From positions 3,224,001-3,288,000 of the forward strand of contig JANHCV010000001.1 in NCBI GenBank assembly GCA_025594325.1: a DNA stretch of 64,000 nucleotides, written 5' to 3'. The stretch is from Blastocladiella emersonii ATCC 22665. Taxonomy: Eukaryota; Fungi; Blastocladiomycota. Under the pieces are notes generated by a model, which was not told the DNA's origin, did no database searches, and saw only the letters and a program-made list of their open reading frames with translations. This document shows, one piece after another, positions 1 to 64,000 of this stretch; position 1 is the stretch's first letter, and each line of letters starts with the position of its first letter. A program made the translations under genes and the position numbers.

Positions 1-498
1 ACTGCTGCCGCGCCGGCCACCTCCGCCGCCGCTGCCGCCTCCGGCGCTCGAGAGGCTGTTCAGAGAGTTGATGGCGGATGCCGCGCCGCCCTGTTGCGAG
101 CTGCGGTGGAACGTGTCGCCGGCGCGGAGCTCGCGCGTCGTCAGCGCGAGCTGGTCGAGCGCAGCCTGCTTGCGCCGCTCCTGCTCGGCAAGGGCGCGAG
201 TCCCGGCGTTTCGCCCGGATTGCCATTTCCCGAGCAGCTGCTTGAACTTGGACTCGTCGGCGGGCGACACGCGCGCAACCGCTGCGAGTTTGGGAGCGGC
301 TGGTTTCGGGCCGTGGAGGTTTGGGCGACGCCGGCTCGGTACAGCCGGGACCGCTGCGCCGGGTAACCCGAGAGGCGAGGCGAACGCGTTCGGAAGCGCG
401 CCACCGTCAAACTGGATGCCTGGGAACAGGTCGACGTCGTCGACGTCGGGCCGCGCCGCCGCGGGGCCTCCCGTATCGTCGGGCGCGATCGTATTCAT
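1..498 (-). CDS. 5' part of a hypothetical protein (MNTIAPDDTGG...) running off the left edge of the window
   Basis: ATG at 498 on the minus strand; the frame I read stays open toward base 1 with GC3-rich codons; no recognisable domain. Confidence 0.45.
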   Translation of the reverse strand, partial: MNTIAPDDTGGPAAARPDVDDVDLFPGIQFDGGALPNAFASPLGLPGAAVPAVPSRRRPNLHGPKPAAPKLAAVARVSPADESKFKQLLGKWQSGRNAGTRALAEQERRKQAALDQLALTTRELRAGDTFHRSSQQGGAASAINSLNSLSSAGGGSGGGGGRRGSS

Positions 499-728
499 GG
501 TGTGGCAGTTGCAGATAGTGTGTGTGGATGCATTTACGTGATCGGCCGGCGACGATGCGGCAACGGACGCGTTCAAGGTCGCGTCGCGAAAACACGTGGG
601 GCGGGAGACAAATTCCTGCGCCACCCTGCTCGCCCCCGCTTTCGCCACGCCGATCGCATCGTCATGCCTTTCCTCTCGACCCCCGACTGAACATGTATAC
701 TAGACCGCAGCAGCGCTGCTCGCACACC

Positions 729-2237
729 ATGCAACGATTTCTTCTGGCCGCCGCCGCCATCTTGCTCGCCCTCGGCCTCGCCGCGACCCCTGCGGGCGCC
801 ATCACGTCGCGGCTCGGCCTCGAGATAGAACAGTCCGAAGTCCGCGCGCCCGGCATCGTAGCGTCCGTGACGTGCCTTCTCCCTCTCGACGCGCCGTCCG
901 TGTACTCGTGCCGGCGGTTCGACTCGGCGCTCGGGTCGGTGCTCAAGGCCATGTCGGTATCCCTAAAACTCGACGGCGCCGCGGCCAACCCCATCCGCAT
1001 CGAGGCCCACTTCATCCCGTTCTGCGAGGAGGCTGTCGACGCCCTCGACGGCGCCGAGGAGGCTGGCACACGGTGCGCATCGGCCATGTCGCACGCCAAC
1101 GCGCTCGCCTTTGCCAGCTCGGTCCGGTACTGGAAGCTGCGCGAGGTCGCGGCACCCGGGAACTGGGCGTTCGCGCCGTCGTGTGTCGTCAAGAACCTCG
1201 CTGGTGCAGGGCTCAAGGTCACGGGCAGCGGTAAGGGCGGCGCAGCGCCCGCGGGCGGGGACAAGTTCAACTTTGAGTACGACGCAGACATAAGGATCCA
1301 GGTTCGGTCCGATTGGGACGGCTGGTACTTTGAGGTACGTTCATCGCGGTGGCCGACCCTGTAAACCGCCGGCTGACCCTGTCGCGCGTAGTCGGCTGCT
1401 TCAGCACCCACACGCAACCAGATGGACATCCGTATCACCATGACGCACGAGCTGCTACACGGCTTCGGCGTTTCCTTTACGGGCCTTGACTCGTCGCTGA
1501 TCCCGGGCCTGACGATTCCATGGCATTTCGGCCCCTCGGGCGGGTACTGGACCAACTGGACCGACGTGATGCCATGGTACCTGCTCCACATGGTCGACGC
1601 GACGACCAAGACGCCCGTGACGGACCTGGTGCGCGCCGTGCAGGCGTGGCAGCCCAAGTCGCGCACCGTGCGCATGGACGATGTGGTGCCGGCCATGCAG
1701 CGCGACGCGCCCGCCGCGTACGCGGCCGCGCAGAAGCTGCAGCAGCTCCTGACGACGCCGCGCGCACTCGCGATCCGTACCGGTGGCGGCAGCGGCGACT
1801 TCGTGTACGTCGACACGTCCGCGGCCAACGTCACGGGCAACTCGGCGGTGCACCTCGACTCGGCGACGTACGGCGCGGCCGCCGACGACGCGATCCTCGT
1901 CCTCGACACGGGCAGCTACATGGGCCGGCCCTGGAACGCGACGCTGGGGCCTGTGCTCGCTGCGACCATGGCCGAGCTCGGGTTCCCGCGCGACGACGAC
2001 GCGCGGAACAAGCTCGCGGCCGCGTGGACCGCGACCACGGCCGACGCGACGTACCTCGGCGGCCAGCGGATCGACGTGATGCAGTGGAAGTGGAACTGGG
2101 TCAAGAACGGGTCCTGGACGCTCGTCAACGTCCTGCTCATCCTGCCGCTCACCGCGGCGTGGGTCGCGCTCGCGCGGCAAGACTGGCGCGTGATGCAGGT
2201 GCAGCGCGAGTGGTTCGAGATGCGCGGGAGTGTGTAA
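729..2237 (+). CDS. Secreted or membrane-anchored putative zinc metalloprotease, 2 exons, ~484 aa
   Basis: Signal-peptide-like MQRFLLAAAAILLALGLAA at 729. A GT-AG intron at 1335-1391 joins the two ORFs in frame (YFE|SAASAPTRNQMDIR). HELLHGFG (HEXXH) motif at ~1446-1469; C-terminal hydrophobic segment WTLVNVLLILPLTAAWVALA. Confidence 0.65.
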
Positions 2238-2289
2238 CAACAGAGTCGCTGTACAATAAATAATAGATGTATCATTCTGCCCCCTCGAG

Positions 2290-4523
2290 TTACTGCTGCT
2301 TGGGCGCTGCGTCCAGCGTATTCTCGGGCGGCTGCGACGGCGACGGTGAGGGCGTGGGCACCGTCTGGCCGAGCGCGAACAGGAGCGGGACGGACATGCC
2401 CGGGTTGGTCGTGGTCGCGGCGAACCGCTGCTCAAACGACTTGGCCGCTACGTACTCGTTGGCGTGGGTACGGTCGGCCGCCGCGCGCGCGAGCTGGGCG
2501 AGCGCGCTGACCTTGTCTGTGGCCTCCGCGATCTACAGCGGGGGGCGGGCGGAGGTGAGTTTACCACGCGCGAAGGAAGCGGACGTTCGATCGACGTACA
2601 TCGTCCGCGAGCTGGAGCATCTCGGCCTCTTCCTGCGCCGTGGTGTCGGGCTTGTAGATGAGCTCAAGCGCCGCGATCTCCTCGGGCGTCAAGGCGGCGA
2701 GGAGCTCGGCCTCGGGCATGGCGTGGCGCTCGGTTGCCGCGAGCTTGGTGCTCTCGATGGCGGCACGGTGCTCCTCCTGGAACTCGTCGAGGACCGCGGC
2801 CCACTGGTGCGCCTCCTCGGTGAGCCTAGTCCGGGGCGGGTCAGCGGGGGTTGGACGAGGGAGAAAAGTGTGCGAGCGGACGCACATGTCGATCTCGAAC
2901 TCGACTTGCGCCAGCTCCGTGCGAATTTTCTCATTGGTGGGGTTCGGGCGGAGCAGGAGCGGGCCGGGCTCGTCAGGTTCGGCCGTCTGTTGTTTCGCGC
3001 GCGGGGGAGAGAGTGAGCGAGTGCGAGTTCCGGGCGGGCGAGTTGTGCGGTATCGTACCGGATCCGTTGGCCAGCCAATGTCCTCGAACGAGCTCTTGGA
3101 GAACAGCTTGGTCATCTCGTACGCGAGGTCGGCCGCTACGAACCACAACAGTCAGTTTTGCGCGTTGTCGGCAGTGCGGGTGGATTGCGTACCGCAGTAG
3201 GCGATGGTCGGGTCGTTGTCGAGCGAGTCAAGCTCGGGTTCGGACGGCTGCGGCGGAGGTGGCGGGAGCGAGGCCTTGGATTTGGCGATGACGGCGTCGA
3301 GCCCCTTCTTCTTCTTTGGGTTCTTCTTGACCACGAAGTGGTTCAGGGCGTGCTGGCTCGCCCACGCGAGCAGGGTGCGGAAGCGCACGAACGGCGGCTG
3401 GTCGTCGGGGATGTGCTTGTACAGGTCCTCCTTGGGCACGGACTTGTCGGGCACGACTAGAACAGTAGCGAGAGAGGGGCAGGTCAGTTTCGTGTTCGTC
3501 CCCGCGGTCGTGTGCGCGCGTACGGAACAGCTTGGACTTGGCCATGGAGCTGCTGCGGCGCGAGAGCGAAGTGCGGCGCGGCGCGGGCTTCTTGCTCTGG
3601 CTGCGTTTCGCGGCGCTCGCGCGAGGACCGGGCACCGGCGCGGCGGAAGGCGTTGGCGGAACCGCCGGGTCGTCGCCCGCGGGCGGCAGGATGGGCGCGC
3701 TCGTGTCGTTGTAGTTTTCGTCGAGCACGGGCAGCTGAAATGGAGGCGGGTTTGGGTTCGGGGCCGGGACCAGCTGCGGTTCGGGTTTCGAGGGCGAAGC
3801 CGCGGCCGGGGCGGTAGCGGCTACTGCAGCGGCCGACGTAAAGGCCGTCGAGGTCGGGCGGAGCGGGAGCCGAGGGCCGAGCCCGGACGCGGGTTTGGGC
3901 GCCGCTGGCGCAGCGGCGGGCCGCGGTGCGCCCGCGGCAACAACGGATCCGGGCCCGAGTTTGGACGGGAACGCCGGTGCCCTGACCGCGGGGCCGAGGG
4001 GCAAGCGCGTGAACGGCGAGCGCGTCGCCGTCGTCGGCACGGAGCGTTTCGCCGACGAGAGCAGGTGGAGCGGCGGGGCAGGAAACGACGAGGTGCGGCC
4101 GGAGCCGGGCGGCCGCCTGATCTCGGCGGGGGCCGGGGTCATGACGTGCGCGAACGCCGGCGTGCCACCGCGGCTCAGCGCGGATCCGGCGGGGCGGCCG
4201 CTCGCGGTGAAGTGGGCGTGTGCGTCGCCCGGCAACCCGCTCCCAGCCGGCGTGGCAGCGTGCTTCGCCGACGGGGCGCCCTTGCCGAAGTTGAACTGCG
4301 GGTGGCCGCGAGCCATCAGGTCGATGAAGCGCGGCACACGCTTCAGCGGCGGCTGCATGGTGGCGGCCGGGCGCTCGCCAATGGAGGGTGCATTCATGGT
4401 GTTGGAGGTTGCCGGAGCGGCGACCGCGGGAGGTGGTGGTGGTGGCGCGGTCCCCGCTGCGCGAGCAGGCGATGGTGGCGCAGGGGCCGCGTCGCGCGCG
4501 GGCGGCGGTGCATTCGAATTCAT
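2290..4523 (-). CDS. DSN1: Kinetochore Mis12-complex subunit Dsn1/Mis13-like, multi-exon
   Basis: Spliced product has basic RRTSLSRRSSS, then VPDKSVPKEDLYKHIPDDQPPFVRFRTLLAWA (resembles the Dsn1 VPxxxxYKHIxxxxPxxxRxxxLLxW block), then RPNPTNEKIRTEL and a coiled coil. Introns at 3457-3523, ~3147-3192 and ~2533-2564; stop TAA at 2290-2292. Confidence 0.65.
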
Positions 4524-4724
4524 GGTGGCGGCGGGTCGGCGGCGGCGGTGCAGCAAGTGCGCTCGCGCGTCCTCCCGAGCTGTGCGGCGTGCGGAGGGCG
4601 GCGCGGAGAGAGGGGGAGGGTGATGCGCTGCACGATGGAGCGAGCGAGGGGACGCGTTGCTGCTCTCGGTTCGGGTGCCGTGTGAGATCACGTCCGCGGA
4701 TCAACACGCCCACGCCGCAAAAAA

Positions 4725-6491
4725 ATGTATCGCTGCACCCTCGGCGCCCCGCTCGCGCGCGCCGCAACTCGGTGCATCGCGCGCGCCGCATCGAGCGCGT
4801 CGCACGTCCCGAACAAGCACCGCGCCGTGCTCGATGCGCTGACGCCGGCCGCCGCCGCGGCCCCCGGTTCGGCCGCGCACCACCACAAGGCGGCCCTGAC
4901 CTCGCTGCCGCCCGCGCTCAACCAGGCGCTCGCGCACGTCCTCAACGCCGCCGACGGGCCGCGCATCCGGACCGGCGCCGTGCGCATCTTCGACTCGCTG
5001 CGGTCGACCAGCGGCATACTCGACCCGGCGCCCGGCCGCGCCGCCCCGCCCAGGCTCATGTCGCTCGCCAACCCGGACCGCGTCCTCACCCCGCACCACG
5101 TCGCCTACGACGCCGACCTCGTCCCCGCCTACCTCGCCGCCCGCATGCCCGCGTGCTACGCCGCCGCCGAGCGCGCCCTCGCCGAGACCTACAGCAAGCT
5201 CGGCACGCCCGACCACGCCCCGCGCACCGTGCTCGATCTCGGGACCGGGCCGGGCACCGCCGTGTGGGCGCTGCGCTGCGTTGAGCGGGACATGGGCGTC
5301 GAAAAGCCCGCGGACGTGACGGCCGTGGACGTGAACCGCGCCATGCTCGATGCCGCGCGCGCGCTCGGCGCCCAGGCCGGGCTCGATGCGGGCGTCACCT
5401 TCGCCGAGTTCCTCCCCGCCAACCCGAACGCGCGCTTCGACCTGTCCATCGCCTCGTTCCTCTTCTCCGAGGTCGAGGACCCCGCGCTGCGCGCCAGCCT
5501 GCTCCGCTCGCTGTGGAGCCTCACCGACGGCACCATGGTCATCATCGACCGCGGCACCCCGCGCGGGTTCAAGCGCCTCGTCGAGATCCGCGACTGGGTC
5601 CTCGCCCAGGACGACGCGACTATTCTGGCGCCCGTACGTCGCTCTTACTCCTGCCGCTGCGCGCTCCCGACGGGTCCTAACCTTCTCTCCCCCACCCAGT
5701 GCCCGCACATGAAGACGTGCCCGCTGAGCACCGGCGGCCGCGACTGGTGCCACTTTGCCCAGCGCCTCGAGCGCCCGCCCGAGATGCAAAAGACGAAACA
5801 CGCCAAGACCAACCTCGAGGACGTGAAATTCACCTACCTCGTCGTCAAGAAATCGGCGCCCTCGCTCGTCCCGACCAACTCGGCCGCCCTGTGGCCGCGC
5901 GTCCTCGGCCCGCCCCTCAAGCGCGGCGGCCACGTCCTCCTCGACGTCTGCACACCGAGCGGCAACGCCGAGCGCATCGTCGTCGCAAAGTCCATGGGCA
6001 AGGACGCGTTCAAGGCCGCCCGCAAGCTCGGGTGGGGCGACCAGTGGCCGTTCGGCGCCAAGGCCGCCATGCCCGGACGCGGGATTGCCCGCAGCCGCGA
6101 CGACGAGACCGTGGTCGCCGAGGACAAGAAGAAGAAGGATGGCGGCAAGCAGGACAAGACCAAGAAGCTCCTCTCGGGCGAGAGTCGCCGCAAGGCGACG
6201 CGGCTCGACGAAGAGGTTCTCGTCGCCGCTAAGGAACCCGCCCCCGCTGTCGCTGCGCCCGCTCCCGTCGTCGAGCCCTCGGTCCCAGCACCCGCACCAG
6301 CCGCCGAGTCGGCCGAGTCCGCCGCTTCCCCGAAAACAGCAGCAGCAGCGCCGGGCCGACGCAGCCGACTGGCCAAGCGCAAGGAGATCAACGAGGCGCT
6401 GGCCAAGCGCAAGGAGATCAACGAGGCGCTGGCCAAGCGCAAGGAGATCAACGAGGCGCTGGCCAAGACCAAGCTGAGCGACGCCGAGTAA
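4725..6491 (+). CDS. RSM22: Mitochondrial small-subunit methyltransferase-like protein Rsm22/METTL17
   Basis: YLAARMPACYAA, SAM motif VLDLGTGPGT, IIDRGTPRGF, APCPHxxxCPL restored by removing the 66-nt intron 5634-5699, CHFAQRLERP, EDVKFTYLVV, GHVLLDVCTPSG, ARKLGWGDQWP. Confidence 0.9.
   Translation: MYRCTLGAPLARAATRCIARAASSASHVPNKHRAVLDALTPAAAAAPGSAAHHHKAALTSLPPALNQALAHVLNAADGPRIRTGAVRIFDSLRSTSGILDPAPGRAAPPRLMSLANPDRVLTPHHVAYDADLVPAYLAARMPACYAAAERALAETYSKLGTPDHAPRTVLDLGTGPGTAVWALRCVERDMGVEKPADVTAVDVNRAMLDAARALGAQAGLDAGVTFAEFLPANPNARFDLSIASFLFSEVEDPALRASLLRSLWSLTDGTMVIIDRGTPRGFKRLVEIRDWVLAQDDATILAPVRRSYSCRCALPTGPNLLSPTQCPHMKTCPLSTGGRDWCHFAQRLERPPEMQKTKHAKTNLEDVKFTYLVVKKSAPSLVPTNSAALWPRVLGPPLKRGGHVLLDVCTPSGNAERIVVAKSMGKDAFKAARKLGWGDQWPFGAKAAMPGRGIARSRDDETVVAEDKKKKDGGKQDKTKKLLSGESRRKATRLDEEVLVAAKEPAPAVAAPAPVVEPSVPAPAPAAESAESAASPKTAAAAPGRRSRLAKRKEINEALAKRKEINEALAKRKEINEALAKTKLSDAE
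6369..6467 (+). repeat. 30-bp coding tandem repeat, 3.3 copies (LAKRKEINEA)n, in the RSM22 C-terminal tail
   Basis: ctggccaagcgcaaggagatcaacgaggcg repeated three times, then ctggccaag. Confidence 0.95.
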
Positions 6492-6561
6492 TATACACAC
6501 AAAGTTCCTAGTTACAGCAGCAAAACTGTTCTCTCATTCAGCACACGCAAGGAATCGGCAG

Positions 6562-7798
6562 TTACACCTTGGCGTCGTCGAGGACCCGCACGCCCTTCTC
6601 CTCGTAGTCGGAGCGCTTCATCCAGAAGAGCGGGTTGTTCTTCATGGTCTCGGCGAGGACGGCGCCGCCGACAAAGACGGCGTGCTTGCGGCCGGGCGGG
6701 TCCTCGACCTTGATCTTGAACTTGCGCATGCGCATGTTGTCGCCCTTGAGGATGCGCTGCAGGTACAGCTGGCGCACCTCCTTTTCGAGGCGCGACGACA
6801 GGCCCGGGTACATGGTGGTGCCGCCCGACAGCAAGATGTGCTTGTACAGCTCGGGGCGGTTGTCGATCGGGCACGCGTTGATGGCGTTGAACAGCACCTC
6901 GGCCACGCCGGGCGACTCGATGTCGACGAGGTGCGGCTGGAACAGCGCCTCGGGGGCCTCGAACCGCTCGGACCCGACCTTGATGACGCGGCCGTCGGGC
7001 AGCGTGTACTGCTCGACGAGCACCGTGGTCTCGGTGGCCAGCTTCTGCTCGAGGTCGAGGTCGTAGGCCACGTAGCACAGCTTCTCCTTCATCTGGCGCA
7101 CCGTCTCGAAGTCGGCGGTGCGGTTGAAGGCGTAGCCGCGCAGCGTCATGAGCTTGATGAGGTACCGCGTGATGTCGCGGCCGGCAATGTCGAGGCGCTT
7201 GGTCTGGTGCGGCAGCGCGTAGCCCTCGTAGACGGGGACAATGTGGGTGACGCCGTCGCCCGAGTCGACGACCACGCCCGTCAGCAGGCCCTGCGCGTAC
7301 AGGGTGAGCACGGCCTGGATGGCGACGTAGGCGCCGTCGAACTGGAACTTCTCGAACATGACCTCGATCATCTTCTCGCGGTTCTTGCGCGGGTTGAGCG
7401 GCGGCTCCGTGAGCAGGATCTTGGCGTCGCGCGTGTCGTCGACGCCCAGCTTCTCGCGGAACGTGTAGTCCCACATGAGCTCCATGTCCTCCCAGTTGCG
7501 CACGATGCCGTTCTCCATCGGGTACGACATCTGCAGCATGGCGCGCGCGGCGGCCGCCTCGTCGCCGATCATGATGTCCTTGAGCTGCACCGACGTGTCC
7601 ATGGTCTGCTCGGCACGCAGCATCGGCCGGCCCATGACGCTCGGGAACGTCGTGGTCGGGAACTTGTCGCCGGCGAACCCGGCCTTGACAAACTACGAGT
7701 GCGGGTGGGGTCGGCATGAGCGTCGCGCGCGGGAGCGGGCGGGCGGGCGAGCGGCCGCATACCCCGGTGCCATTGTCGCACACGATGATCTTGCTCAT
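6562..7798 (-). CDS. ARP2: Actin-related protein 2 (Arp2/3 complex)
   Basis: [12 protein letters not shown], intron 7693-7762, FVKAGFAG; [75 protein letters not shown]. Confidence 0.95.
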
Positions 7799-8135
7799 GG
7801 TGGCTGTGGTCGTGTCGTGGATACGTTGCAGGGGCAGACCCACGGCTCCGTGGTCGCGATCTTGGGGCGAGCGGGGACAGCAGCGGTGGCGCGACGCCTC
7901 ACGCGTTCGCCCGTCGCGAAAGCTGATCGGCGCGAGCGGACCGCCGCTCACCTGAGCCCGGCTGACCGCGTCCTCGTCCTGCCGCTCTCGTTCTCGTTCT
8001 CGTTTCGCTTTGCTGCCGTACTCTCTCTCTCCCGTCAAGCAACCCGCGGAGCCCGCCAGTGCATGTAACCCGCGCGCCGACTCTGCGCAACCTGCACCGA
8101 TCCGCCCGCCGCGACCCACCACCACCACCACTACC

Positions 8136-11100
8136 ATGTCCGGCTACCGCGGCTACGGCGCGGCCGCCGCTCCTCCGCAACGGGCCAAGGGCTCCGCCAA
8201 CGCCACCGGCAGCACGTCGGCCGCTGCCCCGCCGCCGACCGACGACCGCCTGACGCAGGACGACGACGTCGACTTCTCGTACCTCGAGGGCACGCAGTTC
8301 GGCGCCGGCGCCCACCACCACCACCACCACGGCTACGGCGGCGCGTCGCAGTTCGACTACGACGACCTGACGCTGCCGTCGCAGTCGCACTTCACCCAGT
8401 TCACGCAGTTCACCCAGGACACGGCCGGCGTCGACGACCTCGGCCTCTCGCAGCCCGGGCCCGACTTTGACGCCAGCCAGAAGCTCGTGTTCGCCGACGA
8501 GGACGATCTCGACGGCGCCGAGGACCACGACGACGACGACGACGTGAACGGTGCCGGTGCTGGTGGGGATGCCGACGCGAACAGCTTCGACGGCGACGAC
8601 TGGGCCGGCGTCGATCCCGAGGAGGACGCCATCGCGCTCGTCGACGAGGAGGACGACGAGGATCTCGAGGAAGAGGAGGAGGAGACGCCCGACATCCACC
8701 TGCCCGACCACGCCTGCAAGTACGTCCCTCTTGACCTTTCGCCGTCGCGACCAGCGCTGACCCCCCCTCCCGATCACACTGCTAGGTACTGCGGCATCCA
8801 CTCGCCCGCGTCCGTCGTCAAGTGCCTGGCGTGCAAAAAGTGGTTCTGCAACTCGCGCGGCCAGACCTCGGCCGCCCACATCATCTCGCACCTCGTGCGC
8901 AAGAAGCACAAGGAGGTGTCGCTGCACCCGAAATCGGCGCTCGAGGAGACCATCCTCGAGTGCTACCAGTGCGGGTCGCGCAACGTGTTCCAGCTCGGCT
9001 ACATCCCCGCCAAGAACGACACGGTCGTCGTGCTCCTGTGCCGCACCCCGTGCGCCACCGTCACCGCGTCCAAGGACATGGCCTGGGACACGGCCAAGTG
9101 GCAGCCGCTCATCGAGGACCGCACCTTCGTCTCGTGGCTCGTCAAGCAGCCGTCCAACGACGAGGTCGGCCGCGCCCGCAAGCTCACCATCTCGCAGATC
9201 AACAAGCTCGAGGCCCTTTGGGCCGAGGGCCACGACGAGGTCAACGCCACCAACATCGAGGACGACTCGGTCATCCCCGCCGAGGACGACGTCCAGCACG
9301 TGCTCCTGCGCTACGACGACGCCTACCAGTTCCAGAACGTCATGGGCCCGCTCGTCAAGATGGAGGCCGACTACGACAAGCAGATGACTGAGGCCCAGAC
9401 CCAGGAGGACGTGGTCGTGCGCTGGGACGTCGGTCTCAACCAGCAGCGCCTCGCGTATTTCGTCCTCGCCAAGTACGAGCTCGGCGAGATGCGCCTCGCC
9501 GTCGGCGACGAGCTGCGTCTCCGCTACCACGGCGAGCTGCGCAAGCCGTGGGAGGGCGAGGGCCACGTCGTCAAGGTCCCCAACAGCCACAGCGACGAGG
9601 TCGCCCTCGAGCTCAAGCTCAAGCACGGCCACGACGCGCCCATCCAGTGCACGCACAATTTCTCGGTCGATTTCGTGTGGAAGTCGGTCTCGTTCGACCG
9701 CATGCAGCGCGCCCTCAAGGCCTTTGCCATCGACGAGACGTGCGTGTCGGGCTACATCTTCCACAAGCTGCTCGGCCACGACGTGCCCCTGCCGCCGCTC
9801 AAGCCCCTCACCACCAAGAAGTTTGCCGCGCCCGGCCTGCCCGAGCTCAACTACACCCAGGCGTACGCCGTCAAGTCGGTCCTGCAGCAGCCGCTGTCGC
9901 TGATCCAGGGCCCGCCCGGCACGGGCAAGACGGTGACCAGTGCCACGCTCGTCTACCACTTCTCCAAGCAGAACGCCGGCAAGGTGCTCGTGTGCGCGCC
10001 GTCCAACGTCGCCGTCGACCACCTCACGGAGCGCATCCACCGCACCGGGCTCAAGGTGGTCCGGCTCACGGCCAAGTCGCGCGAGGAGCTCGACAGCCCC
10101 ATCTCGTTCCTCACGCTGCACGAGCAGGTGCGCAACAGCGACGTGCACCCGGCGCTGCGCAAGCTCGACCAGCTCAAGCAGGAGCAGGGCGAGCTGTCGG
10201 CCGCCGACCAGAAGCGCTACGTCAAGCTCAAGCGCCAGCTCGAGCAGGAGATCCTCGACGCGGCCGACGTCATCTGCTGCACGTGCGTCGGCGCCGGCGA
10301 CATGCGGCTCAGCAAGCAGCGGTTCCGGTCGGTGCTCATCGACGAGGCGACGCAGGCGACCGAGCCCGAGGTGTTCATCCCGCTGGTCCGCGGCGCGAAG
10401 CAGGTGGTGCTCGTCGGCGACCACCAGCAGCTCGGGCCCGTGGTCATGAACAAGAAGGCGGCGCAGGCCGGGTTCACGCAGTCGCTGTTCGAGCGGCTCA
10501 TCCTGCTCGGGATCCGGCCGATCCGGCTCCAGGTCCAGTACCGCATGCACCCGTGCCTGTCCAACTTCCCGTCCAACATGTTCTACGAGGGCTCGCTGCA
10601 GAACGGCGTCACGGCCGCCGAGCGGCTGCGGCCCAACGTCAACTTCCCGTGGCCCGTCCCCGAGAAGCCCATGTTCTTCCACGCGTGCTACGGCGCCGAG
10701 GAGATTGCCTCGTCGGGCACCTCGTACCTCAACCGCACCGAGGCGGCCAACGTCGAAAAGTGCGTGACGCGGTTCCTCAAGTGCGGGGTGCAGCCGCACC
10801 AGATCGGCGTCATCACACCGTACGAGGGCCAGCGGTCCTTCATCGTGTCGTACATGCAGTTCAACGGGTCGCTCCGCCAGGACCTGTACAAGGAGATCGA
10901 GGTGGCGTCCGTCGACGCGTTCCAGGGCCGCGAAAAGGACTACATCATCCTGTCGTGCGTGCGGTCCAACGAGCACCAGGGCATCGGGTTCCTGTCCGAC
11001 TCGCGCCGCCTCAACGTCGCCCTGACCCGCGCCAAGTTCGGCCTCGTGCTCCTCGGCAACCCCAAGGTCCTCTCCCGCCACGGGCTCTGGCACCACCTGC

Positions 11101-11783
11101 TCACGTCCTTCAAGGAACACGGCGTCCTCGTTGAGGGCCCGCTCAGCAACCTCAAGCCGTCCATGGCCCAGCTCTCGCACCCGAAGCGCGCCTTCAACCT
11201 CAACGAGGAGCGCATGAAGCGCCAGTTCCACGCTGGCGTCCCCGACAACGTGCGCACCGGGTACGGCACCCCCGCCGCCAACACCAACGGCGGCCTGCTC
11301 GTGCTCCCCGAGGCGCCCGCGGGCTACTTTTCGGGTCCCACGACCGTCGGGTCCGCTGCTGCTGCCGCGGCCACGGCTGCCGCCTCGGCCAACCCGTTCA
11401 TGTCCAACGAGTTCTACGACCCGATCACGCTCATCTCGCAGGGCATGTCGCAGGCGTCGCTCTTCTCCCAGGACTACCTCCACTCGCAGCAGTCGGTCGC
11501 GAGCCAGCGCGCCACCGCGCTCGGCGCCATCGGCGGGCACCGCGGTAACAAGCTGCAGGCGCTCACCCAGAACCAGACCATGCGCATGGACTTTGTCTAC
11601 GGCAAGGCCGCGGCAGCGGCGCCGGGCGGCGGGGTCCCGGGGCTCTCGCCCGCGGGATCGTCGGCGTCGCTTGGAGCGGGGGCCGCCGCCGCGTCGTCGG
11701 CGAGCGCGGGCATGAGTCTCGGCAGCCTCGCGGACGACATGTCGCAGGGCAGCTTCCAGTCCCAGGGCTTCACGCAGTTTTGA
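8136..11783 (+). CDS. UPF1: Regulator of nonsense transcripts 1 (UPF1/NAM7), SF1 RNA helicase
   Basis: CH domain (YCGIH...VVKC...[16 protein letters not shown]), Walker [49 protein letters not shown]; 66-nt intron at 8720-8785. Confidence 0.97.
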
Positions 11784-11853
11784 GAATCGGAATGAAGATG
11801 GGCGTGTCTAGTGCAAAATGTATCGAAGAAGAGCTTGCATGATACCTCGCTGA

Positions 11854-13225
11854 TCACTGAACGTGCTCGAAAAGCGCGTCCCACTACACACAAATCGCAC
11901 GCGACGGTTAGTCGGGCCTTACGCACCACCCCTTCGCTGAACCGTACCAACTCGGGCGTACCCTGGCCCGCCTCCCACACGGCGACACCCGCGCCCGCGG
12001 CCTCGACGACGCCGACGCGCGCCGCGACGCTCTCGGGGCTCGGATACCACACGAGCTCGCGAATCTCCTCGCCGTCGTCGGCCGTCGACTCGGCCGCGAT
12101 GAAGTGCTCGGCGTACTCGTCGACCCACTCGCGCAGCGCGCCCGGCCGCGCCGCGACCTCGGCCGCCTCGTGGCCCAGGATCGGTGCGTGGTCGATGATG
12201 GCCTCGCGCGACGGGGAGACGCGGATCCGCATGCCGTAGAAGTTGAGGCCTAGGTTAGAGCGGGTGTGAGTTGGTCGTGTGAAAGGGGTTTTGAGGGCAG
12301 TGTGGGCGTACCGACGAAGAGTTTGGCGCACGACGTGAGGCACAAGCTACATGAGAGCAAAGTGAGCGAGGAAACGGGCGCAGCGATGCAACGGTACGCC
12401 GTACCGCTCGACGTTCTTGTGAACCCACTGGATCGGCGCGTTGGGCCCGTACTCGCCGCGGCCCGCCGAGTAATCGTACGTCATCAACGAGAAGCCCTCA
12501 ATCAGCGGCGCAAGCTTGCGGTACGCGGCGGCGCCGAACACGGCCTGGGCGCTGTGGGCGTCCGTGACCTGGTCGGTGTGGTACGGCGGGACGACGAGGA
12601 CGAGCCGGAACCCCTCGCTCTTGAACGCCTGCGACGCCTCGGCGATGAAATCCACGAGGTACGGCAGCACGTTGGTCATCTCGAGCACGGCGCCGTCATA
12701 CCCGTGCTCCTTGCACGCAAGCATGAGCAGCCCGAACAGCAGCTTGGCGCGGTCGCGCACCTGGATCAGCTGCATGTACTCGTGTCGCGGCCAGTCGTCG
12801 AGCGTGAACCGCGGCAGGACCAGCGGCCGCGCGTCCTTGGGCAGGGCGCGGATCGCATCGAGCCACGTCGTGTTGCGCTCGTGCGTCGCCAGCTCGTACA
12901 GCGTCGTTGACGCGCTGATCCGCACCCCGTGCCACGTCGGCGAAACGTGCGTGATGTGCGCCGCGTGCGCGAGCGTCGCGTCGTACCCGGCGCGGTTCCA
13001 CGGCGTGATGTAAACCAGGCTGCGCATCCGCTTCTTGGCCGCCGCTGCCGGAGTGGCCGAGGTGCTCGTGGTGGGGGTTGCGGCGGCGGAAGCGGTCTCG
13101 GGCGCTGTGGCGGAGGCAGTCTCGGGGGCCTCGGCGCGGACGGCACCCACGGCGACGAACAGGAGCGCAGCCAGCGCAAGGGCGAGGAGGAAACCACGAC
13201 GTCGATGCATTGCGGCAAGTTTCAT
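11854..13225 (-). CDS. Chitinase domain-containing protein (CHID1-like, GH18 fold, probably non-catalytic), multi-exon
   Basis: Signal peptide; LVYITPWNRAGYD, ITHVSPTW, YDGAVLE (degenerate DxxDxDxE), FSLMTYDYS, GPNAPIQWV, WYPSPESVAARV...VAVWEAGQG. Confidence 0.8.
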
Positions 13226-13427
13226 CGAGCTACTGGGCTGCGCCGTGGTGATGTGAAGCGAGCTGGAGGAGAAGCGAAGCTGCATCGAACGGGAGGGGTG
13301 TGTGGCAACGACGACGGCTGTGGCGCAGCGCGCGCGGGCGGGGGAGCTTCTCGCTCAGTCGGTCAGCGTGGGACGACAGGGCAAAGTACCAAGAAAAAAA
13401 CGATCATTACAACAAACCAACCCGCCG

Positions 13428-14976
13428 TCACTGCTTGGAGGCCAGGTACTTGACAATGGCGTCGCGGACCCACGGCTGGCGGTAAAAGTCGGCGCGGCGG
13501 GCGTCGCTGCGGTTGACGCTGGTCCCGGCGAGGATGATCTGGAGGTCGCGGCTCTGCGACTCGACGAACCGGTTGAGGAACCCGACCGGGTCCTTGGCGA
13601 ACGCCAGCATGAAGTCGCGCTTGAGCCGGTGGTTGTTGAGCGACACGATGGCCGCCGAGATCTGCGCGTCGAGCTCGGCAATCTCGCGCTGGTTGTCGGT
13701 CGCCGTCAGGATCGCGTGCAGCTTGGACTTGGTCTGCACGTCGTCGAGCTCCACCTCCACGTCGTACACGTGCTGCGCCGCCGTGAACTCCTGGTCGACC
13801 CTGAACACGGAGCAAGCGAGGTAGAGAGTTAGGATGGCGCTGTGGGAGCGGAGAGCGACGGAGAACACGTACTTGACGACGTAGTGCAGCACGATCGGGT
13901 CTGGTGGGAAAATGTGCCGCGTGATGAGGTCCGGGATCTGCGGGAACAGGATCTGGTTCGTGTTGAAGATCTACATGCGGGAACGGGGTCAGCAGTCGCG
14001 GTCCCTCGGCGAGGAGGCAGCGGCCGTACCTGCTTGAGGTGCGCGTCGCAGTTGACGATGCGCTTGTCGTCGGCGTCGAGCAGGTTGTGGTGCTACAACA
14101 CGAGCATATCGTCAGCAACCGTTCCGCCGTCGGGAGCGCGGTGCATAGCCGTACCTTGATGTACTGCCAGACACCGAGCAGGATCTGGGACTTGGTGCGG
14201 AGCTGACGCAGGCCGACCTTGTTCGGGCCGCCGACGTCAAACTGGATCACCTTGGCGAGGTCGTCCGAGACCTTGAACTTGTCGGGCCCGTAGTCCATGC
14301 GCATCGTGATCTTGACGGCCACGTCCGTGTCGCCGCGTCGCTTGACCTCGAACCCGTCGAACTCGGCGTCGAGCTTGTCGGGCTTGAGGAACTCGACAAT
14401 GTTGGACTCGTTGTACAAGTGCGGGTCGCGCTCCACCTCCACCACAATGTGCTTGACGAAATGGGTGAACTTGCGTGGTGGGGGAGCCGCCGCCGACTTG
14501 GACCGCGTCGTCGTCGCAGACTGCACATCGATCAGTCGGCCCTCGATCCGCAGCGTCCAGTTCGGCACCCGGCCTTCGGCCATCTCGGCGGCCCCGAGGT
14601 GCTGGTCCGCCGCGTAGTTGGAGATGAAGATGCGCAGCGTGCCGCGCGTCTACACGGAGTTGGGGCTCGGTGAGAAACAGTTCAGCAGATCCGCGAAGAG
14701 GGAATGCGGGCGGGCAGGCGCGCACGCACCTTGATCGGCTTGGCGAGTGCGTCCTGGATCTCGAGGCGCTTGCGCTGGATGACAGCGTCAATCTTCCGCT
14801 CGGCCTCCTGCAGCCGCTTGTAGTACTCGGACTCAGGCACGATCTGCTCCACCTAGTGTGCCGCAGAGCATGCTTCAGTGTCTTGCATCCCCGCGTGCGG
14901 GTCCAGGGGAAGTCGCCGCTACCTTCTTGGGCAGGTTGCGCTCCAGCGCCTTCTTCTTGCGTTGCGTTGATGACAT
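13428..14976 (-). CDS. SNF12: SWI/SNF-RSC SWIB/MDM2-domain subunit (Snf12/Rsc6/SMARCD family), multi-exon
   Basis: WTLRIEGRL, KFTHFVKHIVVEV, FDGFEVKRRGD, ILLGVWQYIK, YDVEVELDD, KRDFMLAFAKDPVGFLNRFVESQSRDL, ADFYRQPWV. Confidence 0.9.
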
Positions 14977-15164
14977 GGCGATGGTGATAGTATTGCAGCA
15001 AGTTTTACGCTTGTGCGGCCGCGTTTAGACGAGGTTCGCTCGTCGAGGGGAGAGCGGGACGCGAGCGGCGGCTCGCCGCGGCCCTGCCGGCTTCCGCGTC
15101 ATGTGATGCGCCACGACGGGATTGCGATTCCCCGCATTGCAGGTCAGTGCAGGGATGCTTTCTA

Positions 15165-15370
15165 CACACCCAAAATCGCACAACCATGGCTGACGTCAGG
15201 GGACCAGATTTGGTCAGCGGACGGTGACTTGACGTCGCGATCTGACGTCGGCTGACGACCCTTGACGTGCGCCGGCGAGCGGGTCGGACCAGCCGCCGTT
15301 GGACCGTCCGCGGTTCGAATCCCGCAGCACTCGCGCATATTCCTCTGTCGCGCGAGGTCTTGATATTCTC
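15165..15370 (+). repeat. Left 206-bp TIR
   Basis: Reverse complement of 16908-17113. Confidence 0.95.
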
Positions 15371-15694
15371 TACGTGCAGCCTGACCACAGCCCGACCCGC
15401 TCTAAATCGTAGCAACCGCTCACGTGGGCACACCTGAGGAAAGCTCGCTAAGCGCTGGCACGGGGCACGTGGAGGCACATGGGTTCGAAAACAACGATTT
15501 ATTACACGTCACAAATGGCCGATCACAGATGGGGACGGCGGCGGGGATGCCGCGGCAGGTGCCCGTCAAGAAGAGGGCATAGCCGCGCGACTTGGTGCTT
15601 GGAGGCCGGCGCTAGTCGTGGCGCAGGGCGACGCGCGCGACGCGTGGGCAGCAGCGAGGCCTTGGCGAAAGCACACGGACGGGAGGTCGACAGC

Positions 15695-15740
15695 ACGAGG
15701 ACAGCTTGGCCTTGTACACGAGGACAGCTTGGCCTTGTAC
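15695..15740 (+). repeat. 23-bp direct tandem duplication inside the TIR element
   Basis: acgaggacagcttggccttgtac twice. Confidence 0.9.
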
Positions 15741-16907
15741 GAGGACCGCAGGTGGGGCAGATCATGCGTAGGTCGGCGTGGATCGGCAGCTTGGCGGGCA
15801 GCAGCAGCTTGAACTGGGACTGTGCGAGTTCTAGAGGAGAAATGACGATGTACAGGGTCAGTGAGAGCGGGACACGGGAATCCAGGGAGACGCAAACGTA
15901 CGGAGCGCCGAAGCCGAGCGGGTGCAGCGGTCGCGCGGCAGTTTCGATTGTTGACGAGCACGACCATGGCCTAGATTACGTAGCGCAATGAGTCGTTCGT
16001 TCTGCCTGAGCGCGCGTCCACACGAAGGCACGTACGATCACGTAGCCTTGATGCCAGCGAAACAGCGGAGACGGCGATCGAGTGCGAGTCAAGCACGCTA
16101 CGGGTGGAGGTCGACGGTGGAAGGGATTCTGGCGGTGAGCACACGGGAGAGTAGACGCAGCGTGCGCAGAAGTGCGTACAGCGCGAACTCGGGGGCTGCA
16201 TCGGTGGAGCGCGAGGACAGGGCAAACAGCTGAACACCGTGCAGCTTGAGGTGCTACGCGGCGCACGTCTCGCGGCGGCGGGGCATCATGGGGCAGCGCT
16301 CGAGGATGTTGGGCGTGGGGCGTGGGGCGGGGCGCTCATGGCCGGGGGCTATGATCCTGGAGGAGAAGTCCACGAAGGCGGCGGCGGTGGCGCTTTGTAG
16401 GCGGCGGTGGTGGCGGCTGCGGCGAACCGCGAAGGATCAGGCCCCGCGGTCAGCTGGCATCAGCTGATGCGCCACGCTCACGCGTCGCTCGCGTCGCAGC
16501 CCAGTCGGAGCTGGGCGGACCGGACACCCTGCCATGCGCGCGGCGATCGCGCTACACATGTCCCGCTTGGTGCATTCTACAGAGAGAGACCTGTTGATTG
16601 AGCGCTGCTTTACACGGAGTCCGAGTTGGCGAGATCGCTCCGCGCATCGCGGCGGTTCGCTTGCTCACCCGGCTTGCGTTTCGGCTGCACTCATCGTTAG
16701 CTCTCTACATCCTTCCTGTCCACTGCACGCTCTACTGTTGTCGCCGTCGCATGCCGCGACACTCAAGACGAGCTACCAATCGTGAGAAACAAATCGGCCC
16801 TAAATCCCCTCTTGAGACGCCGTGGTGGCCCTTGAGAGCGCGAGGGCCCTTTTCCGAAGCAGTTAAGAGTATACCATGTGTTTGGGAGCGGGGGAGGCCG
16901 GAGCGTG

Positions 16908-17113
16908 GAGAATATCAAGACCTCGCGCGACAGAGGAATATGCGCGAGTGCTGCGGGATTCGAACCGCGGACGGTCCAACGGCGGCTGGTCCGACCCGCT
17001 CGCCGGCGCACGTCAAGGGTCGTCAGCCGACGTCAGATCGCGACGTCAAGTCACCGTCCGCTGACCAAATCTGGTCCCCTGACGTCAGCCATGGTTGTGC
17101 GATTTTGGGTGTG
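16908..17113 (-). repeat. Right 206-bp TIR
   Basis: Reverse complement of 15165-15370. Confidence 0.95.
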
Positions 17114-17258
17114 TAGAATGGTTAAAATGGCCATGGCCATCTATTTCATCAGTAGAGGGGTCGGAGCCCGTCGCAGGGCGGCCGTTGGAAGCGAGCCCAC
17201 GTGTTTGATCGTCGCGTCTCGCGCCCTGTCTCAAGCGGGGCGCCTTCCAGGTCTGCGC

Positions 17259-18551
17259 TCAGCTCGCCCATGCAGGAGGTTCGATGCCAAAGTCAAGGCC
17301 GAGACGGGGAAACTCGTAGCGAACTGCACACAGGTCGAGGGCCATCAGTCGCTCTTCCGAATCAGGGATTGAGAAGGTCGAGGTTGGAGGCCACACGCTC
17401 GCTACACCGATGGCCCGAGCCATAATCGAGTGCGAGAGAAAGGACCGGTAGCCGGGATTGTAGAGTGGGTCGTTGATGATGGGGTGGCCGATCGCAGCGA
17501 GGTGGCGACGGATTTGGTGGAAGCGACCAGTCTTTGGAAGACCTACACACACAAGTCGCCGGCGGCGATGAGCTTCGCACGGTCCGTGACGCATAGAGCG
17601 GAGCGTACATTCAACGATGGAAACGGGCCGGCCATGGAGATCGGAGTAAGAGAGCACGCGGCAGATGGTGAGCGCATTCTGGTTGTCGTGAGCTGAGCGC
17701 GAAGGCAGCGCTCCGCCGAGAGGAACGACAATGACCTGTTCGCGTCTACCAATCAACCGTGAGTTATAGAACAACTCCTCTACGGTCAACGGATCGTACT
17801 CTTTGACGTGTCCGACCACGCGCGCGAGGTAAGTCTTTTGAACGTCGTGGTTCCGGAGCGCCATTGAAAGCTGAGCGGCCATCTCACGATGCTTGGCCAT
17901 GACGATGAGTCCGGAGGTGAGAGCATCGAGGCGGTGGATCACGCTCAAGTCGCGGTAGCCGAGCTCGCTCTCGAGGATGCCCGTCAGCGTGTTGTGCACG
18001 TAGCGCGCGTTGGCGTGCAGCGGCACACTCGGAGGCTTGTTCACGACAAGCACGTCGGCGTTGTCGCACACGACGGACACGGGCACACTGAGCACATCGG
18101 GATCGTGCCGCCGGACGGTCGTCTGGATTGAATCGTGCAGCCGAAGCGGATATCCCGGGTCAGCGACGTGGTGTCCGCTGACGAGGACGTGGCCTTCGAC
18201 GATCATTCGTTCAACGGTCGCGCGGTCGCGAAGCCGCGAGAACTCGGCCGTGATCACCTCGACGAGCGGCCGGCCGACCCACCTGCCCTTGACCGTCGTG
18301 TTGAAGCGGAAGAGGAAGGGCTCGACGCGCCTCAACGGGACGCCTCGCGTCAGCGCTGCTGCTGGTCTCGAGGCGGCGAGCGGGGTGCCGTCGACGACGG
18401 ACACGACTGCCCTTTCAAGTGGCCCGGTGGCCCAAGCAAGCCCGCGATTCATTCGTTGCATCAAGTTGTCACGGGCCGAGGGAGCCGGACGGGTTCTTGG
18501 CGCGACAGTCTGGGGCTGAGTCTGGGGTCTCCGCGGCCGCGGCGACGCCAC
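17259..18551 (-). CDS. RluA-family RNA pseudouridine synthase (RPUSD2/PUS9/RIB2-like)
   Basis: FNTTVKGRWVGR, VVNKPPSVPLH, catalytic IHRLDALTSG, KTYLARV; ECLPKTGRFHQIRRHL after removing the 66-nt intron 17543-17608; GHPIINDPLY. Confidence 0.87.
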   Translation of the reverse strand: MASPRPRRPQTQPQTVAPRTRPAPSARDNLMQRMNRGLAWATGPLERAVVSVVDGTPLAASRPAAALTRGVPLRRVEPFLFRFNTTVKGRWVGRPLVEVITAEFSRLRDRATVERMIVEGHVLVSGHHVADPGYPLRLHDSIQTTVRRHDPDVLSVPVSVVCDNADVLVVNKPPSVPLHANARYVHNTLTGILESELGYRDLSVIHRLDALTSGLIVMAKHREMAAQLSMALRNHDVQKTYLARVVGHVKEYDPLTVEELFYNSRLIGRREQVIVVPLGGALPSRSAHDNQNALTICRVLSYSDLHGRPVSIVECTLRSMRHGPCEAHRRRRLVCVGLPKTGRFHQIRRHLAAIGHPIINDPLYNPGYRSFLSHSIMARAIGVASVWPPTSTFSIPDSEERLMALDLCAVRYEFPRLGLDFGIEPPAWAS

Positions 18552-18774
18552 ATGCTCCCATCACGGCGACCAAGGCGGCGGCGACGCGCCACGTCGCGAC
18601 CTTGACCTTCGCCCCTTCCCTCCTCTCAATCCCTAGCAACGAAGCGATTCGAACGCAACGCATCAACAACACGTACTCGCTGCAACGACACCGACAACCG
18701 ACCTTGACCAGGCGCTCGACCAATCGATCATTGAGCGGGAAGAAGAGCACCGCCACCACCGCCGACAATCCGCC

Positions 18775-20564
18775 ATGGCGCCCGAGCCCATCCTCGCCCC
18801 CGCTCTGGCCCCGGCGGCGACCGAGCCCGAGAAGCTCGATGTGTCGCCCGTGACGCGCATCCCGCGCACCACGTCGCCGACGCGCCTGAGCCCGCAGAGC
18901 CACCTGCACGCGCGCCCCGGCCGCCACCTCACCGACTCGACGCTGTCGTCGGCGTCCTCGACATCTGTGTCGTCGTGCCGCATCTCCAAGCCCTCGTCGC
19001 GCCGCGGGAGCCCGTTCCGCGCGCGCTCGTCCAAGCTCGACCTCGAGCGGCTCGAGCGCGACAAGGACGACTTCCGCGGCTTCTTTGTCCTGTTCTGGGT
19101 CGCCATGGGCTTCTACACCCTGCTCACCATGGTCAACAACCTGCAGACCACGGGCATCCTGTTCGGCCTCGGCACCTTCCGCCTCATGACGTCCAACCTG
19201 CTCGGCCTGGTCCGCGACGACCTCATGATCGTCGCCTCGCTCTTCTCGGCCTTTGTCCTCAACTGGCTCATGAAGATGCACGTCTTCCGCCACCCGCTCG
19301 TGCGCGCCGTGCTGCAGCACACGGTCCAGTCCGTCTTCTTCTTTGGCTGGCTCTCGTGGATCTGGCACCGCGACCTGCCGTGGGTCCAGTCCGGCACCCT
19401 GACGCTGCACGTCATCGCGATGCTGTTCAAGATCCACTCGTACAACCAGTACAACGGCGAGCTCAACGAGCGGTACTGGGCCGACCGCCGCGTGCGCGCC
19501 GAGTACAAGCTGCTCGAGTCCGTGGCCGACCCGACCGCCGCGACCGTCACGTCACGGCTTGAGGAGGTCAAGGCCAAGCTCGCCGAGCTCGAGACCGAGC
19601 TGTGCCCCGGCGGCACCGTGCGCTACCCGGACAATGTCACGCTCGCCAACTTTGCCGACTACCTGCTGTGCCCGACGCTCGTGTACGAGCTCGAGTACCC
19701 GCGCACCCAGTCGATCCGCTGGTCCTACGTTTGCGAGAAGCTCGCCGCGACGCTCGGCAGCATCATGCTCATGTACATCACGGTCGAGCACTACATCCTG
19801 CCCGTGCTCCACAACATGCGCAACATGACGTTTGCCGGCCTCCTCGCGCAGCTCTTCTTCCCGTTCATGATCTGCTACCTCATGACCTTCTACATCATCT
19901 TCGAGTGCGTCTGCAACGGGTTTGCCGAGATTACGCGGTACGGTTTGCGACTGGTTGACTGGCTGGTTCCTCGCCATCATGCGGCTGACTCTTGGCACCG
20001 TATAGGTTCGCGGTACGCTGGATGCTTGCGCGAGACTCGGCGACACCCATTGGTCGTACTCTGACGTATGTACACCCGCGTCACTTCTAGGATCGCAACT
20101 TTTACGGGCTCTGGTGGAACTCGTCGTCGTTTGACCAGTTTGCGCGCGAGTGGAACAAGCCGGTCCACGAGTTCCTGCTGCGTCACGTCGTGCGTGTCGA
20201 GCAGTCTCACTCACGCTCGAACCCCTCACGTCTCGCCCGACTAATCAAATCAATCACGCGCCACCGCCGCTGATAGTACCTCGAGTCGATCCAGAACTAC
20301 AAGGTGTCCAAGAAGAACGCGACGCTGCTCACATTCCTCTTCAGCTCGTGCCTCCACGAGCTCGCCATGATCATCGTGTCGCGCAAGTTCCGCATGTACC
20401 TGTTCCTGCTGCAAATGTTCCAGCTCCCGCTCATCTGGCTCGGGCGGCTGCCGTGGAGCCGCCGCCACCCGGTCGCGGGCAACGCCTTTTTCTGGTTCGG
20501 CATGTTCGCCGGCCCGCCGCTGCTCGCCATCTCGTACTGCTTCGAGTACTACTACTACCTCTGA
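18775..20564 (+). CDS. ARE2: Sterol O-acyltransferase (ARE/SOAT, MBOAT family), multi-exon
   Basis: DFRGFFVLFW, MLFKIHSY, YPDNVTLANF, PTLVYELEYPRT, FECVCNGFAEITR, FYGLWWNSSSFDQFAREWNKPVHEFLLRHV (exon at ~20091-20190), SSCLHEL. Confidence 0.9.
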
Positions 20565-21032
20565 ATGGGGCCTTCCAAGAACAAGGGAAGCAACAGTATT
20601 GCGTGGCCGCCGTTCTGCGGCCCGCATAGGATGTGAACACGTAACTAACTGAATGAGAAGCCAATTGATATTGCAGTTGATGCGAGATCTGAGGAGGGAC
20701 CTAAAGGTTGAGCGGATCCCATCGATGTCAGTGCACCCGCTGGATGCACCGGTCGGGGTCGAGTGAGGGCAGTTGTTGGGTGAGCCAACCCGTAGATTTC
20801 AACGCGATACAGACATAAACCATAGATAGCACTTAAAGATGATCTATAGCCGGTGTGCTCTAGAGTGCGTGACCTGAGAAGCGCAGCCTGGCTAGAAACC
20901 AGGAGGAGACTTGGCAGACCCTCGATGCTGTTGCGGCCAAGGACAACCCACAGACCAAAGCCGACCCACACGTTCAGCAAGAATCGAAGGATAAAGGGCA
21001 ACGACGGTGGTTGTAGGGCCGCACGCACCTTC

Positions 21033-21072
21033 ACGGGAGTACGGGAGCACGGGAGCACGGGAGCACGGGAGC
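21033..21072 (+). repeat. 8-bp tandem repeat, 5 copies
   Basis: acgggagt followed by (acgggagc)x4. Confidence 0.9.
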
Positions 21073-21380
21073 CTGAGCTGGGTCATGCTGTTGCTGCCCG
21101 TCGCGGTAGTCGTCGTTGGCCATCATGATCGATTTCGCGTGTCCTAACGTGCGAGCGGACAGAAGCAGCGCGCGTGCGCGTGCGCGAGCGTGTGTGTGTG
21201 TATTGTCCGCGCGGCGCGGGGGAAATATCTACGCGCAACATCGGGCACGGAGGGGCGAGCAGTGAGATGCGCTGCGCCACCACGCAAACGCGTCGTTCAT
21301 AAATCGCTGCGGCAAGCTTCTGCTGCTGCTGCTGCGGCGCGCGCCGGTCGTCCGAAGTCGAGTGGTGAAATTTGAGATAT

Positions 21381-24300
21381 GCAGAGCATTGCGATTCACC
21401 AGGGGGAAAACGAACTCGACACCCGATTTCGGTCGCGGGCTCGCGGCGGCGGCGGCCGGCGGCCGGCGACTGGTAAATACCCCGATCAGCCTTGGCCGGC
21501 GGCAAGGGACGCGGTCGCGGGCGGGCGGCGGGAGTCGTCCTCGCTCGTTCAAACTGACGAGTCAGGCAAAAAAAAATCCTTATCAACATTTCCTGTGATG
21601 GCGGCACACGTGGAGAGACGTCCCTGGCGCAGCCACGCCTGCGCCCACCCCGGTAGGGTTTGGATATGGCACGCAGGCGTAGGGGCGAGGTTTCGTCAAT
21701 CCAAAGCTAGCACCTAGGGACTACGCCGGCTCTGCCAACGTGCCTTGACCGTGGGAGAACCACCCAGCGCAATGCGGACGGGGCGCGCCGCGGCATGCGC
21801 GGATGCGAGGCGCCGGATGGGCGACTCGCGCGCGGCGCGTGGCGCGCGTGCGTCCACTGCACGTGGGTGGCGCAGCGCGTCTCCAGCCGTCCGTGCGCCC
21901 GGGTCCGGCAGCCGGCAATCTCCGTGATCCGTTGCCCACCAATTGGTGCAACTTTCATCACGAATCGTGCCAGCAGGGCGGCCGGGAACCGCCCGTGCTC
22001 GGCACCGGCGCACGCACACTCGGCATTCGAGTGAGAAATGATGATGCACCAAGCGTGGGTCCCGGGCGTCCAACTATTTATTTACTGCGGGGTGGAGGTG
22101 GGCATCGGTTCGCCCGTCCCTGCCCATGGGTGTGCGCGCGCGATCCACCCGTGGCGCGCGATGAAGAAGATTCCTCGGGGCCCACGCGGGCGGGCCCACG
22201 CGGCCCGCGCGCTCGGCTCGGGCCTCAGTCCGCCCCGTTCGATCGGAGCTCCCTGCCGAATCGCGAGCAAGGCAAGCTTTCGTGCCGCCGCACGCACGCG
22301 CGCGCCGCGCGTTTCCCCCAGATCGCGTCTTCCCCCGATCACGTCTCCCGTCGCGCCGCATACCCGAATCGCTCGTGCGCGCGCCGGCAGTAGAACATGG
22401 CATGGCGCACACGGCGCGACCCTGCCCATGGACCACGACCCTGCCCATGGACCACGACCCTGCCCATGGACCACGACCATGACCATGGCCATGGCCATGA
22501 TCATGCCAAACTGAACGAGTCCATCGCATCGCTCTACACACACTCGCTTCTATTTCTCTTCGTTACTCCTGCTCCTACTCTTCTACCCCCACTCTCCTAC
22601 GCGCGGCGCAAGTCGCCCGCCGACGCCTGCCGCTACGCCTTGTGCCACCGCTGCGCCAGATCGCGCATCGCCGCGGCGATCACGTTGCGCTCGCCCTCGG
22701 ACCACTCGCTGTGCTCGAGGACCGCGGACTCGACCATGTCCATGTCGACCATGCACAGCGCGACGAGGGTCCGGACGGCCGCGTCCGCCGTCCCCAGACA
22801 CTCGCTGCAGCTGCGCCGGGCGGGACCGTCGTGGACCTCGCCGACCTCGTCGTCCTTGTCGCTGCCGCCGCTGCCGTGAGCGTGAGCGTGAGCGTGAGCG
22901 TGAGCGCGAGCGTGCACGTCGTCGCCGGCCTCGTCGACCTTGCGCTGCTGCTGCTGCTGCTGGAGCTTGGACTGGAGCCACCCGCCCTCCCAGTGGCGGT
23001 CGATGAACCGCGCGATCGCGACCTTGCCGCGCTTGGGCAGGCGCTTGAGGTTGCCCATGGCCTCGCACACGGCCATGATCACCGCCCACATGCCCTCGAA
23101 CCAAACTTGGCCGTCCTGCAGGTCGCACGACGACGACGCGCACGCAGCCGCGCAGTCGCCCGGCGTGCGGCGGGTCGGCTTGGGCAGCTTGGCGCGCGTG
23201 TGACCCACGCCGTCGCCCGCGCCGTACTGCGCCTCGAGCATGGTCGCGAACACGACGAGCAGCAGCGGCGTGTCGTCCTCGAACACGGTCTCGGCGCCTG
23301 CGGCGCGGATCATGGTGAGGAAGCGCTCGCGCGCGTCCAGGTCCTGCCGCCCGTCGCGGCCGCGGCCGCTCGCGAGCACCCCGAACGCCCACGACGCCTG
23401 CGGGTCCGCCATGACGGACTCGATCGCCTTCTTGATCTCCTCGGGCGGCGCGGTGCGGCCGACGTTGACGCCGACGACGCCGAGGAGCGGCGACAGGACC
23501 ACGGCCATGATGTCGGCCGGGTTCGCCACGGGCTCCGGGACACTGAGCACAGCCACCACCGCCGCCGCCAGGTCCGCGTCAAAGACGAGGGCGCCGATCG
23601 ACGTCACCGTGGTGCTCCACAGCGCGCCGCCAGCGTCGCGCGTGAATGCGGCGTCGTTCCGCCGGACGCCGTCGCGCAGCGAGGCGAGCAGCTGCTGGCC
23701 CAGGAGCGGCAGAGACGCGCGGCGGTCGACGCCGTTGCTGGCCGCCATGCCCGCAACCTCGTTCTCGACGGCAGCTTGCCCGATGGCCACGGCAAAGGCT
23801 ACGGTTCGGGCGGGAGGCGTCGTGGCGTTAGTCGGGTGGTCGCCCCAAGGAGCACAGGAGGGAGGCGCGGGAAGATACGGACCACGGGCGAGGATGGCGT
23901 GCTTGAGCTCGGGCGAGGCCTCGCCGTTGACCTCAGCCCAGAAGCGCGGGGCTGCGTTGCGGAACAGGTCGAGGAAGAGGGCGAACGCGTTCTCGGGCTC
24001 GCGCTCGACCCATTCCTGCTTGGCCGACACGGCGTCGACCAGCGACCGCGTTGCGACGCGGAGGCACAGGTCGTAGACGCGGGCGAACGCGTGCGCGTTG
24101 GTGGCGGCGCCGGGGCCGCCGGCGGCGGCGGCGGCCCTGCACACGCGGACGTAGTCGTCGTACCCGTAGCCGAGGACGCGGGCCGTGCAGCGCACCACCT
24201 CTTTATCCGACGCGAGCGTGTCCTCGACGAACCGGATCTCGGCAGGGTCGAGCGGGGCGAGGAAGGTTGCCGCCACCGCGTGGCTCTCGGTCAGGATCTC

Positions 24301-25481
24301 GCACAGGATCCGCGGCGTTGGGCGTGCGACGTTGAGCGGGCCGCCGAGCAGCTGGAGCGCGCTGATCGGGCACGGGTGGAAGCTCGCGCCGCGTTCCCGG
24401 GCCCGGTTGGCGATCGCGGCCCGGGCCGCCTTGTACAGGGCGTGCGGCGGGATCGGGGCCACGAGGATGCGCCGCTGCCACCACGGGTTCGTCAGCACGA
24501 CGTGGAGGACGCGCTGGGTCGCCTCGTTGAGCGGCAGCGCAATGGCGTCGTTGGCGAGGGTGTTGGGCGGTGCGGCGAAGAGGTTGGTGACGGTGTTGGG
24601 CTGCACTGCGACGAGGTTGGCGAGGGCGTTGCAGACCCACAGCATCGGGTGCGGGTGTGGGGGAGCGAGGATGGCGGCGGGGAGGAGCGTGGGGAGGAGC
24701 GTGGGGAGGAGCGTGGGGAGGAGCGTGGGGAGGAGCGTGGGGAGGAGCGTGGCGAGGGCCTCGGCCGCCGCGTCGTTGGACGAGAGCACGGCGGTAATGG
24801 CGAGGGCCTCGGGGAGGAGCCAGACACCGCACAGGCGCATGTTGGCGATGGCGGGGACGTGGCGCGTGAGCTCGACCAAGAGGTCCGGGACGCGGTGGCC
24901 CTGGTCGGGGTACAGGACCGCGGCCGCGGCCGTGAGCATGGTCAGCGCCACGGCGGCGCGCGAGCGCGTGGTGAGGCCCTGGATCGCGCCCGTGAGCGCC
25001 GGCGATACTGCCGCGTCGCTGGCGGCGAAGATGCCCTTGCGGACGGCGTCGGGCAGGGCGGCGAGCGCGAGCACGTCGTCGATGGCGTGGCCGAAGACGG
25101 CCGTGGTGGCGGGGGACATGACGGCGGCCGCCGGGTTGTGCGGCAGCAGCGAGAGACGCGCGAGCTCGAAGCGGCCGATCGCTTCGTAGAGGACGCGGTG
25201 GTGGGCGAGGAGCGCGGGCGGGATGCGCGGGTGCGTGCAGCCCGCCTTGAGGAAGCGGAGCAGGATGCGCATGGCGGGGAGGGAGGCGAGTGGCGGGGGC
25301 GGGGGTGCCGTGGGCGCGGGGTTCGGGAGGCACGTTTCCGCGCCGGCCGCCGCGCGGGCGAGAGCGGCCTCGATGGCCGAGGTGCCGGCGACGAGCGCGC
25401 GGGCCATCCACGTGCTGTGCCGGGCCGCGGTGAGGTGGCGGAACAGGTGGCGCGACGCGGCGGGGACGGCCGGGCTCGCAC
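21381..25481. repeat. Palindrome 1, left arm (~4.1 kb)
   Basis: Reverse complement of 27096-31196; paired coordinates sum to 52577; all six-frame ORFs mirror identically; one mismatch seen (21390/31187). Confidence 0.97.
22417..22478 (+). repeat. 19-bp tandem repeat, 3 copies, in the non-coding part of the palindrome 1 arm (mirrored at ~30099-30160)
   Basis: cgaccctgcccatggacca three times, followed by catgac/catggc hexamers. Confidence 0.9.
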
Positions 25482-25960
25482 TTGGCGGCGTGGATGAAGC
25501 GCGGCGTGGACGAAGCGCGCGAGCCGCGTGTTGAGCGGGATTGCGGGGAATCCGGGCAGCGCGTTGAAGGTGATGGACGGGGGGGTCGCCCACGCCGGGG
25601 TCGACGTGGTGCGCGGGGTCGCGATCGGCGAAGGCCAGCTGTGGCCGTGGCCGTGGCCGTGGCCGTGTCTCCGGGGTGCGTCGTGCACCCGTCATGGCCG
25701 GTTTACTACAACGAGGCGTGCGCGCGTCGAGTCAGGGTCCGTTTTTGGCGACGAGCGGCGGCCCGCTCGCGCGCGCGAGGCGCGTACCACCACCAGCGCG
25801 TGCCCGCGTCAGCCGGGCGGATCGCGAGCAGGTCGAGCACGGCCGTCAGGTTGAGCGCCAGCGCCGACAGCTTGCGGGGCGACGTGAACGAGTCAACGAG
25901 GGCGAGGGCGGCGGGGACGAGGACAGCGGCGGCGGCCGCGCACGTCGAGCGCGCCGCCAT
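22633..25960 (-). CDS. Palindrome 1 left gene: ~1081-aa protein with a spliced hydrophobic N-terminus and the shared ~950-aa body
   Basis: Exon 1 25960-25788 (MAARSTCAAAAAVLVPAALALVD...TRWW). Intron 25787-25706 has a GTACGC donor, CTGAC branch and TAG acceptor and splices in frame into ORF 22633-25695. Body identical to the right copy from ASPAVPAASRH. Confidence 0.6.
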
Positions 25961-26980
25961 GGTGGCCGTTGCACACGCGCGGTGGTGGCCATGTCGCACG
26001 TCAGCAGGCGCACCTCGGCGTCTCGGCGGGGTGGGGCGTGTCTCGGCGGGGTGACGGTGCAGAGGCGGCCGTGTCTCAGCGCCGGGGTGGCGACGCCGCC
26101 GCCGCGCGACGGGCGGCCGCGGGCCAGCGGTGCGGATGGTGATGCATTGCGCCGAGTCGGGCGTGGCGAGATTGGTCTGGGCTGATGGGCGTTGTCGTCG
26201 TCGTCACCGTCGCCGTGCGTGCGTGCGGAGCGGCGGCGCGAGTGGGAAGCTCGTCTCGGCGCCACGCATGACAGGCTTGACGCGTTTTTCTCTGCCAAGC
26301 ACGTGGGCGTGAACAGCGCGCAGCACGCGCAGCACGCGCGTGACCCCCACCTGCCTCCCCTGCCTTCCCACCTGCCCACCCGCGGAAAGCGGCCCGAACC
26401 GAAAAATCCGTGTCCCCCGTCCGCCCGCGCCCGCCCGCTCGGAAATGGTCTCGCGGCGTCGCGCCGCGCCGCGTCACGCTGCGTCAGGGATGATGCGACC
26501 AGTGATTTCCGCTCCCGATGCGGCCCGCGCACTCGACTCGACGACGGCCGGCGGGCTGGCAGGCGGGTGCCTCCCACCACCGCGGCCGCCGCACGCCGCC
26601 GCGCCAGAGCGGGGATGTAATATTATAACGTTGCTCATGTCCGAACCAGCGGCATGGCCAGCACCGCCAGCAGCGAGCGGCGATGCGGCCGCCGCGCGCG
26701 CGTGTGTCTCGCACCACCACCACCGCCGCCGCCGCCGCCACCCGCGCAACAGCCAGCCGGCAGGCGCCCGTAATATTCGGGCCCTGATCACACTCGCTCG
26801 CACCACGCCGCGCGACGCGAACCTGGCTGCTCACTCCTCCCCCCTCGCTCTCGTCAACCTCCCCACTCTCCCTCCCCGTTGCAGTTGCACCGATCGCCCT
26901 CGACTCGTCCGCGTCTCAGACTAGTCATTGTCGACGCGCGCATCCGCTCCCGCCCACGTACGGCCCACGCGCCGCCGACC

Positions 26981-29944
26981 ATGCCGCACCACCACCACAC
27001 GCAGCAGCAGCCGCCGTCGCCACCGCACGGCGGCTTGTCCATGACCTTCAACGCGCTGCCCGACGAGATCCGCGAGCGCGTGCTCGACCTCGCCCGTGCG
27101 AGCCCGGCCGTCCCCGCCGCGTCGCGCCACCTGTTCCGCCACCTCACCGCGGCCCGGCACAGCACGTGGATGGCCCGCGCGCTCGTCGCCGGCACCTCGG
27201 CCATCGAGGCCGCTCTCGCCCGCGCGGCGGCCGGCGCGGAAACGTGCCTCCCGAACCCCGCGCCCACGGCACCCCCGCCCCCGCCACTCGCCTCCCTCCC
27301 CGCCATGCGCATCCTGCTCCGCTTCCTCAAGGCGGGCTGCACGCACCCGCGCATCCCGCCCGCGCTCCTCGCCCACCACCGCGTCCTCTACGAAGCGATC
27401 GGCCGCTTCGAGCTCGCGCGTCTCTCGCTGCTGCCGCACAACCCGGCGGCCGCCGTCATGTCCCCCGCCACCACGGCCGTCTTCGGCCACGCCATCGACG
27501 ACGTGCTCGCGCTCGCCGCCCTGCCCGACGCCGTCCGCAAGGGCATCTTCGCCGCCAGCGACGCGGCAGTATCGCCGGCGCTCACGGGCGCGATCCAGGG
27601 CCTCACCACGCGCTCGCGCGCCGCCGTGGCGCTGACCATGCTCACGGCCGCGGCCGCGGTCCTGTACCCCGACCAGGGCCACCGCGTCCCGGACCTCTTG
27701 GTCGAGCTCACGCGCCACGTCCCCGCCATCGCCAACATGCGCCTGTGCGGTGTCTGGCTCCTCCCCGAGGCCCTCGCCATTACCGCCGTGCTCTCGTCCA
27801 ACGACGCGGCGGCCGAGGCCCTCGCCACGCTCCTCCCCACGCTCCTCCCCACGCTCCTCCCCACGCTCCTCCCCACGCTCCTCCCCACGCTCCTCCCCGC
27901 CGCCATCCTCGCTCCCCCACACCCGCACCCGATGCTGTGGGTCTGCAACGCCCTCGCCAACCTCGTCGCAGTGCAGCCCAACACCGTCACCAACCTCTTC
28001 GCCGCACCGCCCAACACCCTCGCCAACGACGCCATTGCGCTGCCGCTCAACGAGGCGACCCAGCGCGTCCTCCACGTCGTGCTGACGAACCCGTGGTGGC
28101 AGCGGCGCATCCTCGTGGCCCCGATCCCGCCGCACGCCCTGTACAAGGCGGCCCGGGCCGCGATCGCCAACCGGGCCCGGGAACGCGGCGCGAGCTTCCA
28201 CCCGTGCCCGATCAGCGCGCTCCAGCTGCTCGGCGGCCCGCTCAACGTCGCACGCCCAACGCCGCGGATCCTGTGCGAGATCCTGACCGAGAGCCACGCG
28301 GTGGCGGCAACCTTCCTCGCCCCGCTCGACCCTGCCGAGATCCGGTTCGTCGAGGACACGCTCGCGTCGGATAAAGAGGTGGTGCGCTGCACGGCCCGCG
28401 TCCTCGGCTACGGGTACGACGACTACGTCCGCGTGTGCAGGGCCGCCGCCGCCGCCGGCGGCCCCGGCGCCGCCACCAACGCGCACGCGTTCGCCCGCGT
28501 CTACGACCTGTGCCTCCGCGTCGCAACGCGGTCGCTGGTCGACGCCGTGTCGGCCAAGCAGGAATGGGTCGAGCGCGAGCCCGAGAACGCGTTCGCCCTC
28601 TTCCTCGACCTGTTCCGCAACGCAGCCCCGCGCTTCTGGGCTGAGGTCAACGGCGAGGCCTCGCCCGAGCTCAAGCACGCCATCCTCGCCCGTGGTCCGT
28701 ATCTTCCCGCGCCTCCCTCCTGTGCTCCTTGGGGCGACCACCCGACTAACGCCACGACGCCTCCCGCCCGAACCGTAGCCTTTGCCGTGGCCATCGGGCA
28801 AGCTGCCGTCGAGAACGAGGTTGCGGGCATGGCGGCCAGCAACGGCGTCGACCGCCGCGCGTCTCTGCCGCTCCTGGGCCAGCAGCTGCTCGCCTCGCTG
28901 CGCGACGGCGTCCGGCGGAACGACGCCGCATTCACGCGCGACGCTGGCGGCGCGCTGTGGAGCACCACGGTGACGTCGATCGGCGCCCTCGTCTTTGACG
29001 CGGACCTGGCGGCGGCGGTGGTGGCTGTGCTCAGTGTCCCGGAGCCCGTGGCGAACCCGGCCGACATCATGGCCGTGGTCCTGTCGCCGCTCCTCGGCGT
29101 CGTCGGCGTCAACGTCGGCCGCACCGCGCCGCCCGAGGAGATCAAGAAGGCGATCGAGTCCGTCATGGCGGACCCGCAGGCGTCGTGGGCGTTCGGGGTG
29201 CTCGCGAGCGGCCGCGGCCGCGACGGGCGGCAGGACCTGGACGCGCGCGAGCGCTTCCTCACCATGATCCGCGCCGCAGGCGCCGAGACCGTGTTCGAGG
29301 ACGACACGCCGCTGCTGCTCGTCGTGTTCGCGACCATGCTCGAGGCGCAGTACGGCGCGGGCGACGGCGTGGGTCACACGCGCGCCAAGCTGCCCAAGCC
29401 GACCCGCCGCACGCCGGGCGACTGCGCGGCTGCGTGCGCGTCGTCGTCGTGCGACCTGCAGGACGGCCAAGTTTGGTTCGAGGGCATGTGGGCGGTGATC
29501 ATGGCCGTGTGCGAGGCCATGGGCAACCTCAAGCGCCTGCCCAAGCGCGGCAAGGTCGCGATCGCGCGGTTCATCGACCGCCACTGGGAGGGCGGGTGGC
29601 TCCAGTCCAAGCTCCAGCAGCAGCAGCAGCAGCGCAAGGTCGACGAGGCCGGCGACGACGTGCACGCTCGCGCTCACGCTCACGCTCACGCTCACGCTCA
29701 CGGCAGCGGCGGCAGCGACAAGGACGACGAGGTCGGCGAGGTCCACGACGGTCCCGCCCGGCGCAGCTGCAGCGAGTGTCTGGGGACGGCGGACGCGGCC
29801 GTCCGGACCCTCGTCGCGCTGTGCATGGTCGACATGGACATGGTCGAGTCCGCGGTCCTCGAGCACAGCGAGTGGTCCGAGGGCGAGCGCAACGTGATCG
29901 CCGCGGCGATGCGCGATCTGGCGCAGCGGTGGCACAAGGCGTAG
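26981..29944 (+). CDS. Palindrome 1 right gene: 987-aa protein with an N-terminal F-box-like motif
   Basis: MPHHHH...SMTFNALPDEIRERVLDLA resembles the F-box LPxEIxxxIL pattern; uninterrupted GC3-rich ORF; (LLPT)n, polyQ and (HA)n tracts; no other domain recognised. An upstream extension is possible. Confidence 0.7.
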   Translation: MPHHHHTQQQPPSPPHGGLSMTFNALPDEIRERVLDLARASPAVPAASRHLFRHLTAARHSTWMARALVAGTSAIEAALARAAAGAETCLPNPAPTAPPPPPLASLPAMRILLRFLKAGCTHPRIPPALLAHHRVLYEAIGRFELARLSLLPHNPAAAVMSPATTAVFGHAIDDVLALAALPDAVRKGIFAASDAAVSPALTGAIQGLTTRSRAAVALTMLTAAAAVLYPDQGHRVPDLLVELTRHVPAIANMRLCGVWLLPEALAITAVLSSNDAAAEALATLLPTLLPTLLPTLLPTLLPTLLPAAILAPPHPHPMLWVCNALANLVAVQPNTVTNLFAAPPNTLANDAIALPLNEATQRVLHVVLTNPWWQRRILVAPIPPHALYKAARAAIANRARERGASFHPCPISALQLLGGPLNVARPTPRILCEILTESHAVAATFLAPLDPAEIRFVEDTLASDKEVVRCTARVLGYGYDDYVRVCRAAAAAGGPGAATNAHAFARVYDLCLRVATRSLVDAVSAKQEWVEREPENAFALFLDLFRNAAPRFWAEVNGEASPELKHAILARGPYLPAPPSCAPWGDHPTNATTPPARTVAFAVAIGQAAVENEVAGMAASNGVDRRASLPLLGQQLLASLRDGVRRNDAAFTRDAGGALWSTTVTSIGALVFDADLAAAVVAVLSVPEPVANPADIMAVVLSPLLGVVGVNVGRTAPPEEIKKAIESVMADPQASWAFGVLASGRGRDGRQDLDARERFLTMIRAAGAETVFEDDTPLLLVVFATMLEAQYGAGDGVGHTRAKLPKPTRRTPGDCAAACASSSCDLQDGQVWFEGMWAVIMAVCEAMGNLKRLPKRGKVAIARFIDRHWEGGWLQSKLQQQQQQRKVDEAGDDVHARAHAHAHAHAHGSGGSDKDDEVGEVHDGPARRSCSECLGTADAAVRTLVALCMVDMDMVESAVLEHSEWSEGERNVIAAAMRDLAQRWHKA

Positions 29945-31196
29945 CGGCAGGCGTCGGCGGGCGACTTGCGCCGCGCGTAGGAGAGTGGGGGTAGAAGAGT
30001 AGGAGCAGGAGTAACGAAGAGAAATAGAAGCGAGTGTGTGTAGAGCGATGCGATGGACTCGTTCAGTTTGGCATGATCATGGCCATGGCCATGGTCATGG
30101 TCGTGGTCCATGGGCAGGGTCGTGGTCCATGGGCAGGGTCGTGGTCCATGGGCAGGGTCGCGCCGTGTGCGCCATGCCATGTTCTACTGCCGGCGCGCGC
30201 ACGAGCGATTCGGGTATGCGGCGCGACGGGAGACGTGATCGGGGGAAGACGCGATCTGGGGGAAACGCGCGGCGCGCGCGTGCGTGCGGCGGCACGAAAG
30301 CTTGCCTTGCTCGCGATTCGGCAGGGAGCTCCGATCGAACGGGGCGGACTGAGGCCCGAGCCGAGCGCGCGGGCCGCGTGGGCCCGCCCGCGTGGGCCCC
30401 GAGGAATCTTCTTCATCGCGCGCCACGGGTGGATCGCGCGCGCACACCCATGGGCAGGGACGGGCGAACCGATGCCCACCTCCACCCCGCAGTAAATAAA
30501 TAGTTGGACGCCCGGGACCCACGCTTGGTGCATCATCATTTCTCACTCGAATGCCGAGTGTGCGTGCGCCGGTGCCGAGCACGGGCGGTTCCCGGCCGCC
30601 CTGCTGGCACGATTCGTGATGAAAGTTGCACCAATTGGTGGGCAACGGATCACGGAGATTGCCGGCTGCCGGACCCGGGCGCACGGACGGCTGGAGACGC
30701 GCTGCGCCACCCACGTGCAGTGGACGCACGCGCGCCACGCGCCGCGCGCGAGTCGCCCATCCGGCGCCTCGCATCCGCGCATGCCGCGGCGCGCCCCGTC
30801 CGCATTGCGCTGGGTGGTTCTCCCACGGTCAAGGCACGTTGGCAGAGCCGGCGTAGTCCCTAGGTGCTAGCTTTGGATTGACGAAACCTCGCCCCTACGC
30901 CTGCGTGCCATATCCAAACCCTACCGGGGTGGGCGCAGGCGTGGCTGCGCCAGGGACGTCTCTCCACGTGTGCCGCCATCACAGGAAATGTTGATAAGGA
31001 TTTTTTTTTGCCTGACTCGTCAGTTTGAACGAGCGAGGACGACTCCCGCCGCCCGCCCGCGACCGCGTCCCTTGCCGCCGGCCAAGGCTGATCGGGGTAT
31101 TTACCAGTCGCCGGCCGCCGGCCGCCGCCGCCGCGAGCCCGCGACCGAAATCGGGTGTCGAGTTCGTTTTCCCCCTGGTGAATCGCCATGCTCTGC
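27096..31196. repeat. Palindrome 1, right arm (~4.1 kb)
   Basis: Reverse complement of 21381-25481; spacer 25482-27095 (1614 bp). Confidence 0.97.
27829..27897 (+). repeat. 12-bp coding tandem repeat encoding (LLPT)n (mirrored at ~24680-24748)
   Basis: cgctcctcccca repeated 5-6 times. Confidence 0.9.
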
Positions 31197-31955
31197 GGAT
31201 CCCGATACGGAGCTACGGTTCGACGAAAGCAACGACTGCCGCGTCGCGCACCGTGCCCGTGCTTTCAATGTCCGTCGGATCACCGAACCGTGACACGATG
31301 CCCTTCCCAAGCTCCTGCGAGACGGCCGGGTCGAGGTGCAGTGTCGGCGCTGGCGGCGAAGCGGGTGTCGCGGGTCCGCGCCCGCGCGACGTCGATGTCC
31401 GTGGAGAATCTTGCGACCTTGACCCCGGCGTCACGGGCGAGTACAGGTCCCCGGCCGCCGCGGCCTCGTCGGCCACGTCGTTGCTGAGCCGGCGCCGCGA
31501 GTAGCCCTTGCCCGCGCTGCGCCGCCGCCGCATCCACCACCACGCGGTCGCGGCGGCGCAGATCAGGACCAGACCGCCCACGGAGCCGAGGATCGCGGCG
31601 AGCGTGCCCGAGTTCATCCCGGTCGCGCCGGCTTCGCCGAGACCATTGGCCGACACGGCGGTCGCGGTGGCGGCACTCGTAGGTCGCGCAGCGATGGTCG
31701 ACGTCGCGGTCGGGCACGGGAACTTGGCCTTGTCGGCAGCCGCGCACTTGCAGCCGATGGTCGCGGGACGCGCGAAGCCTACGCGGCGAGCTCGATGGGT
31801 CAGCGCCGTTCAAACTCGCGCCACGGCTGAACGAACGAACGAACGCACCACACGTCGCCGCCTCGACTTTGCTCGCGTCGATGCACGCGGTCGCGTTGGA
31901 CGACGCGGCGCCGCACGCGTTCCTGATCCACTCGACGCCGTCGCCCGCGCACTTG
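31197..31955 (-). pseudogene. Internal fragment copy of the SH3 membrane-protein gene (donor ~51338-52080)
   Basis: 31316-31955 appears identical to 51441-52080 (offset 20125) and includes the intron; 31197-31315 is a diverged match to 51338-51440 with indels; no start codon or SH3 domain. Confidence 0.9.
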
Positions 31956-32195
31956 ACGCCTCGATGCGGCAGTCCTGCACAAACTCAAGCGCCGCGGCCG
32001 GGTCGACCTTGAACACCCACCCGAGGTACCTGAACACGATCGGGTTGTGCTCGGGCGACCCGTCGAGCTTGTACAGGTACGACAGCAGCGCGCGCGGGCC
32101 CGACAGCGAGCTCGTGGTGCCCTCCATCGCCTTGATGCAGTAGTGATCGAATCTCGCGTCAGTCAGTCAGTCACGGCCACGGAAAGCACACGCGC
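31956..32195 (-). pseudogene. Internal fragment copy of the VPS39-like gene (donor ~61275-61520)
   Basis: Encodes AMEGTTSSLSGPRALLSYLYKLDGSPEHNPIVFRYLGWVFKVDPAAALEFVQDCRIEAS with 4 substitutions against the donor; part of the diverged intron is kept but the AG acceptor is lost. Confidence 0.88.
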
Positions 32196-32210
32196 TCACG
32201 GTGGCCGGGG

Positions 32211-35200
32211 CAGCGTCTGGTCGGCCAACAACCCCGAGTAGTTTGCAGCCGTGAGCGGGTTTGGACAGGAAACCCGTCGTCGCGGTGAGCCGTTGGCTTA
32301 GTCGGGATGCTGGGTGGGGCACATCCCGCAAGAGCACACGGCCGCCGAAGACGAGCACCCTGAGCCTGCGCGGGTGGAAAGCGACGGGGCTCGCTCGCGC
32401 TGGTGCGCATGTTCTCGCGACCGCGCTCCGAGAGGCGGTTCAGTCGCGCCCCCGCGAACGCGTGCGGATCACGACACCGAGACTTGACTAAATCGCAAGG
32501 TATTTTCCGCAAGTCCGCGTGCCCATTTAAACGACTCTATGCTGACTCAAGGCTCCATTTGTCTCACGTCGCCCTGTTGGGTTGCGGCGGCCCGCGTCAC
32601 ACGCTGTGCTGCGTTACGGCGATGCCCTCAAGCAGAAGCAGCGGGCACTCTATACCACTCATTCTTCGTCAAGCCAACCGGATCAGACGTGTGGGTGTCG
32701 GACGCTATTGCGGCAAAGGCGTTCGAGGTTGTGGCGCTCAACTGCCCGCCAACCGTCTCCCAAAGGCGCGCGCTCGGCGCCGCGTGTGTAAGGCGTGGGT
32801 TGCTCTCGCACACCTCAAGGCGCGCTGGAGCAGCTGGCGCAGTCCTAGGATCCGACTGGTGTGTGACGCGCCCCTTTCCCCCGTCGAGCAGAACTAAGTT
32901 GTTCGGCGGAATGTGGAGGGGACGAGGGTACCGGCGCCCGCCCCTTTTGCTTCCGCATCGTTTGCTGCGCTCCACCTCTATAATTTTTCTTTTTGCTTGG
33001 TTATCGGGCGACTTTCAAGCGGCACCGATGGATCATCATCTCATCTCATCTCATCTCGCGCAAGCCAAGTTGAGAGGTCCCTCGAAACGCTCTGCGAACG
33101 GCGGGACGGTCCGCAAGCCGTCCCGCCCTTTGCTCGGCTGCCGGGTCACCACCACGTCCAGCGAACCATCACCGGACGCGTCAAGGGCGCGCGGTGATCG
33201 TTACGATCAACGCCTGCGAGCCGCAAGACGCGTCCGAAACTCGACGCGCGCGCGGCGAGGTCGGCGCGAGACAGTCGGTCACGTGCGCGGCGCGAGACAC
33301 TTGGTCAGGTGACGCGCGCGCCGACGCGCTCTCGCCCCTGCCCGTCGCGCTTTTCTTCGCCCCGCGCCTCCCGCTGCTTGCTACGGGTTGATATCGCCCA
33401 GCCGACTGCCACGTAAACTTCATGCACTTGAACGAGACCATGCTGCCGAAACTTTGTGTGCCAGCCATTGTCGAGAACATCCTCGTCCGCGCCGTCCACC
33501 TCCACCCCGACGAGCGGGACTACCAGGGCATGGCCGAGTACGCGCGCGTCATGCCCGAGTCCAGGATCCCGCGCGTCGTGCGCGCCATCTTTGCCCGCGT
33601 CCCTTACTTGAGTCCGGTCAAGGCAACCGCCCGCGGGCACGCCGCGGCGCTCCAGAAGCTGGCCGGGTTCCGCCGGTTTGGCTGCCCCATGGGTGGGCTC
33701 GAAAGGGCCGTCGAGGACGGGCACCTGTCGACCCTCGAGTTCTGGCGCGGCTCGCCTTCGCTCAAGCGCATCCTGCGCACGCAACGGGTCATCTCTTGGA
33801 GCCCGGCCGCTCGCGTCGCGCTTGGGATCGACCTGGACTGCTCGCGCGGCGCGGACGCCATGGTACGTTTGGCCGCCACCACCGCGCGCCTTTTTCATGC
33901 CCCGCGCCCTCCCACCCACCCATCCGCTCACGCTGTGTCCTCCGTTGCGACTAGATCCATCCGCCGGCCGACTACGACGTGGCAATCGACAGCATCTGCT
34001 CGGGCGTGGCGACGGGCGCCGTCACCGAGCTCATTCTCACGCACCGCGCCATCTCGCTCGCCGGGATCCACTCGCTCAACGAGGCTATGGCGAGCCCGAC
34101 GCAGGCGCTCACGTCCATTACGGTCGACGCCTGCACCATTGACCTGCCGCGCCTCCTTGCTTTCCGCTTCCCGCCATCAGTCACGGCCGTCTCGATCGCG
34201 AGCCCGTGGCTCAAGCCCGTGTTGGGCCAGCGCTACCCGACCACCGCCGCCACCGCGGCGGCGCCAGCAGCTGTACGGTGGCCCGCCAACCTGTCGTCGC
34301 TCTCGCTCTCGCTCATGAAGCTTTGGGACGCCACGGTCCCGTACCTCGTCCCGCACTTCCCGCCCACACTCTCAGCCCTTCATCTTTCGAACTGTCGCAT
34401 GCAGGATCCAGCTCTTGCCGCACTACTGCGCGCCATTCCGCACCTCGCGTCGCTCAGCCTGCGGGATGTCAGTTTGGACTACCCGCGCCTCGTCAAGGTG
34501 TTTGCGTGCTTGCCGCCGTCGCTCGTGTCGCTGGACATTTCGGGCGCCAAGCTGATTGTCCACGCCAAGGCCGCTTTGCCGATCTGGCAGTTCCCGCCCG
34601 ACCTCCTCGACCTCACGTTCACGGCTACCGCTTTCGAACGCCGTGGGTTGGATGCCCTCGCCACCTCTCTTCCAACCAAGCTTCGGACCTTGGAGATCAC
34701 TCGCTGCGATTTTGGGCCCCTGTCAACCGAGGCCGCCCTCACCACGTTAACGTCGGCTCTGCCGGCGTCGATCAAGTGCCTCGCGCTCGGCGGGTACGAC
34801 TTGAGCAAGCGCAGCACCCTGGTCCAAAGTCTCGCTGGTAAGCTCCCAGCAGAGCTCGAAAAGCTCGCACTTCCACGGTGCCGTGTCTCGCGAGACGCAT
34901 CCAGCGACCTGATTGCGAAACTGCCAGCTACGCTTCGCTACCTGGACCTTTCCACGGCCGAAATCACGAATCGCGGCGCGCGGCTGCTCAGTAACCGCCT
35001 TGGTTCGCAGCTCGGGACGCTCATCCTGGACCGCAGCACCGTTGACGCGGGAGCCGTCGCAAGGCTCACGGCCGACTTTCCGCACACGGTCCTTGATTGG
35101 AGAAATGATGCGGACGCCAACTGAGTGTGATCAATATTCAGGAATCTTGGCACCGAGCCCAGCGGCGCGTGCGTACCTCGCGAGCTTGTTTGGATCTACG

Positions 35201-35467
35201 TGTTTATGGTGGGGATACAGTGAATGTGAATTTATTTTCATGACAGAAAGCAAAACTATTGCTGGTCGTCGTTGTGGATCATCAAAGCCACGGAGCACTC
35301 GAAGTCAGGCGCACTGAGTGCCAGGCCGAACGAGTCCATGCCGCTGCTGCACACCGGGCACGCGGGGGCAACGAGGACGTGATTGAGCTTCGGCCGCAGC
35401 GACGCGTAGAGTGCGCGCCTGAAGCGCGGGTCGGTTCCGGGCACCGGCTCCGCGAGGGTACGCAATG
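32211..35467. repeat. Palindrome 2, left arm (~3.26 kb)
   Basis: Reverse complement of 37925-41181; paired coordinates sum to 73392; one mismatch seen (32251/41141). Confidence 0.97.
33422..35124 (+). CDS. RNI-like leucine-rich-repeat protein, 2 exons, ~536 aa (palindrome 2 left copy)
   Basis: Exon 1 33422-33862; intron 33863-33954 (GTACGT...CTAG) in frame; repeated LPxxLxxLxLxxC units (LSALHLSNCR, LVSLDISGAK, LRTLEITRC, LEKLALPRC, LRYLDLSTA). Confidence 0.75.
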
Positions 35468-35483
35468 CGTCGGCAGAGAGCGG

Positions 35484-35849
35484 CGTGATGGCTTCGCTAA
35501 GCTGGGCTCTCCCTTAACACCAACTGACATTTACTCCCATGAACCTACGTATAGACTCGCGTACCCGATCGTCGCGCGCGCCTTTGCGCGGATCGCGGCG
35601 CAGGTTCACCGCAGCAGCGTGGTCCGCGCGCTGGCGCAGCGCGAGCACGACGCGGCGTGTATCCGGCTCGCGGCGCTGCAGTGCGAGTCCGCGGTCGTCG
35701 AGGATCGCACGCTGTGCCCCGTGTGCGGCAAGCGGATCGGCAACAGCGCCATTGTCACGTCGGCGCGGTCGCCGGCCAGCGTCGTCCACTTTGCGTGCGC
35801 AACCACGGCGTCGGCTTCAGGTACGGCGGTGGGTCGCAGGAGGATGTGA
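35484..35849 (+). pseudogene. Copy of the last intron and 3' end of the VPS39-like gene with a 165-bp internal deletion (donor ~60253-60780, inverted)
   Basis: 35484-35554 is a diverged match to the donor intron; actcg is joined to cgtacccg; then LAYPIVARAF...CPVCGKRIGNS...GRRRM-stop, nearly identical to the donor. Confidence 0.88.
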
Positions 35850-36162
35850 GCGAGTGTTGGACATCAATCAAGCGTTTTTGACCCAACGCGTGGTGCGAGC
35901 GGTTGTGGAGCGGGTGACTTGGGCGCCCGTGAGTTTGCACTACGAGTAATTAACAACGCATGAAAGCTTAGCAGGCGCATCAGCTTACATGGCTTCTGCA
36001 ACCGTATATACTTGATGGGCAGGCGAGAACCAGGGTGAGACGTGTCATGATTTCACGTGAGTGGCGGAACGCGTGCGGCGCCGGTTCCCACGCGTCGCGT
36101 CGCGACATCCGCATCCTCTCCTCTCTGCCCCTACTGCCTCACTCTCACATGCAACCTAGACC

Positions 36163-38136
36163 ATGAATTTGCCCGCAACTGGTGGCAATAGATCTGCTAT
36201 TATGGACAACCGCGCGCCGGCGTATTTTCCGGCGCTCGTGACGTGCCGCACACAGTACCGCGGCAACCGCGTCAATCGGTTTCGCCCGTTCCGCAACCAA
36301 GCACCGCGCGACCTCTTCTTCTTCATGTCGCACGAATCGGCCACGCGCACCGAACTGCGCGCTCTCGTGTGCGGCTGTGGCGATCTGGCCGAGGTCGCCC
36401 GGACCGTGTGCGAGGCCGCAGCGTGGGGGAGCAAGCAAAACCTTTCATTCACTCTCAACGACTGGCAGCCCGAAGTCCTTGCGCGCAACATGCTCATTCT
36501 CCATGCGCTCGCGTTCTCGCCTGCTGACGAGGCCGACTTGCCGACTCTCACTCGCAACGTTGGCCAGCTGCGGTACTCGCACTTTCTCGATCCAGTCGTT
36601 CCTGAGTTTTGGAACGTCCAGATGCGCGCGCTTGCATCGCACCAAGGAGTGGGTGTGCGGTGCTCCCGCTGAGTCGCCCCTCAAGGTTACCGATGAATCG
36701 ACCCAGCGCGAGCTGCGCCGCTGCTGGCGCGCGTGGCTCGAGATCGATTGGACCGTCGACAAGGTGCTCGAGGAGCGCGCTCGGTACCACCACCTCTCAG
36801 TTTCTTCCGCCGATCCACCATCCAGCCCGAATGTCTCGAGCTCGGTGTCTCCTTTCACGGACCAACTGAACGCGCAGTACCGAGGTGTGCTCACGGGCGC
36901 CCAATGAGCGCGGACCGCGTGCTCCATCGAGCGCCTTGCCGAGTCGAACGCCTTCACGCAGGATTCGGCCCCTATTGTCAAACCAACGTACCTCGCCCTG
37001 GCCATCGACAACGAGCCGTACTACGCTGTCGACTCAGACTGCATGCCAACCAACGCTTTCAATCTGCTTCTTGGCCGCGGGCTTCCCGAGTCGGCGATGT
37101 TGGGCGTGCTCGGCGACTGGATCACTGTGCTATACGCTGGCTTGACGGGAAGTCATGTACGCGTCGTCGTTGTCAGTTGTGGCCACGCAATCACAGACAT
37201 GGGGCGAATCATCGCCGATCCGACAGCGTACTTTGACGTCTTGGACGCCAACAACCTTGCGGATTCCTGCGGGTTGGTCAGCGTGCTTGTCCACGGATCG
37301 CCGCTGCTCCGCTCTACCGACACCGACACCGACACGCACTCGGAGCCCGCGCGCCTGCTGACTTAATCAAAGGCAATGGCGGCTGGGGACGATTCGTATA
37401 ATGACCTTGACGCGCACCTGCAGCACGTGGCGGGCCTTCCGCACGCGGCCCTCCCGGCCTTCTTTGGTGTCCCCCTTGCCGAATGGTCGATCCCCAACCG
37501 CTCGCCGACGTGGTATCAAGGTGCCGCTTGGGCTCTAGATCACCTCAATGCCAGCCCAACGCCCTACCTTACGTTCGTAAGGCAGGCTCCGCCGACCGTG
37601 CCGACGTATTTGGACCAATCGCGGTTTTTCATCGACGCGCAGGTCGCTTGCGTCCGCCAGTTCTCCACGTCGAAGGTGAACGGTGCGCTTCTGCTGGTAT
37701 ACTCCTCAGCGTGAGCATGAGCGCCGTTAACATTTGGTTTGCACTGAGGCGAGCGACTGCTGCGCTCTCATCTTCATCGATCGCGGTGTCCTGCTTCCCT
37801 CGGCCGGCCCGGGCATGATCCCGACGCCTGGCCGCGAGTGCAAATCTCGAATCGCAGGCGATTGCGGGTCGGATGGCTGTCCGCGAGCTCCCGGCCGGCT
37901 CCAACACCCCGCTTTCTGCCGCCACATTGCGTACCCTCGCGGAGCCGGTGCCCGGAACCGACCCGCGCTTCAGGCGCGCACTCTACGCGTCGCTGCGGCC
38001 GAAGCTCAATCACGTCCTCGTTGCCCCCGCGTGCCCGGTGTGCAGCAGCGGCATGGACTCGTTCGGCCTGGCACTCAGTGCGCCTGACTTCGAGTGCTCC
38101 GTGGCTTTGATGATCCACAACGACGACCAGCAATAG
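36163..38136 (+). pseudogene. DUF4470-like gene, apparently full length but frameshifted
   Basis: LVCGCGDLAEV, FTLNDWQPEVLARNMLIL, WLEIDWTVDKVLEER, FDVLDANNLADSCGL, consistent with the DUF4470 GCGD / NDxxPxxLARN / FDxIDxxNLxD motifs. Two 2-bp insertions near 36625-36642 relative to the 59-kb copy, plus further stops and shifts; the 3' end runs into the palindrome 2 right arm. Confidence 0.7.
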
Positions 38137-41100
38137 TTTTGCTTTCTGTCATGAAAATAAATTCACATTCACTGTATCCCCACCATAAACACGTAGATCC
38201 AAACAAGCTCGCGAGGTACGCACGCGCCGCTGGGCTCGGTGCCAAGATTCCTGAATATTGATCACACTCAGTTGGCGTCCGCATCATTTCTCCAATCAAG
38301 GACCGTGTGCGGAAAGTCGGCCGTGAGCCTTGCGACGGCTCCCGCGTCAACGGTGCTGCGGTCCAGGATGAGCGTCCCGAGCTGCGAACCAAGGCGGTTA
38401 CTGAGCAGCCGCGCGCCGCGATTCGTGATTTCGGCCGTGGAAAGGTCCAGGTAGCGAAGCGTAGCTGGCAGTTTCGCAATCAGGTCGCTGGATGCGTCTC
38501 GCGAGACACGGCACCGTGGAAGTGCGAGCTTTTCGAGCTCTGCTGGGAGCTTACCAGCGAGACTTTGGACCAGGGTGCTGCGCTTGCTCAAGTCGTACCC
38601 GCCGAGCGCGAGGCACTTGATCGACGCCGGCAGAGCCGACGTTAACGTGGTGAGGGCGGCCTCGGTTGACAGGGGCCCAAAATCGCAGCGAGTGATCTCC
38701 AAGGTCCGAAGCTTGGTTGGAAGAGAGGTGGCGAGGGCATCCAACCCACGGCGTTCGAAAGCGGTAGCCGTGAACGTGAGGTCGAGGAGGTCGGGCGGGA
38801 ACTGCCAGATCGGCAAAGCGGCCTTGGCGTGGACAATCAGCTTGGCGCCCGAAATGTCCAGCGACACGAGCGACGGCGGCAAGCACGCAAACACCTTGAC
38901 GAGGCGCGGGTAGTCCAAACTGACATCCCGCAGGCTGAGCGACGCGAGGTGCGGAATGGCGCGCAGTAGTGCGGCAAGAGCTGGATCCTGCATGCGACAG
39001 TTCGAAAGATGAAGGGCTGAGAGTGTGGGCGGGAAGTGCGGGACGAGGTACGGGACCGTGGCGTCCCAAAGCTTCATGAGCGAGAGCGAGAGCGACGACA
39101 GGTTGGCGGGCCACCGTACAGCTGCTGGCGCCGCCGCGGTGGCGGCGGTGGTCGGGTAGCGCTGGCCCAACACGGGCTTGAGCCACGGGCTCGCGATCGA
39201 GACGGCCGTGACTGATGGCGGGAAGCGGAAAGCAAGGAGGCGCGGCAGGTCAATGGTGCAGGCGTCGACCGTAATGGACGTGAGCGCCTGCGTCGGGCTC
39301 GCCATAGCCTCGTTGAGCGAGTGGATCCCGGCGAGCGAGATGGCGCGGTGCGTGAGAATGAGCTCGGTGACGGCGCCCGTCGCCACGCCCGAGCAGATGC
39401 TGTCGATTGCCACGTCGTAGTCGGCCGGCGGATGGATCTAGTCGCAACGGAGGACACAGCGTGAGCGGATGGGTGGGTGGGAGGGCGCGGGGCATGAAAA
39501 AGGCGCGCGGTGGTGGCGGCCAAACGTACCATGGCGTCCGCGCCGCGCGAGCAGTCCAGGTCGATCCCAAGCGCGACGCGAGCGGCCGGGCTCCAAGAGA
39601 TGACCCGTTGCGTGCGCAGGATGCGCTTGAGCGAAGGCGAGCCGCGCCAGAACTCGAGGGTCGACAGGTGCCCGTCCTCGACGGCCCTTTCGAGCCCACC
39701 CATGGGGCAGCCAAACCGGCGGAACCCGGCCAGCTTCTGGAGCGCCGCGGCGTGCCCGCGGGCGGTTGCCTTGACCGGACTCAAGTAAGGGACGCGGGCA
39801 AAGATGGCGCGCACGACGCGCGGGATCCTGGACTCGGGCATGACGCGCGCGTACTCGGCCATGCCCTGGTAGTCCCGCTCGTCGGGGTGGAGGTGGACGG
39901 CGCGGACGAGGATGTTCTCGACAATGGCTGGCACACAAAGTTTCGGCAGCATGGTCTCGTTCAAGTGCATGAAGTTTACGTGGCAGTCGGCTGGGCGATA
40001 TCAACCCGTAGCAAGCAGCGGGAGGCGCGGGGCGAAGAAAAGCGCGACGGGCAGGGGCGAGAGCGCGTCGGCGCGCGCGTCACCTGACCAAGTGTCTCGC
40101 GCCGCGCACGTGACCGACTGTCTCGCGCCGACCTCGCCGCGCGCGCGTCGAGTTTCGGACGCGTCTTGCGGCTCGCAGGCGTTGATCGTAACGATCACCG
40201 CGCGCCCTTGACGCGTCCGGTGATGGTTCGCTGGACGTGGTGGTGACCCGGCAGCCGAGCAAAGGGCGGGACGGCTTGCGGACCGTCCCGCCGTTCGCAG
40301 AGCGTTTCGAGGGACCTCTCAACTTGGCTTGCGCGAGATGAGATGAGATGAGATGATGATCCATCGGTGCCGCTTGAAAGTCGCCCGATAACCAAGCAAA
40401 AAGAAAAATTATAGAGGTGGAGCGCAGCAAACGATGCGGAAGCAAAAGGGGCGGGCGCCGGTACCCTCGTCCCCTCCACATTCCGCCGAACAACTTAGTT
40501 CTGCTCGACGGGGGAAAGGGGCGCGTCACACACCAGTCGGATCCTAGGACTGCGCCAGCTGCTCCAGCGCGCCTTGAGGTGTGCGAGAGCAACCCACGCC
40601 TTACACACGCGGCGCCGAGCGCGCGCCTTTGGGAGACGGTTGGCGGGCAGTTGAGCGCCACAACCTCGAACGCCTTTGCCGCAATAGCGTCCGACACCCA
40701 CACGTCTGATCCGGTTGGCTTGACGAAGAATGAGTGGTATAGAGTGCCCGCTGCTTCTGCTTGAGGGCATCGCCGTAACGCAGCACAGCGTGTGACGCGG
40801 GCCGCCGCAACCCAACAGGGCGACGTGAGACAAATGGAGCCTTGAGTCAGCATAGAGTCGTTTAAATGGGCACGCGGACTTGCGGAAAATACCTTGCGAT
40901 TTAGTCAAGTCTCGGTGTCGTGATCCGCACGCGTTCGCGGGGGCGCGACTGAACCGCCTCTCGGAGCGCGGTCGCGAGAACATGCGCACCAGCGCGAGCG
41001 AGCCCCGTCGCTTTCCACCCGCGCAGGCTCAGGGTGCTCGTCTTCGGCGGCCGTGTGCTCTTGCGGGATGTGCCCCACCCAGCATCCCGACTAAGCCAAC

Positions 41101-41181
41101 GGCTCACCGCGACGACGGGTTTCCTGTCCAAACCCGCTCATGGCTGCAAACTACTCGGGGTTGTTGGCCGACCAGACGCTG
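37925..41181. repeat. Palindrome 2, right arm (~3.26 kb)
   Basis: Reverse complement of 32211-35467; spacer 35468-37924 (2457 bp). Confidence 0.97.
38268..39970 (-). CDS. RNI-like LRR protein (palindrome 2 right copy)
   Basis: Mirror of 33422-35124; translations identical. Confidence 0.75.
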
Positions 41182-41976
41182 ATGGCAGCCGCGGCGCCCC
41201 TCGTCCTCCCAATGACACACACGCACAACCTTTGCCATAATTTGGAGTGCTGAGACGCAGCTCCGGTGCGGAACGAAGCAATCGAGTGCGCGCGGGACGC
41301 ACCATAGGCATGGTGCGCAAAGGACGCTCTCGATCCATGACCGAGGAATGATTCAAGTGCTGATGGGCGGCAGCTTGCAAGGACCCACCCGCGGGCGGAA
41401 CGGTGGTTACTCGGCGAGCGGCGCTCGGATGGGCGCACGTTCCAGTCAAACATCTCGATCCGTTCCGTAGGCTGCACGAGTGCGAGTGCGAGTGCGAGGG
41501 CGCAAGCAAACCGCACCCGTGAGTACAGCTCGGTTCGGTATCACGGTCTTGAGCCCCTTTTTGAGTCCGCCGAGGTATCCTATCCTATCCCGCCTTGATG
41601 GCCACGCACCCCCCAGCTACGCCGTCAGTCGTCGAGGCCCCAGCATACGTTTCGATCCTTCCTCAACATCTGGCACCGTTAGTGATATCCCAAACCAAAT
41701 CGGCCCTCATATTCAGTCAGTTACTTGTATCCTTGAAGCGACGCGACCCAACGCGGGTCTCGAGACGTCAGCGCGCAATCATCAGATGATGTGCGACTCG
41801 CGCAACATGGGCCAAGTATCGAGTGTTTGAACGTTTATACGTCCTGCGCGAGTTGCTGCGCCACCACCTCCTCTTGCTTGATAGCGCGAATCAATCGTGG
41901 TCGAGTTTGTGTCGAGCGCGATTCTATTCCATCACTCACCGTCACTGGTACTGAGCCAAACCAACCGCTCCATCGC

Positions 41977-44280
41977 TCAGATCGTCCGCTCCGTGCACCT
42001 GAACCGGTACTTGATGAGCCCCGACGCGTGGCCCTTGGCGGGGACGGGCCGCGTGATGGACTCCTTGACCGAGCACCGCCCGTTGGGCTCAAACTCCCAC
42101 GCGCGGCACTTGGCGTCGCGCTCGCACAGCCACCGGCAGTGACCCGGGTCCTTGGCGCCCGTGTACACGAGGTAGTTCTCGCCCGACCGCGCAATGTCGT
42201 GCTCGATCTCGGGCAGCGCCGGGTCCTGGTCGACAAAGTGGTGCCAGATGTCCTCGAGGTGGATCGGCGACGTGTACGGCGACGGGATGTGCGGCGGGAG
42301 GCCGAGGTGCGCAAACTCGAGCGGCGGCGCAGTTACGTTCGCGGCAGCCGCAGTGATCGGTGACGACGTCGAGTTGGCGGCGGGCGGCGGCGGCGGCGGC
42401 GGTGCAGTCGACGCGGCCTTGCCGTGGACGAACCGCTCAATGTCGTACAGCTTCTGCATGGTGGCCTGCGACAGGTGGTGGAAGGTGACGACGCGCTTGC
42501 ACGGGTCCTCGTAGTACGGGTGCACGCTCCAGTGCGGGGTGACGGGGTTGAACCACCGGCGGCCCGGGTACGCGTAGTTGATGAGGATGCCGGCGTCGCG
42601 CAGACACAGGCCGAGCCGCACGTCGCCCGCCCAGCAGTCGTCGTACCGCACGATGCACTCGTCGGCGATCGCGGACATGCGGCGCGCGGCCTCGCGGCTG
42701 ATGGCGATCCCGCTGCCGCCGTGCGCGAACATGGGCCCGTCGCCGAGCTTGGTGATGCCGTCGCAGTCGCGGAAGTGGTTGGGCGCGCCGACGTAGTGCG
42801 GCTCGGACGGGTCGAGCGCCGACAGCACGCGGTGCAGGTTCTCCATGAAGACGTACGTGTCTACGGAAGCGGTTCGGCGCGCGTCAGCTGTCGGGTCCGT
42901 GGGCCGTTATCCGTCCAGGAAAGCGGGCGTACCGTCGTCGATCATAATGTACCACTTGGCGTCCGGGTACCGGTGGTACATTTCGCGCACCGCGGGAATG
43001 TTCTTGTACGCGTCGAGCTTCCACCCGCGCGACTTTTGGTCGGGCACCACCTCGCGGTCCTTGGCCGACGGCGCCACGTTGGGCGCGCCGCGCTTGTGCA
43101 GCGGCTTGCCGTCGCCATCGGCGTGGTCGTGTTGCTGCTGCTGCTGCTGCTTCTGCTCGGGCTGGCGGCGCTCCTGCTGCTTCTGCTCGGGCTGGCGGCG
43201 CTCCTGCTGCTTGTGGGTGCCCTTCTTCTGGTCCTTGTGCTGCGAGTGCTTGGCGGGCGAGCTGGGAAGTGATCCGTACGGCTGCTTGGTCGGGAACTTC
43301 TTGTAGTCTACAAGTGTCGCGTGGAGTTCAAGTCAGTCTCGCTGACCAAATGTACTTGGCGGTGGCAGCTGCTGAGGGGCAGTACGAAGTACCCCACTTA
43401 GTCCGAGCAACTTCGAGCCGCCCACTGGCCTTGAGCGCGGCCTCGGCGCGCTCGTGCGCGCCCGTGACGACGTCGACCATGCGGTAGTCGCCGATCTGCA
43501 TCTCGGCGTCGCCGAACAGGAACATGTTGCGGACGCCCTGGAGGAAGGTGGCGAGCTGGATCGGGACCTTGTCGACGGCCACCTCGATGCCGGACTTGAG
43601 CCCGATCACGTACTGGTCCCACCGCGGGTCCGTGACGCGCAGGGGCATGGCGTCGATGCGCGACCGGAACTGCGCGAGCTGCTCCTCGGCCGAGGGACCA
43701 CCGCCGCCGGATGGCGGAACCACGGGGACGGGCGGGCGGTCGCTCGTGGGCGGCGGCGACGAGATGTTGAGGTCGACCTCGGGGACCGTCGCGTTGCTGG
43801 CGGCGGACGGGCCAGCGAGCACGTCGGCGGCAGGCTCCGACGGCGTGTCGTTGGCGTGCTCGGAGCCCGCCGCAGCGAGCTCGTCGGGCGACTGGCGCTT
43901 GCCCTCGTCCTCGCCATCGGCGTCGTGGCGCGACGCAGCGTGGCCCGCCCCCGCCGTGTTCTTTGCACCGTGGTGCTCGGAAGACGCCGCTGCTGCGGCC
44001 GCCGCGTTCTTGGCGGCATCATTTGTCGCTACATGCAGCGTACTCGCGCTCGTCAGGCCCCTTGCCGTGCCCGCGCACCCGGGCGAGAGCGAGTGTGCAT
44101 ACCGCGCAAGATCTCGTTCTGCAGGGCCTCGCTCTTGGCGGCCCAGTTGGCCGACTGTTCGCGCAGCAGGGCGAGTTCCTGGCGGTCCGAGTGCGCCTGG
44201 AAGAGGACGTAGGCGAGCAGGGCGACGACGGGGAGGACCAGGAGCAGCCGGCAGCACGAGCGCGTTCGCGGCATGGCCAT
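41977..44280 (-). CDS. Fringe-like glycosyltransferase (GT31) with a type II anchor and a C-terminal PAN/apple-like domain, multi-exon
   Basis: N-terminal TM LLLVLPVVALLAYVLF; DAYKNIPAV...KWYIMIDDDTYVFMENL, HYVG, FAHGGSGIAIS, CWAGDVRLGLCL; C-terminal CRWLCERDAKCRAWEF. Confidence 0.85.
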
Positions 44281-44627
44281 GGCGGCGGGTCCCGAGAGGA
44301 GGACCATAGTTGCGTGATACGTTGCAATAGCTAGAGGTTGTTGCGGGAGCGGAGGTTGATTGACGGAGTGCGGGGAGAAGAGGGCGGTTGCGCGGCGGCT
44401 GCGGCGAGTGTGGCGACGCCCAAGAGCAGCAAGTCCGCCGCCACACACGCCGCTGCGCTTGTCTCGCAACTGTCTCGCAGCGCCATGATTGGGCGCATGG
44501 GCTGCATGAACGGCGCGAGCGAGTTCAGCGAACGCGTCGTGAACGTAAGAATACATGTAGGGTAATGGGCAAGACAGGAGGCGGAGGGGCCCAGCACGGC
44601 CCCGGAGTAGGACTAATAGGTTACAGC

Positions 44628-46198
44628 TTACAGCTTGCTCTTCTCGTTGACGATGCGGAGCGCGGTGCGTGCGCACGGCTCGAAGAGGGCGGCTGACGAG
44701 TCGGCCTGGAGCGACGAGGCCTGGCCGCGGAACTGGCGTGCGCGGATGCCCTGGGTGATGACGGCGAACTTGAGGAACACGAAGCCCGCGGGGAACGTGA
44801 AGTCGGTGATGCGCGGGCGGCGCGTCTCCTTGGCGTAGAGGTCGAGGCACTCGCGCAGCGTCGGCAGGCCGAGCTCGGCCTCGCGGCCGCGCACCGTCTG
44901 GATCGAGCCCGACGACATGGCCGGGTCGGCGTAGTAGCACATGAGCAGGTTGGCCAGGTCCGAGTACGGGTGGCCGAGCGTCGACAGCTCCCAGTCGAGG
45001 ATGCCGATGACCTCGGGCTTGGTCGGGTGGAAGATGACTGAGGGCGGGCGGGCGAGCGGGAGTGGGGTTAGTCGAGCCGCGGGAAGCGGAGCGAGATCGG
45101 GACAGCGTACGGTTGTCAAACTTGTAGTCGCCCTGCACGATGGTGGTCTCGTCGGCAGGCAGGTGCGACTCGAACCAGGCCTTGAGCACGTCGAGGCCGG
45201 GCATGGCGCCGACGGGCTTGCCGGCCTTGTCCGTGACCTTGCTCTGGGCGTCGCTGACCTTGAGCAGGGTGCGCAGCTGGCGCTCGTAGTAGCCGTGCGG
45301 TGGGCCGTACTTTGTGAGGCCGGCCTGCTGCAGGTCAGTGGTGTGCAGCGTGGCGAGCGCCTTGATGGCGGCTTCCCAGCTAGACGAGGGAGCGAGGGTG
45401 AGCACCGCGCGACTGAAGCGACAAAGCGGCGAGAGCGCGTACTAGGACCGGCGCTCGGCGACGGGCACCTCGGGCAGCGTTGGAGAAGGGAAGATGCGGC
45501 CCTGCACGAACTCCATGATCTGGGACGTGATCGGGCTCGGGCGTCAGTTCCGCGCGGGTCCGTTCATGCTTCGAGCAACGTACGTAGAAGGGCGTGCCGA
45601 TCACGCTCGCGTCGGTGCACAGGGCAAAGACACGCGGGACGGGGACGCGGCCGGACCGGCCGAGGCCGTGCAGGACCTCGAACTCGCGCTCGACGGCGTG
45701 GGCCGTGGGCGACAGGAGCGCGCCAGCTGGCTTCTTGCGCAGGACATACTTCTGCTCACTACAACGACGCGCGCGCGCGGGGGTCGGGTCAGTCCTGCAA
45801 TGGATCCAGCAGCGCACGCGCGTGCATGAGGCGGTCAACGCACCGGCCGTCGGTCAGGAAGTAGGTCGGGTTGGACTGGCCCAGGGCAAACTTCTCGATG
45901 CGCAGCGGCGCAATGAACTGCGGGACCGTGTCGTAGAGGTACAGGACGAGCTTGTTGATGTCGAAGCCGAGCGACTTGCTGCGGGAGCGAGAGAGAGCGA
46001 GCGCGCGGGCGCGGGATGACGCAGAATGGGCAGGGTGCAAACCAGGCGTCAGTCTGGGGCCCGTGTCATCGGACGCTCCGCATCGACCGGCGCACGGAGA
46101 CAGCGGCATCGGCGCGCGATTGGAGTCGCGTACTTTGTGACGGCGTAGGTGGCCTGCCCAGTTGGGGCGGCGGGGGCGGCGGAGGCAGCAGTGCTCAT
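44628..46198 (-). CDS. APH-family phosphotransferase (ACAD10/11 N-terminal-like), multi-exon
   Basis: [81 protein letters not shown]. Confidence 0.88.
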
Positions 46199-46489
46199 GG
46201 TTGGGTGCGTCGATTCGTCCGATACGTGGAGGCCGAGCCTTTGGGGGGAGAGCGGCGATGGGGAGGAGGGGGAGGGGCGGGCAAGAGTCGAGGGCAGCGC
46301 TCGGGCCGGGCCGGTCGGTCGCTCGGGTCGGTGGCTCGTCGGCTGAACGGGGCACGCCGCTGTGGCGCTGCGAGTGGCGCTGCCGTTGGGGGCTTGCCCG
46401 CGCGACGCGTTGCGCCCACCCTCCGGCCGCTCCCGACCTCGCTGCTCCGCTCGCCCACTCACCCTCTGCAGTGCAACGCGCAAATGTAT

Positions 46490-47002
46490 TCACAGCTCCG
46501 TCTGCATGTACACGACGTCGAGCACCCGCCCAAACTTCTCGCCGACGCCCTCGAACCGCGCCACCTGGCGGAACCCGAGCGCCGCGTGCAGCGCGATGCT
46601 CGCCGCCTGGTCCGCCGTCGCCCCCGCCACCACCACGCGGAGCCCGGGAACCCGCGTCCGCGCGTGGTCGAGCACCGCCGCCATGAGCGCGCGCCCGATC
46701 CCGCGCCGATGGTGCCCCGGCGCGATGTAGATGCTCGAGTCGGCAGTGCGCGCGTACCCCTCGCGCGGGCTGTGCCGCGACAAGGACGCCCACCCGACGA
46801 CGGCAGCGGTCGGGTTGGTGGTGGCGGACTCGGCGACGTAGACGGCGTGCCGGTCCGGGTGCGTCAGCCACGCGAGCCGCGCCGCGTCCGACTCGGGCGT
46901 CAGCTGGAACGTGCACGTTGACGTGTTGACGTAGTGGTTGTAGATGGCGTTGATGGCGGCCACGTCGGCCTCGGTCGCCAGTCGAATCGTCACGTCGGTC
47001 AT
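46490..47002 (-). CDS. GNAT acetyltransferase, phosphinothricin/methionine-sulfoximine acetyltransferase (Pat/YncA-like), intronless
   Basis: IRLATEADVAAINAIYNHYVNTSTCTF, SIYIAPGHHRRGIGRALM, ASIALHAALGF, GEKFGRVLDVVYMQ. Confidence 0.9.
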   Translation of the reverse strand: MTDVTIRLATEADVAAINAIYNHYVNTSTCTFQLTPESDAARLAWLTHPDRHAVYVAESATTNPTAAVVGWASLSRHSPREGYARTADSSIYIAPGHHRRGIGRALMAAVLDHARTRVPGLRVVVAGATADQAASIALHAALGFRQVARFEGVGEKFGRVLDVVYMQTEL

Positions 47003-47186
47003 GGTGCTTTGGCTTCTTCGTGTTGGTGAGGGGAGGAGCGAGGAAAGGTTGAGGTCCGCTGGCTTACTGGTTCATGAACTCTCCGCTCTCATGACTCGGC
47101 GGCCCGTGTGCGTGACACTCTGGAGCGTGACGAGAGCAAACAAAACGGGTGTATTACGATTTATCAAATGGCGACTCGGGCGACGG

Positions 47187-49467
47187 CTACTGCAGGTCCT
47201 CGGGCACCGGCTTGGCGTGCTTGTCGAGGTACTCTGTCCACAGCCGCTCCGACTCGCCCACGCGCTCGTCGAGGACCGCGAGCAGCTGGTCGGCGATGCT
47301 CGACAGCTCCTCGGACCGCTCGGTCGCCGTGCGCGCCGTGGCCTCGGCCGCGACGCGCGCCTGGTCGGCGCACCGCGCCTGGGCCTTGAGCGCCTCGATC
47401 TCGAGCCGGTACGTGTGGTGGCACTTGGCGATCTCGAGGTTGGCCGCGTCGAGCCGCGACTTCGCGTAGTCGCGCACCTCGATGGCGCGCCGCTCCGACT
47501 CGCGCAGGTCCGTGCGCATGTTGGCCATGACCAGCTCCGCGTCCACCAGCTGCGACCGCAGCGTGTCGCGCTCCGCCGTCACGTCCTGCAGCTCGACGCG
47601 GTACCGCATGTACTGGTTGTTGAGCGCCTCGTACTTGGCCGCCGCCGCCTCGTCGCCCGCCTTGCGGTCGCGCCGCTCGCGCAGCAGCTGCGACTCGGTG
47701 TCGAGCCGCTTGTCGCGCTCGCTCAGGATCTCGGCACGCAGCCGCCCGCGCTCCTCGTCCGCCTGCTTCATGGTCTCGTCCGCCGACTGCAGCAGGCCCG
47801 CTACCTCGGCCTGCTCGTGCTCCAGGTCGCGCTTGGCCCGCGACAGCTCCTGGATCCGGCGGTCCCGGTCCGCCAGCTGCTGGGCAAACTATTTGTTGGA
47901 AAGCAACGTAACGGGTCAGCGTGCATTCGTCAGAGTAAGGAAATTCAGTAAAAAGTACCTCGGACATGACCTGGGTGCGGATCTCGCGGCGCAAGGCGTC
48001 CAAATCGACCGTCGGCGCGGTGGATGCAGGAGGGTCGGCGGCAGCGGGTGCAGTAGGTGCGGGGGATGCAGCAGGAGCTGGAGCGGGGGATGCAGCGGTG
48101 GTGGGTGCGAGTGCGATCACAGGGGAGGCAGCAGCAGGTGCAGGACTGGAAGCAGCAGATGCCGGTGCCGAAGCCGCGACCTGCCCCGCGCGCGTCTTCG
48201 GGACTGGCGACGGGGTTGGCTCCCGTTCCCGAACGAGACCAGCGCTCGGCGGCGTAGTCGCGCGGGACGCGGGTGCCGAGACCGAGACGGGCGGGAGCAT
48301 GGCCGCCGGCGCCGCCGTCGCGGGTGCCGGGGAGCTGTTGACGACGACGATCGACGCGGCGCGGCGAGGCGCCGACTGGGGCGCCGGCATCGTGGTGGAC
48401 GTGGTCGTCGTCATGGAAGCCGCGGTAGTGGAAGGCGCGACGAAAGCGCCCGCGGGCGTCGTCATGGCCGGTGCCGGTGACGGGGCCGAGAAGGAGGCAT
48501 TGGGCGGGGTCGGGGTGACTTGGCTCGACGACATGAACATGAGCGGCGACGTGAAGGTCGGCATGGACGCGGCGGGCGTCAGGCTGAGGGAGATCGGGTG
48601 CGCCACGGGCGACGACTCGGGCACGGCGATGGTGAGCGGCTTGCGGCCGAGCGAGGTCGAGGCGACGCTGCGCGGGGTCACGGTGACCGAGGTCGGGTTG
48701 GCGGGGGTCGAAGCGACGGGATGCGGCGCGGCCGGTGTGGTGGCGGGCGCGGGCGTCGGGGCCGCGGACACGACCGACGGCTCGGACGCAGACGCGCGGG
48801 ACGGCGTGGGCGCGGGGAGCGTGGTGACGGGCACGGCAGGACTCGGCGTCGCCGCGGTCGACGCGGCAGGCGTGGCGCGTGGGGGATCGACGACCATGGG
48901 GTCGGCCGCGGCGTCGGGCGTCTCGATCAGGGCGAGCTGCGACGACGGCTCCTCCATATCGGCGATCGTCACGTCCATGGCGTCGTCGCCGGCGGGGAAG
49001 TCGAGCGTGTCGTCGCCCTCGCCGTCGGGCTCGCCACCGTCAACTGCCTCGGGCGCAGCTGCAGCGTGCTCGGGCGTGTACAGGAGGAGCGACGACGTGA
49101 GCTCCTGCGTGACCGGCACTTCCGCTGCGGCAGGGGAGGCAGCCGTGGCGGGCGCGGGTGCAGGCGCAGGCGCAGGCGAGGCCTCGGGGCGCGCGGGCGA
49201 CATGGTGAGGCTGATCTTGGGCGACCCGTCGGTGCTGGTCGACCCGAGCGAGAAGCGCTTGCGCGGCGTCGGCGCGCTCGGTGCCGTGAGCCGGTGCGGC
49301 GCGTGGTCGGCGTCCTCGGCTGGGCGCTTGCGGCCGGCGACGGATCCGGGCGTGGACGCCGTGGCCGTGGTCGACGTCATCGTGGACGACGGAGCCGCAT
49401 TCTCGTCGGCGCTCGGAGCCGCGGGATCGGGCCGGGCAGGGTTCACGGCCGTCGGTGCAGAGTCCAT
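47187..49467 (-). CDS. Hypothetical protein with a long Pro/Ala/Ser/Thr-rich N-terminus and a C-terminal coiled coil, multi-exon
   Basis: ORF from MDSAPTAVNP with GC3 bias, basic GRKRPAED (possible NLS); heptad-rich 3' exon 47187-47771. Confidence 0.6.
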
Positions 49468-49761
49468 GGTGTTGGTCGGTCGTGGAGATCGGATCAAGAG
49501 CGAGGAAGAGGAGAGCGGACGGACGGGTCGCTCGCCCGTCGCGCCGTCGTGTGAAGGCGCGAAGCTGGGCACGTGCGCGTCACGCGAATGATCGGCGCGT
49601 CATTTTCGCTGTGGCTTAGGTGGTCGCGGTTGCTCGCCCGCATCGCAGACGCCGAAGCAGCCCGTCAGTCAGTTCCCCTCACTTTTGGGGCGCTGCACTA
49701 CTTGAACGGCCTCGCCCGGTCCCTCCTCCCGCAATGAATTCACCATGCACACGCATTTCGC

Positions 49762-50439
49762 ATGAATCAAACGCCGCCGCTCTCATCGTTCCCTCCGCTC
49801 CTGCCGCGCTCCACCGTCGCCGTGCCGCTGAGCCAAATTTTGCTCGCGTCGCCGCGGCCATGGCACACGCTGGCCAAGGTGCTCGCGCGCCACCGCGGCC
49901 TGCAGGCGCAGCTGGCCGCCGTCGCCGTGTTCGCGGCCGTCGGCCTTGCCGTGCTGGTGCAGTGCCACCGCCTGCAGCGCAACACCACCGACCTCGACAA
50001 GCGCCGGTACCAAATCATGTGGGCCGCGCGCTCGCTCTACACGCTGTTCGCCGCCGCCTGGCTCGTCTACAGCTTCGTGCGCCCGGGGTGGCTCGGGACC
50101 ATGCTGCTCATGCGTGCCTTCTTCTTCTGCCTCGGCCGCGTCGTCGTCACGGTTCACCCGGACCTAGGCGACGACGAGGACCGGAGTGCGGTCCGCGCGC
50201 GGAACCAGGCGCTCGCGAACGGCGGCCGCAACGGCCGTGGCCGCGCTATCGTCATCGTGGCCCGCCGCGGGAACATGGAGCGCACGCCGCTCTTCACCCG
50301 CCTTCGTCGCACCGCGTCGGGCTCGCTCCTTGCAAGCAATCCTCCCGAGACTTTCTTGGTCATGCGCACCGGCCGCGTCGCCTCGTCCGAGAACCTCGCT
50401 GCACCCGTCCCGCCCGTCGCGGCGGCGGGCGTGCAGTGA
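49762..50439 (+). CDS. Hypothetical small multi-pass membrane protein
   Basis: 225-aa ORF with three hydrophobic segments (LAAVAVFAAVGLAVLV; SLYTLFAAAWLVYSFV; WLGTMLLMRAFFFCLG). Confidence 0.55.
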   Translation: MNQTPPLSSFPPLLPRSTVAVPLSQILLASPRPWHTLAKVLARHRGLQAQLAAVAVFAAVGLAVLVQCHRLQRNTTDLDKRRYQIMWAARSLYTLFAAAWLVYSFVRPGWLGTMLLMRAFFFCLGRVVVTVHPDLGDDEDRSAVRARNQALANGGRNGRGRAIVIVARRGNMERTPLFTRLRRTASGSLLASNPPETFLVMRTGRVASSENLAAPVPPVAAAGVQ

Positions 50440-50545
50440 GCGACCCTACCGCGCACGCAGTTTTGATACCCCTCCCCAGCGTGCCATGTAATATATGTGC
50501 AAAAACCGTTCTTGTAGTCATGTGTATGTCCGTTCCCCGTCATCT

Positions 50546-52568
50546 CTACCGGGTCGTGCGCTTGGGACCCGCCGCGTTGCTCTCGATCTCGATGCGTTGG
50601 ATCGTCTCGAGCGCCTGCGCCACCTCGGCCTCGTCGAGATGCAGCGTCGTGCGCGTCCCCGCTGCTCCCGGCCCGCTGCCCGTCGTGCGCGTCGCCACGG
50701 ACCCCGCCGGCGTCGTCGGGACCGACGTGGCCGTGGACCGGATGCTGCCCGCCGCGCTGCTGCTGCCCGGCCCCGCGCGCCCGCCCTGCAGCATCGTCGC
50801 GCTCGGCAGCGGGCCGAGATTGTGCACACCGAACGGCAGCTTGGCGTTACCCTCGGCCGGCGGCGCCGTCGACAGCGGGCGCGCCTCGGCAAGCATCGAC
50901 TTGAGCACACCCGTCTCGACAATGCACGCGACGGGCACGAACCCCTCGCACCCCTTGCCGTCAACGGCCAGCGCCCACCCGTCCGAGTACACCTTGTGGA
51001 CGAGCAGGGTGTCGCCCGGGTACACGGTCAGCTCGTCGGCGTTCTGCACGTGGAACCGCGCCACGACCAGCATCGGCACCGGGTCCTCGAACAGCGAGCT
51101 TAGGTCGCTGCGCGCCGTCGACGACCGCGTCAGCGTGCTCACGCTGCGCCCGCTGATGGTCCGCGGCGTCGACGGGAACAGCGAGTGCAGCGTCACGGGC
51201 GTCGTGGACGACGTCGGCGTGGTCGTGCGCCGCGACTTGGCGTCGGCCGACGCGGACAGCGAGCTGCCCGTCTGCAGTGCGAGGCTCATCAGCGACGACG
51301 GACCGAGCAGAGAGCCCACCGTCTCGCGGCGCGAGCCGGATCCCGACACGGAGCTGCGATTCGACGAGAGCGACGACCGCCGCGACGGCACGTCGCGCAC
51401 CGTACCCGTGCTGTCGATGTCGATCCCCATCCCGAGCCCTTGCGAGACGGCCGGGTCGAGGTGCAGTGTCGGCGCTGGCGGCGAAGCGGGTGTCGCGGGT
51501 CCGCGCCCGCGCGACGTCGATGTCCGTGGAGAATCTTGCGACCTTGACCCCGGCGTCACGGGCGAGTACAGGTCCCCGGCCGCCGCGGCCTCGTCGGCCA
51601 CGTCGTTGCTGAGCCGGCGCCGCGAGTAGCCCTTGCCCGCGCTGCGCCGCCGCCGCATCCACCACCACGCGGTCGCGGCGGCGCAGATCAGGACCAGACC
51701 GCCCACGGAGCCGAGGATCGCGGCGAGCGTGCCCGAGTTCATCCCGGTCGCGCCGGCTTCGCCGAGACCATTGGCCGACACGGCGGTCGCGGTGGCGGCA
51801 CTCGTAGGTCGCGCAGCGATGGTCGACGTCGCGGTCGGGCACGGGAACTTGGCCTTGTCGGCAGCCGCGCACTTGCAGCCGATGGTCGCGGGACGCGCGA
51901 AGCCTACGCGGCGAGCTCGATGGGTCAGCGCCGTTCAAACTCGCGCCACGGCTGAACGAACGAACGAACGCACCACACGTCGCCGCCTCGACTTTGCTCG
52001 CGTCGATGCACGCGGTCGCGTTGGACGACGCGGCGCCGCACGCGTTCCTGATCCACTCGACGCCGTCGCCCGCGCACTTGGCGCCGGTCACGCTCGCGAG
52101 GTACGTGTTGCACGAGGACTTGCAGATGTTGGCGGGAAGCGTCGCGGGCAGGAACCCGGACGGCAGCGGCGGCTTCGCCGAGCTGCACCGCGCGTAGCTG
52201 AACCCAAGCACCTGCGAGCACCAGAAGGTGGCCGCATACTGCGCGTCCCACGCCGCGGCCGACGCGGGGCACGACCCAGCCTTGGCGAGCGCCGCCGACA
52301 CGAAGCGCTCTGACGTGAGCGTCTCAATGGCCCGGTCAAAGTCGGCGAGATCGTCCACGGACGTCGAGTTGGACACGCCGAAGCCCTTGAGAACGGTGCT
52401 AGACGCGGCGAGGCATAGCTGTAGTCGTCAGGCTGCGCGCCTTGTGCAGGATGCTGGCGGTGGCGGACACGCAACGCACCCGTCGACCACGAACGAGTTC
52501 CCCCACGCGCCGCACAGTCGCGACGCCGTCGTGAAGCGGTAGCACTCGGGCTGCCCGGCGGGATCCAT
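50546..52568 (-). CDS. Single-pass membrane protein with a Cys-rich ectodomain and a cytoplasmic SH3 domain, multi-exon
   Basis: Cys-rich N-terminal region (CYRFTTASRLCGAW, FWCSQVL, CKSSCNTY); TM LAAILGSVGGLVLICAAATAWWW then RRRR; SH3-like ARFHVQNADELTVYPGDTLLVHKVYSDGWAL...EGFVPVACI; intron 51904-51973. The exact start is uncertain. Confidence 0.8.
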
Positions 52569-52586
52569 TAGAGTATCAGGTGCAGA

Positions 52587-52610
52587 GTTTCTAAGTTTCT
52601 AAGTTTCTAG
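52587..52610 (+). repeat. 8-bp tandem repeat, 3 copies, upstream of the SH3 gene
   Basis: gtttctaa gtttctaa gtttctag. Confidence 0.8.
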
Positions 52611-54177
52611 CCTGCGGGAGAGAGAGGAAGCCGCGCGAGCGGGCCGGCCGTGAGGTTGAGGTGATCAAGTTGTGATGGCAGGGGCGCGCGGAACCACTCG
52701 ATCGTGCTGCAGCGGATCACGGGCACACGCGGCGCAACGATCGCCCGGCTATGGTGGGCAAGAGTCTATCAGCAGTTGAGCGACGACGGGGCGAGCGCTC
52801 GAAGAGAGAGAGAACCGAGGCAGCAGACCGTGGGTGGCGCTGCCGCGAGTGTGCGGTTGACCGCGGGGAAGGAAGCTCCATGGCCACCACCCACCACGAC
52901 GGCCAAATATAGCCACAACCTAACGCCTGTCGTTCGCACGCGTGGGTGGCGTAGTCGCCGCCGCCGCGTGCTCGGTGACCACGCTTCAGTCAGGGGTTCT
53001 GCTTCAGTGGTGCCGAGGCAAGTCCCTTGTTCGCTGGCGTTGCTGTTGCAGCCTCACACTTGAGTCCAAACGCGGAGTACCACCTCAGGACGACGCAATA
53101 CAGTCTCGCTACGAGGGGGAATGATAGGCTCGCAAGGTGTGGGGATGCGAGGCGTGGCCGAAGCCAATCGTTGTGGCCATGCGGAACCGGGTCAGCTTCG
53201 GTGCTCCATGAATCTTCAGCTAGCAAGTCGGCGAGGAAAGCGCTTCGGGAGCCGGCGATGGCCGCGACGAAGCTGAGGAGAGAGGTGCGCAACTCGGGCC
53301 GCGTCGTCGCTGTTCCTGAGCAAAGATCACGTCGACGCACGATGATGAGCAAGGAGGGGAAGCGAGTATATGTGACGTGAGCACCATTGACGGTCTTGCA
53401 ACGTGATCGTCTCGTCTTCCGGCCAGGAATCGCGGGAAGGGCGACGCCGATGAGCTCAACCCAGCCGCTACTGTACACGAGCGGAGCACGCGGCGAGTTG
53501 AGTGCTCGTGGACCACGCGGAACCAGACGCACGCACCGCGGTGACGGACGTTGAAGGTTTGGCTACAGGATGACGAGCACGCTCGTGTTGGAGAACCGGC
53601 CCAGCGCTTACGGTCCGCGCTTGTGGTCACAGGGGTCGCCGAGTTCAGGAGACACGCGATCAGCACGGTAATTCTCTCCCATCATGACCACGCACGCCGC
53701 GAAGATCGAGAAGTCCGGGACTGAGGCGATCGCGCTCACGATCAAGTCGACTTCGGTCAACGCGCGGCCGACCCTCCAAGCGCTGCCCAGGCCGACGGAC
53801 GAGAAGCAGGGCAGCTTCATGGAGTCGATGCATCGAGTTCAGCGAGTGTTAGACGTCAAAGTTGCATAAGATCCATGGGACACTGAGAGTGGGAGGTGGC
53901 GGTGGGGCGAGCTTGGAAGGGCCGCCGCGAGCGAGCGGGAACACGACACCGCCACCTCGTGTCGTCACGCTGTGGCGCGGCGCGTCCGCTTCGGAAGCCG
54001 TGCGTTGTGCGATAGTCTAGAAGTCTTCTCTGAGCGCGATATGTACTCATCGAATGATGTCACGGCCATGGATCTCGCGAGCATTTGACAGCTGCAGAAA
54101 GAGTGCATAGTGTATTCGTTCGCACGAGTCGGACCCGGGTGGCGCCCGCGGGCGGTCACCGGGAGGAGGAGGGCAAG

Positions 54178-56269
54178 CTAATCATCATCAAAGGTAACAC
54201 ACTCGGTCGTCGGGATGAACTCGTACCCGTCGGGATAGCCCATGTTGACCACGGTCATGGAGAAGTGCTCCATGAGATGTGCCGCGGCCATGGGGTGCGC
54301 GGTGCGGTAGTCGAGCGTGATCGCGACGACCCGCGCCTTGGGGAGCCGCCGCTTCAGCGCAAACACAAAGCGCCCGCCGATCTCAGCCGTGCGCATGTCG
54401 AGGTGGGTCAGCGTCGCGGGCAGCTGGAACGCCAGCACGTCCGCGTGGAACATCTTGAGCCCGCAGCCGCTGAGTGCGAGCACCTCGAGCGTGGGCGGGA
54501 ACCGCTGTGCGAGCGCCTCGGCCGGGGCAGCTCGGTCCGCGCTGAGCGGGCACTCAGTCAGGTCGAGCTGCTTGAGCGAGGCAGGCAGCGACGAGCAGCT
54601 TGGTGAGCCCCGGAGCCGACGGTGGCGGGATGACGCGCTTCGGCGCTGCGGGGACCTTGGGGCGGATGAGCGCGTCCTGGGGGTTGCGCGGGCGGGGAGT
54701 TTGCGGGGCGGGAATAGGCGGAAGGGGGCACAGTCGCCCGAGGCGAAGCATGCGAACCCGCGTTGGCTGGGATTTCGGAGCGGGGACGTTGAGGTTGGCC
54801 ATGTCAAGGATCTCGAGGTTTGGCGGAAGCGACTCGGCGAGCAGAGCGAGCCCAGCTTGGTCAATGGTGACGCCTCGGAGACGGAGAGCACGAAGCGAGG
54901 CGGGAAACGTCAGGGCGACCGGGAAAGCCGCTGGTGCAGGCGCAGATCCAGACGCAGATGAGAGGGAGGCCGAAGCCATAGTCAAGGTCAAGGCCATCAG
55001 CTCGGGTGGTGAAGAAGCAGCACCAGCGGCCTTAGACGGCGCGGTACCGACGAGGAACTTGAGGTCCGGCAGGTCGAGCGAGTGCAGGCCGGGTGCAAAG
55101 TAGGGCGAGTAGGTCGCGAGACGCTTGCGCGAGAGACCAATGTCGAGAAGCGTCAGCGTGCGCAAGTTCGGGAGCGCGCGCAGTAGCAAGATCATGGCCG
55201 GATCTTGGACGGGACACCCGACGAGTGCGAGGGAAGTCAGGGTCGGCGGCAAGGTTGGGACGAGTGCGGACACCGTGGCCACGAACAGCTTCATCCGCGC
55301 CAGCGTGAGCGAGTCCAAGCGGGCGGGCCACTGCACGGACACGGACATGGGCCCGACAGCGGCAGTCGTCGTCGGGACGGGGTGCACCCACCGACTCGCC
55401 AGCGTAAAGGACGTGACCGAGTTGGGAAGCTGCATCGCAAGGAGGCGCGGGAGATCGACAGTGCAGTCTTCCAAAGTAGCCGACGTGAGCGCCTGCGCCG
55501 GGCTCGCCATGGCGCGGTTGAGGAGCTGGATGCCGGCGAGCGAGACGGCCTCGCTTGCGAGATGGAGCGCGGTGACGGCGCCCGACGCGATGCCTGGACA
55601 CACGGCAATGACGGCCGCGTCCGCTGCAACGGTCGAAGCGGGGTCAAGCTAGTAGTAGGAGTAAACCGTTAGCGCAGAAACGAGGGCGAGTGGGTGTGGG
55701 CCCAAGGCGCCGCAAGGCGCCCTGCGTTTGCGTACCGACTTTGGACCAGGCACACCACTCGAGACCGGTCCAGCCAAACTTGTTGACGACGAAGGCGAAG
55801 CGAAAGTTGGTGCTGATACTGGCAAAGATGGTTGAGACAGCGGCGGCAGCGGGAGCGACACCGAACGGCGCTCCTTGATCCCGAGCGCGGCGCGCGAACA
55901 GGCTGGCCAGGTCCCGCTCCACTTGGTCGGCACCACGGCGGGCACCACAGGCAAGCCGCGCCAAAGCTCGACGGTCGTGAGGTGGCGGCCCTTCATAGCG
56001 CGATTTAGCGCGCCGAACGGGCAGGCGACGGGCGCCGAGAACTCGGCGCGCTTGCTGAGGGCGGCAAGGTGGCCGCGGGCAGTCGCCCTGGCAAAGCTCA
56101 GGCCCGGCGCGCGCTTGAAGATGGCGCGCACCACGCGCGGGATGTGGTGCTCGGGCATCACGCGCGCGTAGTGGGCCATGCCCCTGTAGTCGCTTGGGTC
56201 ATGGAGAAGTACGGCGCGAACGAGGATCTCCTCGACGACGAGCGACACGTTGAGTTTTGGTGACGACAT
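54178..56269 (-). CDS. Third, diverged paralog of the palindrome 2 LRR gene (has an intron or frameshift near 54590-54760)
   Basis: VVEEILVRAVLLHDPSDYRGMAHYARVMPEHHIPRVVRAIF and CPGIASGAVTALHL...DLPRLL align with the 33.4-kb gene; the C-terminal LRRs are in a different frame (54178-54891). Confidence 0.65.
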
Positions 56270-57115
56270 GGTGCCCGGCGGCGGTGGGCGATTCATGAGT
56301 TGCATGCGAGGCAAAGTGCGAGGAGTGAACGAATGCTGCTGTTTGCGACGGGTAAGAGCTCGCGAGACTGTCCGATTGTAGACACGGCCGCGCCCGGCGA
56401 CTGGGACGGGCACGACCGCGACGGGCGCCGCCGCGACACCCGATTCCGGGAGCGAAAACGCGTCGACGCGTCTCGCACGTGATGGCTGACTGTCTCGCAG
56501 CGTGCGAGCGCGCGCGATACGGGTCGCGAGCAAACGCGGCACGCCTCCGCATGCCCATCACCCCGTCAATCAACGCCGTCGGGCGAGTCACGAACCTGGG
56601 CATGTATATTGGGTCAACAGCGGCAACAACACCCGAGTTCATCGTCTCCGCTCCAGCGTAGAGCAGCACGGGCGGGGCCATCGCGACGACCTCGCCGCCA
56701 AGCTCGATCAGGCAAAGGACGACGGGCGAAACGCCGGCCTTGAGGCGCGCGGCGGCCGAGTCATCGCTTCTATCGTTGCTCGGGTACGGCCGCTCGAGTC
56801 GCTGGCGCAGATGTTGCGCGAGTAGGCCACGCACCAAGCATGCCGAGCGAGCTCCGTGGTGAAGAGGTCGAGACGCTGGAGCGCACGCGAGAGCCGTGGA
56901 AGCAGGTTGCTGGACGCGTTGTCGCGTGAGGGGCAGAAGCAGGTCGCTGGGCGCGTCGTCGCGTGCGAGACGGCAACCGCCAAGCGTGATCTCCTCAAGC
57001 ACCAGCCAAAGTCGCGCAGCACACTTGCACACGAAGCCGGAGCTGAGCCAGTACCCGCTGCAGCTGAGACTGAGGCACTCGAGCGAGCTGAGGAGGAAGT
57101 ATCCCGCGCTCGCGC

Positions 57116-57694
57116 ATGGGCTCCAGGTTCTGGTCTAGGTACCAGAAAAAGGAGCTCACCGGGTCTAACGGCGCCGACGCGCACCACCACCTCGAGGGCA
57201 TTGTGCAGTTCAAGGTGCGTGCGGGGCAGACGGCGTTCCTCCCGCCCGGCCTGCTCCACGCCGTGTACACGCCCAACGATTCGTTTGTCATTGCGGGCAA
57301 CTTTCTCACGTTCGCCGCCGCCGGCATGCACCTGGACGTGGTGGAGCTCGAGCAAGCCGTGAACAACGCGGCGGCCATCACGTTGCCAGCGTTCCCCGCC
57401 GCCGTCGTTGCTGCGGTCCTGCGTGCCGACGTGACCAAGCTTACTGCCGCCGAGGCTGCTGGCCGTGAACGCCTTGCCTCGTGGTGCCTTGACTGGATTC
57501 TCGCCCACCTCAAAAAGGCGGTGTGCAAGGTCGCGAAGCTGCTTCTTCTTGGCGGCAGTGGCGAGTCTGGTCGCAGCAACAAGAAACGGAACAGCCCGCG
57601 CCGCCGCGATGAGACTGCGAGCGCCACGGAAGCCGCGCGCAAGCGGGAGCGGGTCGTTCGCGCTGTGGCCGACTTTGTGGACGCTTCTTTGTAA
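57116..57694 (+). pseudogene. C-terminal half of a JmjC domain (JHDM1/KDM2-like), truncated
   Basis: VRAGQTAFLPPGLLHAVYTPNDSFVIAGNFL matches the KDM2/Jhd1 GxTxFIPSGWIHAVYTPxDSxVFGGNFL motif; no upstream HxD in frame (TGA at 57089). Confidence 0.6.
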
Positions 57695-57709
57695 CGCATC
57701 GTGGAACCG

Positions 57710-57731
57710 TATATATATATATATATATATA
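57710..57731. repeat. (TA)11 microsatellite
   Basis: Directly visible just after the JmjC fragment stop. Confidence 0.95.
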
Positions 57732-59315
57732 CATCAAAGCCCCCTTCTTGTGTCGGAATATCACACTCGCTGTCTCGTACGCTCAGTGGTACGGCTTCGT
57801 CGAGTGCTGGTTCGCAAATCAGGTTGCTCGGCCGGACGAGAGTTGGGCGACATGACCACCGGACGGCTGGAAGTCGCGCTGCGCCACTCACGTGAATGGG
57901 CGCACTCTTGCGCGAGTAGGCCATCCGGCGACATGCCCCCGTGCTACCTTCAGGTTCCATGTTATTGATCTGGTCAGCGATCTAGGCCTCATCGTACCCA
58001 TTGAGTTGGCCGCGGGCGAAAGGTCGACGACCTTCAGCTGCGCCATGACCCGTTCGTTCATGGACGCTCCTCTCAGGATCAGCAGCAGCTCGAGTTGCGC
58101 GGGCAAGGCGCAAGGTGCAGGTGGTGAGCGCTTGTCCTGATGAGAACACACGAGGCAGGTTTAAAGAGCGTTTCAATAACTCACATCATAGTACGTCCGC
58201 AAGCTCTCTCGTCTGCGCAAACCAGCAGCAACCCTCACTCCGCAACGACTCGCCTTGGGACGCGCCGCCCGTCATGCGGAAACTCGCGAAACCTTGATGC
58301 AGATGCAGTTTGATCCCGCACTCGCGATCCGGGTTATCAGGGCGCGGTGACACCGCTACGCGCATGGACGGACGCCGCAAAGGGGTCAGCCCTGGTGTGA
58401 CGACAAAGACGACAGCCGCGAGAACGCGTACCGCGCATAGCGGACCACGAACATGATCGTCCAAACTGCGAATGCCAGCGAGCCGAGCCAAGCGAAGCCA
58501 AGCCAGCCATCAACGGGTCGAGTCGGGGAGACGAGAGCCAAGTCGTTCACTTGTACCGGTACTTTTGATAAGCTGCTGCGGGATTCGGACGCACCCCTCG
58601 CGCAGCCTTGACGCGAGCCTGGCCGAGGAAGGCACCATGATCGTCTCGCCATCCAAGGACCTCGGGATGGGTGGGGCTGACAAACTGAGCCCAGCCGCTA
58701 CACGATCAGCGCGCGGCGATGACATGAGTCGTGATCACGGACGACGCGGGCGAAAAGATGCGTACCGCGAGCATGGACAGCGACTCATGGTGCCCGCCTC
58801 GACCAGGTTTCGCAAGGAGAATGCACGAGGAATTGGCGGCGCGGAACGGCGTCGTCGTATTGAGCGTGAATGGACGTGAAAGCTGCTGCCGGTGATCAAT
58901 GGACAAGCGATTGAGAGTGCAAATTGCTGTACAGAGTAAAGGGAAGGCTACAGTAGCGGGAGATAGAGAATTTTGTCAGTAGCATGTTGAGCTTGTGCCG
59001 TTCCCGTAACGAGGGCGCGACTTGAGGCGGCAACGGTGATAGTACCAATAACCAGTCTTGCTGAACGGGCGACATAACAGGAGGCATGCGATTGAGAGTG
59101 AGGGAGGCGCAACCGGCTTTCCGCCGAGACGAGTACGCTTGACTTTACCGCCAGAATGTCGCACGGGGCGCCCTGCGTATACCGCGAGCAACGTATCCAA
59201 AGAATCAAGCAGCGAGTTGGTGAGCATTGCGGAGACGCGAAGGCGAGGAGGGCTGCCATAAACCGGCTCGAAGTGGAGGTCTTCCAGCCTGTGGATTCCC
59301 GTGTAGTAGAACACC

Positions 59316-59939
59316 TCAAGCACGAGGTGTTCTGGCTGCAGCGAAGCTTTCTCGCCAGTCGATCTCGAGCCATGCGCACCAGCAGCGGCGCAGCTCGCGC
59401 TGGGTCGATTCATCGGTAACCTTGAGGGGCGACTCAGCGGGAGCACCGCACACCCAATCCTTGGCGATGCAAGCGCGCAGGTGGAAGTTCCAGAATTCGC
59501 GAACGTTGGGATCGAGAACGTGCGAGTACCACAGCTGGCCAACGTTGCGAGTGAGAGTCGGCAAGTCGGCCTCGTCAGCAGGCGAGAACGCGAGCGCATG
59601 GAGAATGAGCATGTTGCGCGCAAGGACTTCGGGCTGCCAGTCGTTGAGAGTGAATGAAAGCCTCTGCTTGATTCCCCGCGCCGCGGCCTCGCACACGGTC
59701 CGGGCGACCCCGGCCAGATCGCCACAGCCGCACACGAGAGCGCACAGGTCAGTTCGCGTGGCCGATTCGTGCGACATGAAGAAGAAGAGGTCGCGCGGTG
59801 CTTGGTTGCGGAACGGGCGAAACCGATTGACGCGGTTGCCGCGGTACTGTGTGCGGCACGTCACGAGCGCCGGAAAATACGCCGGCGCGCGGTTGTCCAT
59901 AATAGCAGATCTATTGCCACCAGTTGCGGGCAAATTCAT
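59316..59939 (-). pseudogene. 5' part of a DUF4470-like gene, with homology to the 36-kb copy lost after WLEIDW
   Basis: Intact frame through GCGD, FTLNDWQPEVLARN and QLWYSHVLD; similarity to the 36-kb copy ends at ~59355. Confidence 0.7.
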
Positions 59940-60252
59940 GGTCTAGGTTGCATGTGAGAGTGAGGCAGTAGGGGCAGAGAGGAGAGGATGCGGATGTCGC
60001 GACGCGACGCGTGGGAACCGGCGCCGCACGCGTTCCGCCACTCACGTGAAATCATGACACGTCTCACCCTGGTTCTCGCCTGCCCATCAAGTATATACGG
60101 TTGCAGAAGCCATGTAAGCTGATGCGCCTGCTAAGCTTTCATGCGTTGTTAATTACTCGTAGTGCAAACTCACGGGCGCCCAAGTCACCCGCTCCACAAC
60201 CGCTCGCACCACGCGTTGGGTCAAAAACGCTTGATTGATGTCCAACACTCGC

Positions 60253-63200
60253 TCACATCCTCCTGCGACCCACCGCCGTACCTGAAGCCGACGCCGTGGT
60301 CGCGCACGCAAAGTGGACGACGCTGGCCGGCGACCGCGCCGACGTGACAATGGCGCTGTTGCCGATCCGCTTGCCGCACACGGGGCACAGCGTGCGATCC
60401 TCGACGACCGCGGACTCGCACTGCAGCGCCGCGAGCCGGATACACGCCGCGTCGTGCTCGCGCTGCGCCAGCGCGCGGACCACGCTGCTGCGGTGAACCT
60501 GCGCCGCGATCCGCGCAAAGGCGCGCGCGACGATCGGGTACGCGAGGTGCGCCTCGGGGTCCAGCGCCGTGACGAGCTCGAGGACCGACGCCGGCGGCAT
60601 GTGGTCGCCAAACTCGGCGAGAAGGTCGAGAATGGTCGGGCGCGGGCACCACGGCGCGGCGACGCAGAGCTCGACGAGCGCAACGTGGTGCGACTGGGCC
60701 TCGCGCACGAGTCTACACTCAGGTTCAAGGGAGCTCCGTGTCAGCTACCGTTGAGGGAGAGCGCATCATAGCGAAGCCAAAACGCACTCGACAGCGCCGT
60801 CGACGGCGCGGAGATCCTCGACCAGGAGCTGCAGCGCGCGGTCAATGTCGCCAAGCCGCCGGTACACGGCGAGCTTCTCCTCCCAGAACCCGGTCGCGGG
60901 GAACATGGCGAGCACCGACTCTGGCTGGTACTTGGCGTCGCTCGACTTGAGAAACTTGACGAGGCGAGCTGCAGGGGTGTCGTCGCCGACCACTGCCCCG
61001 GCGACGGGCGGCGGGATCCCGGATGTGCGACCCGCCGCGTCGTCGTCGTCCTGCTCTTCCTCGTCGCCACCACCAAACTCCTCGTCGCTGCTCTCGCCGT
61101 CGCGGTCCGTGCCCGCCGCCTCGTCGGCCTGCTCGAGCTGGACCAGCTCAATCAGGCTGCGCACGTACGCCTCGTGCAGGACGCTGGCCGATTTCTGCTG
61201 CGTGAAGATGAGAAAGTCGAGGTAGGCGACGACGTAGCGCGGCGAGAGCGCCATGAGGAAGTGGACGAGCTGCGACGCCTCAATGCGGCAGTCCTGCACA
61301 AACTCGAGCGCCGCGGCCGGGTCGACCTGGAACACCCACCCGAGGTACTTGAACACGATCGGGTTGTGCTCGGGCGACCCGTCGAGCTTGTACAGGTACG
61401 ACAGCAGCGCGCGCGGGCCCGACAGCGAGCTCGTGGTGCCCTCCATCGCCTTGCTACATCGGGGGTATTCGAGTCCCATGGCGCGTCAGTCGGTCACGGC
61501 CACGGGAAGCACACACACGCGCCGACCAGCGTACCGCATGAGCAGGTCGAGCGCCTGGTCGTGGAGCGACTTGGATGAGTAAAAGTCGACGAGCTCCGAG
61601 TACTTGTGGTGGCGGAGGAGCAGCGCGGCCGTGGCGTCGATCGGGCACGAGTTCTTGATGCGCAGCAGCGACCCGAGCATCACGTCCGACTTGTCGCGCA
61701 GGTACACGCGGACGAGCGCCATGTCGACGACCGTGCTCTGCTTCTCGATCTCGTCGGGCGTCAGATCGTTGCTCATGCGCGTCAGCACGTCGCGCGCGAG
61801 CGACGACAGCGAGCTGGAGCTCGACGACATGACGCGCGGGATCCCGGACCGGTGCGGCGGCGCCATGGTCATACTCTGCGCGCCGCCGCCGACCCCGCCA
61901 AACACGCTGCCGTTGCCGACCCAGTTTTGCCCCTGCTGCGCCTGCCCGGCGCCGCCGGCTTGCGCGGCCGCTGCCGCCGAGCGCAGCCGACCCAGGATCG
62001 ACCGGCGCTCCGTGAGGAACCGCACCAGCGCGCGCCGCGCTTCGGGGATCTCGGGGTACGGCCGCTTCGAGTCGAGGTGGTGCGTCTGCGGGGTCATGAG
62101 CGGCGGCGGTGGTGGTGGCGCTGCTGCCGCTTCACCCTCGGATGACTGTGGCGTCGCGAGGTTGTCGTCCAGCGTGAACAGGAAGTAGGCGAGGACGGGC
62201 TCGGGCGGGAGACACAGGTCGCGGAACGCGGCCATGGCGTCGTCAAACTGGCCGGCCTGGAACAGGTGGTGTGCGTAGGCGGTCTGGACGGTACACTGGT
62301 GTGCCATTTTTTCGTCGAGCGGGAGCTCCGAGGCCTCGACGAGAACAATGGCGGCGTCAAACTCGGCGGCGTGGATGAGCCGCGCGAGCTGTGCGTCGAG
62401 CGGGATCATGAGGAGGAAGGTGACAGGGCGCCCCGGCGACGCGTAGAAGAGGCCACCCATGGCCGCGACGGCGGCGCCCGCGGCCGAGGACGCGTGCGTG
62501 ACGGCGAGCGTGGTGCATTTGGCCGGCACGTCAAAGGTCTGGACCGGCGCCTGCCCGACCTTAACCTGCAGCGCGGTCCGGGCGGCGTTGAGCCCGACGA
62601 GGTACGGGCCGCAGCGCACGAGGTCGGCGAGCGGCGCGCCCCAGTCGAAGCGGGTCTTGATGCTGTCGTCGAGGCGGAGCACGTGCTGGTTGTTGAAGGC
62701 GAGCAGCTCGGACCCGTAGGCCGCGATGCGCGTGATGGGCGTGCCCGAGAGGAGCGTGAACGAGGTGGCCGAGGATCCGGCGAACCACGAGTAGAGCGAG
62801 ACAAACTCGCCCGTCTCGAGGGTCAGCACCGAGAGCTCCTTGGACGAGGCGATGGCGACGGTGGTGCCGTGGTTCATGAAGGTGATGCCGCGCACCGAGA
62901 CGGGGACGGGATACTCTTTCTACACCACGTTGGTGGGGCGCGTTAGAGGAGACGGTGCATTTTGTTCGATCCTCGAGTAAAGCGTACCGTGGTTGGTGCG
63001 GCGCCATCGCGCGGAACCGTAGCGAGCACGACCTTCTTGTGGAACCCGAGAGCCAAGAGCAGCGGCTCATTGGGCGCCGATGGCGAGCACAGGTCAAACG
63101 AAGCGGGTGCGCGCACGTCCTGGAAGGTATGGACGAGCTCGAACGTGTCGAGGGTGTGCAGGCGGACGAAGCCATCTACGTCGTACGCGTGGTGTCAGCG

Positions 63201-63843
63201 ATGCGGCTTTGCTAACGATGGGTCGCTCCAGTCGCGTACCGACAATCGAGAAGAGCAGATTGGCCGATTCGGACACGCGCAGCGCGTCGACGGGCTTCTT
63301 GGCAAAGTCGGCAATCGTGTCGACCAGTACACACCAGTCGTCGGGCACGGAAGCCGCGGATCCCCTCTCCTCGGACTCAGCGCGTGGTAACGTCGAGGAG
63401 CGCGGCGATCCGGGTGGCGAGGAAGGTGGCTGCGGGTCGACGGCGGCGCTGGGTTCCGCAGGCACCGGCGGGACCGGGGGCGCGTCGCGGCGGCCAAACT
63501 TGGGCGAGCCGAGCGGCGACCCGATGGCGGACTGGAGGCGCGAGAGACCAGACCCGATGGACGGGAGGCGGCTGAGCGGGAGCGGCGGGAGCCCCACGCC
63601 CGAGGTCGACGCGTGGCTGCTGGAGCGCGGCAGCGGGGCCTCCTTGGCCAGGTCGTCGAGGATGGCGGTGACGGCGGGACGGCTGACGTGGTACATGAGC
63701 AGCGCGCCCTGTGCCGTGCCGGCGAAGAGGCGCGAGCCGTCGTGCGTTGTCGCGAGCGCCGTGACGGCAGCGGGCGGTGGCGCCGGCGCCGGAGCGCCCT
63801 CGGGGCCGGCGGCACAGGGTAGGACGTGAAAGGCCTTGTACAT
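60253..63843 (-). CDS. VPS39: Vam6/Vps39-TGFBRAP1 family vacuolar tethering subunit (CNH domain, CHCR repeats, C-terminal Zn-finger-like region), multi-exon
   Basis: MYKAFHVL start; CNH-type repeats; AHHLFQAGQFDDAMAAF; VDMALVRVYL...LGSLLRIKNSC; KYSELVDFYSSKSLHDQALDLL; FLKSSDAKYQPE; CPVCGKRIGNS. Confidence 0.85.
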
Positions 63844-64000
63844 GAGATAACGTTGCAGTTGCTGGAGCGGGGAGGAGAGAGAGCGCGGACCGCCCGCGCG
63901 TCGTGACCACGCGTCTCAGCGAAGGTTGGCGCGCTGCGACGTGCGCTGCGACGCGTTCCCTCGAGCTCGGAGCGATGACTGCGCTCCTCAGCTCTCTGTC

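What the first reader, a model, noticed from the sequence alone, without database searches (positions are those of the whole stretch)
21381..41181. 20-kb domain of two gene-bearing palindromes plus a patchwork of neighbouring-gene fragments: a candidate local gene-conversion and rearrangement system
Seen: almost all of this interval is copied from elsewhere in the window. The order is IR1-left, spacer, IR1-right, SH3 fragment, VPS39 fragment, IR2-left, VPS39 3' end, DUF4470, IR2-right, with pieces abutting within 0-15 bp. The donors are the SH3, LRR, DUF4470 and VPS39 genes at 50-64 kb. Every duplicated pair has a tract of ~100% identity ending abruptly beside a tract of older divergence (inner edges of both palindromes, 31197-31315, 35484-35554, 36330-36750). 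Where coding, many of the older differences are synonymous, e.g. ctc/ctt, aat/aac, cgc/cgt, gtg/gta in the SH3 copy. Established: palindrome arms can be kept identical by arm-to-arm gene conversion, and microhomology template switching (MMBIR/FoSTeS) produces local patchworks. Inference: an old functional duplicate, or a hybrid/polyploid homeolog, of the 50-64 kb cluster was scrambled and is still being homogenised, preserving lineage-specific F-box-like and LRR genes. No transposase, recombinase or target-site duplication explains it.
Basis: partly seen in the sequence, partly recalled or inferred. Interest (0 to 1): 0.82.

Follow-up and report, generated by a model that had tools for sequence, protein, structure and literature searches.

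The report
Two adjacent gene-bearing palindromes, Blastocladiella
A 20-kb stretch of the water fungus Blastocladiella emersonii really holds two neighbouring mirror-image duplications with letter-identical arms plus scraps of nearby genes; it is a recombination-scrambled copy of a recurrent gene module, a familiar kind of structure and one of many in this genome, not a special system.

Summary
The structure exists as described and is not an assembly error. IR1 has 4,101-nt arms, one mismatch and a 1,614-nt spacer. IR2 has 3,281-nt arms, six mismatches all within 41 nt of an edge, and a 2,409-nt spacer. A 1-kb linker holds an SH3-gene 5' fragment and a VPS39 fragment. The IR2 spacer holds a 1.2-kb VPS39-3'/DUF4470-5' patch. 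Contigs from HiFi, Illumina and 454 runs break exactly at the repeat edges, carry most junctions, and show about double depth on the identical tracts.

- IR1 has no counterpart at 50-64 kb; it carries an orphan ~950-aa gene.
- The closest relative of the IR2 LRR gene lies about 116 kb away (locus L002, 91% nt).
- The DUF4470 copy at 59 kb is itself truncated.

L002 preserves an LRR->DUF4470->X->MBOAT order. It shows that the IR2 arms are composite, joined at a 38-nt inverted repeat. It also shows that both arms carry their own derived changes at the inner edge, so IR2 is an older palindrome that was recently re-homogenised.

Best reading: ordinary homologous and replicative repair among dispersed paralogous modules, not a dedicated system. 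The scan has already confirmed many palindromes elsewhere in this genome. This is a new member of a known kind.

The parts
21381..25481 (.). IR1 left arm (4,101 nt)
   Evidence: reverse complement of 27096-31196, with a single mismatch at 21390
25482..27095 (.). IR1 spacer (1,614 nt). It holds the two different 5' ends of the divergent arm genes.
   Evidence: Its only internal similarity is a 26-nt island, 25553-25578 vs 27037-27062, displaced by 38 nt.
27096..31196 (.). IR1 right arm
   Evidence: The X1 contig runs 30200-31186 at depth 198 and ends one base before the mismatch.
26981..29944 (+). Orphan gene, right copy (annotated product 944 aa). Its N-terminus, with an LPDEI-type motif, is encoded in the spacer.
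   Evidence: GC3 is 0.92. No Pfam family. No homolog found. Weak F-box/ARM leads.
22633..25960 (-). Orphan gene, left copy (annotated product 961 aa). The body is identical; the N-terminus differs and lacks the motif in frame.
31196..31960 (-). Copy of the SH3 gene's upstream region and first ~600 nt of coding sequence (source 51337-52085). 31316-31955 is identical; 31196-31315 is about 87% with frame-breaking indels.
   Evidence: A 640-nt contig covers exactly 31316-31955 in X1 and X2.
31955..32191 (-). VPS39 internal fragment (source 61274-61514). The exon part is 97.8% identical, the intron part about 70%. The junction with the SH3 piece lies in 4-5 nt of microhomology.
   Evidence: The window-specific letters at 31987, 32010 and 32030 are present in X1 and X2 contigs; X3 shows the first two.
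32211..35491 (.). IR2 left arm (3,281 nt) = X' + LRR gene + inverted DUF4470 3' tail
   Evidence: Contigs start at 32211 and end at 35467.
33292..33329 (.). 38-nt core at the X'|LRR junction inside the arm (mirror copy at 40063-40100). It equals the short inverted repeat that flanks the LRR->DUF4470 module in L002.
33440..35124 (+). LRR gene, left copy (two exons; same protein as P0001, 530 aa)
35492..37900 (.). IR2 spacer (2,409 nt)
35556..36751 (+). Inverted copy of 60546-59355 (VPS39 3' end with zinc finger, intergenic region, DUF4470 5' part). 35556-36347 is a recent patch with 1 difference.
   Evidence: An X3 contig covering 35438-36199 bridges the junctions.
36163..38082 (+). DUF4470 paralog B. 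It is collinear with the L002 DUF4470 gene beyond 36751. Two 2-nt insertions near 36624-36640 break the frame. Its 3' tail runs into IR2-R.
37901..41181 (.). IR2 right arm
   Evidence: Junctions 37900|37901 and 41181|41182 are seen as loose ends in 454 and Illumina contigs.
38268..39952 (-). LRR gene, right copy (P0001)
59355..60546 (-). Source of the spacer patch: true VPS39 3' end plus a truncated DUF4470 copy C (homology to A and B stops at 59355)
51337..52085 (-). SH3 gene 5' part and upstream region, partner of 31196-31960
18817..20672 (+). MBOAT gene, 98.5% identical to the MBOAT gene that follows the module in L002

Best explanation
The domain is a real product of repeated DNA-repair copying among dispersed paralogous segments on one B. 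emersonii chromosome (contig JANHCV010000001.1, about 3.245-3.265 Mb).

IR2 derives from a copy of a recurrent module, LRR gene -> DUF4470 gene -> segment X. That order is preserved 116 kb away in L002, where a 38-50-nt inverted repeat flanks the module. Recombination or a fold-back template switch at that short repeat joined X in inverted orientation to the LRR gene and founded a palindrome. Its arms later diverged. One arm was then copied over the other (arm-to-arm gene conversion or break-induced re-copying), leaving 3.2 kb identical and only the last 24-40 nt at each end different.

A separate repair event invaded the truncated DUF4470 copy next to VPS39 through DUF4470 homology. It copied 0.8 kb outward into the VPS39 3' end, giving the identical patch in the spacer.

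The linker pieces (SH3 5' end, VPS39 exon) are templated insertions joined with 0-5 nt of microhomology.

IR1 is an independent inverted duplication of an orphan gene, either very young or just homogenised. Its breakpoint cuts the gene's 5' end.

Shown: the structure, its presence in reads, the paralog relations, and the derived states in both IR2 arms. Inferred: the order of events and the repair pathways.
For: Structure and mismatch positions.

Mismatches cluster at the arm edges. IR1's single mismatch lies 9 nt from an edge (about 0.5% chance if uniform). All six IR2 mismatches lie within 41 nt of an edge.

Reads:
- Contigs of the 2022 run X1 (probably the HiFi run) and of X2 (read here as the Illumina run) break at 31186, 31316/31955, 32211, 35467 and 35556.
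- X1 depth is 198-234 on all two-copy tracts. The two versions of the VPS39 fragment have 90 and 127, which sum to 217.
- X2 depth on IR2 is about 62, against an expected single-copy word depth of about 30.
- Junctions 21380|21381, 31196|31197, 35491|35492, 35555|35556, 37900|37901 and 41181|41182 appear in Illumina or 454 contigs.

Assembly: HiFi reads of mean 10.5 kb at about 186x, assembled with LJA (PMC9730499).

Outgroup locus L002: module order, with 91%, 89%, 82% and 98.5% identities to the window. Short inverted repeat in L002 and its coincidence with the arm-internal junction. Two derived states in the left arm and three in the right within the 24-nt inner edge.

DUF4470: copy C stops at 59355, whereas copy B continues collinear with L002.

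Microhomology at the SH3|VPS39 junction. Synonymous bias in the SH3 tract.
Against: - The two-tier evidence for IR2 rests on only 24 nt. The next 64 nt are only marginally similar to L002 (14 of 500 shuffles reach the score).
- For IR1 nothing separates a very recent duplication from conversion.
- IR1's inner junctions (25481, 27096), the linker's internal junction at 31955-31960 and its junction with IR2 at 32210|32211 were not seen to be bridged in independent reads.
- X1's apparent single-copy depth (about 90-127) is well below the 186x stated in the paper, so the twofold ratio rests on a few short contigs.
- The window-specific VPS39 version is consistently shallower than the gene's version (0.54-0.79), which could mean that not every nucleus or haplotype carries the domain.
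- The diverged tracts in the SH3 and VPS39 linker fragments have no outgroup.
- All runs come from one strain.
Confidence: 0.6

Rival explanations
1. One recent catastrophic replication-based event (MMBIR / chromoanasynthesis-like serial template switching) built both palindromes, the linker and the spacer patch at once. On this view the diverged tracts were copied from other, unsampled paralogs rather than being old.
For: - All pieces abut closely, with 0-5 nt of microhomology or short fillers.
- Identical tracts have 0-1 differences.
- The templates lie within 30 kb.
- The DUF4470 and LRR families are large in this genome, so other templates may exist.
Against: - Both IR2 arms carry their own derived states relative to L002. 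A single copying event predicts changes in the new copy only.
- The SH3 diverged tract shows purifying-selection-like third-position bias.
- No third SH3 or VPS39 copy was found in the window, L001 or L002.
Confidence: 0.22
2. Assembly artefact: chimeric or fold-back long reads, a haplotype misjoin, or polishing that falsely homogenised the arms.
For: - The assembly was purged of haplotigs and Pilon-polished with 65-nt reads.
- X1 depth on the arms (about 200-230) is close to the paper's mean coverage (about 186x).
- All data come from one strain.
Against: - Both palindromes have unique 1.6-2.4-kb spacers and sit inside a 5.1-Mb contig.
- Six junctions are present in Illumina or 454 contigs from separate libraries.
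- Contigs branch exactly at the repeat edges.
- Identical tracts have the summed depth of the two distinguishable versions.
- HiFi reads of 10.5 kb mean length can span either palindrome.
Confidence: 0.05
3. A functional, maintained device: invertible (flip-flop) spacers or a dedicated conversion system that diversifies or protects LRR, DUF4470 and orphan genes.
For: - Inverted repeats allow spacer inversion.
- The DUF4470 gene in the IR2 spacer ends inside an arm, so it would be completed in either orientation.
- LRR+DUF4470 modules recur in fast-turnover islands according to unchecked scan notes.
Against: - No recombinase or transposase family was found in the ORFs scanned.
- The DUF4470 copy in the spacer is frame-broken.
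- The left IR1 gene copy has lost its N-terminal motif.
- No RNA run was listed.
- No evidence was obtained for both spacer orientations.
Confidence: 0.05
4. The LRR->DUF4470 module is a mobile element bounded by 38-50-nt terminal inverted repeats, and the palindrome arose from aberrant transposition.
For: A 50-nt inverted repeat (88% complementary) flanks the module in L002, and the module recurs.
Against: - No target-site duplication is visible at the L002 repeat ends.
- No transposase was found.
- The repeat contains an E-box-like motif that is also tandemly repeated, so it looks more like shared promoter sequence.
Confidence: 0.06

Closest known systems
Gene-conversion-maintained palindromes of mammalian Y and X chromosomes and willow sex chromosomes (PMC8600007, PMC8327919, PMC7023750; titles and abstracts seen)
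   Same: Gene-bearing inverted repeats around a unique spacer, with arm identity above 99.8%. Differences are confined to the arm ends. There is evidence that the palindrome is older than the identity of its arms suggests.
   Different: The arms are 3-4 kb rather than 10 kb to 1.5 Mb. The host is a fungus with no known sex chromosome. The arm genes are an orphan and an LRR gene, not testis-expressed families. No orthologous palindrome in a second species was available to prove age.
Inverted duplications and triplications seeded at short inverted repeats (ODIRA and fold-back priming in yeast; PMC4689423, PMC10766186, PMC11724301; seen)
   Same: A novel inversion junction (X'|LRR) lies exactly on a pre-existing 38-nt inverted repeat that flanks the module in the paralogous locus.
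   Different: The structure is a duplication with a composite arm, not an inverted triplication. The arm extends beyond the short repeat on both sides, so further events are needed.
MMBIR/FoSTeS complex rearrangements with templated insertions (recalled from established knowledge; not read here)
   Same: Short fragments from loci 20-30 kb away are inserted between larger duplications, with 0-5 nt of microhomology.
   Different: The inserted fragments are mosaics of identical and 8-30% diverged sequence, which one event does not explain.
Other palindromes already reported by this scan in the same genome (for example s1-269494 two-tier palindrome, s1-248135, s1-076256)
   Same: Letter-identical arms, unique spacers, diverged margins, same organism.
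   Different: Here two palindromes sit 1 kb apart, with gene-fragment patchwork between and inside them. A paralogous module 116 kb away also resolves how one arm was put together.

Membership tests
Gene-conversion-maintained palindrome | Large inverted repeat with a unique spacer and arm identity above 99% | tested here: met
   IR1 has 4,100 of 4,101 positions identical and IR2 has 3,275 of 3,281. The spacers are 1,614 and 2,409 nt.
Gene-conversion-maintained palindrome | The palindrome is older than arm identity implies (diverged margins or an orthologous palindrome) | tested here: inconclusive
   IR2: the 24-nt inner edge has 5 differences, 2 derived in the left arm and 3 in the right arm relative to L002, but the sample is tiny. 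IR1: only a displaced 26-nt island. No second species was available.
Gene-conversion-maintained palindrome | Observed conversion events or polymorphism between individuals | not testable with these tools
   All four runs come from one sample.
Short-inverted-repeat-seeded inverted duplication (ODIRA / fold-back) | An inversion junction at a pre-existing short inverted repeat | tested here: met
   The L002 repeat 10495-10544 / 14861-14910 coincides with the window junction 33292-33329.
Short-inverted-repeat-seeded inverted duplication (ODIRA / fold-back) | Inverted triplication (direct-inverted-direct) product | tested here: not met
   There are only two copies of each arm in the window, and arm depth is about twice, not three times, that of the single-version fragments.
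MMBIR/FoSTeS complex rearrangement | Microhomology at breakpoints and templated insertions from nearby loci | tested here: inconclusive
   The SH3|VPS39 junction has 4-5 nt of microhomology. The IR1|SH3 junction has 0-1 nt. Fillers of 19 and 64 nt are present. The templates lie 20-30 kb away.
Site-specific invertible segment / transposon | A recombinase or transposase gene, defined termini, and a target-site duplication | tested here: not met
   No such Pfam family was found in the 29 long ORFs scanned. No target-site duplication is visible at the arm ends or at the L002 repeat. The scan of ORFs was not exhaustive.
F-box protein (IR1 gene) | A match to an F-box profile | tested here: not met
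   No Pfam family at E<=1. There is only an LPDEI-type motif and weak language-model leads of 0.64-0.75.

The most novel reading that the evidence does not exclude
B. emersonii, for which I recall no described sexual cycle (from memory, not checked here), may hold gene-bearing palindromes genome-wide and re-homogenise them by intrachromosomal conversion. That would be an autosomal, fungal counterpart of the Y-chromosome strategy. This locus would show the process acting on a fast-evolving LRR+DUF4470 module family, possibly with a sensor or immunity-like role. Short promoter-like inverted repeats flanking the modules would be the seeds.
Probability: 0.15. Interest if true: 0.65.

Novelty: new member of a known kind. 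Interest (0 to 1): 0.4.

Why it matters
The locus shows, with an internal outgroup, how a small palindrome in a fungus was assembled at a short inverted repeat and later copy-corrected. It adds a well-resolved case to what appears to be an unusually palindrome-rich genome, a feature the genome paper does not mention. In practice it flags several GenBank gene models here as chimeras of unrelated gene fragments. It also warns that the LRR and DUF4470 paralogs exchange sequence, which will confound phylogenies of those families.

Tried and rejected
- IR1 protein. The word-indexed search and the exhaustive HMMER search of 1.84 billion representatives gave no hit, not even to the annotated product. 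The blank may partly reflect composition filters. The exact-product lookup failed because the annotated model has an intron.
- RNA. No RNA run was listed for the IR1 gene, so expression is untested.
- Depth baseline. I considered that arm depth near the paper's 186x means single copy. I set this aside because the two distinguishable VPS39 versions sum to the depth of the identical tracts, and because Illumina depth on IR2 is about twice the expected word depth. The doubt is stated in the report.
- Loose ends. Several X1 and X2 loose ends match nothing in the window. They look like short GC-rich partial matches or 454 errors, not further copies.
- 64-nt filler. Its reading as a decayed DUF4470 tail is only marginal.
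- Mobile element. No target-site duplication and no transposase.
- Error-prone synthesis at junctions as the source of the edge mismatches. Rejected for IR2 because both arms carry derived states.
- No tRNA genes are present.
Full report
**What is there**

A self-comparison of the window and a position-by-position check confirm two near-perfect inverted repeats.
- IR1: arms 21381-25481 and 27096-31196 (4,101 nt). The single mismatch is at 21390, 9 nt from the outer edge. The spacer is 1,614 nt.
- IR2: arms 32211-35491 and 37901-41181 (3,281 nt). The mismatches are at 32251 and at five positions in 35468-35488. The spacer is 2,409 nt.

Between the two palindromes lies a 1,014-nt linker.
- 31196-31960 is a direct copy of 51337-52085.
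- 31955-32191 is a direct copy of 61274-61514.

Inside the IR2 spacer, 35556-36751 is an inverted copy of 60546-59355.

Pfam identifies the partner genes:
- an SH3-domain gene at 50549-51934 (-)
- an LRR gene at about 54.2-56.3 kb (-)
- a DUF4470 ORF at 59316-59939 (-)
- VPS39 at 60256-62919 (-)

- SH3 piece: 640 identical nt beside 120 nt at about 87% with two indels.
- VPS39 piece: 180 nt at 97.8% beside about 57 nt at about 70%. The diverged part coincides with a probable VPS39 intron.
- Spacer patch: 792 nt with one difference beside 404 nt at 92.6%.

**Organism and assembly**

A protein search returned annotated proteins of Blastocladiella emersonii ATCC 22665. Their loci place the window on contig JANHCV010000001.1, where window coordinate = record coordinate - 3,224,000.

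The genome paper (PMC9730499) describes HiFi reads of mean length 10.5 kb at about 186x. Assembly used LJA, purge_dups and Pilon polishing with 65-nt Illumina reads. The words 'palindrom' and 'inverted' do not occur in that paper.

**Real or artefact**

Logan contigs of four runs from the one sample were laid on 30200-36199. X1 is the 2022 run and is probably the HiFi run. I take X2 to be the Illumina run. X3 and X4 carry loxP linker sequence and homopolymer errors, so they look like 454 paired-end libraries.

Contigs break exactly where the repeats end:
- at 31186, one base before the arm mismatch
- a 640-nt contig covering exactly 31316-31955
- a start at 32211
- an end at 35467
- a start at 35556

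Loose ends were matched back to the window.
- The continuation after 31196 is the reverse complement of 21351-21380.
- The sequence before 32211 is the reverse complement of 41182-41211.
- The continuation after 35491 is the reverse complement of 37871-37900.
- The remaining matched loose ends are the donor loci.

X3 contigs bridge 31196|31197 (contig 31157-31526) and 35491 through 35556 (contig 35438-36199).

Depth in X1 is 198-234 on every two-copy tract. At the sites that distinguish the two VPS39 versions, the depths are 90 (window fragment) and 127 (gene), which sum to 217. In X2 the IR2 arms have depth about 62. The word depth expected from 64x coverage with 65-nt reads is about 30. IR1 is under-represented in X2, as expected for 72-74% GC.

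The structure is therefore supported by three technologies, and a fold-back artefact would not have unique spacers.

Caveats:
- No listed contig was seen to bridge the 31955-31960 junction or 32210|32211.
- The X1 single-copy baseline rests on short contigs and is lower than the paper's 186x.
- The window-specific VPS39 version is consistently shallower than the gene's version (0.70, 0.79 and 0.54 in X1-X3).

**Genes**

IR1 carries a roughly 1,000-codon ORF with GC3 of 0.92. The two copies are transcribed divergently from the spacer. The annotated products are 961 aa (left) and 944 aa (right).

The arm boundary lies inside the 5' coding region. The right copy has an N-terminus with an LPDEI-type motif. 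The left copy has a different N-terminus, and only a 26-nt vestige of the motif region, 38 nt out of register and out of frame.

The protein has no Pfam family at E<=1 and no homolog in either large search. A language-model search gives only weak leads to F-box/ARM families.

IR2 carries convergent copies of a two-exon LRR gene (P0001, 530 aa).

The GenBank models P0002 (650 aa, named 'Vacuolar morphogenesis protein 6') and a 246-aa model across the linker are chimeras of unrelated fragments.

**The key outgroup**

The closest relative of the IR2 LRR gene is not in the window. P0003 lies about 116 kb away in inverted chromosomal orientation (locus L002).

L002 keeps a simple order: LRR -> DUF4470 (405 aa) -> segment X -> MBOAT. 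Window sequences match it as follows:

| L002 element | Window match | Identity |
|---|---|---|
| LRR | 33355-34610 | 91% |
| DUF4470 | 36360-37093, beyond the 36751 limit of homology with the 59-kb copy | 89% |
| DUF4470 3' tail | both inner arm ends (35310-35491 inverted; 37901-38082) | 77% in the relaxed alignments that span these ranges; 86-87% |
| Segment X | both outer arm parts (32701-33335 inverted; 40057-40691) | about 81-82% |
| MBOAT | 18817-20672 | 98.5% |

Two conclusions follow.
- The DUF4470 gene in the IR2 spacer is the full paralog, although two 2-nt insertions now break its frame.
- The DUF4470 copy at 59.3-59.9 kb is a truncated fragment. Its homology to both others stops at 59355.

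The identical 792-nt patch therefore runs from shared DUF4470 homology outward into the VPS39 3' end. That is what repair synthesis primed in the paralogous copy would leave.

**How the IR2 arm was built**

In L002 a 50-nt inverted repeat (88% complementary, 38-nt core) flanks the LRR->DUF4470 module. In the window the junction between inverted X and the LRR gene, inside each arm, lies exactly on that core.

The arm is therefore a recombinant, formed at a short inverted repeat. This is the known route to inverted duplications (PMC4689423, PMC10766186).

**Age of IR2**

A three-way alignment of the inner arm ends with L002 covers the five arm-to-arm differences in the last 24 nt. Two are derived in the left arm and three in the right arm. 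Both arms therefore changed independently, yet the adjoining 3,216 nt are identical, including tandem arrays with equal copy number.

This fits an older palindrome in which one arm was recently copied over the other. It argues against a single error-prone copying event. The evidence is small: the next 64 nt are only marginally similar to L002.

The clustering of all mismatches at the arm ends in both palindromes is itself highly non-random.

**Selection signal in the diverged tracts**

In the SH3 diverged tract, 10 of 14 substitutions are at third codon positions, with 9 synonymous (P=0.004).

In the DUF4470 tract the bias is weak: 12 of 24 at position 3, with 9 synonymous and 15 non-synonymous. 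A three-way count shows 27 changes private to the spacer copy, about 25 private to L002, and only 2 private to the 59-kb fragment. I cannot explain this asymmetry.

**Verdict**

- Copy-correction and template-switch repair are the best explanation.
- The region is not a scrambled twin of the 50-64 kb cluster.
- Nothing suggests a dedicated system.

Unchecked notes of this scan report many other confirmed palindromes in this genome and a large, fast-turnover LRR+DUF4470 family. This locus is therefore one more member of a known kind, with an unusually informative internal outgroup.

Noticed in passing
window 15160-17118: A 1.96-kb unit bounded by 215-nt inverted repeats with one mismatch.
   Followed up: no
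window 18817-20672 and L002:15513-17275: A whole MBOAT gene is duplicated at 98.5% identity between loci about 108 kb apart. That is far more similar than the neighbouring LRR, DUF4470 and X pieces (82-91%), which suggests a separate recent conversion or duplication.
   Followed up: partly
window 36348-36751 / 59355-59754 / L002:13307-13717: In a three-way comparison of DUF4470 copies, the truncated 59-kb fragment has only 2 private substitutions, against about 25-27 in each full copy, and the private sites are interleaved. The two full genes evolve fast or exchange sequence with other family members. This is unexplained.
   Followed up: partly
window 33440-36672, 31213-32127; L002:10001-12405: Three GenBank gene models look wrong. 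P0002, named 'Vacuolar morphogenesis protein 6', fuses LRR, the VPS39 zinc finger and DUF4470. A 246-aa model spans the SH3 and VPS39 fragments. P0003 is an LRR protein named 'Transporter of the ATP-binding cassette'.
   Followed up: partly
window 31987, 32010, 32030: The window-specific version of the VPS39 fragment is shallower than the true gene's version in three runs (ratios 0.70, 0.79 and 0.54). The domain might not be present in every nucleus or haplotype.
   Followed up: no
window 33262-33321 (mirror 40071-40130); L002:14870-14921: A 26-nt tandem repeat containing an E-box-like CACGTG motif overlaps the short inverted repeat that flanks the module. It may be shared promoter sequence rather than a transposon end.
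   Followed up: no
window 26981-29944: An orphan ~950-aa protein with TLLP x6 and His-Ala repeats, strong codon bias, and no homolog found in a search of 1.84 billion representative proteins.
   Followed up: partly
window 53634-53997, 56715-56840; L002:17572-18253: Further 76-85% fragments are shared between L002 and the window's 53-57 kb block. The 53-60 kb region is thus a third, rearranged relative of the same module.
   Followed up: no
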